Part shown: one piece after another, positions 1 to 64,000 of the stretch
How the letters are laid out: every line of letters begins with the position of its first letter
Numbering within the stretch: position 1 is the stretch's first letter
DNA from: Sandaracinaceae bacterium
GTDB taxonomy: Bacteria > Myxococcota_A > Polyangia > Polyangiales > Sandaracinaceae
DNA: 64,000 nt
Reading direction: 5' to 3'
Assembly: GCA_044220955.1 (NCBI GenBank)
Contig: JBGAQA010000012.1
Location: 19,305-83,304 of the forward strand
Notes under the pieces: generated by a model
What the model saw: only the letters and a program-made list of their open reading frames with translations
Told to the model about the DNA's origin: nothing
Database searches by the model: none
Made by a program: the position numbers and the translations under genes

Positions 1-1
1 C

Positions 2-2119
<2,118 letters not shown>

Positions 2120-2135
2120 TCGGGGGGCCTGATCG

Positions 2136-2298
2136 GGGGTCACTCCAGCACCCGCCAACTGCGCGCTTTCACAGCGCTCTGGCGGGTAGGTGCGCGTTTC
2201 GTGGAACACCGCTGCGCGACAGGGCGATCCGACGAAACGCGCACCTTGCCGCCAGTTCGCTTTCGTGTCGCGTAGTTGGGTACCCTTGGAGTGACCCC
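2136..2298 (+). mobile_element. 163-bp palindromic intergenic element, copy A (REPIN/MITE-like)
   Basis: Terminal IR GGGGTCACTCCA/TGGAGTGACCCC; inner IR GGCGGGTAGGTGCGCGTTTC/GAAACGCGCACCTTGCCGCC; same length as copies at 21602 and 58064. Mobility is inferred. Confidence 0.85.
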
Positions 2299-3153
2299 AT
2301 GTGCAGGCTGTTCGGGTTTCGGAGCGTGATCCCCAGTCAGATGCACCGCTCGCTGATCGCGGCGGAGAACGCGCTCGTGCGCCAGAGCGACAAGCACCCC
2401 GACGGCTGGGGCGTCGCCTACTACATCGACGGCTCGCCGCACGTGACGCGCAGCCCGGCGCACGCGCTGAGCGACGCGCTCTTCCATCGCGTGAGCGGCG
2501 TGGTGTCGAGCGAGACCGTGCTCGCGCACGTGCGCAAGGCGACGCAGGGGGCGCACACCGTGCTGAACTGCCACCCGTTCCAATACGGGCGCTGGGTCTT
2601 CGCGCACAACGGCGACGTGCCGCGATTCTCCGAGACTCATCGCGAGGCGCTGCTCGCGGAGGTGAGCCCGCGCCTGCGCCGCTTCGTGCTCGGCGAGACC
2701 GACAGCGAGACGATCTTCTTCATGCTGCTCACGCGCCTGGCGGCCGTCGGCCCGCTCGCCGCGCCGCGTGGCGCGGCCGAGGTGATGGACGCGCTCGCCG
2801 AGACCCTCGAGGAGGTGGACCGCCTCGCGCCGCAGTCGAGCGCAGCGCCCAACCTCCTGACGTGCATCGTCACCGACGGCGTGACGATGGTCGCGCACCA
2901 GGGCGGCAAGGAGCTCTTCTTCTCCACGTACAAGCGACGCTGCGCGGACCGCGACGCGTGCGGGCACCTCGCGCCGCACTGCGAGGCCGAGACGCTCACC
3001 GGGCAGGTGAACCACCTCGTGCTCTCGAGCGAGATCCTCCACGGCGAGAACGTGTGGACGCCGCTGACGCGAGGCGAGCTCGTGGGCGTCGACTGGCGGA
3101 TGCGCCTCGAGCGGCGCGGCGGAGACCGGCGGCGTCTCGCGATCGTCGCCTAA
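2299..3153 (+). CDS. Class II glutamine amidotransferase (YafJ/EgtC-like Ntn hydrolase)
   Basis: N-terminal MCRLFG (Cys2 nucleophile), HPDGWG, HVRKAT, NCHPF, FAHNG, GETDSE motifs. Confidence 0.92.
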   Translation: MCRLFGFRSVIPSQMHRSLIAAENALVRQSDKHPDGWGVAYYIDGSPHVTRSPAHALSDALFHRVSGVVSSETVLAHVRKATQGAHTVLNCHPFQYGRWVFAHNGDVPRFSETHREALLAEVSPRLRRFVLGETDSETIFFMLLTRLAAVGPLAAPRGAAEVMDALAETLEEVDRLAPQSSAAPNLLTCIVTDGVTMVAHQGGKELFFSTYKRRCADRDACGHLAPHCEAETLTGQVNHLVLSSEILHGENVWTPLTRGELVGVDWRMRLERRGGDRRRLAIVA

Positions 3154-3156
3154 TCT

Positions 3157-3194
3157 AGAGAGGCGATCCGCTGACAGATGGGGATCGCCTCTCT
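3157..3194. terminator. Hairpin between convergent genes, likely bidirectional terminator
   Basis: Perfect 13-bp stem AGAGAGGCGATCC/GGATCGCCTCTCT with 12-nt loop, between stops at 3153 and 3204. Confidence 0.65.
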
Positions 3195-3203
3195 CGTCCG
3201 CGC

Positions 3204-4199
3204 TCACGAGGGCGCGAGGATCTCGTCCGCGACGCCGTCGCCGAGCACCCGCCGCACGAACGCGCGCATCGCCTCGGCCTCCGCACCGCTGCGGAAGCGC
3301 TCGAAGTACGCGTCCTGCTCGTCCCAGGCGAAGTCGGGCATCACGCGCCCCTCGCGGAACAGGCGCATCGCCCGCCGCAGGTTCCACGCGAGGAACGGAC
3401 GGAAGTTCGGCTCCCGCTCGAAGTACCCGGGCTCGCTCGCCTCCGCCGCCATCCCGACGGCGATCGCGTAGACGCTGAGCTCGATCACGCCGTCCACGGT
3501 TCCGCGCCAGCCCTCGGTCCACAGGCCACTCCGCTGGCGATCGACGCCGACCTCGGCGCCGTTCGTGTAGGCCACCCACTCGTCCCAGACGTAGAGCGGC
3601 CTGTCGTCCCAGTCGCTCGCGCCGGTGACGTAGAGATCGAAGCGCGACCAGCGCAGCGAGGCGGGCACGTAGGCGCCCACGTCGCTCTTGCGCATGCGCG
3701 GCTCGCGCACGAGGCAGGCGCGCCCGTCCATCACGTAGAAGCCGTTCGCGCCCTGGCCGGTGTCATCGAGCGTGTTGCGGATGTACGCGTGGATGCCGTG
3801 CGTGGCCTCGTGCCCGTACGTGACCGTGTCGGCGTCGTAGTAGGTGTCCCCATACGCCGGCGTCTGGTGCCGCACGATGTCGGTGAGCCGAGCGCCCCAG
3901 CGCGCGTCGCTCGAGGTGCGCAGCTCGCCGAGCGTGAGACAGCGCAGCTCCCCGAGGGGGTCCGGTGGTGGCGGTGACGGCGGCGTGCTCGCGTCCGGCC
4001 CGGGCTCCGCGATCGGTGGCGCCGCCGCGTCCTCGGGGTCCGGCCCGGGGAGGAACGCGTCCGGCAGCACCGGCGCGTTCGCGCCTGCGTCGCCGGGATC
4101 GGCGGCGTCGGCGAGGGGCCGCGGCCGCGTCCGCTCCGCGCGGCAGCCGAGCGCGCTCGTCACGAGCAGGACGAGCAGGACCCGAACGAAGCGCGTCAT
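3204..4199 (-). CDS. Lipoprotein, putative zinc metallopeptidase
   Basis: Lipobox-like SALGC, Pro/Asp linker, HEATH (HExxH) followed later by DEWVAY. Confidence 0.6.
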   Translation of the reverse strand: MTRFVRVLLVLLVTSALGCRAERTRPRPLADAADPGDAGANAPVLPDAFLPGPDPEDAAAPPIAEPGPDASTPPSPPPPDPLGELRCLTLGELRTSSDARWGARLTDIVRHQTPAYGDTYYDADTVTYGHEATHGIHAYIRNTLDDTGQGANGFYVMDGRACLVREPRMRKSDVGAYVPASLRWSRFDLYVTGASDWDDRPLYVWDEWVAYTNGAEVGVDRQRSGLWTEGWRGTVDGVIELSVYAIAVGMAAEASEPGYFEREPNFRPFLAWNLRRAMRLFREGRVMPDFAWDEQDAYFERFRSGAEAEAMRAFVRRVLGDGVADEILAPS

Positions 4200-4272
4200 C
4201 GCGGCTCTGGTGTCCGCGACTCGTGCTCACCGAGGTGCGTACGCTCACGCTCCCGGCGTCCGCGCGTCCGCG

Positions 4273-4668
4273 TCAGTCGAGGTGCTCGACGTCGGCCGGC
4301 AGGCCGACCCACGCGTGCTTGCGCGCCTCGTAGACCGAGACCGTCGGCGCTGGAAACCTCGGGTCGGCGAAGGCTCCGAGGGCGACCGCGATGCTGCCCG
4401 GCGCCCGATCGAGCAGGTAGTAGACGGTCGACCCGCACGTGGGGCAGAAGTGGAAGTGGATCGCGTTCCCGCTGTCCGCGACGCGCGTGTACGCGCTGGC
4501 GGTCCCCGTGATGCGCACGTTCTCCCTCGGGAAGCGCGCCTGCGCGCCGAACGCGCTGCCGGTGCGCCGCTGGCACTCCAAGCAGTGACAGATGGAGATC
4601 CGGATCGGCTCGCCGTCCGCCTCGAGCGAGAGCCGACCGCAGGAGCAGCGTGCGCTTCGGGTCGTCAC
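4273..4668 (-). CDS. GFA/CENP-V family Zn-binding protein
   Basis: CSCG, CHCLECQRRTGSAF, FCPTCGS motifs; GTG start chosen at 4668. Confidence 0.92.
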   Translation of the reverse strand: MTTRSARCSCGRLSLEADGEPIRISICHCLECQRRTGSAFGAQARFPRENVRITGTASAYTRVADSGNAIHFHFCPTCGSTVYYLLDRAPGSIAVALGAFADPRFPAPTVSVYEARKHAWVGLPADVEHLD

Positions 4669-4681
4669 CGGACGCGCGCCG

Positions 4682-5431
4682 TCAGTGGCCGTGGCCATGT
4701 CCGCCGCCCCCGCCGTGCCAGCGCGGACCCTCACCGCCGTGGCGGCCGTGGTCCCAGTGGCCGCGCCCCTCGTCCACGCGCTCGTCTCGATCCCCGACGA
4801 TGACCACACCGGGACGAGGCGGAGCCGGGCCGACGATCACCACACCGGGCGGACCGGGCGGAGGTGGCGGGACGAGGAGAACGGGCGGCGGCGCCTGCGG
4901 CGCGACGAGCACGACGCCGGGGCGGGGCGGCTCGAGCACCGCGACGCCTGGGCGCGTGGGTGCCACGACCTCGACGCGCGCTTGCGGCGCTGCGGGCGTC
5001 GCGACGTGAACCGTGGCCGGCGCCGTCCCCACGACGACCGGCGTGGCCGGAGCGAGTACCACGAACACCGGCGCCGACGCGTGCACGGGCGCGCCCGCGA
5101 CGACGGCGTCGATCTCGATCGGCCCCACCTGCGGCGCGACCGGGATCACACCCACGAACGTCGCCGTCGGCTCGTCCCACGTGAGCGGCGCGTCGTGCAC
5201 GGCCCCGTCGACACCCGGGACGTGGACGATCACGGTCGTGCTCGGCCCGCGCGCGGTGCTCGTCGCGATCGGGTACGCGACGAGCTGACCGTCGGTGTGC
5301 GTGACGATCTCGAGCGGCTGCGTGCCGACCGTGACGACGACACCGCCGTGCTCGGCGGGCGGCAGCGGCGGCGGCTCCGGGTCGCACATCCACAGGAACG
5401 ACATCGCGGCGGCCATGAGGGTGAGTCGCAT
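4682..5431 (-). CDS. Pro-rich exported hypothetical protein with Gly/His-rich tail
   Basis: Hydrophobic N-terminus, PxVVxV repeats, C-terminal GHGHGH. Confidence 0.6.
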   Translation of the reverse strand: MRLTLMAAAMSFLWMCDPEPPPLPPAEHGGVVVTVGTQPLEIVTHTDGQLVAYPIATSTARGPSTTVIVHVPGVDGAVHDAPLTWDEPTATFVGVIPVAPQVGPIEIDAVVAGAPVHASAPVFVVLAPATPVVVGTAPATVHVATPAAPQARVEVVAPTRPGVAVLEPPRPGVVLVAPQAPPPVLLVPPPPPGPPGVVIVGPAPPRPGVVIVGDRDERVDEGRGHWDHGRHGGEGPRWHGGGGGHGHGH

Positions 5432-5541
5432 GCCTCTACAGTGCCGCGCCGGTGGCCGGCGGTCTCACCAAATCGTCGCGGCGTGACGCGATGACACGGC
5501 CCAGCGCACCGATGCCTGTACTATTGCCGCGAGCCTGGGCG

Positions 5542-6795
5542 ATGCAGCGAACGATCGACGTCGGTGTGATCGGCACGGGCACCGCGGGCTCCGCGGCCGC
5601 GCTCTTCCTCGCGCGCGCGGGCCACCGCGTGAGGCTCTTCGAGAAGGTCGACGACCCGGGCGCCGTCGGGGCCGGGATCGTGCTCCAGCCCACCGGACAG
5701 CTCGTGATGAGCGAGCTCGGCCTGGCGGGCCCCGTGCTCGAGCGCGGCGCGCGCCTCGATCGGCTGCGATGCGAGACGACGAAGAAGCGCACGCTCGTCG
5801 ACCTCGAGTACGCGATGATCGACGCGGGCCTCTTCGGCCTCGGCCTGCACCGCGGCGTCCTCTTCGTGACGCTGCTCGAGGCGGTGAAGAGAGAGCCCGG
5901 CATCGCGCTGGAGCTCGGCACCGAGATCGTCGCGCTGAGGACGGCGGGAGAGAAGCGCGTGCTGAGGGACGAGCGCGGCGAGGAGCACGGGCCCTTCGAC
6001 CTCGTCGTCGTCGCGGACGGCGCCGGCTCCAACCACGAGGACGACCGCCCGCTGGCGCGCCGCGTGACGCCCTACGCCTGGGGCGCGCTCTGGGCCATCG
6101 TGCCCGACCCGGACCGCGTCTACCGCGGGATGCTCTACCAGGTCGTGCGCTCGAACGCGGTGATGCTCGGCTTCCTGCCGACGGGCGCCGGGCCGGACGA
6201 TCCTACGCCGACCGTCAGCCTCTACTGGAGCCTGCGGGCCGACCGCATCGACGCCTTCCGGACGGGCGACTTCGGCGCGTGGAAGCGCGAGGTCCTCGGG
6301 CACGACCCGCGGGCGGGCTTCATCCTCGACGCCCTGCCGAGCGCAGAGCGCCTGCTCTTCGCGAGGTACCGCGACGTGGTGATGCGTCGCTTCACGGGAC
6401 CGGCGACGGTGTACGTGGGCGACGCGGCGCACGCGATGAGCCCGCAGCTCGGCCAGGGCGCGAACCTCGCGCTCTACGACGCGAAGATCCTCGGCGAGTG
6501 CTGCGCCGCCGAGCCGGACGTGCCGCGGGCGCTCGCCCGCTACGAGCGCGAGCGGCGCGCGCACCTCGGCTTCTATCAGTTCGCGACACGCTGGCTGACG
6601 CCCTTCTTCCAGGGCGACGGGTCGATCTTCGGCACGCTGCGCGACCTCTTCATGCCCATCGGCCTCGCGATCCCTCCTGTCCGCCGGCAGATGGTGCGCA
6701 GCATGCTCGGCATCAAGCGCGGCATCGTCCGCAGGTCGCTGCCGCTCGAGCCGCTCCGGCGCGCCCTCGCGGCCGGTGCGACCGTGGCGCGCTGA
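5542..6795 (+). CDS. FAD-dependent monooxygenase (UbiH/salicylate hydroxylase-like)
   Basis: GxGxxG (GTGTAG), VVADG, GDAAHAMSPQLGQGAN motifs. Confidence 0.92.
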   Translation: MQRTIDVGVIGTGTAGSAAALFLARAGHRVRLFEKVDDPGAVGAGIVLQPTGQLVMSELGLAGPVLERGARLDRLRCETTKKRTLVDLEYAMIDAGLFGLGLHRGVLFVTLLEAVKREPGIALELGTEIVALRTAGEKRVLRDERGEEHGPFDLVVVADGAGSNHEDDRPLARRVTPYAWGALWAIVPDPDRVYRGMLYQVVRSNAVMLGFLPTGAGPDDPTPTVSLYWSLRADRIDAFRTGDFGAWKREVLGHDPRAGFILDALPSAERLLFARYRDVVMRRFTGPATVYVGDAAHAMSPQLGQGANLALYDAKILGECCAAEPDVPRALARYERERRAHLGFYQFATRWLTPFFQGDGSIFGTLRDLFMPIGLAIPPVRRQMVRSMLGIKRGIVRRSLPLEPLRRALAAGATVAR

Positions 6796-6826
6796 GGCAC
6801 GGCGACGCGAGCACCCGACGCTCGGA

Positions 6827-7309
6827 TCAGATCCCGATGCGTGCGCGCAGGTGCGCGAGCAGGCCGGCGGAGGCGCGCTCGCAGATCTCGAACACCCGGG
6901 CGTACTCGCCGGAGTAGTACGGGTCCGGCACCTCGTCGTGGTCGGCCCCGGCCTCGAACGAGCGGAAGAGACGGACCTTCTCGCGATGCGCGTCGCTCGC
7001 GGCCAGCCGCACCACGTTCGCGTGGTTGCTGCGGTCCATCACCAGCACGTGGTCGAAGCGCCCGAGGTCCGCGCGCACGATCTGCCGCGCGCGATGGACG
7101 ATCTCGACGCCGCGCGAGGACGCCAGCGCTCGGGTCGGCGGGTGCGCGAGCTCGCCCGCGTGCCAGTCGCCGGTGCCGGCGCTGTCGATCTCGAAGTGCG
7201 CCTCGAGGCCGGCCGCGCGGACGTCGCGGGCGAACACGGCCTCCGCGGTCGGCGAGCGGCAGATGTTGCCCAGACAGACGAAGAGGACCGACACGGGCGG
7301 AGCCTTCAT
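6827..7309 (-). CDS. Low-molecular-weight protein tyrosine phosphatase
   Basis: VCLGNICRSP P-loop, DSAGT, DPYY; ATGA overlap with upstream gene. Confidence 0.95.
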   Translation of the reverse strand: MKAPPVSVLFVCLGNICRSPTAEAVFARDVRAAGLEAHFEIDSAGTGDWHAGELAHPPTRALASSRGVEIVHRARQIVRADLGRFDHVLVMDRSNHANVVRLAASDAHREKVRLFRSFEAGADHDEVPDPYYSGEYARVFEICERASAGLLAHLRARIGI

Positions 7310-8043
7310 CGGAAGACGCCCGGGAGCACACCGCCGAGCCCGAGCGAGCCGGCGAACGCGAGCACCAGCGCGAACACCAGGGCCGCGATGCAGAACGACA
7401 CGATGCCGATCGAGACAAGCGGCGTCAGGATCGCCACCACCAGCGCCCGCTGATCGTCGAGCCCGTGCGCGCCGCGCGCCGCGCCGTAGCAGGCGAAGCC
7501 GGCCCAGATCACGAACGCCATGCGCACACCGAGGTGGACCATCGAGCCGACGAAGGGCACGAACCCGAGGAACAGCGCCGGGAGCAGCCAGAAACGGATG
7601 GCCGACGTGTAGAGCATCGCGTGGAACGAGCGCCGGAAATCGCCGACGCCGCCGAGCAGCGCGGCGATTCCGTGAAAGATCACGGCGTGCACGAGCTCGA
7701 CGCCGACGGAGCCGAGCAAGAGCACGAACGGCATGGCGCCGACCATCCCGCACATCGCCCCGGTGCCGATCGCGCGCAGGTCGTCCGGGAGCGACGAGCC
7801 GAACGCGAACGGGACGACGGCCAGACAGGGCGAGAGCAGGACGAAGGGGGCCCAGCCGACCGCCGCGGTCAGCAGCGCGAAGCTCACGCCCGACGAGAGA
7901 TCGCGCTCGCCCTCGGCGGCACCGATGCGCGTGAACGTGCCGACGGGATCCGTCGTCGCGCCCGACACGGTCGCCCAGAAGCGCGCGAGCACGCCCCGGC
8001 TCGGGTCTTCCCACGGGATCGTCGTCGCCACGCCGGGCGTCAT
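7306..8043 (-). CDS. YIP1-like membrane protein
   Basis: IPWE N-terminal motif, about 5 hydrophobic segments, HG-LGG pattern. Confidence 0.65.
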   Translation of the reverse strand: MTPGVATTIPWEDPSRGVLARFWATVSGATTDPVGTFTRIGAAEGERDLSSGVSFALLTAAVGWAPFVLLSPCLAVVPFAFGSSLPDDLRAIGTGAMCGMVGAMPFVLLLGSVGVELVHAVIFHGIAALLGGVGDFRRSFHAMLYTSAIRFWLLPALFLGFVPFVGSMVHLGVRMAFVIWAGFACYGAARGAHGLDDQRALVVAILTPLVSIGIVSFCIAALVFALVLAFAGSLGLGGVLPGVFR

Positions 8044-8202
8044 ACCACGCGACGGATCGCCCGCGACCGTGTGCTCGACTGTGCGATGCGCACGCAGCCG
8101 CTCACGAGAACACGACGCTTTTCGATCGCCCGATCGCGGGGGCGCGGATCATCGGTGATCCCCCTCTTCTTCTTTCGATCGCGATTCGTAGGATCGCGTC
8201 CC

Positions 8203-8445
8203 ATGCTGCGTTGCTCGTTCTGTGGTCGCGACCTGGCCTACGTGCATGGCCACGCCGCATGCATCCACCCCGAGTGCCCCGTGCGCGGGCTGAGCCAGGC
8301 CGACTGCTGCGCCGGCGAGGAGATGGCGTCGTGCACCGCGCACGTCGTCCCGCGCACCCCGATGGCCGACCCGACAGCCGGAGGCGTCCAGAGAGCGGAC
8401 GCGACACAATTGTGTCGGCCCGGCTTCGCCGGGCACTCCGGCTGA
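8203..8445 (+). CDS. Small Cys/His-rich putative metal-binding protein (80 aa)
   Basis: MLRCSFC...VHGHAACIHPEC...DCC; TAGGAT box 8 nt upstream; fills an intergenic gap. Confidence 0.6.
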   Translation: MLRCSFCGRDLAYVHGHAACIHPECPVRGLSQADCCAGEEMASCTAHVVPRTPMADPTAGGVQRADATQLCRPGFAGHSG

Positions 8446-8559
8446 TACCCGCGGGATCTTCCAGGTCACGCGCGAGGCGAGCGAGCGCGGCGAGACCGTC
8501 GCGGTCGACGTCGTGCCGATGCCCGCCGCTCGGCGTAGCGTCAGCTCGCGGCGCGCGCG

Positions 8560-9477
8560 CTACGCCTTCGGGCCGAAGGCCGTGACCACGTAGCCGCCGC
8601 TCTTGTCGTCGTGCGCGAGCTCGAGCAGGCCGCGCTTGTGAGCGTCCTCGAGGATGTCCGAGAACGTACGGTAGCCGTGGAAGCGCTCGCTGAACTCGGG
8701 GCGCTTGCGCTTGATCGTCTGCTTCACCAGCGAGCCGTGGAGCGCGCCGTCGCGATCCTGGAAGAGGGCCTCGACGACGTCGAGGATGAGCTCGATCGCC
8801 TCGCGCTGCCGATCCGCGAGCGGCTTGCCCGTCGCCTCGTCGGCCGGCACGCCGGGGCTCGTGCCCGTCGGCGCGGCCACGGCGGCCATCTCGGCGCTCT
8901 CGGAGGTCGTCGCGCTGGACGACGGCGTCTTGGTCCGCTGCTGAGCCGCGCCCTTCGGCGCCGCGATCGTGCCGGCCTCGCTGCGTCGCATCGAGCCGCG
9001 CGCGCGCACGAGGTCGTCGTAGTAGATGAACTCGTCGCAGTTGTCGATCAGGAGGTGGCTCGAGCTCGACTTCACGCCGAGGCCGATGACGCGCTTGTCG
9101 TTCTCGCGCAGCTTGCTCACGAGCGGCGAGAAGTCGCTGTCGCCCGAGATGACGACGAAGGTGTCGACGTGGCGCTTCACGTAACAGAGGTCGAGCGCGT
9201 CCACGACGAGGCGGATGTCGGCCGAGTTCTTCCCCGAGTAGCTGACGTGGGGGATCTCGATCATCTCGAAGGCGGCCTCGTGCATGCCGCGCTTGGCGTG
9301 CTTGTAGCGCTCCCAGTCGGCGTAGGCCTTCTTCACGACGACCTTGCCCTTGTCGAGCAGGCGCTCGAGGCAGAGCTGGATGTCGAACTCGTCGTGGCGG
9401 GCCTCGCGCACACCGATGGCGACGTTCTCGTAGTCGCAGAAGATCGCCATGTTGGGTGCTTCGTCGCGGTCGCTCAT
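8560..9477 (-). CDS. NYN (LabA/DUF88) domain protein with C-terminal OST-HTH/LOTUS domain
   Basis: FCDYEN, GKNSADIRLVVDA, SGDSDFSPLV, and C-terminal KQTIKRKRPEFSERFHGYRTFS. Confidence 0.93.
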   Translation of the reverse strand: MSDRDEAPNMAIFCDYENVAIGVREARHDEFDIQLCLERLLDKGKVVVKKAYADWERYKHAKRGMHEAAFEMIEIPHVSYSGKNSADIRLVVDALDLCYVKRHVDTFVVISGDSDFSPLVSKLRENDKRVIGLGVKSSSSHLLIDNCDEFIYYDDLVRARGSMRRSEAGTIAAPKGAAQQRTKTPSSSATTSESAEMAAVAAPTGTSPGVPADEATGKPLADRQREAIELILDVVEALFQDRDGALHGSLVKQTIKRKRPEFSERFHGYRTFSDILEDAHKRGLLELAHDDKSGGYVVTAFGPKA

Positions 9478-9522
9478 TGGCGCGGGAGGATAGCTCAAGA
9501 CTCGTCCCCGATCGGGGTCGGG

Positions 9523-10506
9523 TCACATTCGCGCGACGGCCCGCTCGACCTCCTCGCCGAGCTCCACCTCGTCCCGGAGGCGGCGCGCGATGGCATCGAG
9601 GTCGGGCTCCGCGAGCCGCTCCGCCTCGATCGCGGCGAGCCGCACGAGCGCCGACTCCAGCTCGCCCGTCATGCGCTCGAGATCGGCGCGGACGCTCGCC
9701 CGCCGTATCGCGAGCCGATCGCGCTCGGCCCGTGCAGCGTCGCTCCGCGTCCAGCGTGAGGCCCCGAGCGCCGCGTCGAGCTTCGCCAGGTGTACCCGCG
9801 CGCCGCGGACCGACGTCTCGAGACCGGTGGCCGAGGTCGCGATCCCGTGGTGCGCAGGGCCGAGCGCGCGCACCCGCGCCTCGATCGCCTCGCGGGCGCG
9901 CCGCGCACGACGCAGGAGCACCGCCTCCTCGGGCTCGCGGCGCGAGAGCCACGAGAGCCCGACCAGCGCGAGCACGAGCGCGAGCGCGGAGGCCCCGAGC
10001 GCCGGCGACTCGCCCTCGACCCCCCGGGTGGCCGCCATCGGCGCGATGGGCGGCCGTCGCAGGATCTCGACCTCGAGGGCGCCGCGCAGCGACTCGCGCA
10101 GCTCGGTGGCGGTGACCAGGTGCGCCGCCGCGAGGCGCGAGATCGCGAGGGCGGCGCGGATCGGTGTGCCCGGGGGCGCCTCGATCACGTAGCGGTGCAG
10201 GGCCGCGTCGCTCTGCACGACCTCGGCGCCCGGCGAGAGCACGAGGGGCGCACCCAGCGCGTGATCGAGCGCGCCGCCGTGGCGGACCGACACCGCGTCG
10301 AGCTCGGCGCCGTCGAGGGTCGAGTCGATCGTGCCCCGGACGCGGATCCGCGTCGGCGCGCCGTCGGTGGAGGCCGGGACGACGAGGGCGACGGTGGCGG
10401 CGTCGAGGGTCGCGAGGTGGTCGACCTCCCACGCCCGCGCGTCCTGCGCGCCGGCGCGGGCCGAGACGATCACGACGGCGAGCGCGAGGACGATGGGCGA
10501 GCGCAT
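9523..10506 (-). CDS. Hypothetical membrane protein (signal peptide, one TM, helical C-terminus)
   Basis: Starts 4 nt after the VWA gene stop; signal peptide MRSPIVLALAVV; TM ALALVLALVGLSWL. Confidence 0.6.
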   Translation of the reverse strand: MRSPIVLALAVVIVSARAGAQDARAWEVDHLATLDAATVALVVPASTDGAPTRIRVRGTIDSTLDGAELDAVSVRHGGALDHALGAPLVLSPGAEVVQSDAALHRYVIEAPPGTPIRAALAISRLAAAHLVTATELRESLRGALEVEILRRPPIAPMAATRGVEGESPALGASALALVLALVGLSWLSRREPEEAVLLRRARRAREAIEARVRALGPAHHGIATSATGLETSVRGARVHLAKLDAALGASRWTRSDAARAERDRLAIRRASVRADLERMTGELESALVRLAAIEAERLAEPDLDAIARRLRDEVELGEEVERAVARM

Positions 10507-10510
10507 CGCT

Positions 10511-12457
10511 TCAGTCCATCCGCTGGTCGCCGTAGTAGCCCATCGCGAGCACGAGCGTGTGGCGGCTCGTGTCGTCCCAGTCGCGCCACGCACCGTCGAC
10601 CACGCGGCGGTACGTGGTCAAGAGGCGCGCGTCGCGGCGCATCGATTCGTCGTGCCAGAGCGTGGCGGCCGCCTCGAGCAGGTCGATCCGCTCGGCGAGC
10701 ACCTGATCGGCGCGCGCCGTGTCGCCGCCCCCGAGCGCCTCGGACGCCTCGCGCAACGTCTCGGCGGCCTGGAAGGCGAGCACGGTGCGCTTCACGGGGC
10801 GACGCACGCTGAGAGCGGCGACCTCGGCGTCCGCCGTGCGCTCGCTGCTCACCGTGACCACGGTGTGCTCGTTCGACGCGGTGCCCAGATCCTTGAAGTC
10901 GAGCGAGACGCGCGCGATCTCGGTCTCGCCGGTGCCGGGCGGCACGATCAGCTCGAGGAGGACGAGGTGCTGGTCGCCGCGCCGGAACGAGGGGATGTGC
11001 ATGCGCAGACCGCGCTCGTCGTCCTCTTGCCGGTCACGCGCGATGCCGAGCTCCCGGGCCACGCGGGCGTCGACCGCGACCTCGGTCGCGCGCTCCCGGG
11101 CGGCCTCGGCCTGATCGAGCACACGCGAGCCGTAGACGCGCGCGACCTGCACGCCGGGGGCGACCTCGATGCGCAGCCGCAGATCCTGTGCGACCGCGAG
11201 CGCGCGCTCGTCGAGCTCCTCGGTGAGGATCGGCGCGATGTCGGCGCTGCGGCGCACGAACTCGTAGCTGCCGCTGCCCTCGCGGGCGATGCCGAGCATC
11301 GTCGCCTCGTCGAAGTCGGTGCCGACGCCGAGCGTCGTCGTGATGATCCCGGCCCCGTCGAACATCGAGCGCGCACGCGCCGCGAGCGAGCCGGGGTCGG
11401 TCGTGCCGACGGTGGCCTGCCCGTCGGAGAGCAGGACGACGAGGAGCACGTCGTTCGGACCTCGCCGCGCCGGCGCGTTGGCCGCGACGACGTCGAGCGC
11501 GTCGCCGATGTTCGTGGCGCCACCCGGGCGCAGGGCGTCGATCGCGGCGTGCGCGGCGCGACGGTCTCCGACACGCGCAGGAGCGCGGTCGAGCGAGGCC
11601 GCTTCCGCGTAGCTGATCAGCCCGAACGTGTCCGACGGCGCGAGCCGGTCGACCAGCGCGTGGGCGGCTGCGATGGCGTTCGTCCATTTCTCGCCAGCCA
11701 TCGAGCCCGATCGGTCGAGCACGAGGCGCACGTCCATGCGGGGCCGGCGCGGACGCTCGCCCTGCCGCGCGACCAGGGCGATCTGCATGTGCACGTGCTC
11801 ACCGTCCTGGCGCAGGCGCGTGCGCTCGAGCTCGGCGTAGAGCGCGACCGCGTGCGCGGCCGGGACCGGATACGGCAGACGGCCGAGCTCCTCGAACGCG
11901 CCGAGGCGCACGCGCTCGCCGTCCACCACGACACCGCGGTCCATCAGATCGTCGAGGCGGCTCGCGGCGCCGTGACCCGCGACGAAGGTCGAGGCGAGCA
12001 CGCCCGAGGTGGGCAGCGCGGTCGCGGGCGGAGGCGGGGCCGCGCGCGGCGCTGACAGGCCGTCGAGGCCCGCCAGCGGATCGCCGAAGCCCGCGCGCGC
12101 CGCACCGTGACCGACGTCACCGCCCGTCGCGCGCCCGAGCGCCCCTGCTCCCGCGGACGCGCGCGTGGCCGGCGGCGGGGCCGCGGCGAGCGGCAGCGCG
12201 GCCCCAGGCGCGGCGACCTCGACCGGCTCCTCGTCCGTCGCGACGTCGGCCTCGAGCGTGGGCGCGAGGGCCTGCGTCGGATCGCCCGGCGCGCGGTCCG
12301 ACGGGCCCCGCGCGGCCCCACGCCCCGAGGTCCGAGGCGCAGGGGCGCCCTCCCCGGAAGTCGCACCGAGCGAGAGCGCGCCGGCGGCACCGAGCGCGAG
12401 CGCCACCGTCAGGACCGCCGCCCAGGCACCGGCCGCCGTCTTGGGACTGTTCTGCAT
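10511..12457 (-). CDS. VWA domain-containing exported protein
   Basis: MIDAS DRSGSM, GGATNIG, LLSDG, TLGVG; start uncertain (12457 or 12502). Confidence 0.88.
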   Translation of the reverse strand: MQNSPKTAAGAWAAVLTVALALGAAGALSLGATSGEGAPAPRTSGRGAARGPSDRAPGDPTQALAPTLEADVATDEEPVEVAAPGAALPLAAAPPPATRASAGAGALGRATGGDVGHGAARAGFGDPLAGLDGLSAPRAAPPPPATALPTSGVLASTFVAGHGAASRLDDLMDRGVVVDGERVRLGAFEELGRLPYPVPAAHAVALYAELERTRLRQDGEHVHMQIALVARQGERPRRPRMDVRLVLDRSGSMAGEKWTNAIAAAHALVDRLAPSDTFGLISYAEAASLDRAPARVGDRRAAHAAIDALRPGGATNIGDALDVVAANAPARRGPNDVLLVVLLSDGQATVGTTDPGSLAARARSMFDGAGIITTTLGVGTDFDEATMLGIAREGSGSYEFVRRSADIAPILTEELDERALAVAQDLRLRIEVAPGVQVARVYGSRVLDQAEAARERATEVAVDARVARELGIARDRQEDDERGLRMHIPSFRRGDQHLVLLELIVPPGTGETEIARVSLDFKDLGTASNEHTVVTVSSERTADAEVAALSVRRPVKRTVLAFQAAETLREASEALGGGDTARADQVLAERIDLLEAAATLWHDESMRRDARLLTTYRRVVDGAWRDWDDTSRHTLVLAMGYYGDQRMD

Positions 12458-12545
12458 GATCCCTCCGGCGTCCGACACGGCGGGCACCGGGATCTTGGAC
12501 ATCCAGGCCGTGCCGCCGTTCCGGCGCACGTGATAGCGTCGCCAC

Positions 12546-12818
12546 GTGCTCGCCGCCGAAGAGCTCGCGCGCCTCGCGTCGGAAGCGCTCTCCCTCGCGC
12601 TCTGGGTCTCGGCGCCCGCGCTGGGCGCGGGCCTCGTCGTGGGCCTGATCGTCGCGATGCTCTCGGCGGCCACGCAGGTGCAGGAGCAGGCGCTCTCGCA
12701 CGTACCCAGGATGGCCGCGGTGGCGCTCGTGCTCCTCGCCGCCGGGGGCTGGATGTCCGAAGAGATCGCGCACTTCACGCGCGAGCTCTTCACCGCGCTG
12801 CCGACGCTCGTGCGCTGA
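12546..12818 (+). CDS. FliQ/SctS family export-gate subunit
   Basis: 90 aa, PALGAGLVVGLIVAMLSAATQVQEQALSHVPR matches the FliQ/EscS signature. Confidence 0.88.
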   Translation: MLAAEELARLASEALSLALWVSAPALGAGLVVGLIVAMLSAATQVQEQALSHVPRMAAVALVLLAAGGWMSEEIAHFTRELFTALPTLVR

Positions 12819-12819
12819 G

Positions 12820-13581
12820 ATGGACGAGGCGCTCGCGGCGCTCGGGCTCGAGGGACCGCCGGCGGCCGTCGTCGCGTGCGCGCTGCTGCTCGCGGCACGC
12901 CTGGCACCGGTCGCGTGGCTCGCGCCCTACCTCGCGCCCGCGGGCAGCCCGGGCGTGGTGCGCGTGGCCACGCTCGGGGCGATGGTGGTGGCGCTGCTCG
13001 GGATCGCGTCGGCCGGCGCGACGGTCCCGCAGTCGCTCGCCGGTCTCGCCCTCGCTCTCGCGCGCGAGGCGACGGTCGGCGTTGCGCTGGCAGTGATCAC
13101 GAGCGTGCCCGTCGTGGCGCTCGAGCACGTCGGGCGCAGCCTCGATGCGTGGCGGCCGAGCCGGCAAGACGTGGAAGGGACGTACGCTCGCCTGTTCGCG
13201 GCGCTGGCGGCGGCGGCGTTCGTGGCGATCGGCGGCGTGCGGGTCGTGATGCGCGCCCTCGGCGAGCAGCTCGTCGCCGTGCCGCTCGGCACGTCCCTCG
13301 AGGCCTCGGGCGCGCAGTCGATGGCGCTCGGGACGGCGCGGGTGATCGCCACGGCCGCCGCGTTCGCCGTCTCGCTCGCCGCGCCGGCGCTCGTGGCCCT
13401 GGTGGCGGCGGAGCTCGGCATCGCGATCGCGGTCCGCGCGGCGCGGCTGGGGCGTGCGCTCGACCTCGCGGTCGGCCTGCGAGGAGGGCTCGTGCTGGGC
13501 GCGGCGCTGCTGGCGCTCGCGGCCGCGCTCCCGGAGCTGCCCGCGCTCACGCGCTGGGCGCTGGCGCAGCTCGCGACCTGA
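12820..13581 (+). CDS. FliR/SctT-like export-gate subunit (divergent)
   Basis: 253 aa hydrophobic protein directly after FliQ-like gene; ARLAP...P, REATVG, GRSLD, SLAAP...AELG pattern. Confidence 0.75.
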   Translation: MDEALAALGLEGPPAAVVACALLLAARLAPVAWLAPYLAPAGSPGVVRVATLGAMVVALLGIASAGATVPQSLAGLALALAREATVGVALAVITSVPVVALEHVGRSLDAWRPSRQDVEGTYARLFAALAAAAFVAIGGVRVVMRALGEQLVAVPLGTSLEASGAQSMALGTARVIATAAAFAVSLAAPALVALVAAELGIAIAVRAARLGRALDLAVGLRGGLVLGAALLALAAALPELPALTRWALAQLAT

Positions 13582-13618
13582 GCTCGCGCGGACCGCGAGC
13601 CCGTCGCGGGCCCGAGGT

Positions 13619-13683
13619 GAATCGCGCATCTAGCCGCCGGAACGGAGTGAAAGCGAGGACTTGCGACCCCGTGGAGTGACCCC
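13619..13683 (-). repeat. Solo half-copy (one arm) of the 163-bp element
   Basis: Reverse complement reads GGGGTCACTCCA-N33-GGCGGCTAGATGCGCGATTC. Confidence 0.85.
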
Positions 13684-13694
13684 GTGATCGGTGA

Positions 13695-14354
13695 TCAGTC
13701 GGGGTCGGCGACGCACCAGGTGTCGCCCTCGCGGACGAGCTCCACGCGGAAGCGCTCTCCGTAGGGCAGGGTCGCGCGCTCGCCGTGCTCCTCGATGTCG
13801 GCGTCGAGCGCCGCGCGCATGCCGGCGGCGAGGTGGTCGAGCGCCTCCTCGCCCTCGCCGGCGAGCAGCTGGCGCAGGCCGTCCTCGGTCATGCCCTCCC
13901 GGTCCGCCTCGGGCAGCAGGCGCAAGAGCACGTCCCAGCGCCGCGCCTCGATCGCGCGCACGAACGAGCGCACCGCGTCGCGCGGCGTGCGCTGCGAGTA
14001 CCAGTCGACCACGTCGCTCACGACACGCCAGGTGTCGCCTTCGCGGCGCAGCCGCAGCGTCTCGTGGCTGCCGTACGTGACGCTCGCCTCCTCGTCGGCA
14101 GCGCCGTCGCGCGCGCGCAGGCGCGCGGCAGTGTGCTCGATCTCCGCCTCGTCCGCGAAGAGCGCGCGGAACTCGTCGAGCGTGACCTGCTCCCGGTAGC
14201 GCCGCGACATCAGCCGGTACGCGCCCTCGACGTCGCGGTGCTCGAGCGCGCTCGCGAGCGACGCGATCGCTTCCTCGGGGGTGCGATCTCCCGGCCCTCC
14301 GCCGCACGCGCCGAGCACCACCACCGAGAGCGTCGTCAGCGCGAGCCGCCGCAT
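13695..14354 (-). CDS. Lipoprotein of unknown function
   Basis: Lipobox VLGAC; two similar TPxxA...W repeats; cotranscribed position after ompA-like gene. Confidence 0.75.
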   Translation of the reverse strand: MRRLALTTLSVVVLGACGGGPGDRTPEEAIASLASALEHRDVEGAYRLMSRRYREQVTLDEFRALFADEAEIEHTAARLRARDGAADEEASVTYGSHETLRLRREGDTWRVVSDVVDWYSQRTPRDAVRSFVRAIEARRWDVLLRLLPEADREGMTEDGLRQLLAGEGEEALDHLAAGMRAALDADIEEHGERATLPYGERFRVELVREGDTWCVADPD

Positions 14355-14360
14355 GCGCGC

Positions 14361-16109
14361 TCAGTGCGGGCGACGGCGCGCACCGGTCGGCGGCGGGCTG
14401 CCGGTCGCCGGCTCGCCAGGGCGCAGGATCGTGAACTCGACGCGCCGGTTCAGCGCACGGCCCTCCGGATCGTCGTTGGGCGCGACCTCGTGCTGGTCGC
14501 CGTACCCGCGGAACTCGAGGCGGTCGCGCGAGACGCCACGGCCGACGAGGTATTCCACGACCGCGCGCGCGCGGCGGTAGCTGAGATCGAGGTTGTACGC
14601 GGGCGTGCCGGCGCTGTCGGTGTGGCCCTCGACCCGGATGCGCAGGTCGGCCGAGAGCGCGTTGATGACCTCCGCGACCTGGTCGAGCAGCGGCATCGAG
14701 ACCGGACGGATCGTGTCGGTGTCGTACTCGAAGTAGATCGTCTCGCCGATCAGGATGCGCGTGTCCGACACCGTGACCGGAGCGGTGCGCGGTCCCGGCT
14801 CGGGGCACCCGTCCTCGTCCTCGAACTCGTCATCGTCCTCGGGATCCATCGGACAGTGGTCGAGGCCGTCGGGGACGCCGTCCTCGTCGTTGTCCGGCTC
14901 GGGGCAGCCGTCCTCGTCGTTCCAGTCGTCGTCGTCCTCGGACTGCGAGGGGCAGACGTCCGTCGCGTCGGGCACGCCGTCGGCGTCGTTGTCGACCTCG
15001 GCGCAGCCGTCGTCGTCCGCGAAGCCGTCCATGTCCTCGGCGTCGTTCGGGCACGCGTCGAGCGCGTCCTCGATGCCGTCGGCGTCGTTGTCCGGATCGA
15101 GGCAGAAGTCGCCGTCCTGGAAGCCGTCCTCGTCCTCCGGGCCGCCGGCGCAGGCGTTCTGCTCGATCGCGTAGCGCAGGATCGCGAAGCCGCGCACCGA
15201 GGGCGAGCCGTAACCCGCGACGACGCCGGTGCCCGCGCCGAGATCGATCGTCAGCCCTGCGACCGGACGGATGCGCAGGCCGCCGTCGACCTCCATCGGC
15301 GTCTCGGCCGAGCCGATCCGCTGTCCTCCGAAGCCCGTGCGGCCACCGATGCCTGCGCGCAGCTGCGCCTCGGCGACGACGGCGAGCTCGGTGATGATCG
15401 GCACGGCGCCGCCGAACGTGAGCTGCAGCTCGTCGTCCTGCTCGAAGTCCGCGAGGGCCCGCCGCTGTCGCATCCGGTAGCCGAGCGAGGCGCCGATCTG
15501 CACCGGTCCCGGATCCCAGGCGAAGACGAGCTCCGGGTAGAGCGTCCAGAAGCGGTTGCCGAGGAACTCGGGCGTGTCGCCCATCGGCAGGCCGACGACG
15601 AGGCGCGCCGCGAGCCCGACCTCGCCGCGCAGGATGGGCACCTTCGCCGAGAGCCGCAGGTCGCTCAGCCCGGCCACGGTGCCGTACTGGAACGTGGAGC
15701 CCGCGCCGCTCAGCAGCGTGTCGGTACGCGTCTCGGCGAACCCCACGCCCACCGGCAGCGCGAGGCCGAGCTCGAGGTACTCGAACAGACCGAGCGAGGC
15801 GAGCACGTCGGCCTGCATCAGCCCGCGGACGACGTCGTCGGGCGACATGCCGTCCGAGTGCGTGCGCACGAAGGGCTGGTGCGCGTAGCTCGCGCCGAGC
15901 CCGAAGGTGGCCGTGAGGTGGTGCGTGACGCCGGGCCGGTCGAGCGTGAAGCCGGTGCCCGTGCTGGGCGTGGGCAGGAAGAGCTGCACGTCGAGCTGTC
16001 GATCGGTCTGTGCGGCGGCGGACGCCGGCAGGGCCGCGAACGCCAGCAGCGTCGCGGTCGCGACGGCGAGCGAGCGCGTCCTGTCCAGGCCCCCGAAGCT
16101 AGGCACCAC
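14361..16109 (-). CDS. OmpA family outer-membrane protein with thrombospondin type-3 Ca-binding repeats
   Basis: Repeats DNDxDGxxDxxDxCPxxxED...DGCP; OmpA C-domain VEGHTD, NLDLSYRRA, NRRVEF. Confidence 0.93.
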   Translation of the reverse strand: MVPSFGGLDRTRSLAVATATLLAFAALPASAAAQTDRQLDVQLFLPTPSTGTGFTLDRPGVTHHLTATFGLGASYAHQPFVRTHSDGMSPDDVVRGLMQADVLASLGLFEYLELGLALPVGVGFAETRTDTLLSGAGSTFQYGTVAGLSDLRLSAKVPILRGEVGLAARLVVGLPMGDTPEFLGNRFWTLYPELVFAWDPGPVQIGASLGYRMRQRRALADFEQDDELQLTFGGAVPIITELAVVAEAQLRAGIGGRTGFGGQRIGSAETPMEVDGGLRIRPVAGLTIDLGAGTGVVAGYGSPSVRGFAILRYAIEQNACAGGPEDEDGFQDGDFCLDPDNDADGIEDALDACPNDAEDMDGFADDDGCAEVDNDADGVPDATDVCPSQSEDDDDWNDEDGCPEPDNDEDGVPDGLDHCPMDPEDDDEFEDEDGCPEPGPRTAPVTVSDTRILIGETIYFEYDTDTIRPVSMPLLDQVAEVINALSADLRIRVEGHTDSAGTPAYNLDLSYRRARAVVEYLVGRGVSRDRLEFRGYGDQHEVAPNDDPEGRALNRRVEFTILRPGEPATGSPPPTGARRRPH

Positions 16110-16185
16110 GGGCCCGATCCTACCGGGGCGGCCCGCGGATTCCAAAGACTTCTACGAGACGGCCGCCGCGCGATACCCTCGCGCG

Positions 16186-16467
16186 ATGCGCGCGCTCGCG
16201 ACGATCCTGGTGCTGTCGGCCGCCGGCTGTGGAGGGGGTGAGCCACCCCCTGCCCCTGCAGCGCCCTCGTCGGTCGCGCCCCCGCCACCGGCGGCGACCC
16301 AGGCCCTGGCGCCCGCGCCGGAGCCGGTGCTGGAGGCGCCAGCGCCGGCGGCGCCCGCCGACGACGAGATCCGGGATCCGTCCGAGGCGGCCACGCAGCG
16401 CGTCGACGAGCTGCTCCAGCGGGCGCTCGACGGAGAGCCCCTGCACGACGAGGCTGCGGGATCCTGA
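16186..16467 (+). CDS. Small Pro/Ala-rich lipoprotein
   Basis: Lipobox SAAGC; TACCCT box 6 nt upstream. Confidence 0.6.
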   Translation: MRALATILVLSAAGCGGGEPPPAPAAPSSVAPPPPAATQALAPAPEPVLEAPAPAAPADDEIRDPSEAATQRVDELLQRALDGEPLHDEAAGS

Positions 16468-16483
16468 CGCCGGCGCGGCGCGC

Positions 16484-17443
16484 TCAGCGACCTCGGAGCG
16501 CGGCCAGCGCCGCCTCGAGATCCGCGGGCAGCGCTGCCTCGAAGCGCAGCGCGGCGCCGGTGACCGGGTGAGGAAACCCGAGCACGGCCGCGTGGAGCGC
16601 CTGGCGCCCGAGGGCCTCGGCCGCAGCGCGCAGCCGCGTATCGCGCGCTCGCGTGGCGTAGACGGGATCGCCGAGCAGCGGGTAGCCGTGCTCGGCGAGG
16701 TGGACGCGGATCTGGTGCGTGCGCCCGGTCTCGAGGCGGCAGCGGAGCAGCGTCGCGGCGTGCAGCGGCTCGAGCCGCTCGACGTGGGTCACGGCCCGCC
16801 GCCCGCGCGTGACCTTGGACGTGAACCGCTTCCGATCCCGGGGGTGTCGGCCGTGCAGCGTGTCGTACGTCGCCGACGCCGGGTGCTCACCGACGGCGAT
16901 CGCGAGATAGCTGCGCTCGAGGTCGTGCGCCGCGAAGCGCACGCGCAGCGACTCTCGCGCCGCGGGCGTCTTGGCGATGACCATCACGCCGCTCGTGTCC
17001 TTGTCGAGCCGGTGCACGATGCCGGGACGCCCGGGGTCGGCCGCGTCGTCGGCGTCCACCTCGCCGCCCACGTGGTGCAGGTACGCGTTCACGAGCGTTC
17101 CCGACGCGTGACCCGGCGCGGGGTGCACGACCAGGCCGGCGGGCTTGTCGACCACGAGCAGGTGCGCGTCCTCGAAGAGGATCGTCAGCGGGATGTCCTC
17201 GGGGAGGGCGTCGGTGCTCGCGGGCGGCAGGGGGCTCGCCTCGATCCGTGCGCCCGGGCGCAGCTTCGTCTTCGGGCTCGCGACGACGCCGTCGACGACG
17301 ACGCGCCCTGCCTCGATCCAGCGCTGGACCTCCGAGCGCGAGTGCTCGGGGAAGCGGCCGGCGAGCACCCGATCGATGCGCTCCCGCGCTTCGGCCGCGA
17401 GGACCACGATCACGCGGCTCGACGCCCTCGCGTCGATCACCAC
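16484..17443 (-). CDS. rluD: 23S rRNA pseudouridine synthase RluD
   Basis: S4 domain, VVDKPAGLVVHP, HRLDKDTSG, TGRTHQIRVH, QALHA. Confidence 0.92.
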   Translation of the reverse strand: MVIDARASSRVIVVLAAEARERIDRVLAGRFPEHSRSEVQRWIEAGRVVVDGVVASPKTKLRPGARIEASPLPPASTDALPEDIPLTILFEDAHLLVVDKPAGLVVHPAPGHASGTLVNAYLHHVGGEVDADDAADPGRPGIVHRLDKDTSGVMVIAKTPAARESLRVRFAAHDLERSYLAIAVGEHPASATYDTLHGRHPRDRKRFTSKVTRGRRAVTHVERLEPLHAATLLRCRLETGRTHQIRVHLAEHGYPLLGDPVYATRARDTRLRAAAEALGRQALHAAVLGFPHPVTGAALRFEAALPADLEAALAALRGR

Positions 17444-17700
17444 ATCTTGGACTGAACGTGCCCCTTGTACCGGACGATGATGTCGATGAGGGCGCGGTCG
17501 TAGAAGCCCTTCACGAAGAGCTCGGGGGCGACGCGGCTCTTGAAGAGCGCGCGTCCTTCCTCGATCTCCTCGGCGAGCGTGTCGAAGAGATTGTCGCCCT
17601 CGATGCCGCGGACGATCTTCTCCTCGTTGTAGAGCGAGAGGTCGCTGGCGATGGCGCGCGCGAGCCTGCGGGCAGCGTCGTCGGTCTCGATCAGGGCCAT
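17437..17700 (-). CDS. romX: RomX-like polarity protein (partner of RomR in the MglA GEF complex)
   Basis: 87 aa RLARAIASDLSLYNEEKI...EEGR...KSRV...HVQSKMW, matching my recollection of Myxococcus RomX; GAGGAGG RBS; adjacent to rluD. Confidence 0.82.
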   Translation of the reverse strand: MALIETDDAARRLARAIASDLSLYNEEKIVRGIEGDNLFDTLAEEIEEGRALFKSRVAPELFVKGFYDRALIDIIVRYKGHVQSKMW

Positions 17701-17754
17701 CCTCAACCTCCTCGTGGGCGGAGAGTCATCGTTATCAGCGAGCGGGCCTCGCTG

Positions 17755-17991
17755 TCAAAGTACGTAGGAGATCGCCACGTCCCCGGCCGCCGCCCGCCGG
17801 ACCAGCGGCTCGATGACGCGCTCCTTCACGATCCCGACCCCAGGGTCGCCGCGCAGCGCGCCCGTCAGCGTGAGCGCGACGCGCGAACCGTCTTCGGCGA
17901 CCTCGACGACCGTCACTCCCGCGCCGTCGGCCTCGAGGAGGGGGCGCAGGATCTCGTCGATCGCGCGCACGATGTCGCTCTTGCGGCTCAT
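17755..17991 (-). CDS. NifU-C-like domain protein lacking the CxxC motif
   Basis: IDEILRPLLEADGAGV...LTGALRGDPG...IEP follows the NifU-C pattern with GACxGCP replaced. Confidence 0.7.
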   Translation of the reverse strand: MSRKSDIVRAIDEILRPLLEADGAGVTVVEVAEDGSRVALTLTGALRGDPGVGIVKERVIEPLVRRAAAGDVAISYVL

Positions 17992-18081
17992 GAGCGGACG
18001 CAGCCTATCACGCGTCCGAGCGAGCTTGACCCGCGCGAATTGGCGGCAGTACGGTCCGGTGACTGCTTCAGGAGGCTCCCC

Positions 18082-19251
18082 GTGGATCATCGCCGTTCGT
18101 CCTCGCTGCTCGTGGGTTTGCTCGTGACGGCGGCGAGCGCCGGATGCGGCGGGGGAGGCACGACGATGACCCCCGACGCGGGCTCGGGCGACGCCGTGCT
18201 CTACGACGACCTCGCGCCCACGTGCTCGATGACCTGCAACGCGGGGCAGGTGCTGACCGCGTGCGTCTGCACGCCTCAGGTCTACGGCGCCGGCTTCGAG
18301 ACCGTGCGGACCGCGTGCTCGCAGATCGCGACCGGCCGCCCGCGCACTCCGGCACGCGACTACTGCGTCGACGGCGCGAGCGGGATGCCGCCCGACCTGA
18401 GCTGCATGATGACCCCGCCGGTGCACGGCACGCCGCAGATGGTCACCCTGTTCGGCGTCGTCGACGTCTTCGCGAACGGCGGCGACTCGAACAACATCAC
18501 CGTGGAGGTGTTCCAGGAGGGCGCTGGCGGCGCGCTCGGGGCGATGGTCGGGTCCTATACGTCGACCGTCGGCATGGAGAGCGGCGCGACGGCCGGTTGC
18601 TCGGAGACGGAGCAGCTCGTCAACTCCGACGGGACGATCCGGACGGGCGAGACGCGGCAGCTCGGCTTCTTCCACATCGAGATGGTCCCCACCGAGACCC
18701 CGCTGATCCTCCGTACGCAGGGCGACGCCGGCCTGTGGAGCCCGCTCTACACGTACAACTTCCAGATCCTGAATTCGGAGGTGAGGCCGCTGCCGAGCGC
18801 GATCACGGCGTGCATCGCCGGCGCTCCCACCGGGATGGGCTTCGACTACCGGATGCGCGTGCTCTCGCGCGCCGACTACCAGTCCATCCCGCTGACGGCC
18901 GGGCTCGCCAGCGGCATCCGCTCGGGTCACGGGGCGCTCGCGGGCGAGGTGCACGACTGCGCCGACGTCCGCCTCGAGTGGGCGCAGGTCGGCATGACGG
19001 GCAACCCGATGTCGCGCGTCTACTTCAACGACATCGCCGACAACCCGCTGCCGGCGGTCGGCCGCACGCAGGGCACGAGCCTGCTCGGCCTCTACTCCGG
19101 GCTCGACATCGTCCCGGGTCCGGTCGACGTCGCCGCCATCGGCTACGTGGGCGGCCAGACCGTCTCGCTCGGCTGGTACCACGCGCAGGTGTTCGCGGAC
19201 GCCGTGACCGTGGTGTCGCTCCGCGGCATCCGCGCCACGCAGGTGCCCTGA
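18082..19251 (+). CDS. Cys-containing lipoprotein of unknown function
   Basis: GGAGG RBS, lipobox ASAGC, normal codon usage. Confidence 0.75.
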   Translation: MDHRRSSSLLVGLLVTAASAGCGGGGTTMTPDAGSGDAVLYDDLAPTCSMTCNAGQVLTACVCTPQVYGAGFETVRTACSQIATGRPRTPARDYCVDGASGMPPDLSCMMTPPVHGTPQMVTLFGVVDVFANGGDSNNITVEVFQEGAGGALGAMVGSYTSTVGMESGATAGCSETEQLVNSDGTIRTGETRQLGFFHIEMVPTETPLILRTQGDAGLWSPLYTYNFQILNSEVRPLPSAITACIAGAPTGMGFDYRMRVLSRADYQSIPLTAGLASGIRSGHGALAGEVHDCADVRLEWAQVGMTGNPMSRVYFNDIADNPLPAVGRTQGTSLLGLYSGLDIVPGPVDVAAIGYVGGQTVSLGWYHAQVFADAVTVVSLRGIRATQVP

Positions 19252-19252
19252 C

Positions 19253-20683
19253 GTGGGCGCCACGGGCGCGCGGGCGTCGCTCGCGATCGGAGTCGCGCTC
19301 GCGCTCGTGCCTGCGGCGGCGGCGGCCCAGGGCCCGGGCCTGTTCGCGCAGCGGACCGCGCTCGCCACGTACGACGTGAGCGGGACGCGGACGCTCGACG
19401 TGCTGCGAGCCCTCGGCCCCCTCGCTGCGGGCGGCGGGCCGGACGCGACGGAAGCGAGGTACCTGCGGGCCGTCGCCGGAGCCGACCTGCACGTGATCGC
19501 GCTCGCGTCCGAAGACACGGCGCTCGACGGACGCCTCGCGGACGCGCTGGGCGTGCCAGCGGGCGGGCTCGCGGCGGAGCTCCAGTCGGAGCTGGGCGCG
19601 GTCGAGACGGGGCTCTACCGGCGCGTCGTACGCGAGGAGCGGGCCATCCTGACCGAGGCCGAGCGCATCGCGGGTGGCGAGGTTCGCGTGACCGGCAGCG
19701 GCGGCCGGAGCGCAGCCCTCTTCGTGCTCGGAGTCGCCCGCGCGACGCGATCGCGCGATGCGCTCGCGGCGATCCACACGTCGGCCGCGGCCGCCTCGCG
19801 CCCAGGGTGGCTCGTCGGCCCCGATGCCGGGCTCGAGGCGCCCATCCAGGCGGCCCTGCGCGCGGAGGCGATCGCGGCGCGCGCCGCGGCGGACGGCGAT
19901 CCGCTGGTCGTCGCCCTCGCCGGCGCGCTGGCGAGCGCCCACGCGTCGCTGCTCGCCCTCGAGCTGCGCGTCCCGCCCTCGGTGGCGAGCGAGGCCGGGC
20001 TCGTGCTCGCGACCGGAGAGGCGACCGGAGGTCCGCTGCCGGACGTGCTCGTCGTGGTCGAGGCGACGCGTGTGTTCGTGGCTTGCGCGGCGCGCGCCCA
20101 CGTCACGAGCGCCACCGAGATCTCGGTCAGCTCGGTGAGCCCTGGCTGCCCTGCGCCCTCGACCGTGCACGCGTTCGCGCTGCCCGCGGCGCTGCCGGCG
20201 GTCCCGCAGCCGATCGACGCGCTCGTCGAGGCATTCGGTAGCCTGGCCCTCCCGACCGGGACGTCGACCGCGATCGCGACGACGGAGGCTGCGCCGATGC
20301 ACCTGCTCACGCGGGTGCTCCGCTCGATGGCGCGCGCGAGCCTGACGCCGACCCTGTTCGCGCTCGCGGCTCCCGACGGCACGCTCGGCACCTCGCCGCT
20401 CGTGCTCGCGACGAGCGCCGACACGCCCCCGATCACGGTGCACATCCGGCTCGGCGGCTTCGCCGTGGCGCGTGCGCACGGGCGCGACGGCACCATCCCC
20501 CGGATCCGCGGGACCAGCGGTCTCGAGCCCGATCACGCGGGCCTGGCCGCCATGGCTCGGGCCGAGGCGAGCGGCGCGGCGGTGGCGCTCGACGCGATGG
20601 GCACCGTCCCGGCGGCCGAGCTCATCCGCGCGACGCGGGTGCTGGCGTCTTCGGGCGCGCGCGTCACGCTCGCGCTGCCGTGA
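19253..20683 (+). CDS. Exported hypothetical protein with possible ExbD-like C-terminal domains
   Basis: Signal peptide ending AAAAQ; starts 1 nt after upstream stop; ITVHI...VALDAMGTVPAAELI resembles ExbD periplasmic fold. Confidence 0.5.
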   Translation: MGATGARASLAIGVALALVPAAAAAQGPGLFAQRTALATYDVSGTRTLDVLRALGPLAAGGGPDATEARYLRAVAGADLHVIALASEDTALDGRLADALGVPAGGLAAELQSELGAVETGLYRRVVREERAILTEAERIAGGEVRVTGSGGRSAALFVLGVARATRSRDALAAIHTSAAAASRPGWLVGPDAGLEAPIQAALRAEAIAARAAADGDPLVVALAGALASAHASLLALELRVPPSVASEAGLVLATGEATGGPLPDVLVVVEATRVFVACAARAHVTSATEISVSSVSPGCPAPSTVHAFALPAALPAVPQPIDALVEAFGSLALPTGTSTAIATTEAAPMHLLTRVLRSMARASLTPTLFALAAPDGTLGTSPLVLATSADTPPITVHIRLGGFAVARAHGRDGTIPRIRGTSGLEPDHAGLAAMARAEASGAAVALDAMGTVPAAELIRATRVLASSGARVTLALP

Positions 20684-21570
20684 CGATCGCCGACCACCTG
20701 CTCCCACCCATCCCCGAGGCTCCCGCCGATCGCCGAGGGGAGGCCACGCTGCCGCTGCGCTACGAGGACGTCTCCCAGGACGGGCGCCTCTCCTGCCGCG
20801 CGATGACCCACGCGCTCGGGCCGACGCTCTGGGAGAAGGTCCTGCTCGCGCATCCGGTCACCGTCCCGCTCCGCGACGACGGCATCGTGCCGATCCTCTC
20901 GCGGCTCGCGGTCGTCGCGGGCGGCGGGCCGATCGGCTTCGGGGCGCGCCCGCGCACGCGCGGCGCCTTCGTGCTGGTGCGCGCCACGGACGGGGCCGGG
21001 CGACCGCGGTTCCGCATGGACATGGGCGTGGAGATCGAGGGAGTCGTCGGGCGCACGCACGGCCCGCCGCCGCCCGACGCGGGCAAGCCCATCCCGCTCG
21101 GTCGTGTGCATGCGGAGCACGTGCTCACGCGACCTTTCGGCGCGCCCGAGCGACGCCGTGTGGACGCGCTGCCCGCGGCGATCGCGATCGGCGGCGAGGC
21201 GCCGTGGCGCGAGCCCGAGTCCGCGCTCGACCTGCCCGACGGCGCCCGCTGGCTCGACGCCGATTTCGTGTCCGACGCCAACGTGATCACGCTCGGCCTC
21301 GGCCACACCGACTCGAACCAGCACGTCAACTCGCTCGTCTACCCGCTCGCCATCGAGGAGGCCGCGCTCCGCCACGCATCGCGGCCGCGCACGGCGCGCT
21401 TCTGCCACCACGTCGACCTCGCGTTCCGCAAGCCCTTCTTCGAGGGACAGCGCCTCGGCGTCTCGATTCGCGCCTACGAGCGAGGCGCGGCGTTCGGCGT
21501 GGCTGCCCGCTGCATCGAGGCCGCGAGCGGTGAGACCCGCACCTTCGGCCGCCTCGAGCTCACCCCCTAG
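20680..21570 (+). CDS. Acyl-ACP thioesterase-like hot-dog fold protein
   Basis: LRYEDVSQDG and TDSNQHVNSLVY motifs; GTGA overlap. Confidence 0.72.
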   Translation: MTIADHLLPPIPEAPADRRGEATLPLRYEDVSQDGRLSCRAMTHALGPTLWEKVLLAHPVTVPLRDDGIVPILSRLAVVAGGGPIGFGARPRTRGAFVLVRATDGAGRPRFRMDMGVEIEGVVGRTHGPPPPDAGKPIPLGRVHAEHVLTRPFGAPERRRVDALPAAIAIGGEAPWREPESALDLPDGARWLDADFVSDANVITLGLGHTDSNQHVNSLVYPLAIEEAALRHASRPRTARFCHHVDLAFRKPFFEGQRLGVSIRAYERGAAFGVAARCIEAASGETRTFGRLELTP

Positions 21571-21601
21571 CGCGGTAGCGCGGGGTCTAGCGCGGTAGCG
21601 C

Positions 21602-21764
21602 GGGGTCACTCCAGGGGGTCCCAAGTACGCGGTTTCCCAGCGATCCGGCGGCTAGGTGCGCGTTTCGCACAATCTCGGCCGCGGAATGCGGGATCCGACG
21701 AATCGCGCACCTTGCCGCCGCATCACAATGAAATCAGGTGGTTGGGACCCCGTGGAGTGACCCC
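21602..21764 (+). mobile_element. 163-bp palindromic intergenic element, copy B
   Basis: Same terminal IR, extended by GGGGTCCCAA/TTGGGACCCC, and same inner IR; between convergent genes. Confidence 0.85.
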
Positions 21765-21800
21765 GCCGTCCGACCCCGCCGTCCGCCGCCGCCGTCCCCG

Positions 21801-22655
21801 CTACTGGCTCAGCTGATCCCGCAGCGCCTCGAGGATCACCGGCCTCCACCACCGCCAGCCGTGCTCGCCTTCGAACTCCTGGTGCGCGTGCGGGACGCCG
21901 TGCGCCTCGAGGTGCGCGTGCAGCGCTGCCGACCCCTCGCGCACGTCGCCCCGATCGCGGCTGCCCCACGCGATCGCGAGCCGCGCGCCGTGGAGCGCAC
22001 GAGCGTCGGTCCACACCACGTAAGGATCGTCGGCCTCGATGCGCGAGCGCGGACGGGGCGGGCCGAAGACGTGCTGGGTCGGGATGATGATGTTGTTCAG
22101 CGGGTCGTTGATGAAGGCGATCCGGCGATCCGTGTCGTAGGCGGGCCCGCTGATCGCGGTGATCGACGCGAACGTGCCCGGGCGATGGATGGCGATGCGC
22201 AGCGCGCCCTCGGCACCCATCGACACGCCCATGAGGTGGCAGTCCCCGGGGCAGTCGGCGGTGTGGAGCTGCTGGGCGACGCGCGGGACGAGCTCGTCCA
22301 TCACCCAGTCCTCGTAGCGGCGCGAGCCGTCGTACCAGTTCGCCCAGAAGCCGAGGTCGCCCTCGGGCACGAGGATCACCGCGCGCGGCAGCTCGCCGCG
22401 CTCCATGCCGCCCTGGATCTCGAGGCCGAGGCCCGAGCGATCGAGGCAGTCGGGGCCGTCACCTCCGCCGTGCAGGAACACGACGAGCGGCAAGTGCTCG
22501 CCCTCGCGCAGGTCGCCCGGCACGTAGACCGCGTACTGCATCCAGACGCCGCGCATCGCGTGGCTCGGCACCGTCGCGTACGTGAGCGCGCGGGGGAAGG
22601 TGTCGCACCCCGCGAGCAGCGAGATCCAGAGCAGGGCGACGATGCGAGCGGCCAT
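21801..22655 (-). CDS. Alpha/beta-hydrolase esterase (lipoprotein)
   Basis: LLAGC lipobox, FLHGGG, GVSMG nucleophile elbow, GEHGW. Confidence 0.88.
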   Translation of the reverse strand: MAARIVALLWISLLAGCDTFPRALTYATVPSHAMRGVWMQYAVYVPGDLREGEHLPLVVFLHGGGDGPDCLDRSGLGLEIQGGMERGELPRAVILVPEGDLGFWANWYDGSRRYEDWVMDELVPRVAQQLHTADCPGDCHLMGVSMGAEGALRIAIHRPGTFASITAISGPAYDTDRRIAFINDPLNNIIIPTQHVFGPPRPRSRIEADDPYVVWTDARALHGARLAIAWGSRDRGDVREGSAALHAHLEAHGVPHAHQEFEGEHGWRWWRPVILEALRDQLSQ

Positions 22656-22744
22656 TGCGCCGCCAGGATACCCGCGCCGTGGACGTTCTGTGAACACGCG
22701 CCGCGCCCCTCCCGTGCTCGGCGCCGCCGCGGTACCGTCCTGCG

Positions 22745-23743
22745 ATGCGTCGCGCCGCCCTCGCTCTGGTCGCCCTCGCCTCGGCCTGTCTCGTCCCACC
22801 CGATGCACCCACCCACGCGCAGGAGGCGCGCACCCTCGGCATCGCCACGCTCGCGCCGGCCGGCTCGGTGATGGCGCGCGGGCTGGATGCGTGGAACCGC
22901 GAGCTGCGCAGCCGCACCGGCGGGACGCTCCAGTTCCGCTTCTACACGGGCGGCGTGCAGGGCGACGACGCCGAGGTCGTCCAGAAGATCCGCACCGGTC
23001 GCCTGGACGGCGGCACGGTCACGGCGACCGGGCTGGCCGCGATCCACCGACCCGCGCTCATCTTCCAGCTCCCCGGCATGTTCCTCGACTATGCGCAGCT
23101 CGACGCCGCGCGCGCCGCGCTCGGCCCCGAGATCGATCGCGGCATCGTCGGCGCAGGCTTCCGGATGCTCGGGTGGGCCGACGTCGGGCACGCGCGCCTC
23201 TTCTCGTCGCAGCCGGTGCGGAGCCCGGAAGATCTCCACGGCCGGCGGGTGTGGGTGCGCGCGGACGACGCCATCCTTCCGGCCTTCGCCACGCGCGCGG
23301 GCGCGACGCCCGTCGAGCTGGGCGTGCCCGAGGTGCTCGGCGGCCTGAGCACCGGCCGCGTCGACACCTTCCTCGCCCCGCCGATCGTGGCGATCGCGCT
23401 CCAGTGGACCTCGCACGTCGCGTACGTGAACGAGATCCCGATGTCGATCGTGATCGGCGGCACGGTGCTCAGCGAGGCGAGGTTCGCCGAGCTGACGCCC
23501 GAGCAGCAGACGGCGCTGACCGAGACGGGCGAGCAGTTCCACCGGCTCGCCCGGCGCACCTCCCGACGTCACGAGCAGGAGTCCGTCGACGCGCTCGCCT
23601 CGCACGGCATCTCGGTCGTGGAGACGAACTACGCGGCGATCGAGGCGTGGCGGCGCGTGGGCCGCGAGATCCGGCAGGACGTCGCCGCGCAGATCGCGAG
23701 CCCGGACCTCGTCGCGCGGGCGGCGGCGTTCGGCGAGCGCTGA
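22745..23743 (+). CDS. TRAP transporter substrate-binding protein (DctP family)
   Basis: IATLAPAGS, FYTGGVQGDD...KIRTGRLDG, GLSTGRVD. Confidence 0.88.
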   Translation: MRRAALALVALASACLVPPDAPTHAQEARTLGIATLAPAGSVMARGLDAWNRELRSRTGGTLQFRFYTGGVQGDDAEVVQKIRTGRLDGGTVTATGLAAIHRPALIFQLPGMFLDYAQLDAARAALGPEIDRGIVGAGFRMLGWADVGHARLFSSQPVRSPEDLHGRRVWVRADDAILPAFATRAGATPVELGVPEVLGGLSTGRVDTFLAPPIVAIALQWTSHVAYVNEIPMSIVIGGTVLSEARFAELTPEQQTALTETGEQFHRLARRTSRRHEQESVDALASHGISVVETNYAAIEAWRRVGREIRQDVAAQIASPDLVARAAAFGER

Positions 23744-23756
23744 GCGGCTCTCGCTC

Positions 23757-24809
23757 TCACCCCATCCCCGCCGCGACCATCCTCCTCGCGAAGTCCGCCA
23801 GGTCGAGCTCGCGGCTCGCCCTCGCCGCCGCCGCCGCGCCCATCGCCGCACGCCGCGCCGGGTCCGACGCCAGCGCCCGGATCGCCTCGCCCATCGCCGC
23901 CGCATCGCCGAGCGGCGTGAGCACCGCCTCGCGATCCGGCGCCGCGTAGGTCCGCGCGAAGCGCACGTCGCTCATCACGACCGCCTTCCCGAGGCCCATC
24001 GCCAAGACGAGCGTGCCGATCCCCGCGAGCGTGTCGTGCGCGAGCGGGATCGCGACGACGTCGCACACGCTCATCGCATCGCGAAAGCGATGAAGCGGCA
24101 GGCGGGGCACGACCGTCGCCCCGACGAGCGGGACCGGGCGCTCGGTCACGCAGCATGCCTCCACGGGCACGTCGGCCAGCGCGCGAGCGAAGAGATCGTA
24201 GTCGCGCGCGCTGTTGCCGCCGGCGAACACGCGCACGCGCCCGCCCTCGAGCGGGAGACTGCGGCTCGACCAGAGCCAGCGGGCGTTGCACCAGCGGTCG
24301 ACGTGGACGTTCGTCTGAGGGATCCCGGCCGCGACGAAGCGGTTGCCGTGCGTGCCGAGCGAGCGGAACGTGAACACGTGCATCGGACGCGCCGCCGCGA
24401 TCCGTGCGAACGCCCGCTGCGCGTCCGGCGCGGCCCCGAGATCCGTCTCGAGGTGGCGGTCCCAGAGCACCCACGGGGCCTCGCCCCGCGGACGGCTCGC
24501 GTGGAGCGACGCGAGCTCGCTCGCCCGGGCGCTGGCGAGCACCACGCGCGCGGCGCTGGCCTCGATCCCCGCGAGCGCCGACGCTGCACCCGCGTGCCGC
24601 GTCAGCCGGATCGCCGGATCGACCGGCAGCGGCGGCGCCTCGCGCCCCAGCTCGCCCGCGAGGTCCGCGCCCGGCCGCGCCACCACGTGCAGCTCCACGC
24701 CGAGCCCGCGCTCCCGGCACGCGAGCGCGATCGCGCGTGCCCACATCTCGCCGTAGACGAAGTCGTCGACGTCGGTCGTGAGGACCAGCGCGCGCTCCAT
24801 CGCGATCAC
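23757..24809 (-). CDS. GT-B (family 4-like) glycosyltransferase
   Basis: AGGNSARDY, DVVAIP, AMGLGKAVV, TPLGDAAAM; GTGA overlap with mlaF. Confidence 0.75.
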   Translation of the reverse strand: MIAMERALVLTTDVDDFVYGEMWARAIALACRERGLGVELHVVARPGADLAGELGREAPPLPVDPAIRLTRHAGAASALAGIEASAARVVLASARASELASLHASRPRGEAPWVLWDRHLETDLGAAPDAQRAFARIAAARPMHVFTFRSLGTHGNRFVAAGIPQTNVHVDRWCNARWLWSSRSLPLEGGRVRVFAGGNSARDYDLFARALADVPVEACCVTERPVPLVGATVVPRLPLHRFRDAMSVCDVVAIPLAHDTLAGIGTLVLAMGLGKAVVMSDVRFARTYAAPDREAVLTPLGDAAAMGEAIRALASDPARRAAMGAAAAARASRELDLADFARRMVAAGMG

Positions 24810-25597
24810 CCGCTCGTGTGCACGCCGGAGGCGCCGAGGAAGTCGACGACGACCGGGTTCTTCGAGCGCAGGATCTCCTCGGGCGCGCAGCTCTCCTCGA
24901 TCCTGCCCTTGTAGAGCATGTTCACGTGGTGCCCGATCTTGAACACGCTCGCCATGTCGTGCGTGATCACGAGGCTGGTCACGCCGAACTTCGCGCTCGT
25001 CTCCGCGATCAGATCGTCGACGAGGCGCGAGCTCACCGGATCGAGCCCGCTCGTCGGCTCGTCGTACACGAGGATCTCCGGCTCGAGGACGAGCGCCCGC
25101 GCGAGCGCGACGCGCTTCTGCATGCCGCCCGACACCTGCCCCGGCAGGCGCGGCGCCGCGTGCGCCACGTTGAGATCGGTCAGCCGCTGCATCACGCGCT
25201 CGTGGACCTCGCGGCGGCTCATCTTGGTGTGCTCACGCAGCGGGAAGGCGACGTTGTCGAAGCAGGACATCGAGTCGAACAAGGCGCCGAACTGGAAGAC
25301 CATCCCGAGCTTCTTGCGGATGGGCACGAGCTTCCAGTCGTCGAGCGGGACGATGTCGACGCCGTCGAGGACGATCTTGCCCGCGTCGGGCCGCTCGAGC
25401 CGCAGGAGCTGCCGCGTGAGCACGCTCTTGCCCGCGCCCGAGCCGCCGATGACCACGTTGATGCGGCCCCGGAAGATGTCGAACGTGACGCCGCGCAGGA
25501 CGGGCGTGCCGTCGTAGGCCTTCTCGAGCCCCTCCACGCGGACGTGGATCGGATCCTCGGGGGCCGCGTCCTTCTTCTCCGCCACCGGGGTCGCCAT
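24806..25597 (-). CDS. mlaF: MlaF/Mkl-type ABC ATPase
   Basis: GGSGAGKS, FQFGALFDS, SGGMQKR, YDEPTSGLDP, ITHD. Confidence 0.9.
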   Translation of the reverse strand: MATPVAEKKDAAPEDPIHVRVEGLEKAYDGTPVLRGVTFDIFRGRINVVIGGSGAGKSVLTRQLLRLERPDAGKIVLDGVDIVPLDDWKLVPIRKKLGMVFQFGALFDSMSCFDNVAFPLREHTKMSRREVHERVMQRLTDLNVAHAAPRLPGQVSGGMQKRVALARALVLEPEILVYDEPTSGLDPVSSRLVDDLIAETSAKFGVTSLVITHDMASVFKIGHHVNMLYKGRIEESCAPEEILRSKNPVVVDFLGASGVHTSG

Positions 25598-25599
25598 CC

Positions 25600-26451
25600 T
25601 CAACCGACGAAGAAGGTGCTCGTGATGAAGTAGTCGAGCACGAGGATCGCGACCGCGCTCTGCACGACGGCGCGGTTCGTCGCGCGCCCGACGCCCTCGG
25701 CGCCACCGGTGGCGTAGTACCCCTGCCGGCACGCGATGATGGTCAGGGTGAAGCCGAAGACGGCTGCCTTGAACAGCCCCTGCCAGAGGTCGATGCGATC
25801 GACGAACCATCGAACCCGCTCGAGGAAGATGCCGCCGTCGAGACCGTCGATCTGCACGGCGACCGTGTACGCCCCGGCGATGCCGATCAGATCGAAGAGC
25901 AGCGCCATGACCGGGACCATGAGGATGCCGGCCAGCACGCGCGGCACGACGAGGTACTGCACGGGGCTCACGCTCATCGTGGTGAGGGCGTCGATCTGCG
26001 ACGACACGCGCATCGAGCCGAGCTCGGTCGCGATGGAGCTGCCCGCGCGGGCGCTCACCATCAGCGCGGCGAACACGGGCGCGAGCTCGCGGGCGAGCGC
26101 GACGCCGATCACGGAGCCCGTCTGGTTCTCCGCGCCGAAGCGCCGGAAGCCGTCCACGAGCTGGAGCGAGAACACGGAGCCGACCGAGGCCCCGGTGAGC
26201 CCGACGATCGCGATGGACTGCACGCCGATGAACTCCATCGCGTCGAGCAGTCGATAGAGCCGATACGGCGGGCGGATCGCCCAGAGCACCGTCTCGAAGG
26301 TGAGGCGGCCCAGCGTCCCGACCTCGGCGAAGAGGGCGAGCGGGAACGCCACGAGCCAGTCGAAGATCGCGGCGAGGCGCGCGAGCACGGGGTTCGGCTC
26401 GCGAGGGGCCGGCTCGGCCACGGGCTCCTTCGGCGACGACGTCTCGGCCAC
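25600..26451 (-). CDS. mlaE: MlaE family ABC permease
   Basis: RELAPV...ARAGSSIATELGSM...QIDAL, GGAEGVGRAT. Confidence 0.93.
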   Translation of the reverse strand: MAETSSPKEPVAEPAPREPNPVLARLAAIFDWLVAFPLALFAEVGTLGRLTFETVLWAIRPPYRLYRLLDAMEFIGVQSIAIVGLTGASVGSVFSLQLVDGFRRFGAENQTGSVIGVALARELAPVFAALMVSARAGSSIATELGSMRVSSQIDALTTMSVSPVQYLVVPRVLAGILMVPVMALLFDLIGIAGAYTVAVQIDGLDGGIFLERVRWFVDRIDLWQGLFKAAVFGFTLTIIACRQGYYATGGAEGVGRATNRAVVQSAVAILVLDYFITSTFFVG

Positions 26452-26495
26452 GCGCCAGGACTATAGCCGCGTGGAATGGTTCGCGAAACGCAGCG

Positions 26496-27668
26496 CTACG
26501 GGCCGTGGTACGTCCGCGGTACGCGGCGCGACACGGCCGTGAGGACGTCGTAGGCGATGGTCCCGGAGGTGGCGGCGACCTCGTCAGCGCTGATCACCTC
26601 GCCGCCCTGCGCGCCGAGCACGACGACCTCGTCGCCCTGCGCGCAGGCGAGGACGCGGCTCACGTCGAGCATGGTGAGGTCCATCGACACGCGGCCCACG
26701 ATCGGACAGCGCACGCCGCGCACGAGCATGACGCCCCGGTTGCTCAGCTGACGCGGAAGGCCGTCGCCGTAGCCGATCGGCACGGTGGCGACCCGCGTCG
26801 CGCGCGCGGCCGTGAACGTGCCGTCATAGCCCACGCGCGTGCCGGCCTCGATGTCGCGGAGCGCGATCACCTCGGTGCGGATCCGCATCGCGCCGCGAAG
26901 CTCACGCGCCTCGGGCACGCCCATGCCGATGCCGAAGAGCGCGCCGCCCGGCCGCACCATGTCGAAGCGTGACGCGGGCCGACCGAGCGTGGCCGCCGTG
27001 TTGGCGACGTGAAGCGTGCCGGGCGTGTGGCCCGCGGCGAACACGAGCGCGCGGGCCTCGTCGAAGAGCCCGAGCTGCAGGGCCGTCGCATCCGCGTCGG
27101 TGTCGGCGCTCGCGAGGTGCGTCATCAGCCCCGAGAGAACGCAGCGCGGGAAGCGCGCGAGGCCCCCGAGGAAGCGCGGGAGCTCGCGCAGCGGCACGCC
27201 GAGGCGCGCCATCCCCGTGTCCACCTTGAGGTGCACGCGGTACGGGCGGTCCGGCGCGGCGCGATCGAACGCCTCGACCTGCGAGAGATCGTAGACGACG
27301 GGCGTGAGCCCGGCCTCGAGGACGTCGCGGTGCGCGCCGCCGTACACGCCGTTGAGCACCAGCACCGGCGCCCGGATGCCGGCCTCGCGCAGCTCGAGGC
27401 CCTCCTCCGCGAGCGCGACCCCGAAGCCGTCCACGCCCTCCTCCTCGAGCCGGAGGGCGACGGGCACCACGCCGTGCCCGTAGGCGTCGGCCTTCACGAC
27501 GGCGAGCACGCGGGCCGGCGCGGCGAAGCTGCGCACGACCGAGAGGTTGTGCGCGATCGCCGCGAGGTCGATCTCGGCGCGCGTCGGCCGCATCGACTCG
27601 TCGGCGAGCTCGATGCGCGAGCGGAACGTCAGCGTGTGCTCGGGGCGTCGCAAGGCGGCGTGGGTCAT
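26496..27668 (-). CDS. alr: Alanine racemase
   Basis: AVVKADAYGHG, HLKVDTGMARLG, GYGDG, GRVSMD, GTIAY; start uncertain. Confidence 0.96.
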   Translation of the reverse strand: MTHAALRRPEHTLTFRSRIELADESMRPTRAEIDLAAIAHNLSVVRSFAAPARVLAVVKADAYGHGVVPVALRLEEEGVDGFGVALAEEGLELREAGIRAPVLVLNGVYGGAHRDVLEAGLTPVVYDLSQVEAFDRAAPDRPYRVHLKVDTGMARLGVPLRELPRFLGGLARFPRCVLSGLMTHLASADTDADATALQLGLFDEARALVFAAGHTPGTLHVANTAATLGRPASRFDMVRPGGALFGIGMGVPEARELRGAMRIRTEVIALRDIEAGTRVGYDGTFTAARATRVATVPIGYGDGLPRQLSNRGVMLVRGVRCPIVGRVSMDLTMLDVSRVLACAQGDEVVVLGAQGGEVISADEVAATSGTIAYDVLTAVSRRVPRTYHGP

Positions 27669-27726
27669 GCGTACCACGAGAACGCACGACCCCGCGCGCG
27701 ACCTTCCCGAGCGCGCCCGCGCCGCG

Positions 27727-28626
27727 TCAGCGACTCCCTTCGGGCAGCGGAGGCACCGTCTGCAGGTACATCCAGATCGCGCCGATCTCGTCGTCGGTCA
27801 GGCGGCCGATGGCCGGATACGGCATCTGCGTGGCCGAGATCTGCTCGCCGCCGGGACGCCGGCCCTCGCGGAGCACGGTGCGGAACTGCTCCTCGGTCCA
27901 GCCGCGCAGGCCGGTCTCGTGCTGGGTGAGGTTGAGCGGCGTCCCGAGCTCGGGGGGCGCGCCCGGGATGGGACCGCCCGAGAAGTGATCGCCGTGACAG
28001 CCGCTGCAGAGCCGCGCCAGGTAGGCGCCGAACTCCACGTTCCGTCCGGGCGCCGGGTCGGGATCGCTGACGTGGGCGTGGTCGATCGCGCTGGCCGGGA
28101 ATAGACAGAAGCCGCCAGCGAGGTCCACGACGCGCGCGATCATCCCGGGCTCGCAGGCCGGCTGGGCGTCGCTCACGAGCGGCAGCGATCGGACGTAGGC
28201 GACGATGAGGCCCAGCTCGTGGTCGCTCATGTCCTCGAAGTCCCGCGACGGCATGAAGATCAGCGAGCGCCCGTCGGAGCGGAGGCCGTGGCGCACGGCC
28301 CGATCCCAGTCGGCAGGCTGGAAGCCCTGCGCGGCGATGGTGAGGTTCGCGGCGGCGATCGTGCCGAGCGGGCCGCCTTGCATCATCACGTGCCCCGCTC
28401 CGTCGGCCCCGTGGCAGTCGGCGCCGCCGCAGCCGCGCGAGACGAAGAGCCGCTCGCCTTCGGCCAGCGACGCTGGGTCGGAAGGGATCTCGAACGTCGC
28501 ACCGTCGACGTCGTAGTGCCGGTTCTGCTTGCTGACGCTCGTGCCGTACACGGCCCCGACCAAGAGGAACATCAGCCCGACGATGCTCAGGAGCCCGATC
28601 CCAAGGCGCTTGCCCCACTTCTTCAT
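27727..28626 (-). CDS. Membrane-anchored diheme cytochrome c
   Basis: N-terminal TM; CGGADCH and CSGCH heme motifs; NLT and MP ligand motifs in both domains. Confidence 0.88.
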   Translation of the reverse strand: MKKWGKRLGIGLLSIVGLMFLLVGAVYGTSVSKQNRHYDVDGATFEIPSDPASLAEGERLFVSRGCGGADCHGADGAGHVMMQGGPLGTIAAANLTIAAQGFQPADWDRAVRHGLRSDGRSLIFMPSRDFEDMSDHELGLIVAYVRSLPLVSDAQPACEPGMIARVVDLAGGFCLFPASAIDHAHVSDPDPAPGRNVEFGAYLARLCSGCHGDHFSGGPIPGAPPELGTPLNLTQHETGLRGWTEEQFRTVLREGRRPGGEQISATQMPYPAIGRLTDDEIGAIWMYLQTVPPLPEGSR

Positions 28627-28778
28627 TGCACGACCCTCCCTCGCCGCGCCCCCGAGCACTGCGCGTGCCCGCCGCGGAACGCGCGAATTTAGCGAGTTTT
28701 CGAAGCCGGCGATCGGAAATCCGACGCCAGGGTCCGGACGAGCGGACGCGCGCGGGCGATCGGTGTAGCGTTCGGCGC

Positions 28779-29264
28779 ATGATCCAGATCGGCGACCCGC
28801 TCCCCGACGCCACGCTCACCGAGTCGCTGGAATTCGGCGACGCGTGCCCGCTACCGCCGCAGAAGCACAGCGCGGCCGAGCTGGCGAAGGGCAAGCGGAT
28901 CGTCGTCTTCGGCGTGCCCGGCGCCTTCACCCCGACGTGCTCGGCCAAGCACGTGCCCGGCTACCTCGAGCACCTCGACGCGCTCAAGGGCAAAGGGGTG
29001 GACGAGGTCTGGTGCGTGTCGGTCAACGACGGCTACGTCATGGCCGAGTGGGGCAAGCACCAGAAAGGCCTCGGCAAGATCCGCTTCCTCGGCGACGGCG
29101 AGGCGGACCTCGCGAAGAAGCTCGGGCTCGACGAGGCCATGCCCGGCATGGGCGTACGGGTGAAGCGCTTCTCGATGCTCGTCGATCAGGGCGTGGTGAA
29201 GCAGATCAACGTCGGCAAGGTCGAGGTGAGCGGCGCCGAGGCGATGCTCGCGCAGCTCGGCTGA
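28779..29264 (+). CDS. Peroxiredoxin (Prx5-like)
   Basis: VPGAFTPTCS, CVSVND. Confidence 0.95.
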   Translation: MIQIGDPLPDATLTESLEFGDACPLPPQKHSAAELAKGKRIVVFGVPGAFTPTCSAKHVPGYLEHLDALKGKGVDEVWCVSVNDGYVMAEWGKHQKGLGKIRFLGDGEADLAKKLGLDEAMPGMGVRVKRFSMLVDQGVVKQINVGKVEVSGAEAMLAQLG

Positions 29265-29278
29265 CCCGAGGAGAGGCG

Positions 29279-30001
29279 ATGGACGACGAGCGGCGACTCC
29301 GGATCGATCTCGCGGCCTGCTACCGGCTCATCGCGCTCTTCGGCTGGGACGATCTCGTCTTCACGCACGTGTCCGTGAAGCTCCCGGCAGAGGAAGCGTT
29401 CCTGATCAACCCGTACGGGATGCTCTTCGACGAGATCACCGCGTCGTCGCTCGTGAAGATCGACGCCCAGGGGAACAAGCTCGGGCCGAGCCCGCACCCG
29501 GTGAACCCCGCGGGCTTCGTCATCCACAGCGCGATCCACGCCGCGCGCCACGACGTCGTGTGCGTGCTGCACGTGCACACCGTCGCGGGCGTCGCGGTCT
29601 CCGCGCAGAGGGGCGGTCTCTTGCCCATCTCGCAGCAGTCGACGATCGCGCTCGCCTCGATCGGCTACCACGACTACGAGGGCATCGCGCTGCGCGACGA
29701 CGAGAAGCCGCGCCTCGTGAAGGACCTCGGCGACGCGACGTGCCTCGTCCTGCGCAACCACGGCCTGCTCACGGTCGGTGCGAGCGTCGCCGACGCGTTC
29801 CTCTCCATGTACAACCTGCAGCGCTCGTGCGAGATCCAGATCGCGGCGCAGGCGGGCGGCGAGCTCGTGAGCGTCGAGCCGCGCATCACCGCGGGCGTCA
29901 AGCAGAACGTCGCGACGGTGACGCGCGGCATGGGCGGCAGCCTCGCGTGGCCGGGCCTCTTGCGGCGTCTCGATCGACTCAGCCCCGGCTATGCGGCCTG
30001 A
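29279..30001 (+). CDS. Class II aldolase/adducin family protein
   Basis: DLVFTH, INPYG, AGFVIHSAIH, HVH, LRNHG. Confidence 0.93.
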   Translation: MDDERRLRIDLAACYRLIALFGWDDLVFTHVSVKLPAEEAFLINPYGMLFDEITASSLVKIDAQGNKLGPSPHPVNPAGFVIHSAIHAARHDVVCVLHVHTVAGVAVSAQRGGLLPISQQSTIALASIGYHDYEGIALRDDEKPRLVKDLGDATCLVLRNHGLLTVGASVADAFLSMYNLQRSCEIQIAAQAGGELVSVEPRITAGVKQNVATVTRGMGGSLAWPGLLRRLDRLSPGYAA

Positions 30002-30047
30002 CGCCGGGCGGACAGGTCTCGAGCGGCCCTGCGTACGATAGGGACGC

Positions 30048-31535
30048 GTGACCTCGATCCAAGCCGGCACCCGGATCGCCGATCGCTACCGCATCGAGTC
30101 GTTGCTCGCGTCGGGAGGCATGGGCGCCGTCTACCGCGCGACGGACGAGCGCCTCTCGCGCGCGGTCGCGATCAAGATCCTGCTCGCCGAGATCGCGGCG
30201 GACGCGACGCAGGTCGCGCGCTTCGAGCGCGAGGCCATCGCGTCCGCGCGGCTGAGCCATCCCGGGATCATCCAGGTCCACGATTTCGGGAAGACCGACG
30301 CTGGCGTCGCGTACCTCGTGATGGAGCTGATCAGCGGCCAGACGCTCTCGAGCGTGCTCGATCGGTCGCGCCTGACGCCGAAGCGCGCGGTCGACATCGT
30401 CGACCAGGCGCTCGCCGCGCTCGCCGCCGCACATGGCGCCGGGATCATCCACCGCGACCTCAAGCCGGCGAACCTGATGCTCGTGCCGCTCGGTGGCGAG
30501 CGCGAGCACGTGAAGATCCTCGACTTCGGCATCGCGCAGCTCAAGTCGGGCGAGGCGTACGCGCGGCTGACCGCCACCGGCGACGTCGTCGGGACGCCCT
30601 CCTTCATGTCGCCCGAGCAGGCCCGGGGGGAGCCGTGCGATCCGCGCGCCGACCTGTACTCGATGGGGATGGTGCTCTGGTGCTGCCTCACCGGGCAGCG
30701 CCCCTGGAACTACCCGCACGTGGCGCAGATCATCGTCGCCGTGCAGTCCGAGATGCCGCGGCGCGCCGATCGCGTGACCGCGGACGTCCCGAAGGCGGTC
30801 GCGACGGTGGTGGAGAAGGCGATCGCGAAGCGCGCGCAGGATCGCTTCGCCAGCGCCGCGGAGTTCGCGGCCGAGCTGCGCAAGGCCGCGAACGCGATCG
30901 CGCCTGGCACGCGCGCGCCGGTCCCGCAGACGGCGGCGAGCCCCCTCGGCGCCAGGCTGAGCCCCGCGGACCTCGGGCGCGCCGCGCTGCCCGTCGCGGC
31001 CGCGGCGTCCCCACCCGCACCGACGGCGCCCCCTGCGACGCCTTCGCCCGCCCCGACCGCGCCCGCGACGCCCATCGCGCTCGCGCCGCGCGCCATCACC
31101 GCGGCGCCCCTCGCCGCGCCCGCGACGCCGACGCCGACGGCGCCGCCCGAGCGCGAGCCCAGGCCGAAGCGCCGCTGGTGGCTGCGGATCACGCTCGCGC
31201 TCGTCGCGCTGGTCGCGCTCGGCGGGGTTGCCACCCTGGCGCTCGTGGCGGTCTTGGGGGTGATGGGCCTCTCGTGGTTCGCGAGCCTGCCGAACGCACG
31301 GCACCCCGCGCCCGGCTTCGGAGTGCAGCCCGCGGCGCTCGCGCCGGACCCGACCTGCGCTGCGGCCGCGCGTTGCTGCGCGCTCGGCGGCGGCGACTCG
31401 TCCGAGTGCACCTCGTACCTGTCCGAGCCGCTCGACCTCGATCGATGCCGGCAAGCGATCGGCTCGTACGGCGACGCGATCACCGCCGAGGGCGAGGACG
31501 CGACGCCGTGCTCACCGACCTACGCGGGTCCCTGA
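30048..31535 (+). CDS. Hanks-type Ser/Thr kinase with TM and Cys-rich exterior domain
   Basis: [26 protein letters not shown]; Pro-rich linker and TM. Confidence 0.95.
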
Positions 31536-31599
31536 CCGGCACGCTGGGCCGCGGAGGTCGGCCGCGGAGGCGGGCCCGAGCTGGCGAGCGCTCCCGCCG

Positions 31600-32019
31600 T
31601 CACTCGGCCGCGTCGGCGAGCGGATAGAGCGACTTGTTCTCGAGGCTCATGCGGCGCCCGAGCTGCTCGAAGCAGCCGAGCACGTCGAGGATGAACTCGC
31701 GCGGCTTGCCCGCCAGTGCTTCGGCGCTCGGCCACCGCTGCTCGAGGCGATCGAACATCGCGTAGAGCGTCCCGACCTCGTCGAGGAGACGGCTCGCCTC
31801 CCGTCGTACGCGCGGGTCCGCGTGCATCATGAGATCGGGGTAGAGCGCCTCGTTCTCCATCCGCGCGTGGACGCGGAGCTTGCCGCCGAAGCGGGCGAGC
31901 GCCGTGCGGATGCCCCTCGCGTCGCTCTCGACCGCCTCCACGGAGAGGCGGTTGCGGATGTCGAGGGCGAGCGTCGCGAGCTCCGCATGCTGCCTCCGAA
32001 AGGTCTCCGTGCGGGCCAT
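31600..32019 (-). CDS. Hemerythrin-like domain protein
   Basis: RRQH, HARMENEALYP, RMSLENKSLYP. Confidence 0.82.
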   Translation of the reverse strand: MARTETFRRQHAELATLALDIRNRLSVEAVESDARGIRTALARFGGKLRVHARMENEALYPDLMMHADPRVRREASRLLDEVGTLYAMFDRLEQRWPSAEALAGKPREFILDVLGCFEQLGRRMSLENKSLYPLADAAE

Positions 32020-32090
32020 GACCTAGGTACGCTCCGACCCGAGCTTCGGATCGACGCGGGCTGCGGTTATCTGCGATTCTCCGCGCCCAC

Positions 32091-33632
32091 ATGGCCTCCC
32101 TCGTCCAGCGGCTCCTCGCCCGCAAGCCGATCGCCGACCTCGACCCCGAGACGGAGGACAAGTCCGGGCTGAAACGCTCGCTCGGCGCGATGGATCTCGT
32201 GTTCCTGGCGATCGGGGCCGTCATCGGCGCCGGGATCTTCGGCTCGATCGGCACGGCCGCGGCGGGCGAGATCCGGGTCGACGACGCCGGTGTCAGCCAC
32301 GTGGTGCGCTACGGGGCCGGCCCCGCGCTGATCGTCTCGTTCCTCTTGCTCGGCGTGGTGTGCGGCCTCTGCGCGCTCTGCTACGCGGAGCTCGCGTCGA
32401 TGATTCCGCAAGCGGGCAGCGCCTACGCGTACTCGTACGCGACGCTCGGCGAGCTCGTGGCGTGGATCATCGGCTGGGACCTCATCCTCGAGTACGCCGT
32501 CGGCAACGTGGCCGTCGCCATCGCATGGGGGAACTACTTCCAGTCCCTGCTCGAGGCGGCCGGTCTCGGGCTGCCTCCGTGGCTCGTGCACGGCTACTGG
32601 GACGTCGCGCTCAGCACCAACCCCGGCGTGCACGCCCTGCTCGAGAGCGCGCCCCACGTGCTGGGCATCCCCGTGCTGGTCAACCTGCCTGCGTTCCTCA
32701 TCGTCGCCGTCATCACCGGCCTGCTGCTCGTGGGCGTGAGGGAGAGCGCGCGCGCCAACAACGCGATGGTGCTGGTGAAGCTCGGCGTCCTCGCGCTCTT
32801 CTGCGCGATGGGGGCGACGCGCATCGACACGCACTTCTACACGCCGTTCGCGCCCAACGGCTGGACCGGCATCCACCAGGGCGCCGCGGTGGTGTTCTTC
32901 GCCTACATCGGGTTCGACGCGATCTCGTGCGCCGCCGAGGAGACGCGCAACCCGCAGCGAAACCTTCCGATCGGCATCATCGGCGGCCTGGCGATCTGCA
33001 CGGTGATCTACGTCCTGGTCGGGCTCGTGATCACCGGCATCGCTCCCTGGCAGCGGCTGAACGAGCAGGGCGATCCCCTGGCGTTCGCGCTCGAGTACGC
33101 GGGCCTGCCGGTCGTCTCGTGGCTGGTGAGCTTCGGCGCGGTCGTGTCCATGACGGCCGTCCTGCTCGTGTTCCAGTACGGCCAGCCTCGCATCCTGTTC
33201 GCGATGGCGCGCGACGGCCTCTTGCCGGAGGCGGCCGCCAAGCTGCACCCGAAGTACCGCACGCCCTGGGCCATGACGATCATGACGGGGGTGCTCGTCG
33301 CGCTCGGCTCGCTCGTCGGCGACGACGACGTGACCTACGACCTGACCAACATCGGGACCCTCTTCGCGTTCTTCCTCGTCGCGGTCGGCGTCATGGTGCT
33401 GCGCGTCACCGACCCGAAGCGGCCGCGCCCCTTCCGCGTTCCCGCCGTCTGGGTGCTCGCGCCGCTCGGCGCTGCGGCTTGCGTCTACACGATGGCCGGC
33501 CTGCCGGGCGAGACGTGGATCCGCTTCTTCGTCTGGCTCGCGATCGGGCTCGTCTTCTACGCCGCGTACGGCTACCGACGCTCGCGGCTCCGCGTGGCCG
33601 CTGGCGTCACAGGGGGAAGCAGCCCCGGGTGA
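32091..33632 (+). CDS. APC family amino-acid permease
   Basis: IGAVIGAGIF, AGSAYAY, FAYIGFD, AEETRNPQR, RPFRVP. Confidence 0.95.
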   Translation: MASLVQRLLARKPIADLDPETEDKSGLKRSLGAMDLVFLAIGAVIGAGIFGSIGTAAAGEIRVDDAGVSHVVRYGAGPALIVSFLLLGVVCGLCALCYAELASMIPQAGSAYAYSYATLGELVAWIIGWDLILEYAVGNVAVAIAWGNYFQSLLEAAGLGLPPWLVHGYWDVALSTNPGVHALLESAPHVLGIPVLVNLPAFLIVAVITGLLLVGVRESARANNAMVLVKLGVLALFCAMGATRIDTHFYTPFAPNGWTGIHQGAAVVFFAYIGFDAISCAAEETRNPQRNLPIGIIGGLAICTVIYVLVGLVITGIAPWQRLNEQGDPLAFALEYAGLPVVSWLVSFGAVVSMTAVLLVFQYGQPRILFAMARDGLLPEAAAKLHPKYRTPWAMTIMTGVLVALGSLVGDDDVTYDLTNIGTLFAFFLVAVGVMVLRVTDPKRPRPFRVPAVWVLAPLGAAACVYTMAGLPGETWIRFFVWLAIGLVFYAAYGYRRSRLRVAAGVTGGSSPG

Positions 33633-34455
33633 GCGGGTTGCAGGCGACGAGGCACTCCGCGACCGTGTAACACATGCACGATCCCGCGACGCAGTGGGAC
33701 GAGAGGCTCGAGTCGCAGGCGTTCGTGCAGCTGCCGCAGTGATCCATCGTGGTCTGCGTGTTGATGCAGGCGCCGGTACAGCACTCCTGGCTCGCCGTGC
33801 ACGTCCGGCCACACGCCCCGCAGTGCGCGACCGAGCCGTTCGTGTCGACGCACGAGCCGCCGCAGCAGGTCGTGCCTCCGGTGCACGCGGGGTGGGTGCC
33901 GCACTGGCAGACCCCGGCGACGCACGACTCCCCCGTCGCGCACGACGGCGTGCACGTCGAGGGTGGGACGCACGAACCGCCGACGCAGCTGTCGCCCGCG
34001 GCGCAGACCATCGTGCAGGACCCGCAGTGTGACGTGCTGGTCGAGGTGTTCACGCACGAGCCGCTGCAGCAGGTGCTCGACCCCATGCACGCGGCGCCCG
34101 AGCCGCAGCGGCAGGTGCCGCCGCTGCACGTCTCACCGGCTCCACACGCGGGCGAGCACGCCGTCGCGGCGTCGCGCCCCGCGTCGTTGCCGGCGTCCCG
34201 CAGGCCCGTGTCGGGCGTCACCCCGCCCATGTCGGGCGTCATCCCGCCCATGTCAGGCGTCATCCCGCCCATGTCGGGCGTCATCCCGCCCATGTCGGGC
34301 GTCATCCCGCCCATGTCGGGCGTTCCACCGCCGTCACGGCCCGCGTCCATGCCACGACCCGCATCGTCACCAGGCTCGCGGCCGTTGCCCTTCGCGCAGC
34401 CGACCCCGATCAGCGCGGTTGCTGCGAGCAGCACGAACGAAACGCGTGCGAGCAT
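33607..34455 (-). CDS. Cys-rich myxobacterial lipoprotein with TPDMGGM repeats
   Basis: Lipobox GVGC; CCxGxCVxT...HCGxC repeats. Confidence 0.85.
   Translation of the reverse strand: MLARVSFVLLAATALIGVGCAKGNGREPGDDAGRGMDAGRDGGGTPDMGGMTPDMGGMTPDMGGMTPDMGGMTPDMGGVTPDTGLRDAGNDAGRDAATACSPACGAGETCSGGTCRCGSGAACMGSSTCCSGSCVNTSTSTSHCGSCTMVCAAGDSCVGGSCVPPSTCTPSCATGESCVAGVCQCGTHPACTGGTTCCGGSCVDTNGSVAHCGACGRTCTASQECCTGACINTQTTMDHCGSCTNACDSSLSSHCVAGSCMCYTVAECLVACNPLTRGCFPL
34209..34323. repeat. 21-bp coding tandem repeat, about 5.5 units
   Basis: TGTCGGGCGTCATCCCGCCCA units encode TPDMGGM on the minus strand. Confidence 0.92.
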
Positions 34456-34543
34456 CCTGGCTCCCGTTCGCCGAAGGTTCGACGAAGCGCAGATCGTAAC
34501 GTTGCATTCGCCGCCCGATCAAGCGACGTTGCGCACACCCGTC

Positions 34544-35065
34544 ATGGCCCCCCCGAGCGAGCGCCCGAGCGAGGGCAAGCTCCGCTGTGCGCCGCTGGCT
34601 CCCCCCTTCCACGTGGTGCTGCACGAGCCGGAGATCCCTCCCAACACCGGGTCGGTCGCGCGGACCTGCGCGGCGACGTCGAGCCCCCTGCACCTCATCA
34701 AGCCGCTGGGTTTCCGCATCGACGAGCACGCGGTGAGGCGAGCCGGCCTCGACTACTGGCACCTCGTCGATCTGCGCGTGCACGACGACTGGGCGGCGTA
34801 TCGGGCGTCCGAGGCGGGGCGCCGCGTCCACCTCTTCTCGGCGAACACCGCCGCGAGCTACCTCGAGGCCGACCTCGAGCCGGGCGATGCCCTCGTCTTC
34901 GGTCGCGAGTCGGTGGGGCTGCCGGCGTGGCTGCTGGAGCAGCACACGGCGCACACCTGGGGGATCCCGACGAGCGGCCCCGTGCGCTCGCTGAACCTCA
35001 GCAACGCCGTGGCGATCGTGCTCTACGAGGCGCTGCGCCGCTCCGGCACGCTCGCACGGCGCTGA
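34544..35065 (+). CDS. trmL: tRNA (cytidine34-2'-O)-methyltransferase
   Basis: EPEIPPNTG, RRAGLDYW, FGRESVGLP, RSLNLSNAV. Confidence 0.94.
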   Translation: MAPPSERPSEGKLRCAPLAPPFHVVLHEPEIPPNTGSVARTCAATSSPLHLIKPLGFRIDEHAVRRAGLDYWHLVDLRVHDDWAAYRASEAGRRVHLFSANTAASYLEADLEPGDALVFGRESVGLPAWLLEQHTAHTWGIPTSGPVRSLNLSNAVAIVLYEALRRSGTLARR

Positions 35066-35159
35066 GCGGCCACCGACGCGGCGTTCCCGGCAGGGCGGAC
35101 CCCGCGCCGAGGCGCGAGCGCGGCGACCCACGGGTCGGCGCCCATCGCGGCCGCGTCCT

Positions 35160-36620
35160 TCAGCAGTAGCAGTCGTGCATCGCGGGGCTGACGTCCACCA
35201 CGGTGTCGAGCCCGCTCATCGTGCGGCCGACGACAGCGCTCTCGGTGATCCACTCCGGCGAGCCGTCCCCGTCGACGTCGTAGGCCGCCACCGGAACGTG
35301 ATAGCCGGGGTCGGCCCCGCGGGTGAGCGCCGTCAGCGAGCCGTCCGCCGCGACCTCGAACGCCGCCCAGAGCGCCCCCGAGAAGTCCGCGCAGCCGCCT
35401 GTGCTCGTCGCGGCGACCACGGTGACGTAGCGCCGCGGCGCGCCCGGGACCGTCCACGTCGTCACCGCGGGGGTCGCGCCCTCGAGCGCGTCCCAGGGTC
35501 CCGTCCCGCCGCTCTCGTGCAGAGCGTCGTCGAGCGCACGCCACGCGGGCGTGGCGCGGAACGCGACGAGCGCGCGCGCGGCGAGCGCACCCTCCGTCCG
35601 CGAAGGCGTGAAGAAGGCCGCCGGAGGCAGCGAGGCGAGCCGCGCGACGAGCGCGCCGGGGCAAGCGTCGAGGTCCGCCACGAGCATCATGCCCTCGCCC
35701 CAGGCGTCGGCCGCGATCTCGGCGGACGTCGCCGGCGTGCCCTGCGTGCCGTCGTCCGCCTGCCCGTCCCAGCGCTGCTCGACGCCGAAGTGCACGTCCA
35801 CCCGGCTCAGCACCGAGAGCGCACCGAGCCGCGCGCTGCACGACGCGCCGGTCTGGTCCGCCGTCACGATCGACTGGCCGCTCAGGGCCCTCAGCGCAGG
35901 GGGGATCTCCTCCTGCCGGACGCGCTCGCGCGTGACGACGACGGTGTCGCGCACGACCAGCTCCGGCGGCCCCTCGGACCACACCTCGCCGTCCGGCACG
36001 CTCTGCAGCACGACCCAGCGCTGCGCCCCGGCCGACACGACGGGCATGACGGCACCGTGGACGTACACGGTCATGAAGATCGGCCCGAGCGGCGCGGTCG
36101 ACACGGTCGACGTGATCATCTCTTCGCGCGCGATGCGCAGGCCCCCGCCCTGGCGCACGACGACGAGCTCCTTCTGGCCCTCGTCGTGATACGAGCCGGC
36201 GGTGAAGCTCTGCGCGAGCGACACGGTCGCGACGTCGGGGGCGACGTGGATGCTCACGAGCGTGGCCTCGACGTGCAGCGGGCGGGCGAACATCGGGCGG
36301 CGGTCCCGCATCCAGCCGGCCCGATCGAAGCGCCGGACGCGCGGGCCAGACCGGCGGATGCCGTCGAAGCGCGCCGCGTAGAGCGACTCGTAGGCGGTGA
36401 AGTCGCCGCCGTTCTGGGCGGCGAGCCAGGCGTCGACGAGGCCGCGGACGTCCGCTTCGGAGATCGACGGAGATGGCGGGACCGAGGACGTGGGCGCGGG
36501 GCTGTGTGGCGAGGAAGACGCGGGCGGCCTCGAGGGTGCCGCGCGTCGTGGTCACGCGGTGGGCGTAGCCGTCCAGGCGGCCAGCGCCAGCGCCAGCGCC
36601 GCGCTCGTGAGACGCAACAT
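35160..36620 (-). pseudogene. Exported NTF2/SnoaL-like domain protein interrupted by an in-frame TGA
   Basis: ATG at 36620 with signal peptide is in frame with ORF 35160..36311; single TGA at 36552-36554; the intervening frame encodes VRGLVDAWLAAQNGGDFTAYESLYA. Confidence 0.62.
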
Positions 36621-36651
36621 CGCCCGTACTGTATCCGCTCGCAGCGCGCGA

Positions 36652-37986
36652 TCAGAGCGCCTTGCGCGGCGGCACTGCGGCGGTGGCCACGAGCACGCCC
36701 GTCGCGAGCGCCATCGCGACGAGCGCCATGCGGAAGGCCGTGGCGACCGCGACCTCGGGCTCGTTCTCGAGCAGCGAGCGAATCGACAAGAAGCCCACGC
36801 TGCCCGGCACGAGGAAGAGGATCCCCGGCGTCAGCATCAGGTTCACCGGCCGGTCCCGCACCCGCGCGAACAGATGCGACGCCGCGCCCACCGCGAGGGC
36901 ACCGACGAACGCGCCCAGCTCCGCGCCGACCCACGCGCCGCCGATCTGCGAGGCGAGCAGCGCGATGGCGACCGCGAGCAGGACCCAGCCCCCGTCCCGG
37001 GGACGGGCGCGCAGCAGCACGGTGAACCCGCCGGCGCTCACGAGCGCCGCCGCGATCGTGGCGGCGCGCGGCAGCGCCTCGGCGGCGGCCGGGGCGTGCG
37101 CGCCGGGGGCGAGCTGCGCCGCGACACGACCGAGGGCGACCCCGAAGCCGAGCTGCAAGAACGTGATGAAGCCGCCCATGAGGCGCGCGGTGCCGCTGAC
37201 CAGGTTGGCGGTCGCGAGCTCGAGCGTCGCGGTCGTCACGGTGAGCCCGGGGAGCAGGACGATGATCGCCGCGAGCAGAACGACCGACGGACGCGTCTCG
37301 AGGCCCAGGGCGGCGAGCACGCTCGCGATCGAGGAGACGGTGAACGCGGCGAGAGACGGCAAGAGGCGCGCCATCGCGGCGAGCTTGCTCGCGGCCGCGT
37401 CGAGGGCCCCGACCACCAGCCCGAGCAGCGCCGCGACGGGCACGTCGAGCCCGCTGCCGCCGAGCAGCACGGCGGCGGCTGCGCCGATCAGCGCGAACGC
37501 GATCGCCGAGACCCACGCCCCGTAGCGAGGCGGGCGCGCGAGGATCGCTTCGACGCGCAGCGCCGCGTCGCCGGGCGTGAGCTCTTTCTTCTCCACCCGC
37601 GCGACCAGGTCGTGCAGCGCGCCGAGTCGCTCGAGGTCCGTGTTCCCCGGCTCGACGCGCACGACGCGGGTGCGCACGTCCTGCGGACGCGTGGCGTCCC
37701 CCCGCGACATCGTGAGGATGAGGGCCGTGGGCGTGCAGAACGCATCGACGTCGAGATCGAGGGCGTCGCCGAGCCGCGCGAGCGCTTCCTCCACCCGATA
37801 GGCCGGCATTCCGCAGCCGAGCAGCGCACGCGAGAGCAGCAGGACGAACCGGAGCGCCGGATCGAGCCCCTCGGCAGCGTGCTCGGGAAGCGCGTCGGCG
37901 CGCACGAGCGACTCGAGGCTCGATCGCCCGCGCCGGCGCGAGCGCGAGGTGAGCACGCGCGCTGCCTGTACGATCCAGAGGTCCAC
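36652..37986 (-). CDS. Threonine/serine exporter (ThrE family)
   Basis: [19 protein letters not shown]...SGTARL, LVPGS; start uncertain. Confidence 0.88.
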
Positions 37987-38093
37987 GCGGCGCGTGTGTA
38001 CGCTGCCTGGCCCACGCCGGCCACCCCACGCGCCGCATCGCGCGCGGGCTCGCGCGCGATGCGCGCGCGCGCGTCCGTGGTATCGATCGAGCG

Positions 38094-38981
38094 ATGACGA
38101 CGACCACGCGCACCCTGACCGCGATCGCCGGCAACACGCAGCGCCTCGACGGGGGCGCGATGTTCGGCAATGCACCGAGGGCGGTCTGGGAGAAGTGGAT
38201 CGCCCCGGACGAGCGGCACCGCATCCCGCTCGCGTGCCGCGCGATGTTGATCGAGGAGACCTCGATCGACGCCGAGCGCCGGATCCTCTTCGAGACTGGC
38301 ATCGGCGCGTTCTTCCCGCCGAAGATGCGCGACCGCTTCGGCGTGATGGAGGCCGAGCACGTGCTCCTCGCGAGCCTCGAGAAGGCGGGCGCCCCACACG
38401 ACACCGTGGACGTGGTGGTGCTCTCTCACCTGCACTTCGACCACGCCGGTGGGCTGCTGAGCGCGTTCGAGGAGGGAAGGCCGCCGGCGCTTCTCTTCCC
38501 GAGAGCGACCTTCGTCGTCGGGCGCGAGGCCTGGGAGCGGGCCAGGCACCCCCACGCCCGCGACCGCGCGTCGTTCATCCCCGAGCTGATGCCGCTGCTC
38601 GAGGCGAGCGGGCGCCTCGAGATCGTCGCGGGGGAAGAAAGTCGCGCGCTGGGGCCGGCGTACCGCCTGCACCGCTCCAGCGGTCACACGCCCGGGCTCG
38701 TGCTCGCCGAGGTGCCGAGCGAGAGCGGGCCCATCGTCTTCGCGGCCGATCTGATCCCGGGACGGCCCTGGGTACATCTTCCGATCACCATGGGCTACGA
38801 CCGGAGCCCCGAGCTCCTGATCGACGAGAAGACCGCGCTGCTCGAGGGCCTCGTGAAGAGGCATGGGCGCCTCTTCTTCACCCACGACGCGAGCGTCGCG
38901 ATGTCGCGCGTGGTGAAGGACGCCTCCGGCAAGTTCGGACCGGCCGACGACGTCGCCGCGCCCGACCACCTGGCGATCTAG
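38094..38981 (+). CDS. MBL-fold metallo-hydrolase
   Basis: [34 protein letters not shown]. Confidence 0.93.
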
Positions 38982-38982
38982 G

Positions 38983-39894
38983 ATGAGCACCTCGCGCGCA
39001 TCCCCTCAGCTCGACGACCTGGGTGTGTTCGTGCGCGTGGTCGAGCACAAGAGCATGAGCGCCGCGGCGCGACGCCTGGGTGTGCCGAAGTCGACGGTGA
39101 GCCGGGCGATCGCGCGTCTCGAGGACGGCCTGCGCGTGCGGCTCTTCCAGCGGACCACCCGCTCGCTCGCGCCGACGGAGGTGGGAGCGGCCCTCTACGC
39201 CGAGGTGCTCCCGCACGTCGACGCGCTCCGTGCGGCGACCTCGCTGCTGACGACGGACGAGGCGACGCCGCGCGGCCTCTTGCGCGTCACGGCCCCGAAC
39301 GACCTCGGCACCCTCTTGCTCGCAGACGTGGTGACGCGCTTCTGCCAGCGCTACCCCGAGGTGCAGATCGAGCTGATCTTGACCGCGCGCACCGTCGACC
39401 TCGTGGCCGAGGGGGTCGACGTCGCGGTACGCGCGGGCGTGCTCCGCGACTCCTCGCTCGTCGCCAAGAAGATCGCCGAGACGGAGCTGCGCCTGTTCGC
39501 CGCCCCGAGCTACCTCGCGCGGCGCGGCACGCCGCGATCCGTCGCCGATCTCGCTGCGCACGACGCCGTGCTCTTCCACGGAAAGAACGGACGCGGACGC
39601 TGGACGCTGGAGTGCAAGGGCGAGCGGACGCACGTCGACGTGCAGGGCAAGGTGTCGGGCGACGACTTCACCTTCCTGGTGGCGGCGACCGTCGCGGGCG
39701 CCGGGGTCGCGCTGCTGCCGCGCTTCACGGCGCAGAGCGCCGCCCAAGCGGGGGCCCTCGTGCGCCTGCTGCCGGCGCACGTGTGGCGCGCGGGCTCGGT
39801 GTACGTCGTGCATGCGTCCAGCCGCCACGTCCCTCAGAAGGTCGCCGCGTTCCGCGACTTCCTGGCGGAGGCCGTCCGCGGAGTCTCGCTCTGA
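38983..39894 (+). CDS. LysR family transcriptional regulator
   Basis: HTH SMSAAARRLGVPKSTVSR...LFQRTTR; CrgA-like effector domain. Confidence 0.95.
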   Translation: MSTSRASPQLDDLGVFVRVVEHKSMSAAARRLGVPKSTVSRAIARLEDGLRVRLFQRTTRSLAPTEVGAALYAEVLPHVDALRAATSLLTTDEATPRGLLRVTAPNDLGTLLLADVVTRFCQRYPEVQIELILTARTVDLVAEGVDVAVRAGVLRDSSLVAKKIAETELRLFAAPSYLARRGTPRSVADLAAHDAVLFHGKNGRGRWTLECKGERTHVDVQGKVSGDDFTFLVAATVAGAGVALLPRFTAQSAAQAGALVRLLPAHVWRAGSVYVVHASSRHVPQKVAAFRDFLAEAVRGVSL

Positions 39895-39906
39895 GCCCTC
39901 GCCGGG

Positions 39907-41457
<1,551 letters not shown>

Positions 41458-41493
41458 CGCGGCTCAGTATCGCACGGGTGCTACGATCCGCCG

Positions 41494-41901
41494 ATGGCCT
41501 TGCGACGCGCGATCCCCGCTTCCCTCTTCCTCTTCGGCGTGCTCGCCGGCTGCGCCGGCACGAGCGCGCCCGTCGACGCCGCGAGCGCGGCCGACGCGGG
41601 CGCGACGACCGACACGGGCGCGGCCGACGTGGGCGCGACGACCGACACGGGCGCGACGACCGACGCGGGCTCTTGCGACCCACAGCCGACCGACCTCTCG
41701 TCGATCGACGCGACCTGCGGCGCCGGCACCAGCGCCTGCCCGAGCGGCTACGTCTGCCAGGCCTTCTCGGGGGCAATCCTGACGCAGTCGTGCCAGATCC
41801 CGTGCGAGCCCGGCGGCTGCCCCTGTCCGGCCACGACGGCGTGCCAGATGCACTCCGACAAGACGGCCGTGCCCTGGTACCAGTGCGACCCGACGCCCTG
41901 A
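41494..41901 (+). CDS. Small Cys-rich lipoprotein with ADAGATTDTG repeats
   Basis: Lipobox LAGC; 33-bp coding repeat near 41585-41670; Cys-rich C-terminal domain. Confidence 0.8.
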   Translation: MALRRAIPASLFLFGVLAGCAGTSAPVDAASAADAGATTDTGAADVGATTDTGATTDAGSCDPQPTDLSSIDATCGAGTSACPSGYVCQAFSGAILTQSCQIPCEPGGCPCPATTACQMHSDKTAVPWYQCDPTP

Positions 41902-42011
41902 CGACGCGCCGAGGACGTGCAGACCCACGTTCGCTCTCCAGGGCTGCCGCGCGGCACGCGGGCGATGATCACGGGCACATCGAGGAGGCGATGGGATCGG
42001 GGCCGCCGACT

Positions 42012-42075
42012 GAATCGCGCACCTACCCCCAGGACGCCTGTGAATCCAGCCGGTTGCGGGGCGTGGAGTGACCCC
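42012..42075 (-). repeat. Solo half-copy (one arm) of the 163-bp element
   Basis: Reverse complement reads GGGGTCACTCCA-N32/33-GGGGGTAGGTGCGCGATTC. Confidence 0.82.
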
Positions 42076-42095
42076 GATCAGTGGGCGCGCCCCGA

Positions 42096-45000
42096 TCAGT
42101 GGGCGGCGCGGCGGGCGGCCGCGGCGTGCGGGCCGCTCGGCGCGGCGTCGAGGTAGTGCTGGTACGCTGCGGCCGCGTCCGCGGAGTGCGCCGCCGTGAG
42201 CACCTCGCCCAGATAGAACCATGCGTCAGGCGTCGCGCCCTCGATCGCGGTCGCCTGCTGCAAGAGGAGCAGCGCCGCCGCCTGGTCGCGGTTGGCCAGC
42301 GCGACACGCGCGCGAAGGACCATGAGGCGCGTGCGCAGCGCGGGCGGACGGATGCGCGTCGTGAGCGAGGTCGTCGCGCGGTCGAGGAGCGGTCCCGCGT
42401 CGCGCTGGCCGTTGGCCGCGGCGAGGTGGAGCTCCGCGCGCCCGAGCAGCGCCTCCGGGAGGTCCGCGTCGATCCCCAGCGCACGATCGTACGCCGTCGC
42501 CGCCGCGTCGCTCTCACCCGCCCCCGCGAGCGCGTCACCGAAGGCCGCGAGCGCCGTGACGGAGGGCGTCTCGACCTCGGTCAGCGGACGCAGCTCGCGC
42601 ACCGCGTCGCCGAAGTGCGCGTGCGCCATCGCGAGGTGCGCGCTCGTCAGGTGCGAGACGGCAGCCTCGCGATCCGCGGCGCGCACCTGCTCCAGCTGGA
42701 CGTCCGCGTCGTCGAGCCGGCCGAGGCCGACGAGCGCCTCGACGCGCCCGAGGCGCCCGGCGAGCGAGAGGGACATGCCCGAGGCGCTGCCCGCCATGCG
42801 GCCGAGCTCGACGTAGAGCGCGTCCGCGCCCGCGTAGTCGCCCGTGTCGAGCAGCAGGCTCGCGAGCGTGACCTTGGCGTCGACGAGCTCGGCCGAGAGC
42901 TCGATCGCGCGCCGCAGGCTCTCCTCGGCGTGCTCGGCGTCGCCGCTCATGCGGTAGGCGCGCCCGATCAAGTAGTGCCCCTCCGCGTCGTCGGGATCGG
43001 TGCGCACCACGACCTCGAGCGCCTCGCGCGCCGCCGTCGCGTCGTGCGCGCGCAGCGCGGCCTCGCCGAGCGCGAGGGCCGGCACGGGGTCGCCGGGGTT
43101 CTCGTGCGCCAGCGTCCGCGCGGCCTCGAGCGTGGGCCCGGGCTCTGCGTTCCCCGCGACGGCGATGCGGATCCGGAGGGCGCGTAGCTCGACCGAAGCG
43201 TCCTCGTGTCCCTCGACGTAGGCGTCGATCGCGCCCGCGGCGGTGGAGAGCGCCTCGTCGCTGCCGACGAGCAGCGACGCGCGAGCCGTCATCGAGAGCA
43301 CGTCCGGATCGTCCGCCGAGAGCTGCGTGAGCACCTGCATCGCGTGCTGGCCGTTGCGGCGGTCGAGGTAGATCGCGGCGAGCAGCTTGCGGAAGTCGGC
43401 GTTCTGCGGCGCGCCGCGGACGGCCTCGGTGGCCGCGTACTCGGCCTGGAGCAGGCGGTTCTCCGCGCGCGCCGCCTGCGCGACCAGGGCGAGCAGGCGC
43501 GGCTCCTGCGCCCCCGCCTGGAGCGCCGCCTCGACGGCCTCGCCGGCCTCGTCGTGGTGTCCCTGCCGCCGGAGCAGGTGCGAGCGCGTCAGGTCGTAGA
43601 GCACGTGGTCCGTCGGCGCGCCGTGCTCGAGGCGCGGCTCGAGCGCCTGCATCGCGTCGAGCCCCGCCGTGACGTCGTCGTCGTCGGCGGTGAGGAAGCC
43701 GCGCCAGAGCTTGGCGCGCAGGTTCTCGGCGTCGTGCGAGAGCACCGCGTCGAGGAGCGCGAGCGCGTCCTCGGGCCGGCCCTCGTCGTGGCGCGCCTCG
43801 GCGAGCGCGATCGCCGCCGCCGCGAGCTGCGGATCGCGCTGCGTGGCTGCCTCGAGCCGCTCGAGCGCATGCTCGTCGCCGAGGCGCTGGCCGAGGCGGC
43901 CGGCGATGTAGAGGATCTGCGCGTCGTCGGGCGCGCCCGCGAGGGCAGCGTCGAGCTCGGTGCGCGCCGCCTCCGCGTTGGCGTTCCCCGCGGCGATGAT
44001 CGCGTTGGCCGCGTGCAGCAGGTTCGGGTCGCCGCCCGAGCGCTCCGCGCGCGCGACCGTCGGCGCGAGGTAGCCGATCTCGAACGCGCCGTCCTCGAGC
44101 GCCCGCTGGGAGTGCACGAAGAGCAGCACCGTGGGGTTCGTGGTCGTGTGGGCGTCGAGGTCGCGCGCCTGGCGCAGGTGGCGCTCCGCGTCGACGAGGT
44201 CCTCGTGGTCGCCCGCGCGTGCCTCGGCGAGCGCCTGCTCGACCAGCCGCGCGGCCTCGGCGTGTCGCTGCCGCACGTATTCCTGCCAGCCGAACCAACC
44301 GCCGACCGCGCCGCCGATGGCGAGCACCCAGACGACCGCGAGCACCCACCCGATCCGGGTGCGCTCGACGCGCGCCTCCTTGCGCGGTGCCCAGATCGCC
44401 GCTTCGCCTGCGGGCGGCTCGAAGATGCCCTCGCGCTGGAGCATCTCGAGGATCGCGTCGGGATCCTCCGCGGCGCCGGCAAGCTCGCCGGTGGGCTCGT
44501 CGGGCGCGGGCTGCGGCGGGGAGCCGTCGTCCGGCGGCGGCGCCCAGCTCGGCACCTCGCCGCTCGGCTCCATCGCGGGCAGACCCTCGAAGGGGCTCGG
44601 CGCGCCGGCGGGCTTGCGGGGCTCGTCGTCGAGCAGCGCCGCGGCGCGCGCAGGCGCGAAGGGCTCGGACAAGGACGCGGGGGCCGCGCCGAACAGAGGC
44701 GACTCGAGCGAGTCCTCGCCCTTCGGTGGCAGCGGGGGCGGCCGGCGCGATGGCGCCTGTCGCGGGCCCTCGCCGGCGCGCGCAGGGGCGTCGAACCCAC
44801 CAGGCGAAGTCGAGGCGTCGATCGCGACGGCCGGCCGGAGCGCGCCCGGCGGCGGCAGCGCGACCGGCGGCAGCTTCTCCTCGACGGTGGGCGGCTCGTC
44901 GCGCGGCGGGGTGACCGGCGCGCGCGCGACCGCCACCCCAGCGCGCGGCGGAGGCATCGCGCGGGACGGAAGCGGCGCGGCCGCGGCGCGCGCGCTGAGC

Positions 45001-45671
45001 GCGGGCCCGACCGTCGTCGGCTCGTCGTCGTCGAGCTCGTCGTGCGACGGGGGCGCTGGCGCCCGCGGGACAGGCGCCGGCCGCCTCTCCGGCGCGGGCG
45101 CCGGGGCGCCGAGCACCTCGTCGGCCTTCTCGCGGGTCACTGCGGCGAGGCGCTCCGAGAGGTCGGGGCGCACCATCGTGCGCTCCTCCCTCGCCTCGCC
45201 GGTCTGGGGCGCGAACGAGCTCCGGCTCGCCTCCGACGCCTTGTCGTGGTCGGTCTCGGCGATCTTCGCGAGCCGCACCGCGCGGTCGTGCAGCGCCTGG
45301 ATCGCGCGATCCGACGCGTCGATGCCCCGCGCTCGCTCGAGCACCTTCGCGGCGCGGGCCGGATCGCCGCGCTTCATCAGCACCTCGCCGAGGAAGCGGT
45401 ACGGCTCCTTGCGCGTCGCTCCGACGCGAGCGGCCTTGAGGAGCGCGGCCTGGGCCTTGAGCAGGTCCCCCCCCACCATCTCGGCGCGCCCCTCGATGAG
45501 CAGCAGGTCCAGGTCCTCCGGGCTCGCGCGCAGACCCGCCGCCGCGATCTCGAGCGCGTCGGCGGTCCGGTTGGCCATCAAGAGATCGCCGGCCAGCTTC
45601 GCGGCATCCTCGCTACCGGGTCGCGTGCGGAACCTGAGGAGGCGCGTATCGAGCTCGTGTCCCGTCGACAC
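42096..45671 (-). CDS. Large TPR-repeat membrane protein
   Basis: N-terminal TPRs, Pro-rich linker, one TM (IGWVLAVVWVLAIGG), many C-terminal TPRs. Confidence 0.88.
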   Translation of the reverse strand: MSTGHELDTRLLRFRTRPGSEDAAKLAGDLLMANRTADALEIAAAGLRASPEDLDLLLIEGRAEMVGGDLLKAQAALLKAARVGATRKEPYRFLGEVLMKRGDPARAAKVLERARGIDASDRAIQALHDRAVRLAKIAETDHDKASEASRSSFAPQTGEAREERTMVRPDLSERLAAVTREKADEVLGAPAPAPERRPAPVPRAPAPPSHDELDDDEPTTVGPALSARAAAAPLPSRAMPPPRAGVAVARAPVTPPRDEPPTVEEKLPPVALPPPGALRPAVAIDASTSPGGFDAPARAGEGPRQAPSRRPPPLPPKGEDSLESPLFGAAPASLSEPFAPARAAALLDDEPRKPAGAPSPFEGLPAMEPSGEVPSWAPPPDDGSPPQPAPDEPTGELAGAAEDPDAILEMLQREGIFEPPAGEAAIWAPRKEARVERTRIGWVLAVVWVLAIGGAVGGWFGWQEYVRQRHAEAARLVEQALAEARAGDHEDLVDAERHLRQARDLDAHTTTNPTVLLFVHSQRALEDGAFEIGYLAPTVARAERSGGDPNLLHAANAIIAAGNANAEAARTELDAALAGAPDDAQILYIAGRLGQRLGDEHALERLEAATQRDPQLAAAAIALAEARHDEGRPEDALALLDAVLSHDAENLRAKLWRGFLTADDDDVTAGLDAMQALEPRLEHGAPTDHVLYDLTRSHLLRRQGHHDEAGEAVEAALQAGAQEPRLLALVAQAARAENRLLQAEYAATEAVRGAPQNADFRKLLAAIYLDRRNGQHAMQVLTQLSADDPDVLSMTARASLLVGSDEALSTAAGAIDAYVEGHEDASVELRALRIRIAVAGNAEPGPTLEAARTLAHENPGDPVPALALGEAALRAHDATAAREALEVVVRTDPDDAEGHYLIGRAYRMSGDAEHAEESLRRAIELSAELVDAKVTLASLLLDTGDYAGADALYVELGRMAGSASGMSLSLAGRLGRVEALVGLGRLDDADVQLEQVRAADREAAVSHLTSAHLAMAHAHFGDAVRELRPLTEVETPSVTALAAFGDALAGAGESDAAATAYDRALGIDADLPEALLGRAELHLAAANGQRDAGPLLDRATTSLTTRIRPPALRTRLMVLRARVALANRDQAAALLLLQQATAIEGATPDAWFYLGEVLTAAHSADAAAAYQHYLDAAPSGPHAAAARRAAH

Positions 45672-45768
45672 GGCGGCATCCTAACAAAGCCGCACCCGCG
45701 AACGGGGACAATCGTGAGGGCCCGGAAGCCGGCGCTCCCCTCGCGTCTGCAGTAGGTTGCGCGGCTCG

Positions 45769-47151
45769 ATGTCCAGCGGCCCGGTCGTCAGTCGCGATGG
45801 GCCGGCGCCGGCGCGCTCGATCCGCGCCGAGCTGCCGATCCTGCTCGCCCTGGCGACGCCGCTGGTGCTGACGAACGCGGGCAACATGCTGCTCGGCCTC
45901 GTCGACGTGGCGGTCGTCGGGCGCCTCGGCGAGGACGCCATCGCGGGCGCAGGGCTCGGCAACGCCATCTTCTTCACCACCGGTCTCTTCGGACTGGGCA
46001 CGCTCTTCGGCCTCGACCCGCTCCTCTCGCAGGCGATCGGCGCCGGCGATCCGAAGCGCGCGCGCGCCGTGCTGACCCAGGGCCTCTGGCTCGCGGCGCT
46101 CCTCTTCGTCCCGCTGGCCGCCGTGATCGCGCTCCTGGCCCTCGCGCTACCCTGGCTCGGCCAGGAGCCGGGCGTCGCCGCGGCCGCCGAGGCGTACGTG
46201 CTCGCGCGCCTGCCGAGCCTGCTCCCGTTCCTGGCGCTGACCGCGGTGCGCGCGTACCTGCAGGCCGTCGGACGCTCGCGCTCGCTCGTGCTCGGGGTCA
46301 TCGCCGCGAACCTCGTGAACCTGCCGGCCGCCATCGTGCTCTCGTTCGGCTGGGATGCCGCCGGCGTCCCCGCGCTCGGCGTTCGCGGCGCCGGGATCGC
46401 CGCCGGCATCGCGACGCTGGTGCAGCTCGCCGTCGCGATCGCGCCGCTGCCCATCCTCGACCGCGAGCGTGGCCACGTGGGGCTCTCACGCGCGATCGAC
46501 CGCGTGCTCTTGCGCGCCGCGTGGCGGCTCGGCGCGCCGATCGGTGCGCAGATCGTGCTCGAGGCAGGCAGCTTCGCCCTCGTCGCGTTCCTCGTCGGAC
46601 ACTTCGGCCGCCTGCCGCTGGGCGCGCACCAGATCGCGCTCTCGTGCGTGAGCTGCACGTTCCAGATCGCCCTCGGCGTCGCGGCGGCGACGAGCGTCCG
46701 CGTCGGCACCGCGGTCGGACACGGCGACGAGCGAGGCGCGCGGGTCGCCGGCGTCACCGGCATCGTCACCGGCGCGACGGGGATGCTCCTCGGCGCGTTG
46801 GTCTTCGGCGCGATGCCGCGCCTGGTCGCGCGCGCGCTCACCGATCGGCCCGAGCTCGTCGAGGCCGCGGTCCCCTTCCTGCTCGTCGCGGCCTGCTTCC
46901 AGCTCTCGGACGGGGTCCAGACCGTCGCCCAGGGCGCGCTACGCGGCGCGGGCGACACGCGCCTGCCGCTCCTCTTGAACGTCCTGGGACACTACGCGAT
47001 CGGTCTGCCGATCGGCATGACGCTCGCGTACGGCATGTCGATCGGCGCCGTCGGGCTCTGGTGGGGCCTGAGCGCCGGCCTGACCGCCGTCGCGATCGCG
47101 ATGACGCTGAGGTTCCTGCGCGTCAGCGGGCGCCCGATCGCCAGGGCCTGA
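45769..47151 (+). CDS. MATE family efflux transporter (NorM-like)
   Basis: LATPLV...VDVAVVGRLG, GAHQIAL, FQLSDGVQ...GALRGAGDT. Confidence 0.94.
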   Translation: MSSGPVVSRDGPAPARSIRAELPILLALATPLVLTNAGNMLLGLVDVAVVGRLGEDAIAGAGLGNAIFFTTGLFGLGTLFGLDPLLSQAIGAGDPKRARAVLTQGLWLAALLFVPLAAVIALLALALPWLGQEPGVAAAAEAYVLARLPSLLPFLALTAVRAYLQAVGRSRSLVLGVIAANLVNLPAAIVLSFGWDAAGVPALGVRGAGIAAGIATLVQLAVAIAPLPILDRERGHVGLSRAIDRVLLRAAWRLGAPIGAQIVLEAGSFALVAFLVGHFGRLPLGAHQIALSCVSCTFQIALGVAAATSVRVGTAVGHGDERGARVAGVTGIVTGATGMLLGALVFGAMPRLVARALTDRPELVEAAVPFLLVAACFQLSDGVQTVAQGALRGAGDTRLPLLLNVLGHYAIGLPIGMTLAYGMSIGAVGLWWGLSAGLTAVAIAMTLRFLRVSGRPIARA

Positions 47152-47190
47152 AGCCCGGGCCCGAAGACCGCCCCGACTGCGCACGGTCCT

Positions 47191-47937
47191 TCAGAAGGCC
47201 GCGCCGCCGTCGACGTCGATGCAGTACCCGTTGAAGTAGTCGCACTCGATCGCGAACTTCACGGCCTTCCAGAGATCCTCCGGCTCGCCGATGCGGCCGA
47301 CGGGGATCGACGCGACGATGGCGTCGCGCGCCTTCTGGTTCATCCCGCGCGTCATCGGCGTCTCGACCATCCCCGGCGCGATGGCGACCGCGCGGATCCC
47401 GAAGGGGGCGAACTCGCGACACCACGTGACGGCGTTCGCGGCGAGCGCCGCCTTGGCGCTCACGTAGTTCGACTGCCCGCGGTTGCCGTGGCGGGCGATC
47501 GAGCTCATCGCGACGACGAGGCCCGGGCGCTGATCGCGGCGCACCATCTCGGCGACGGCGTCACGCACGACCATCGTGGCGCCGGTCAGGTTCACGCCGA
47601 TGACGGCGTTCCACTGGTCGTCGCTCATCACCGAGACCTCGCCCGTCTCGCGGCTCTTCTTCACGAGCAGTCCGTCGCGCAGGATGCCCGCGTTCGAGAT
47701 GACCACGTTGAGGCCGCCCATCGCGTCCGCCGCCCACTTCGCGAGCTCGGCGCTCGCGCCCGGCGCCGAGACGTCGACCTTCTTCTTGAACACCGCCGAC
47801 GGCAGCTCGGCGAGGCCCGCCTCGTTCACGTCGGCCGCGGCGACCTTGCCCCCGCCCTCGGCGATCCGACGCGCGAAGTGCGCTCCCATGCCCGAGCCCG
47901 CACCGGTGACGATGGCCTTGACGTCTTTCAGCTCCAC
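47191..47937 (-). CDS. SDR oxidoreductase (FabG-like)
   Basis: TGAGSGMG, NAGILRD, YVSAK. Confidence 0.93.
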   Translation of the reverse strand: MELKDVKAIVTGAGSGMGAHFARRIAEGGGKVAAADVNEAGLAELPSAVFKKKVDVSAPGASAELAKWAADAMGGLNVVISNAGILRDGLLVKKSRETGEVSVMSDDQWNAVIGVNLTGATMVVRDAVAEMVRRDQRPGLVVAMSSIARHGNRGQSNYVSAKAALAANAVTWCREFAPFGIRAVAIAPGMVETPMTRGMNQKARDAIVASIPVGRIGEPEDLWKAVKFAIECDYFNGYCIDVDGGAAF

Positions 47938-48003
47938 GTTCGGATCTCCCTCGTTGAGGAGGCCGGCATACCGCGCCCCGCGCGCGCGCGGCCGTGCGCG
48001 TGG

Positions 48004-48461
48004 TCACGGGGGCTGGCTCGTCGCGAGGTAGACGATGGGCGCGCCCACCTCGCCGTGGATGCCGTGTGCGCGCTCGGCCTCCGCGATCGCGCCTCGATAG
48101 CCGTCGACGTGGGGCGCCGCGACGGCGATCCCGCGGCGGCCCTCCGGCGCGAGCGGACCGGCTCCAGGCCCCGCCGCCACCCACACCGGCACGGGCGCGT
48201 CGGGCGTCCATCGCGCCGGGACCAGCGGATGCACGGTGAACGCCCCGCCGACGGTCGCTCCCAGATCGGGGCGGAGCGTGCCGCCGACGAGATCGTAGCT
48301 CGCGGCGCCGGGATGTGAGGCCGCGTCCGCGACGGTCGTCCGGACGTCCGCGGGCGCACGCGGAGGTCGCACCCACCGGGACACGCCGAGCGCGGCCACG
48401 AGGAGCGCCGCGACGCCGATCCACGCGAGCGCCCGCGCGCGGCGAGCGGGAACGGGCGCGC

Positions 48462-48465
<4 letters not shown>
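48004..48465 (-). CDS. Small membrane-anchored hypothetical protein
   Basis: GTGA overlap with kinase stop; single TM. Confidence 0.55.
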
Positions 48466-50132
<1,667 letters not shown>

Positions 50133-50139
50133 CACAGGC

Positions 50140-50487
50140 TCAGCCGTCGAGGCTCCCGAAGGGCGTCGTCGCGACCAGCGCGTGCAGCGCCTGGGCCTGC
50201 GCGGAGGTGAGCGCGCGGAACTGCACACCGAAGCCGCCGGGCTTGGTCCAGCGCACCTCGGCCGGCACCTCGAGCGGATCCCACGCCGTCGGCGTGCTGA
50301 ACGTCAGGTAGAGTCGAGTGCCCTCGGACGGCGGATCGGCGGCCTCGACGAACGCGCCCCCCATCGAGAGATCGTGCACGCGGCCGCCCTTCTCGAGGAC
50401 GGCGCCGGGTCGGTCGCGGCGGTAGCTCGCGCGCAGCTCGACCACGGCGCGAGGCCCGGCCCGGAAGTGCGCGTCGTCGGTAGGCAT
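50140..50487 (-). CDS. Stand-alone PilZ domain protein
   Basis: RAGPR (RxxxR) and DLSMGG (DxSxxG), GFGVQF. Confidence 0.9.
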   Translation of the reverse strand: MPTDDAHFRAGPRAVVELRASYRRDRPGAVLEKGGRVHDLSMGGAFVEAADPPSEGTRLYLTFSTPTAWDPLEVPAEVRWTKPGGFGVQFRALTSAQAQALHALVATTPFGSLDG

Positions 50488-50539
50488 CGAGACCGTCCGA
50501 CCTTACCATGCGGTGCGAGCCGCTCTCGCCGTGCGCTTC

Positions 50540-51427
50540 TCAGCCGAGGACCCGTAGGCGCCCCTTGCCATCGGGCGAGAGCTGGGTCGCCGGAGCGGGC
50601 CGCTCGGCGACCCCGTCCGGGGCGATCCCGAGCCGCTGCCAGAGGTCGCGGTCGAGCAGGTGCGTCGCCCGCACGTTCCCGAGCGCGGCGAGCATGCTCT
50701 CCTTCACCTGTGGAGCCGTGTCTTCGAGCCGTGTGAGCAAGGCCTTCACCTCCTTGCGCATGAGCTCGTCCTGGGAGCCGCAGAGGTCGCACGGCAGGAT
50801 CGGGAAGCGCATGAGCTCCGCGAAGCGCGCGATGTCCTTCTCGGCGCAGTACATCAGCGGGCGGATCACCACGTTGCGCCCGTCGTCGCTGCGCAGCTTC
50901 GCCGGCATCGCCTTCAGCGACCCCGTGAACATGAGGTTCAGCATGAGGGTCTCGAGCGCGTCCTCGCGGTGGTGCCCGAGCGCGATGCGCGTGCAGCCGA
51001 GCTCCTCGGCCAGGTTGTAGAGCACGCCGCGGCGCAGGCGCGAGCAGAGGGAGCAGTACGTCTTGTCCCCGTCCGTCCCGAGCTTGTCCGCGACGATGGA
51101 GTAGGTGTCCTCCCGCACGATGCGGTGGGCGTAGCCGTGCTCGCGAAGCCAGCCCTCGAGCGGCGCGCCGTCGTAGCCGGGCTGTCCCTGGTCGAGGTGG
51201 ACGGCCACGATCTCGAACTTGACCGGCGCCTTGCGGCGCAGACGCTCGAGCAGGTGCAGCATCGTGTAGCTGTCCTTGCCCCCGGAGAGGCAGGCCATGA
51301 CGCGATCGCCCTGCCGGACGAGGTCGAAGTCTGCGATGCAGCGCCCGACCGCGCGCTGGAGGTCCCGTTCGCTGCGCTCGAGCTCGTCCACGGCGGCCAG
51401 CCTGACGTCCGGGGCCGTGCGCGGCAA
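50540..51427 (-). CDS. ttcA: tRNA 2-thiocytidine synthetase
   Basis: SGGKDSY, CSLCSRLRRG, GHHRED, PCDLCGSQ. Confidence 0.95.
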   Translation of the reverse strand: MPRTAPDVRLAAVDELERSERDLQRAVGRCIADFDLVRQGDRVMACLSGGKDSYTMLHLLERLRRKAPVKFEIVAVHLDQGQPGYDGAPLEGWLREHGYAHRIVREDTYSIVADKLGTDGDKTYCSLCSRLRRGVLYNLAEELGCTRIALGHHREDALETLMLNLMFTGSLKAMPAKLRSDDGRNVVIRPLMYCAEKDIARFAELMRFPILPCDLCGSQDELMRKEVKALLTRLEDTAPQVKESMLAALGNVRATHLLDRDLWQRLGIAPDGVAERPAPATQLSPDGKGRLRVLG

Positions 51428-51478
51428 CCCCGTCCATTCCGAGGTAGATCACGGGCGCGCCAGCGTAGGAGCACCGTC

Positions 51479-52522
51479 ATGCCGCGTCTCGCACTCACCT
51501 TGGTCCTCGTCTTGCCCGCGCTCGTCGCCGCCGGGTGCCGCCAGCGCAACGACCTGCCAGCCACGATCCGCTGCACGCCTGGAGAGACCGTCGAGATCGG
51601 CTGCGCCGCCGGCTGCGGCCTGGGCATGTGCCAGGGCGATCCCACGCTGCGCTTCTGTGACGGAACGCTGAGCGCGAGCGAGTGCGGCCACGCGACCGAC
51701 ACGACGACGTTCGCGATGATCGACGACACGTCGTGCGGCGGCTTGTGCCCGTTCGGACGCATCACCTGCCCGCCCTCGGGCGCCGTGACGGTCGTCCCCG
51801 GCACCGCGAGCGGCAGCAGCGCCTCGTGCGCCTGGGCGGCCGACAACCTCGGCGTGCTCCCGCCCGGGGGCCGCGGCGCCGAGATCATCACGTGCACCGC
51901 GGGCGCCCCCGTGCGCGTCGGCTGCTCGGACGCGTGTGGCATCGGGCACTGCGCCTCGAGCACCGCGCGCATCCGGATCTGCGACGGCGTCGTCACCACG
52001 GGCGACTGCCAGAGCGGACCGCTCGGCCACTGGGTGCTCGACGTGACGACGGCGTCGAGCGGCAGCGACTGCGACTTCCGCTGCCCCGAGGCCGTCGTGA
52101 CCTGCCCGAGCTCGGGAATGCTGACGGTGTCCCCGTCGGCGATCGGCAGCGCGGCCGACTACTGGTGTCAGTGGGAGGCGGTCGAGCCGCCCCACCACGC
52201 GGACGACGTGGTGTCGTGCTCGCCCGGCGCACGCCTGGTGGTGGGCTGCGCGGCGGGCTGCAACGCGGGGGCGTGCGTAGGCCGCGGAGGCATCCGCGTG
52301 TGCGACGGCGGCATCACCGCGGCGGAGTGCCGCACCACGACGACGCGCCTCGGCGACTCGTTCGGCAGCTCCTCGTGCGACGACGCGTGCCCGGAGACGG
52401 TGGTGGTCTGCCCCGCGTCCGGCGCGCTCACCGTGGTGTCCGGCGCGAGCTTCTCGAGCGCCGACCCGGCCGAGGGGTTCGCGTGCGACTGGGTCGTGCG
52501 CGCGGCCGGCCTCGGCGAATAG
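51479..52522 (+). CDS. Lipoprotein with three tandem Cys-rich domains
   Basis: Lipobox AAGC; three ~100-aa repeats C-x-x-G...GC...C..G.C...CDG...CP...CP.SG...C.W. Confidence 0.85.
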   Translation: MPRLALTLVLVLPALVAAGCRQRNDLPATIRCTPGETVEIGCAAGCGLGMCQGDPTLRFCDGTLSASECGHATDTTTFAMIDDTSCGGLCPFGRITCPPSGAVTVVPGTASGSSASCAWAADNLGVLPPGGRGAEIITCTAGAPVRVGCSDACGIGHCASSTARIRICDGVVTTGDCQSGPLGHWVLDVTTASSGSDCDFRCPEAVVTCPSSGMLTVSPSAIGSAADYWCQWEAVEPPHHADDVVSCSPGARLVVGCAAGCNAGACVGRGGIRVCDGGITAAECRTTTTRLGDSFGSSSCDDACPETVVVCPASGALTVVSGASFSSADPAEGFACDWVVRAAGLGE

Positions 52523-52537
52523 GAGCGCGTCGCCGGC

Positions 52538-52873
52538 TCACGCCTCGCGGGGCCGCGAGGCGACCCCACGGTCCTGCCGCTCGTCGCGCCGTCGGCGGCG
52601 CCGGTACCCGCGATGAACGAACCCGCCCTCCCCGCCGGTCCCGGCGAACGCGAAGAACCACGCGATCACGCAGAGCACCGGGTTGGTGTCCCAGTAGACG
52701 CTCGTCGCCAGGATCGCCACGAGCAGGTGCGGGCAGAAGATCCAGCCCAGCCACGAGAGGACGCCGAAGGGCCCGCCCACGAAGAGCAGCGTGATCCGCG
52801 GGAACACCACCAGCCCGACGAGGATCAGCCAGCCCCACTCGGCGTGGGCGGCGAAGAAGTCGGCGTGGTGCAT
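52538..52873 (-). CDS. Small membrane protein
   Basis: FPRITLL...WLGWIFCPH...YWDTNP hydrophobic protein. Confidence 0.75.
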   Translation of the reverse strand: MHHADFFAAHAEWGWLILVGLVVFPRITLLFVGGPFGVLSWLGWIFCPHLLVAILATSVYWDTNPVLCVIAWFFAFAGTGGEGGFVHRGYRRRRRRDERQDRGVASRPREA

Positions 52874-52922
52874 GACTGCGGGTGCCTACGCACACGGGCC
52901 TCGGTCGCCACGCGCGCCTCGC

Positions 52923-53543
52923 TCAGCGTCCCCAGCTAGCCTGCACGCGCCCGATCGCCAGCGCGTGCTGTCGCAGCATGAAGCGCGCGAGCGCGCCGGT
53001 CCCGCCCGCCGGCACGCCGAGCGTCGCCGTGTCCAGCGCGTACACGGTGATCTCGTAGCGGTGCGCAGGCCCGGGGGGCGGGCACGGACCGCCGTAGCCG
53101 TTGGCGCCGAAGTCCGTGTAGGCCTGCACGGTGCCGGCGGGCATCCCACCCTCCGCGCTCGAAGCGCCCTCCACGAGCGAGGTCGTGGTCGTCGGGATGT
53201 CGGTGACGATCCAGTGGAAGAACCCGACGCCCGTGGGCGCGTCCGGGTCGTGCATGACGATCGCGTAGCTCAACGTCCCAGCGGGGCCCGCGGTCCACGT
53301 GAGCGCCGGGCTCTGGTTGCCGCCGGTGCAGCCGAAGCCGTCGAACACCTGCGCGGCGGCGAACCGGCCCTCGGTCGTGCCGCCGAGGGTGACGGTGATC
53401 GACTCCGGCGCGGTGATCGGCTCGCGCAGCATGTCGCCGCCCGAGGTGGCCGCGGCGCTCGACGCCGCGCTCGAGTCCGGACAGCTCGAGCCGCACGCGG
53501 ACAGGATGAGGAGGAGGATACCGACCGAGATCGCCTTCTGCAT
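52923..53543 (-). CDS. YbhB/YbcL family (PEBP/RKIP-like) lipoprotein
   Basis: GGNQSPAL, HDPDAPTG.GFFHW, YGGPCPP, HRY. Confidence 0.93.
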   Translation of the reverse strand: MQKAISVGILLLILSACGSSCPDSSAASSAAATSGGDMLREPITAPESITVTLGGTTEGRFAAAQVFDGFGCTGGNQSPALTWTAGPAGTLSYAIVMHDPDAPTGVGFFHWIVTDIPTTTTSLVEGASSAEGGMPAGTVQAYTDFGANGYGGPCPPPGPAHRYEITVYALDTATLGVPAGGTGALARFMLRQHALAIGRVQASWGR

Positions 53544-53642
53544 GCGCGCGATGGTGCGCGCGCCGCGCGAAAAGGGGAAGGCGCTGCGCGGGCTGGATCT
53601 CGACGCGGGAGCGCGTAGACCCGGACGCAGGTCACCGGCCGC

Positions 53643-55733
53643 ATGAGCCTCACGCGCGAGATCACCCTCTGCTTCCCGAGCCTGACCGAGGCCCAGCAGA
53701 CGCGCCTCGCGCCCTATCTCGAGCGGGTGTCGGTGGCCGAGGGGCAGACCCTGGTCCGCGAGGGCGCGCACGACTGCGACGCGTTCTTCGTGGTCGAGGG
53801 CCGCGCGCGCATCTCGCGCGCCGGGCTGGAGGTGTCCGTGCTGGAGGCGGGCGATCACTTCGGCGAGCTCGCGCTGCTGGCCGGCCGGCCCCGCGGCGCC
53901 ACCGTGCACGCGAGCAGTGGCCTGATTCTCCTGCGCCTGCGCGCGGAGCGCTACGCCGCGCTGTCTCGCGAGGAGCCGGACCTGGCGATCGCGCTCGTCC
54001 ACGCGCTCGTGGACGGGCTCGGCGACACGCTCTCCGAGATGACCGAGCGCGTGAACGTGCTCGTGCGCGAGCGCTCGCTGCCGCGCCGCTCGAGCGTCGA
54101 GGTGACCGTCGACGGCAAGCGGGTGCGCGCCGCGACGGGGACGCCCGTCGGCGATCTGCTCCCCCGCGAGGTCGAGGGGGCGCAGGTCGTGGCGGCCCTC
54201 GTCGATCGACGCATCGTGGGCCTCGACACGCCCCTCGCGTCGGACGCGACCGTGGTGTCCCTGGACACGCGGCACCTCGAGGGCGAGCGCATCCGGCGCG
54301 CGACCCTCGGTCTCGTGCTGCTCGCCGCCGCGCGCGCGGTCGTGCCAGGCGCGGTCGAGCGCCTCGGCCCCTCGCTCGGGGCGGCCCAGCTCGTGGAGCT
54401 GTCCCCCGGCCCGCACGACACGGCAGCGCTGGCCGCGCAGCTCACGGCGGAGATGCGGCGCATCGTCCTCTCGGGCATGCCGCTCCTGCGCGAGTGGTGG
54501 ACGGTCGAGGAGGCGCGCGCGCACTTCGCGGAGCTCGGGGACGTCGCCGCCGCCGACCTGCTCGACGTATCGCGGGAGCCGATGGTGCCGCTCGTCTCGC
54601 TCGACGGCGCGTACGCCATCGGCTTCGGGCCGCTGCTCCCGAGCGCCTCGCGTGCCGGCGAGTTCGAGGTCCGCGCCGACGACGGGCGCCTCCTGCTCGT
54701 CACCGGCGACGCGAACGACGACGCGCCTCGCTCGGCTCGGCCGGCCGCCGAGGCGATGACGGACGAGCACGCCCTCTGGCTGCGCTCGCTCGGCATCACG
54801 AGCGTCGGCGCCTTCGGACGCGCCTGCATCGCGGGCGACGTCGCGCAGATCATCCGCATCTCGGAGGGCTTCCACGAGAAGCGCCTGTCCCGCATCGCCG
54901 ACGAGATCGTGCAGCGCGAGGATCGCGTGCGCGTCATCTGCGTCGCCGGACCGAGCTCGTCCGGCAAGACGACCTTCATCAAGCGCCTGCACGTCCAGCT
55001 CGAGGTGGTGGGGCTGCGCCCGATCGGGATCTCTCTGGACGACTACTACGTCGATCGCGCCCGCACCCCGCGCGACGAGAACGGAGAGTACGACTTCGAG
55101 GCATTCGACGCGCTCGACGCGGGCCTGCTCCAGGACGAGCTCGCGCGCGTCCTGCGGGGCGAGACCGTGCGCCTCGCGCACTACGACTTCGTCCACGGCA
55201 AGAGCGTCCCCGGCGGTGGTCCCGAGGTGACCCTCGGCCCGAACGACGTGCTCGTCATCGAGGGCATCCACGGCCTCAACCCCGCGCTGCTCGCCGATCA
55301 CGTCCCCGAGCGTGCGCTCTACCGGATCTTCCTCTGTCCGCTCACCGGCCTGCCGCTCGACGCGCTCACCCGCGTGTCCGTCTCGGACCTGCGGCTCTTG
55401 CGCCGCATCGTGCGCGACCGGCACGGCCGGTCCCAGACGGCCGAGGGCACGATCCGCCGCTGGGCGTCGGTGCGCGCGGGCGAGCGCAGACACATCTTCC
55501 CGCACTTCGATCGCGCGGACACCGTCTTCGACAGCGCGCTGGTGTACGAGCCCTCGGTGCTCAAGGTCTACGCCGAGCGCTATCTGCTGGAGGTGCCGCC
55601 GGGCAGTGACGCGTTCCCGACCGCGTTCCGCCTGCTCCAGCTGCTCGAGCGGTTCGTGTCGATCTACCCCGAGCACGTGCCGACGACGTCGATCCTGCGG
55701 GAGTTCATCGGCGGCTCGAGCTTCCCCGGCTGA
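53643..55733 (+). CDS. cNMP-binding domain fused to ThrRS-N-like/uridine kinase
   Basis: cNMP motif GDHFGELAL...PRGATV; P-loop AGPSSSGKTT, SLDDYY, EGIHGLNP, RRIVRD, SILREFIGGS. Confidence 0.87.
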   Translation: MSLTREITLCFPSLTEAQQTRLAPYLERVSVAEGQTLVREGAHDCDAFFVVEGRARISRAGLEVSVLEAGDHFGELALLAGRPRGATVHASSGLILLRLRAERYAALSREEPDLAIALVHALVDGLGDTLSEMTERVNVLVRERSLPRRSSVEVTVDGKRVRAATGTPVGDLLPREVEGAQVVAALVDRRIVGLDTPLASDATVVSLDTRHLEGERIRRATLGLVLLAAARAVVPGAVERLGPSLGAAQLVELSPGPHDTAALAAQLTAEMRRIVLSGMPLLREWWTVEEARAHFAELGDVAAADLLDVSREPMVPLVSLDGAYAIGFGPLLPSASRAGEFEVRADDGRLLLVTGDANDDAPRSARPAAEAMTDEHALWLRSLGITSVGAFGRACIAGDVAQIIRISEGFHEKRLSRIADEIVQREDRVRVICVAGPSSSGKTTFIKRLHVQLEVVGLRPIGISLDDYYVDRARTPRDENGEYDFEAFDALDAGLLQDELARVLRGETVRLAHYDFVHGKSVPGGGPEVTLGPNDVLVIEGIHGLNPALLADHVPERALYRIFLCPLTGLPLDALTRVSVSDLRLLRRIVRDRHGRSQTAEGTIRRWASVRAGERRHIFPHFDRADTVFDSALVYEPSVLKVYAERYLLEVPPGSDAFPTAFRLLQLLERFVSIYPEHVPTTSILREFIGGSSFPG

Positions 55734-55832
55734 CAGGAGTGCTCGCCGCGGAGGACCCGGACGGGAGCGGGCGCAGCCCGCGGACGGAAGGGGCCGGAGA
55801 GGCGAGCCGACGCGATCGGCGCGGCTCCGGCC

Positions 55833-56933
55833 TCAGGTGCCGGCGCCGATGGCGTCCTGCACGCGCGCGAATCCCTCGGCGCGCGCGCGGACGAGCAGCC
55901 CGCGCGCGATCCGTCCCGGCGTGTCGGGTCCTCCGTAGACGAAGCCCGTGTAGAGCTGCACGAGGCTCGCGCCCGCCAGGATCCGCTGCCACGCGTCGTG
56001 GTCGCTCTCGATGCCGCCGACCGACACCAGCGTGAGGCGATCGCCCACGCGCCCACGCAAGAGGCGCAGAACCTCGAGAGAGCGCTCCTTCAGCGGCGCG
56101 CCGCTCAGGCCTCCGACGCCCGCGCGCTCGACCGCGTCCTTCGCGCTCGTCAGGCCGCTCCGCGCGATGGTCGTGTTCGTCGCGACGATGCCCGCGAGGC
56201 CCAGCTTCTCGGCGAGGTCGGCGACCGCGAGCACGTCGTCGTCCGCGAGGTCCGGCGCGATCTTCACGCAGAGCGGCGGGCGGTGCGCGCTCTCGGCCGT
56301 GCTCTCGTCGATCGCCTCGCCCACGGCGCGCAAGAGCGGCCCGAGCTTCTCGACCGACTGCAGGTCGCGCAGCCCGGGCGTGTTGGGCGAGCTCACGTTC
56401 ACCACGACGTAGTCGGCGTGCGGCGCGAGCAAGCGCGCGCTCTTGACGTAGTCGGCGATCGCGCCCGTCTCGGGCACGAGCTTGGTCTTGCCGATGTTCA
56501 CACCGACGACGCCGCGCCTACGGTCCCGGACGCGCAGGCGCGGCAGCGCGCCGGCCGCGCCGCCGTTGTTGAACCCGAGCCGGTTCACGAGCGCCCGATC
56601 GGCCGGGAGGCGGAACATCCGCGGCTGCGGGTTGCCGGGCTGCGCCTCGCCCGTCAGCGTGCCGACCTCGACGAACCCGAAGCCGAGCGCGAGCAGCGCG
56701 TCGAACCCGACCGCGTCCTTGTCGAAGCCGGCCGCGAGCCCGACCGGCGTCGGGAACGTCAGCCCCATCGCCTCGACGCGCAGCGCCGGCTCGCGCGGTG
56801 GCCCGTAAAGCGCGGAGAGCATCGCGCCCCCGAAGGGCATCGCCTCCGCGAAGCGCAGGGCGCCGAACGCGATGTGATGGGCGCGCTCGGGCGGAAGAGA
56901 GAAGAGGAGCGGACGCGCGATCGAGTACAGCAA
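55833..56933 (-). CDS. pyrD: Quinone-dependent dihydroorotate dehydrogenase
   Basis: [36 protein letters not shown]. Confidence 0.96.
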
Positions 56934-56980
56934 CGCGCGCGGAAGCTAGCGCGCGAGCGGCGCGATCGCGAGGGCCGCGA

Positions 56981-57988
56981 TCAGGCCAGCGTCCGGAGGA
57001 GCGCCTCGCGCTCCGTGGCGTCCGGGAGCCCGAGCGCCCCGCGCGTGTCCGCGTCCGCGTCGTCATCGCCGACGCGCCACGCCTCGAGCACCGCCTGCCG
57101 CTGGGCCTCCGTGTCGCGCGCGGCGCCGGGCGGGAGCGCCTCGAGCGCCCAGTCGTGGATGGCGAAAGAGAGCAGCGCGTGCCGCGCCTCGTCGGCCGCG
57201 ATCTCGGCGTAGGCGGCGCGGACGTCGGCATCGCGCGCCCAGCGCGCCTGCCGCGCGGCGACGAGGGCCGCGTAGGCCTCGCGCACGCAGCCCTCGACCG
57301 CGTTGTCGGCGGCCATGGCCCGCAGATCACGAAGCGCCGCCCGCGCACGGCGCACCTCCGGCACCGCGCCGCCCCGGCGAGCCGCCAGCCCGGCGACGGT
57401 CCGAGCGTGGCGGCGCTCGTCTTGCGCGGCGCGCGCCGCGGCGCGAACGAGCCGCGCAGGCGCGCCGTGCAGGGCGAGCTCGATCCCCAGCTCGTCGAAG
57501 GCCGGCACGCTCGCACGCTCGAGGTAGGCGGCGCGCGCGAGCCACCCCGCGACGCCGCCGCCCGCGTCCGCGAACGCGAGGCCCGAGGGCGCCCGGCCGC
57601 CGACGCAGAGGTGCGCGTACGAGCAGGTCAGCGTGTCGACGCCGCCCGCGCTCGCGACGCTGCACGTCACGTTCGCGTACTGCGCGCCGGCGATCCCGCC
57701 GTCGCTCCCGCTCCCGTCGAGCCCGCCGTCGGCCGGGCCGTACCCGTCGAGCCCCAGACAGACCACGCGACACGAGCTGCTGAAGTCGCCCGCGTCGTTC
57801 GCGAGCGCGGCGCGCTGCGTCGCGTCGATCGCGTGCGTGGTCATCGCGAACGGCTGACCGCACGAGCCGCCGGTGCACGTGCACGCGGACGAGGACACGA
57901 GCAGCACGAGCCCACCCGCAGGGGCCGCGAGGATCGGCAGCCCGAGCGCGATGCGGCGCAGGAGAAGACGCGCGTGTCGACCACCCAT
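56981..57988 (-). CDS. Ferritin-like domain protein (myxobacterial type)
   Basis: LERASVPAF, DERRHA, NAVEGCVRE, DEARHA; GGAGG RBS. Confidence 0.85.
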   Translation of the reverse strand: MGGRHARLLLRRIALGLPILAAPAGGLVLLVSSSACTCTGGSCGQPFAMTTHAIDATQRAALANDAGDFSSSCRVVCLGLDGYGPADGGLDGSGSDGGIAGAQYANVTCSVASAGGVDTLTCSYAHLCVGGRAPSGLAFADAGGGVAGWLARAAYLERASVPAFDELGIELALHGAPARLVRAAARAAQDERRHARTVAGLAARRGGAVPEVRRARAALRDLRAMAADNAVEGCVREAYAALVAARQARWARDADVRAAYAEIAADEARHALLSFAIHDWALEALPPGAARDTEAQRQAVLEAWRVGDDDADADTRGALGLPDATEREALLRTLA

Positions 57989-58063
57989 GCAGACCTCCGC
58001 CCGCCATCGTACCGGAGTCGTGCGGGCTCAGGAGGCGGACCGGTGGGGTCAGGGCGGACCGGT

Positions 58064-58226
58064 GGGGTCACTCCAGGGGGTCGTAACTACCGAGAACCAC
58101 TGCGAACTGGCGGCAAGGTGCGCGATTCGTCGGATCGTCTTCCGACACAGGGCGATTCCGTGAACTGCGCACCTTGCCGCAGGAGCGCTGTCGTTTCGCG
58201 GGATTGGATGGGCCTGGAGTGACCCC
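58064..58226 (-). mobile_element. 163-bp palindromic intergenic element, copy C (inverted relative to A and B)
   Basis: Same terminal IR and length; reverse complement shares ACAGCGCTC and CGATCCGACGAAnCGCGCACCTTGCCGCCAGTTCGC with copy A. Confidence 0.85.
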
Positions 58227-58295
58227 ACTCGACACCCACTCGGTCCGAAGCTCACCCCCGACCTTCGGTCGTGGCTGACTCACGCCAGACGGCGA

Positions 58296-58355
58296 GGGGT
58301 CGTAACTGCCGAGAACCGCGGCGAACCGGCGGCCAGGTGCGCATTTCGTCGGATC
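58296..58355 (+). repeat. Degenerate half-copy directly repeating the first arm of copy C
   Basis: GGGGTCGTAACTGCCGAGAACC...GGCGGCCAGGTGCGCATTTCGTCGGATC versus 58077-58136; terminus decayed (TCACGCCAG upstream). Confidence 0.8.
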
Positions 58356-58360
58356 AGGCC

Positions 58361-59950
58361 TCAGAGCGCGCCGGTCAGCTCACGCACTCGGGGTCGCTTC
58401 GTCGGATCGCCGGACAGAGCGGCGAGCACGAGGGCCCGGAGCGCCGCCGTCCCGCGCGCGTCGTCGATCGCCGGCGGGATCGGGATGGGCTGCTCGGCCA
58501 TGGCGAGCACGAATGCCGGCACGGCGAACGGCGCCCTCCCGGTGAGCATCTCGTACGCGATGATCCCGAAGGCGAACACGTCCGCCGATGCGTCGAGCGC
58601 GCGCGCCGAGCGTGCGCCCTCGGGCGCCATGTAGAGCGGCGTGCCCATCACGACGCCGGTGCCGGTCAGCTCCGCGCTCTTCTTCGGCGTCGCGGCCATC
58701 GTCGCGGCGCCGGGATCGATCGACGGGGCGTCCTCGATCGCGCCGAATCGCGAGATGCCGAAGTCCGAGATCTTCGCGCCGGTCTCGGCGAGCAGCACGT
58801 TCGCCGGCTTGAGGTCCCGGTGCACCACGCCCGCGTCGTGCAGCGCGGCGAGCCCCTCGGCGATCTGCCGCAGGATCGGCAGCGCCCACGCCACCTCGCC
58901 GAACCTCGCGCGCTGCGCCTCGAGCGAGCCGCCCCGCACGAGCTCCATCGCGAGGTACGGCACGCCGCTCGCGACGCCCACGTCGACGATCGAGATGAGG
59001 TTCGAATGGCGGACGCGCGCGCCGATCTCCGCCTCTCGCGCGAACCGCGCCGCCGACGCGCCGCTCACCTCGCCGCTCACCGCCTTCAGCGCGAGCTTCG
59101 CGCCGTCGGTCACGCGCTCGACCTCGTAGACCGCGCCCATGCCGCCCGCGCCGAGCGCCGCGACGATCTTGTAGCGCTCCGCGAAGCGCTCCCCGATCGC
59201 GAGCCGCCGCACGTCGAGCGTGACGTCGCTCTTCGCGAGCACCGCGCCGAGCTCGCGCGATCGCTCGGCCACCTGATACGAGAGCTCCTTCTGGAGCGCC
59301 GACTCCGCACGCGCGATGCGCTCTCGCTGAGATTCGATGATGCGCTCCTGCCGGTATGCGACGTGTGCGGCGCGGTCCGAGTTGAGGGCGACGATCAACC
59401 CGACGCCGAAACAGGCCCACAACATCGCTGTCTCGTAGGCGAGGCCCACCCCGCTCAGCTCCCCACAGAGCCACGACCTCGAGCGCAGCACCTGCGCACC
59501 TGCGGCGAGCACGACTCCGCATGGGGTGCCGTACCGAGCTCCGTCGGTACAGGCCGCCACCACGATGCCCGCCGTCGTGCCGGTGATGACCACGATGCCG
59601 CCGCGATCGATCTCTGGGTATTCAGCGGCTGCCCAGCCAGCGATGAGCGCCCAACACGGAGCTCCGAAGACCCAGTAGGCGCGCCACATCGCCAGCCGAC
59701 GGCGCCACAGGCCGATCACTCCGACGAGGATGGCCGTGTACACGATCGAGCCGAGCGCCGCGAACCGCGTCCACGTGACTACCCCGCCGAGGACGAGCGT
59801 CAGCGGCATGACGATCCAGAAACTCAACACCGCGCCGATGAGCACCCGGAGCTGAGGCATCGTCCGCGCGAACTGCCACTCTGCGAACGCGCGCTCCGCC
59901 GCCGACGACGCGAAGCGCGTTCCCCATCTCTCGAGATCCAGCTCGTCCAT
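58361..59950 (-). CDS. Ser/Thr kinase with N-terminal multi-TM region and C-terminal kinase domain
   Basis: [27 protein letters not shown]; hydrophobic N-terminal ~190 aa. Confidence 0.9.
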   Translation of the reverse strand: MDELDLERWGTRFASSAAERAFAEWQFARTMPQLRVLIGAVLSFWIVMPLTLVLGGVVTWTRFAALGSIVYTAILVGVIGLWRRRLAMWRAYWVFGAPCWALIAGWAAAEYPEIDRGGIVVITGTTAGIVVAACTDGARYGTPCGVVLAAGAQVLRSRSWLCGELSGVGLAYETAMLWACFGVGLIVALNSDRAAHVAYRQERIIESQRERIARAESALQKELSYQVAERSRELGAVLAKSDVTLDVRRLAIGERFAERYKIVAALGAGGMGAVYEVERVTDGAKLALKAVSGEVSGASAARFAREAEIGARVRHSNLISIVDVGVASGVPYLAMELVRGGSLEAQRARFGEVAWALPILRQIAEGLAALHDAGVVHRDLKPANVLLAETGAKISDFGISRFGAIEDAPSIDPGAATMAATPKKSAELTGTGVVMGTPLYMAPEGARSARALDASADVFAFGIIAYEMLTGRAPFAVPAFVLAMAEQPIPIPPAIDDARGTAALRALVLAALSGDPTKRPRVRELTGAL

Positions 59951-59973
59951 TCGCGGCCGAGCTTAGCGCCCGC

Positions 59974-61815
59974 TCACGCCGCGGAGAACGCCTCGGTCGG
60001 GATGTCGATGGCGCTCTTGTCGCCGCTCTGGAGCATCTTCGCCTTCGCGACCACGTCGGGCAGGACGTTGTTCGCGAAGAAGATCGCCGCCTGCTTCTTG
60101 CCCTCGTAGAAGTTCCAGTCGCGCGTGCCCTTCTCGAGCTTGCCCTGCTTGTCGTGCGCGATGGCGGCGCCCTCGAGCAAGAGCCAGCCGACCGCGGTCT
60201 CGCTCATCATCTCGAGGAAGCGGTTCGCGTTCAGCGGGACCTTCTCCATCTCGCCGCCCTTGAACCAGCCGAGGAACTGGAACGCCGCGCCGCCGACCGC
60301 CTCCTGCGCCTTGCCGAGCTGCTTCACGGCGCCGCCGAGCACGGCGTGCTCGCCGTTGGCCGCGATGAACTTGCCGAGGTCGGCGAAGAACTCCTGCGCG
60401 TGCTTGCCGCCGCCCTGCCCGAGCTTGCGGCCGACGAGGTCGAGCGACTGGATGTGCGTCGTGCCCTCGTAGATCGTGAAGATCTTCGCGTCGCGCAGGT
60501 ACTGCTCCACCGGATAGTCGCGCGTGAAGCCCGCGCCGCCGTGCACCTGCACCGCGAGCTCGCAGATCTTGAACGCCTGCTCCGACGAGTACGCCTTCAC
60601 GAGCGGCGTCAGCAGCTCGACCTGGCCGTGGTGGTACGCGGCCTGCTCGTCGCTCTTGCCCGCGAGCGCCGTGACGCGGTCCTGGTGCATCGAGAGCTTC
60701 ACGATGAGCGCGCGGATGCCCTCCACCTTCGCCTTCATCTCGAGGAGCATCCGCCGCACGTCCGGGTGCTCGATGATCGGCACACGCGGCGCGTTCGGAT
60801 CCTTCCACTGCGCGATGCTCGATCCCTGCTTGCGGTCCTTGGCGTAGTCGAGCGCCGCCTGGTACGCGGCCCCGCCGATCGCCACGCCCTGGATGCCCAC
60901 GCCGATGCGCGCGTAGTTCATCATCATGAACATCTGCTTCATGCCCTGGTGCGGCACGCCGCCGACGAGCTGGCCGACGCAGCCGTCGTCCTCGCCGAAC
61001 GTCATCACGCACGTGGCCGAGCCGTTGATGCCGAGCTTGTGCTCGATGCTCGCGACCTTCACGTCGTTGAGCTGCCCGAGCTTGCCGGCGGCGTCGACGC
61101 GGATGCGCGGCACGATGAAGAGCGAGAGCCCCTTCGTGCCCGGCTCGGCGCCGTCGATCCGGGCCAGCACGAGGTGGACCATGTTCTCCGCCATGTCGTG
61201 GTCGCCGCCCGAGATGAAGATCTTGGTGCCCTTGATGGCGTAGTTCCCGTCGCCGAGATCCTTGGCCGTCGTCTTGGCCGCGCCCACGTCGCTGCCCGCG
61301 TGCGGCTCGGTGAGGCACATCGTGCCGCCCCACTTGCCCGCGAACATCTGCGTGCAGAAGAGCTTGCGCTGCTCGGGCGTCGCGCAGTGCTCGAGCAGCT
61401 CCGCCGCGCCGAGCGCGAGGCCCGGGTACATCATGAACGCGCAGTTCGCGCCGCTGAACATCTCCTCGACGATCACCTGCAGCGTGCGCGGCGCGCCCTG
61501 CCCGCCGTACTCCTCGCTGCCCGAGAGCTGGCGCCAGCCGGCCTCGTAGAGCTTCTTCCACGCGCCCTTGAAGCCGGTCGGCGTGATCACGCGCCCGTCG
61601 ACGATCTTGCAGCCCTCGCGGTCGCCGACCGCGTTGAGCGGCCCGAGCTCCTTCGTGGCGAACTCGTAGACCTGATCGAGGACCATGCGGACCTCGTCCT
61701 CGCCCCAGGCCGCGTAGGGCTCCTTGCCGAGGATGTCGCGCATCCCGAACTGCTCGAAGAGCAAGAACGAGAGCTCGCGGAGATCGGTCTTGTAGCGATT
61801 CTGGGCCTGGGACAT
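59974..61815 (-). CDS. Acyl-CoA dehydrogenase
   Basis: TMCLTEPHAGSD, GTKIFIS, EHKLGINGS, IYEGT. Confidence 0.96.
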   Translation of the reverse strand: MSQAQNRYKTDLRELSFLLFEQFGMRDILGKEPYAAWGEDEVRMVLDQVYEFATKELGPLNAVGDREGCKIVDGRVITPTGFKGAWKKLYEAGWRQLSGSEEYGGQGAPRTLQVIVEEMFSGANCAFMMYPGLALGAAELLEHCATPEQRKLFCTQMFAGKWGGTMCLTEPHAGSDVGAAKTTAKDLGDGNYAIKGTKIFISGGDHDMAENMVHLVLARIDGAEPGTKGLSLFIVPRIRVDAAGKLGQLNDVKVASIEHKLGINGSATCVMTFGEDDGCVGQLVGGVPHQGMKQMFMMMNYARIGVGIQGVAIGGAAYQAALDYAKDRKQGSSIAQWKDPNAPRVPIIEHPDVRRMLLEMKAKVEGIRALIVKLSMHQDRVTALAGKSDEQAAYHHGQVELLTPLVKAYSSEQAFKICELAVQVHGGAGFTRDYPVEQYLRDAKIFTIYEGTTHIQSLDLVGRKLGQGGGKHAQEFFADLGKFIAANGEHAVLGGAVKQLGKAQEAVGGAAFQFLGWFKGGEMEKVPLNANRFLEMMSETAVGWLLLEGAAIAHDKQGKLEKGTRDWNFYEGKKQAAIFFANNVLPDVVAKAKMLQSGDKSAIDIPTEAFSAA

Positions 61816-61911
61816 CGGGGTACTACTCCGGTGCGGGAGGACGAGCGGGGCGCCGCGGGTGAATCGCGGTTCATTCGGAAATGTGCGTCGGCGACGCGTC
61901 GCGTCAAGCGC

Positions 61912-62328
61912 TCATCCGCGCGGCGGCATGCGGACCGGAATCACGGCGCGTCCGTTCCGCCTATACACGCGGAAATCCCCGTCCAGGGTGAGGATCGGCG
62001 CGGCCGGACGCTGCTCGCTCATCCGGACCAAGCACGCGTCCGCGAGGTCCATCCGGGGCGCGTAGCGCCGCATCAGCGCACGCACGGAGTCGACCTCGGC
62101 GGCGAGATCGAAGGAGACGGCGAGCACGCCGCGGGCGACGAGGTCGAGCACCGGGTCGGCGTCCACGCGGGCGCTCCGGAGCAGGTAGACCGCCTCGGCC
62201 AGCACGGCCTCGCACGTGTGCACGGGAGGCCGGACCTCGGCGAATCGCGCGCGCGTCCATTCGTGCGCTCGCTCGCTTCGATCGACCAGCGCGACGAGCG
62301 GTCCCGTGTCGACGATGAGCGTCGTCAC
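61912..62328 (-). CDS. vapC: VapC-type PIN domain toxin
   Basis: VDTGPL, EAVLAE, MDLADACL, TLDGDF. Confidence 0.9.
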   Translation of the reverse strand: MTTLIVDTGPLVALVDRSERAHEWTRARFAEVRPPVHTCEAVLAEAVYLLRSARVDADPVLDLVARGVLAVSFDLAAEVDSVRALMRRYAPRMDLADACLVRMSEQRPAAPILTLDGDFRVYRRNGRAVIPVRMPPRG

Positions 62329-62591
62329 GGGGTGGTGCGACGAGCCGCTCGCGGCTTCTTCGCGCCGAAGCCTCGGAGGTGCCGCTTGTCGGAGCCGAGA
62401 TCGCGCCGGCCGCTCTTGACGCTCCCGACGGCATCGCCCGCGGCGTCGAGCGCGGACCCGCCCGCCGTGTCGCCGCGGAGCCGAGCGATCGCGTCACGGA
62501 CGATGGCCGACTTCGAGCGCGAGGTCTTGCGCGCCTCTTCTTCGAGCCACCGCGTCGTCTCGGCCGGCACCTTCAACGTCAGCGTCGACAT
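62325..62591 (-). CDS. Ribbon-helix-helix (CopG-like) antitoxin
   Basis: MSTLTLKVP...SKSAIVRDAI; GTGA overlap with the toxin. Confidence 0.88.
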   Translation of the reverse strand: MSTLTLKVPAETTRWLEEEARKTSRSKSAIVRDAIARLRGDTAGGSALDAAGDAVGSVKSGRRDLGSDKRHLRGFGAKKPRAARRTTP

Positions 62592-62597
62592 CGGGGG

Positions 62598-62626
62598 ACG
62601 GTAACACCCGTCTGACAGACGAGCAA
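62598..62626 (-). promoter_or_regulatory. Sigma70-type promoter of the TA operon with palindromic operator
   Basis: TTGCTC-17 nt-TACCGT-6 nt-ATG; CGTCTG-A-CAGACG palindrome at 62609-62621 in the spacer. Confidence 0.7.
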
Positions 62627-62635
62627 TACCGCCGC

Positions 62636-64000
62636 TCAGGCGAGCGTGAACGTCTGGTCGTGGAGGCTCGTCCCGTCGTCCTTGATCCACTGCACGCGGA
62701 TCGTCCCCGCGGCGGGGTCGAGGTCGAGGACCGCGTAGTTGTTCGAGGTGGACCCGAAGTCGAACTGCGGACCGGTGAGCGTCGCGGCGAGCGCGTTGCC
62801 CGTCTGTGCTCCGGGCCCGACGAGGATCTCCGTCTGCCCGCTGCCCATGCCGCTGCGCGCCACGCGCTGCGCGCTCGCGAGGTGGAAGTCGCCCGAGACC
62901 CAGAGCAGCCCCGTGATCCCCGAGTCGTCGACGTGCTGGAGGATCTCGGCGCGCTGCGCGTCGTAGCCCTCCCAGCGGTCGACCTGCTGGACGTCGAACG
63001 CGAGCGGGAAGTCCGTGATGGGCACCGAGTTCATGACGAGCTTGAACGTCGCCGTGCTCGCGACGAGCGCGGCCTTGAGCCAGTCCATCTGCGCGCGGCT
63101 GATGTACTGGGCGCCGGGCGTGCTGCGCGTGGAGGGCAGGCGCTCGAGGCGGCAGTCGAGCACGAAGATCTCGGCCGTCCGGCCCCAGCGCATGCTCTTC
63201 CAGATGCGCTCGGGGAACTCGGCGTCGCGGCGTACCGGTTGGTTGTCGAAGAAGCTCTGCACCGCGGCCGCGCGGCGCGCCGCGTCGTAGCGCTCGGGAT
63301 CGAGATCGTTCTCGTGCTCGTGATCGTCCCAGGTCGCGAGCACGCCGGTCGACGCACGCAGCGCCCGCATCTCCGGGCGATCGGTGTTCATCCGATACTT
63401 CGCGCGGTACTCCGCGAGCGTGATCGCCTCCGTCATGCCGTCGGCGGTGTCGTCGGTGTAGACGAAGTCACCGAGGAACAGGAACAGGTCGAGGTCGCCG
63501 CGCGCACCCGCGTGGCCGATGGTGTCGATGGGACGGCGCTGGCTGATGCAGGACACGGCCCCGATGCGCAGCGGCTCCATCGCGTCGTCGGCGACCGCCG
63601 CACGCACCGAGCCGATCGTGCTGCGCGACATCCGTGCGCCCGAAGCGTCGAGCTCGAAGAACGCGTAGCGATAGCGCTGGCCGGCCGCGAGCGTGCCGAC
63701 GTCTTCCCGGACGTAGCCGCCGTCGCCGGGCACGACGGGCCCCAGGTGCACGACCGGCCCGTAGGCCGCCCCGTCCATCTGCCACACGACGAGCTGGAGC
63801 GGGGCGCTGCCCGTATGGAGCGTCCAGAAGAGCGCGCTCGTGGTCGTCGCGTCGCCGCACGCGACCGCGGACGGAAAGGATGCGAGCGACTCGGCCGTCG
63901 CCTCGGGCGGCTCGACGACCACCGCGGCGTCCGGCGGCATCGGGGCGTCGGCGCCCGTCGTCGCGTCACCCGCGTGCCCCGCGTCGTCGCCGGCCGCGGA
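62636..64000 (-). CDS. phoD: Alkaline phosphatase D family protein (5'-truncated)
   Basis: FPSAVACGD, FLGDFVYTD, WDDHE, LDCR, DRWEGY, SGDFH. Confidence 0.9.
   Translation of the reverse strand, partial: SAAGDDAGHAGDATTGADAPMPPDAAVVVEPPEATAESLASFPSAVACGDATTTSALFWTLHTGSAPLQLVVWQMDGAAYGPVVHLGPVVPGDGGYVREDVGTLAAGQRYRYAFFELDASGARMSRSTIGSVRAAVADDAMEPLRIGAVSCISQRRPIDTIGHAGARGDLDLFLFLGDFVYTDDTADGMTEAITLAEYRAKYRMNTDRPEMRALRASTGVLATWDDHEHENDLDPERYDAARRAAAVQSFFDNQPVRRDAEFPERIWKSMRWGRTAEIFVLDCRLERLPSTRSTPGAQYISRAQMDWLKAALVASTATFKLVMNSVPITDFPLAFDVQQVDRWEGYDAQRAEILQHVDDSGITGLLWVSGDFHLASAQRVARSGMGSGQTEILVGPGAQTGNALAATLTGPQFDFGSTSNNYAVLDLDPAAGTIRVQWIKDDGTSLHDQTFTLA

Follow-up and report, generated by a model that had tools for sequence, protein, structure and literature searches.

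Paired 163-bp palindromes in a Sandaracinaceae genome are gene-less TIRtron end-repeats whose arms likely carry an IHF-consensus site

In a 64-kb stretch of DNA from a Sandaracinaceae bacterium (the window, taken here at its full length), three palindromic elements keep exactly the same length although their sequences differ substantially, which raises the question of what these elements are and how long inverted repeats of this sort can serve enzymes whose family is known to require single-stranded hairpins. A first-pass annotation had described the three 163-bp copies (2136-2298, 21602-21764 and 58064-58226), their 12-33-20-33-20-33-12 layout and an AA at arm positions 22-23, all of which we found again. 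It had further listed three solo arms: the one at 13619 stood as described, the one at 42012 is an arm with a gap of 32 nt, one base short, and the one at 58296 proved to be a decayed duplicate without the outer 12-mer. The features of the window are:

2136..2298, no strand assigned: copy 1 of the 163-bp doublet, made of two inverted arms; the metH stop lies 16 nt before its left end
2298 side: right end of copy 1, directly abutting the start codon (ATG) of a gene for a class II glutamine amidotransferase
2156..2168, plus strand: IHF-consensus-like core in the left arm of copy 1 (positions 21-33 of the arm), 6/9 matches
2266..2278, minus strand: IHF-consensus-like core of the copy 1 right arm, 6/9 matches
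2115..2139, plus strand: tandem duplication of period 13, comprising flank and GGGG, across the left-hand junction of copy 1
13619..13683, minus strand: solo arm with convergent genes on either side; IHF-like core at 13651-13663 (7/9); site empty in the genomes G005 and G002
21602..21764, no strand assigned: 163-bp doublet, copy 2, with convergent genes on either side
21622-21634 and 21732-21744: IHF-like cores of copy 2 (6/9 and 9/9)
Both ends of copy 2: junction duplications, periods 20 and 13
42012..42075, minus strand: solo arm lacking one base, with an IHF-like core at 42044-42056 (7/9); junction duplication of period 18
58064..58226, no strand assigned: 163-bp doublet, copy 3; IHF-like cores at 58084-58096 (5/9) and 58194-58206 (6/9)
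Left end of copy 3: junction duplication, period 19
58296..58355, plus strand: decayed direct duplicate of the copy 3 left arm, without the outer 12-mer, 53/60 identical

The 12-mer GGGGTCACTCCA that forms the arm ends occurs in 8 exact copies in the window (0.19 expected) and in 104 in the 7.5-Mb source genome (G000; 1.6 expected), as the first-pass annotation had anticipated when it predicted many copies genome-wide. About 94 arms are present in this genome (95 by the arm-counting rule). Among the convergent arm pairs a length of 163 bp is the commonest (18 pairs), followed by 145 bp (8), 162 bp (5) and 174 bp (1), while one further pair of 847 bp encloses a gene; elsewhere in the genome the arms are present as dimers (32 gene-less pairs) and singles (29 of the 95 arms unpaired). 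One of the counted arms, at C226:10780, is probably a chance match, and short forms of 52, 59 and 84 bp were also seen. Each arm of about 66 bp consists, in order, of the outer motif GGGGTCACTCCA (positions 1-12), the IHF-consensus-like core (21-33) and an inner motif (46-65), with constant spacing and freely drifting bases in between. The inner motif resembles an inverted copy of the outer one clearly in one arm of G011 and loosely in G031, but not in general, and such an origin was not adopted.

The source genome holds a single HUH/Y1 transposase gene (PF01797) flanked by such arms, on contig C77, where they face inward at 64132 (+) and 64978 (-); its second Y1 gene (C231) has no adjoining arms. 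The C77 protein contains an H-A-H motif and YVELNP, has E. coli TnpA-REP 4ER8 as its best structural match (Foldseek, E = 1e-8) and matches NF047646 with E = 4e-17 at 62 bits, below the 80-bit cut-off; it shows the HUH and Y---NP signature and the TnpA-REP fold of TnpA-REP class 2 (RAYT). In related genomes repeat and enzyme go together: high copy numbers of the 12-mer are confined to 4 of 61 genomes (104, 31, 19 and 7 copies, against 0-2 in the rest), all four of which hold a close homolog with arms or a one-base variant beside the gene, and four congeners with at most one motif have only distant Y1 matches (E of at least 2e-8). G137, G295 and G310 carry their own repeat variant on both sides of the transposase homolog, and G231 on the one side listed. 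The arm ends GGGGTCAC fit GGGGWSAS, the terminus of the TIRtrons and their TIRYT enzymes described in 2013 by Di Nocera et al. (PMC3733652, in its available text). The 163-bp palindromes are therefore the gene-less paired terminal repeats (TIR dimers) of a TIRtron. The suspicion, raised from the window, of a non-autonomous family served by a RAYT/HUH transposase with GGGGWCAS-type ends was thereby borne out, whereas the statement that no described family could be recognised no longer holds, since the kind was already known as TIRtrons and TIR dimers (PMC3733652).

As to how such arms might work, we consider it rather probable that each is a double-stranded, IHF-bent protein-binding module, and not half of a hairpin. 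At arm position 21 the arms match the reverse complement of WATCARNNNNTTR, the IHF consensus taken from PMC8421141 (IHF specificity in the host lineage may differ), at a mean of 6.6/9, and at least 7/9 matches occur in 49 of 87 arms of the source genome compared to 0.05% of random sites. Seven consensus positions are mostly matched and two mostly not (T29 in 19/87 and T32 in 10/87 arms); the conserved pattern reads YAA-N4-YYGAWW. Beside this core the arm profile holds no true A-tract, only A/T-rich positions 42-43. The core is kept beyond this genome: among 40 distinct end-repeats, those of transposase homologs at least 42% identical, 28 have at least 6/9 matches at start 20-22 versus 2.6 in shuffles (maximum 8), a cross-genome count that is overstated because related genomes are not independent. 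In one transposase clade, with homologs grouped from a quick tree, outer and inner motifs differ by lineage while the core stays at its fixed offset, and in G137 the match reaches 7-9/9 in 13 of 14 arms. The gene search gave ihfA, above the cut-off, and one ihfB-like gene. The distant TIRYT clade lacks an IHF site at the same offset (19/93 cases versus 14.4 in shuffles), which means that TIRYT enzymes do not need IHF in general. What had been recorded as a 33-nt gap thus likely holds, judged from its sequence, an IHF-consensus site at a fixed offset, which is new as far as the literature was searched.

Doublet length points in the same geometric direction. Over 24 doublet lengths from nine genomes, leaving out 247 (which holds a third arm) and 534, 847 and 852 (which enclose cargo or a gene), lengths step by about 10.5 bp, approximately one helical turn (R = 0.67, P < 1e-4), an observation that we did not encounter in the literature searched. 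The phase holds with 18 collapsed length classes (P = 0.0005) and is weak with 8 global classes (P = 0.02 at 10.5 bp, 0.055 with a free period), and lengths of 145, 177-178 and 197 sit 2-4 bp off it. The same transposase link and double-stranded geometry would also fit a reading in which YAA-N4-YYGAWW is no specific IHF site but belongs to a bendable surface, phased at 10 bp, that the transposase itself or HU wraps. A/T peaks indeed recur about every 10 bp along the whole 163-mer, including its centre, where a third IHF site was looked for and is absent; two consensus positions usually go unmatched, and a weaker in-phase match lies at position 51-52 (mean 4.2-4.9/9). The near-invariant Y-A-A and G (85-86 of 87 arms) are nevertheless confined to the 21-33 block, which keeps one offset clade-wide and comes nearer to the full IHF consensus in other genomes, and we hold this reading to be unlikely.

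The first-pass annotation had put forward a single-stranded DNA hairpin, and a classical REPIN-like element, moving as a hairpin recognised by the HUH enzyme and fixed in length through few founders, would agree with the single-strand chemistry of the characterised TnpA-REP and IS200/IS605 enzymes (PMC8266576, in the portions available) and with the strong predicted hairpin of each copy (z = -9.0, -10.8 and -6.4). Pairing between arms, however, does not exceed chance: in the 18 163-mers of the source genome 76.2% of cells pair versus 76.9% after shuffling, with 21 compensated pairs versus 26.2, and arm-arm pairing in G004 (0.536 versus 0.559) shows no within-copy excess, so same-copy arms are no more complementary than different-copy or shuffled ones. 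In G137 same-copy arms are more alike than arms of different copies (0.584 versus 0.506, P = 0.02, n = 7), and several doublets there have near-perfect inner stems. Against few founders, all 87 spacers are distinct and linkage fades within about 3 nt, which implies that there is no master sequence; some 28 arms are solo, and the arm profile lacks a 5' GTAG foot or short REP palindrome. We regard the hairpin as a quite unlikely explanation, and the alternative of a protein-binding scaffold, offered alongside it in the first-pass annotation, fits better in view of the predicted IHF-consensus site and the helical phasing.

Where the elements lie bears on whether they serve the host. Of 58 elements, 41 are situated between convergent genes compared to 19% of gene pairs, a preference that appears to be new within the literature searched, and arms supply 15 of the 65 non-coding sites with 8-9/9 IHF matches. 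Together with a motif and phase conserved despite sequence drift, and with IHF binding to the inter-REP sequence of BIME-1 (PMC2817692, available text), this could mean that the arms are now kept mainly as IHF-binding elements of chromosome architecture or of transcription and supercoiling at 3' ends, like E. coli BIME-1/RIB, the transposase having only seeded them. The patchy distribution tracks the transposase, however, the same module flanks its gene, and no occupied site common to the source genome and G004 was found. As the main explanation such a host role is improbable, while as an addition it is compatible with a TIRtron end-repeat bent by IHF.

Evidence on mobility came from the junctions and from relatives. 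Short tandem duplications straddle the junction at 28 of 95 outer ends, versus 2.4% of random sites, 0.5% with flanks shuffled and none of 29 inner ends. Most of them (23 of 28) stop 2-8 nt inside the terminus, and no preferred dinucleotide is evident at the outer break of the 28. They are rarer in relatives (4/46 ends), and replication slippage could be an alternative source. A target-site duplication is absent, the longest match between left and right flank being 0-3 nt in 33/33 pairs, and a classical MITE of a DDE transposase was rejected on these grounds; junction-straddling duplications without target-site duplication are new as far as the literature was searched. Where testable, the orthologous sites in congeners are empty, namely those of the solo arm at 13619 (G005, G002) and of copy 1 (G001), and the TIRtron site is empty in G003 and G004, with the TIRtron of G004 located elsewhere. 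Copies 2 and 3 are uninformative in this respect, since their flanking genes are not adjacent in congeners. Read data gave no excision or empty allele, and contig layouts of sequencing runs at 85% likeness, mostly from other organisms, contained no joint across any element.

A structured non-coding RNA, likewise proposed earlier, is very improbable: the folds are stable and lie at gene 3' ends, but covariation between arms is absent, Rfam gives no match in the window at the gathering threshold (below it, only three miRNA hairpin models match copy 1), and the same sequence forms the end of the transposase gene. NrdR operators have a three-turn box spacing and conserved GC pairs (PMC9110341). 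That each arm is a double NrdR operator tying the element to dNTP supply has a negligible probability and was refuted computationally, for although the CAA-N4-YYG core is reminiscent of the C...G core found in NrdR boxes and nrdR is present, a matrix of 31 boxes upstream of ribonucleotide reductase genes (24 loci of the same bacterial family) scores native boxes at 14.3 on average and arms at -7.5, a box pair above the threshold occurs in 0/87 arms, the palindromic A20 and T31 occur in 1/87 arms each, and the G is missing from the second box. In the source genome the start of the contig truncates the region upstream of the reductase. The -24/-12 consensus of sigma-54 promoters is GG-N10-GC; a sigma-54 promoter with an IHF site was rejected as well, 0 of 95 arms matching it.

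For the gene-less TIRtron end-repeat pair with IHF-bent arms the following course can be proposed. IHF, with its bend of about 160 degrees, would force every arm into a U-turn whose centre lies at about position 31-33, so that the outer motif comes to lie next to the inner one for the cognate TIRYT enzyme. The enzyme would open the DNA, nick one strand within or just past GGGG (near GGGG|TC), become linked via its tyrosine and join the cut end to a site close by or far away. Aborted rounds of cutting and rejoining near an existing end might leave the junction duplications, productive events might give new solo arms and doublets without target-site duplication, and the helical length steps would hold two bent arms on one duplex face for synapsis. 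The sequence patterns suggest that, in this branch of a 'single-strand' family of enzymes, the substrate may be bent double-stranded DNA. More tentatively, and with less than even confidence, a clade-wide shift of HUH/Y1 transposases can be envisaged from the hairpin mode of IS200/IS605/RAYT to an IHF-dependent, helically phased double-stranded transpososome resembling DDE/integrase systems, in which the freely shuffled ends would have three parts, a cut site, an IHF bend and an inner operator specific to the lineage, and would, as they spread, place dozens of IHF bends at convergent junctions.

If true, HUH transposition would have a new mode that depends on a host factor, and chromosomes a source of bends and of rearrangements at 3' ends. 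The family offers a substrate design, with a predicted host-factor site, a cut expected 2-8 nt inside the end and spacings expected to matter, and related genomes provide natural enzyme-operator pairs with differing inner motifs for swap tests. TIRYT/group 1 RAYT enzymes form the largest RAYT group by species (PMC5581495, available text); our literature search found no bench study of TIRYT enzymes and few uses of the term.

Compared with known systems, the family resembles the TIRtrons and TIR families of PMC3733652 in its RAYT-like Y1 gene between long GGGGWSAS inverted repeats and in its moderately abundant single and dimeric TIRs, and differs in the IHF site, helical phasing, junction duplications and myxobacterial host, none of which the available portions of that paper describe. 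By description it is also like TnpA-REP subclass 2.1/RAYT group 1 (PMC6006769, PMC5581495, available text): class 2 Y---NP, a C-terminal extension with a conserved serine, GGGG[AT][CG]A[CG] ends, no REP hairpins and a single gene copy. All 20 TIRYTs placed in subclass 2.1 have, according to the accessible text of Quentin et al. 2018 (PMC6006769), an HTH domain, whereas a C-terminal HTH (Bac_DnaA_C, HTH_23, HTH_28) is missing from the C77 protein, for which Pfam to E = 1 gives Y1_Tnp only and the predicted structure ends in three short C-terminal helices; and group 1 is rarely tied to abundant repeats in what is available of Bertels et al. 2017 (PMC5581495), in contrast to the roughly 94 arms here. 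With the REPINs of group 2/3 RAYTs (E. coli, Pseudomonas) it shares non-autonomous inverted extragenic doublets and one cognate, repeat-flanked HUH gene per genome, but it lacks the GTAG foot and short REP palindrome, a master sequence and arm-arm covariation, and its arms are three times longer. A RAYT association, IHF binding (predicted for the present arms) and a place at the 3' end of transcription units are shared with E. coli BIME-1/RIB (PMC2817692, available text), whose single IHF site, however, is flanked by two short REP hairpins; here a site is predicted inside each long arm, with none at the centre.

Three 163-bp inverted doublets with the layout described by the first-pass annotation are present in the window, each arm of about 66 bp holding an outer 12-mer (positions 1-12), a core resembling the IHF consensus (21-33) and an inner motif (46-65), together with two solo arms:

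2136-2298: copy 1, inverted doublet
21602-21764: copy 2, inverted doublet
58064-58226: copy 3, inverted doublet
13619: solo arm
42012: solo arm

The third solo arm once proposed, at 58296, has no outer motif; it is the left arm of copy 3, duplicated and since decayed. For the outer 12-mer, the window gives 8 occurrences where 0.19 would be expected, and the host genome (assembly of 7.5 Mb, 72.5% G+C, 301 contigs, 88% complete) gives 104 where 1.6 would be expected, in line with the many genome-wide copies that had been foreseen. By a rule requiring the outer 11-mer (one mismatch allowed) and an inner TGCG core at offset 54-55, this genome holds 95 arms, 87 in the standard register and 8 shorter by one base, one of the 95 probably being a chance match. 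When distances between inverted pairs were tabulated, as the annotation had proposed, 163 bp was the most frequent among 33 convergent pairs (163 bp, 18 pairs; 145 bp, 8; 162 bp, 5; 174 and 847 bp, one each); 29 arms are unpaired, three of them near contig ends. The 145-bp class (e.g. C199:61802, C235:138641) has a different inner motif and a small perfect palindrome around an 11-nt centre, and short forms of 52, 59 and 84 bp keep both outer motifs with one IHF-like core. An Rfam search of the window gave zero matches at the gathering threshold. Sequencing runs containing window DNA come from 8 studies and are metagenomes of sludge and bioreactors.

The suspected tie to a RAYT-like HUH transposase was borne out on contig C77, where the 847-bp arm pair, located between dnaK and an RRM gene, encloses the gene of a 238-aa Y1 transposase (PF01797; H-A-H, YVELNP); the repeats are very probably linked to this TIRYT gene. 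A second Y1/RAYT-like gene of the genome (C231; L002:1054-2238) is without arms, and several such distant Y1 genes occur in many congeners. The 12-mer is abundant in four of 61 related genomes (104, 31, 19 and 7 copies; 0-2 in the others), all four encoding a close homolog of the C77 protein, and congeners G001, G002, G003 and G005 have solely distant Y1 matches. With a relaxed pattern (GGGGWSAS, 11-13 nt, IHF-like core), 7 of 301 genomes of the phylum gave at least 9 matches (controls 0-2); a protein search in five of these found, in four, one close homolog adjoined by that genome's own repeat variant, the homolog of the fifth, G175, being more distant. At G004:C21:24145-24678 (L039), about 400 bp of other DNA separates two arms, possibly a cargo-carrying form. 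Close TIRYT homologs in G009 (L015) and G059 (L016) each have an in-frame stop; G009 still has its arms, tandemly amplified.

The 33-nt gap between outer and inner motif holds a probable IHF site. Arm positions 21-33 follow the pattern Y-A-A-N4-Y-Y-G-A-W-W, equivalent on the opposite strand to the IHF consensus WATCARNNNNTTR given in the accessible text of PMC8421141, from which the host lineage's own preference may differ. Matches average 6.6 of 9 per arm and reach at least 7 of 9 in 49 of 87 arms, against 0.05% of random sites; Y21, A22, A23 and G30 are kept in 85-86 of the 87, and T29 and T32 of the consensus are mostly unmet. Genes for IhfA and an IhfB-like protein are present in the genome. 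Among 99 homolog loci, homologs at least 42% identical yielded 40 distinct inward GGGGWSAS repeats, 28 of which agree with the IHF consensus at 6 or more positions when it starts at 20-22, where shuffling gave a mean of 2.6 (maximum 8); for the 93 repeats of less similar homologs, the count at that offset was not in excess (19 vs 14.4 shuffled). In a quick tree the close homologs group into a 46-row clade (SH-aLRT 95), within which the inner motif varies by sub-branch. IHF makes two kinks 9 bp apart with WATCAR between (bioRxiv 10.1101/382655, accessible part), a geometry that would place the bend near position 31-33, the arm middle, and a U-turn there would bring outer motif to inner motif.

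Outside the arms, perfect IHF sites number three in the genome, all non-coding: C119:933-945, just after a tRNA-Ser like an integration site, C10:2376 and C301:78963. A 67-bp arm at L011:2202-2268 (G011) has GGGGTCAC inverted at both ends around an IHF-like core. A large TIRYT sister clade on metagenome contigs (L130-L183) has near-invariant ends GGGGTCAGACTCGATTGAT, often in tandem, with no IHF site at offset 21. The sigma-54 promoter reading of the arms failed, and NrdR boxes were rejected by a matrix built from native boxes of the host family; native paired NrdR-like boxes, with the consensus CCACnAnnnnTnGTGG, lie 30-33 bp apart upstream of ribonucleotide reductase genes (L194-L219, family f1).

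The first-pass reading of a hairpin or structured RNA agrees with the strong predicted fold of each 163-bp copy, and single strands are what characterised enzymes of the HUH/Y1 TnpA-REP family cut (PMC8266576, accessible part). The fold arises because each element holds two copies of one motif, and the covariation test found no excess pairing over shuffled arms (paired cells 76.2% vs 76.9%; compensated pairs 21 vs 26.2). At positions 13-45, likeness is 51.7% for the two arms of one 163-mer and 53.0% for arms of different copies (P = 0.77), and G004 doublets likewise show no within-copy likeness beyond that between copies. Pairing between the arms of a doublet is not under selection. In G137 the comparison comes out differently (P = 0.02, n = 7), since its set includes doublets whose inner stems are almost perfect, perhaps a sign that they arose recently through duplication of a single arm. 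Spacers are all distinct (87/87 arms), with linkage between columns lost beyond about 3 nt; REPIN populations are described, in the accessible part of bioRxiv 10.1101/2021.07.10.451892, as centred on a master sequence.

Along the 163-mer, A/T-rich positions are spaced by about 10 bp (strongest period 9.75). Doublet lengths listed from nine genomes (132, 141-145, 152, 162-165, 172-174, 177-178, 183-185 and 197) step in register with a 10.5-bp period (24 values: R = 0.67, P < 1e-4; 18 within-genome classes: P = 0.0005), weakly so with 8 global classes (P = 0.02 at fixed, 0.055 at free period). Steps of a helical turn would suit a bent duplex, whereas nothing calls for them in a hairpin loop, and we lean towards a TIRYT end working in double-stranded mode.

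Empty orthologous sites, proposed as a check on mobility, were found in part. In G005 and G002 the two genes that flank solo arm 13619 have no arm between them, copy 1 is absent in G001, where metH lies next to the amidotransferase gene (in G002, G003 and G005 the two are separated by 1.8-4.2 kb), and neither G003 nor G004 has an element at the dnaK-RRM junction, the latter having its own TIRtron on a different contig; the flanks of copies 2 and 3 are not adjacent in congeners. Exact insertion points are unreadable because these relatives are only ~80-90% identical. At window 41475-42092, the flanking genes are joined in G004 (~45 bp between), a small gene (41494-41901) and the solo arm both being absent; the arm at 42012 may mark an accessory-gene insertion.

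Direct duplications of at least 9 bp straddle the junction at 28/95 outer ends (random sites 2.4%, shuffled 0.5%, inner ends 0/29; relatives 4/46 ends), the unit comprising 6-17 nt of flank plus the element start (2-8 nt in 23/28); no target-site duplication was found at paired elements of the genome. A contig from run X13 (depth 4) across copy 1 has four substitutions within the element, zero in 134 nt beyond it and its junction repeat, and a junction duplication of period 11, not 13, and run X2 is identical to the window there; this single contig hints at repeated events at one end of copy 1. By crude gene calls (6217 genes), 41/58 elements that could be classified sit between convergent genes, an arrangement that accounts for 19% of gene pairs overall; survival bias may contribute to this placement, and 24/26 solo arms point their outer end toward a gene 3' end. 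Copy 1 abuts the ATG of a GATase_4 gene (window 2287-2301), and its terminal GGAG, 7 nt before the ATG, may now serve as ribosome-binding site.

The term TIRYT is scarce in the literature searched. There, TIRs were not connected to IHF, an apparent novelty on which figures, Additional file 5 of PMC3733652 and subscription papers may bear; in the accessible text, IHF is named with RAYTs solely via E. coli BIME-1/RIB. The closest solved relative of the C77 protein, by sequence and by fold (AlphaFold model, pLDDT 83), is E. coli TnpA-REP (4ER8). The accessible part of Quentin et al. (PMC6006769) puts most TIRtron enzymes in subclass 2.1, equal to RAYT group 1; the C77 protein, which lacks the HTH of those TIRYTs, is at most a candidate member. 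The first-pass annotation did not recognise the family as a described one, but the name TIRtron was already given to units of this sort by Di Nocera et al. (PMC3733652, accessible part), who describe GGGGWSAS ends and TIR families of singles or dimers, and the kind is therefore known.
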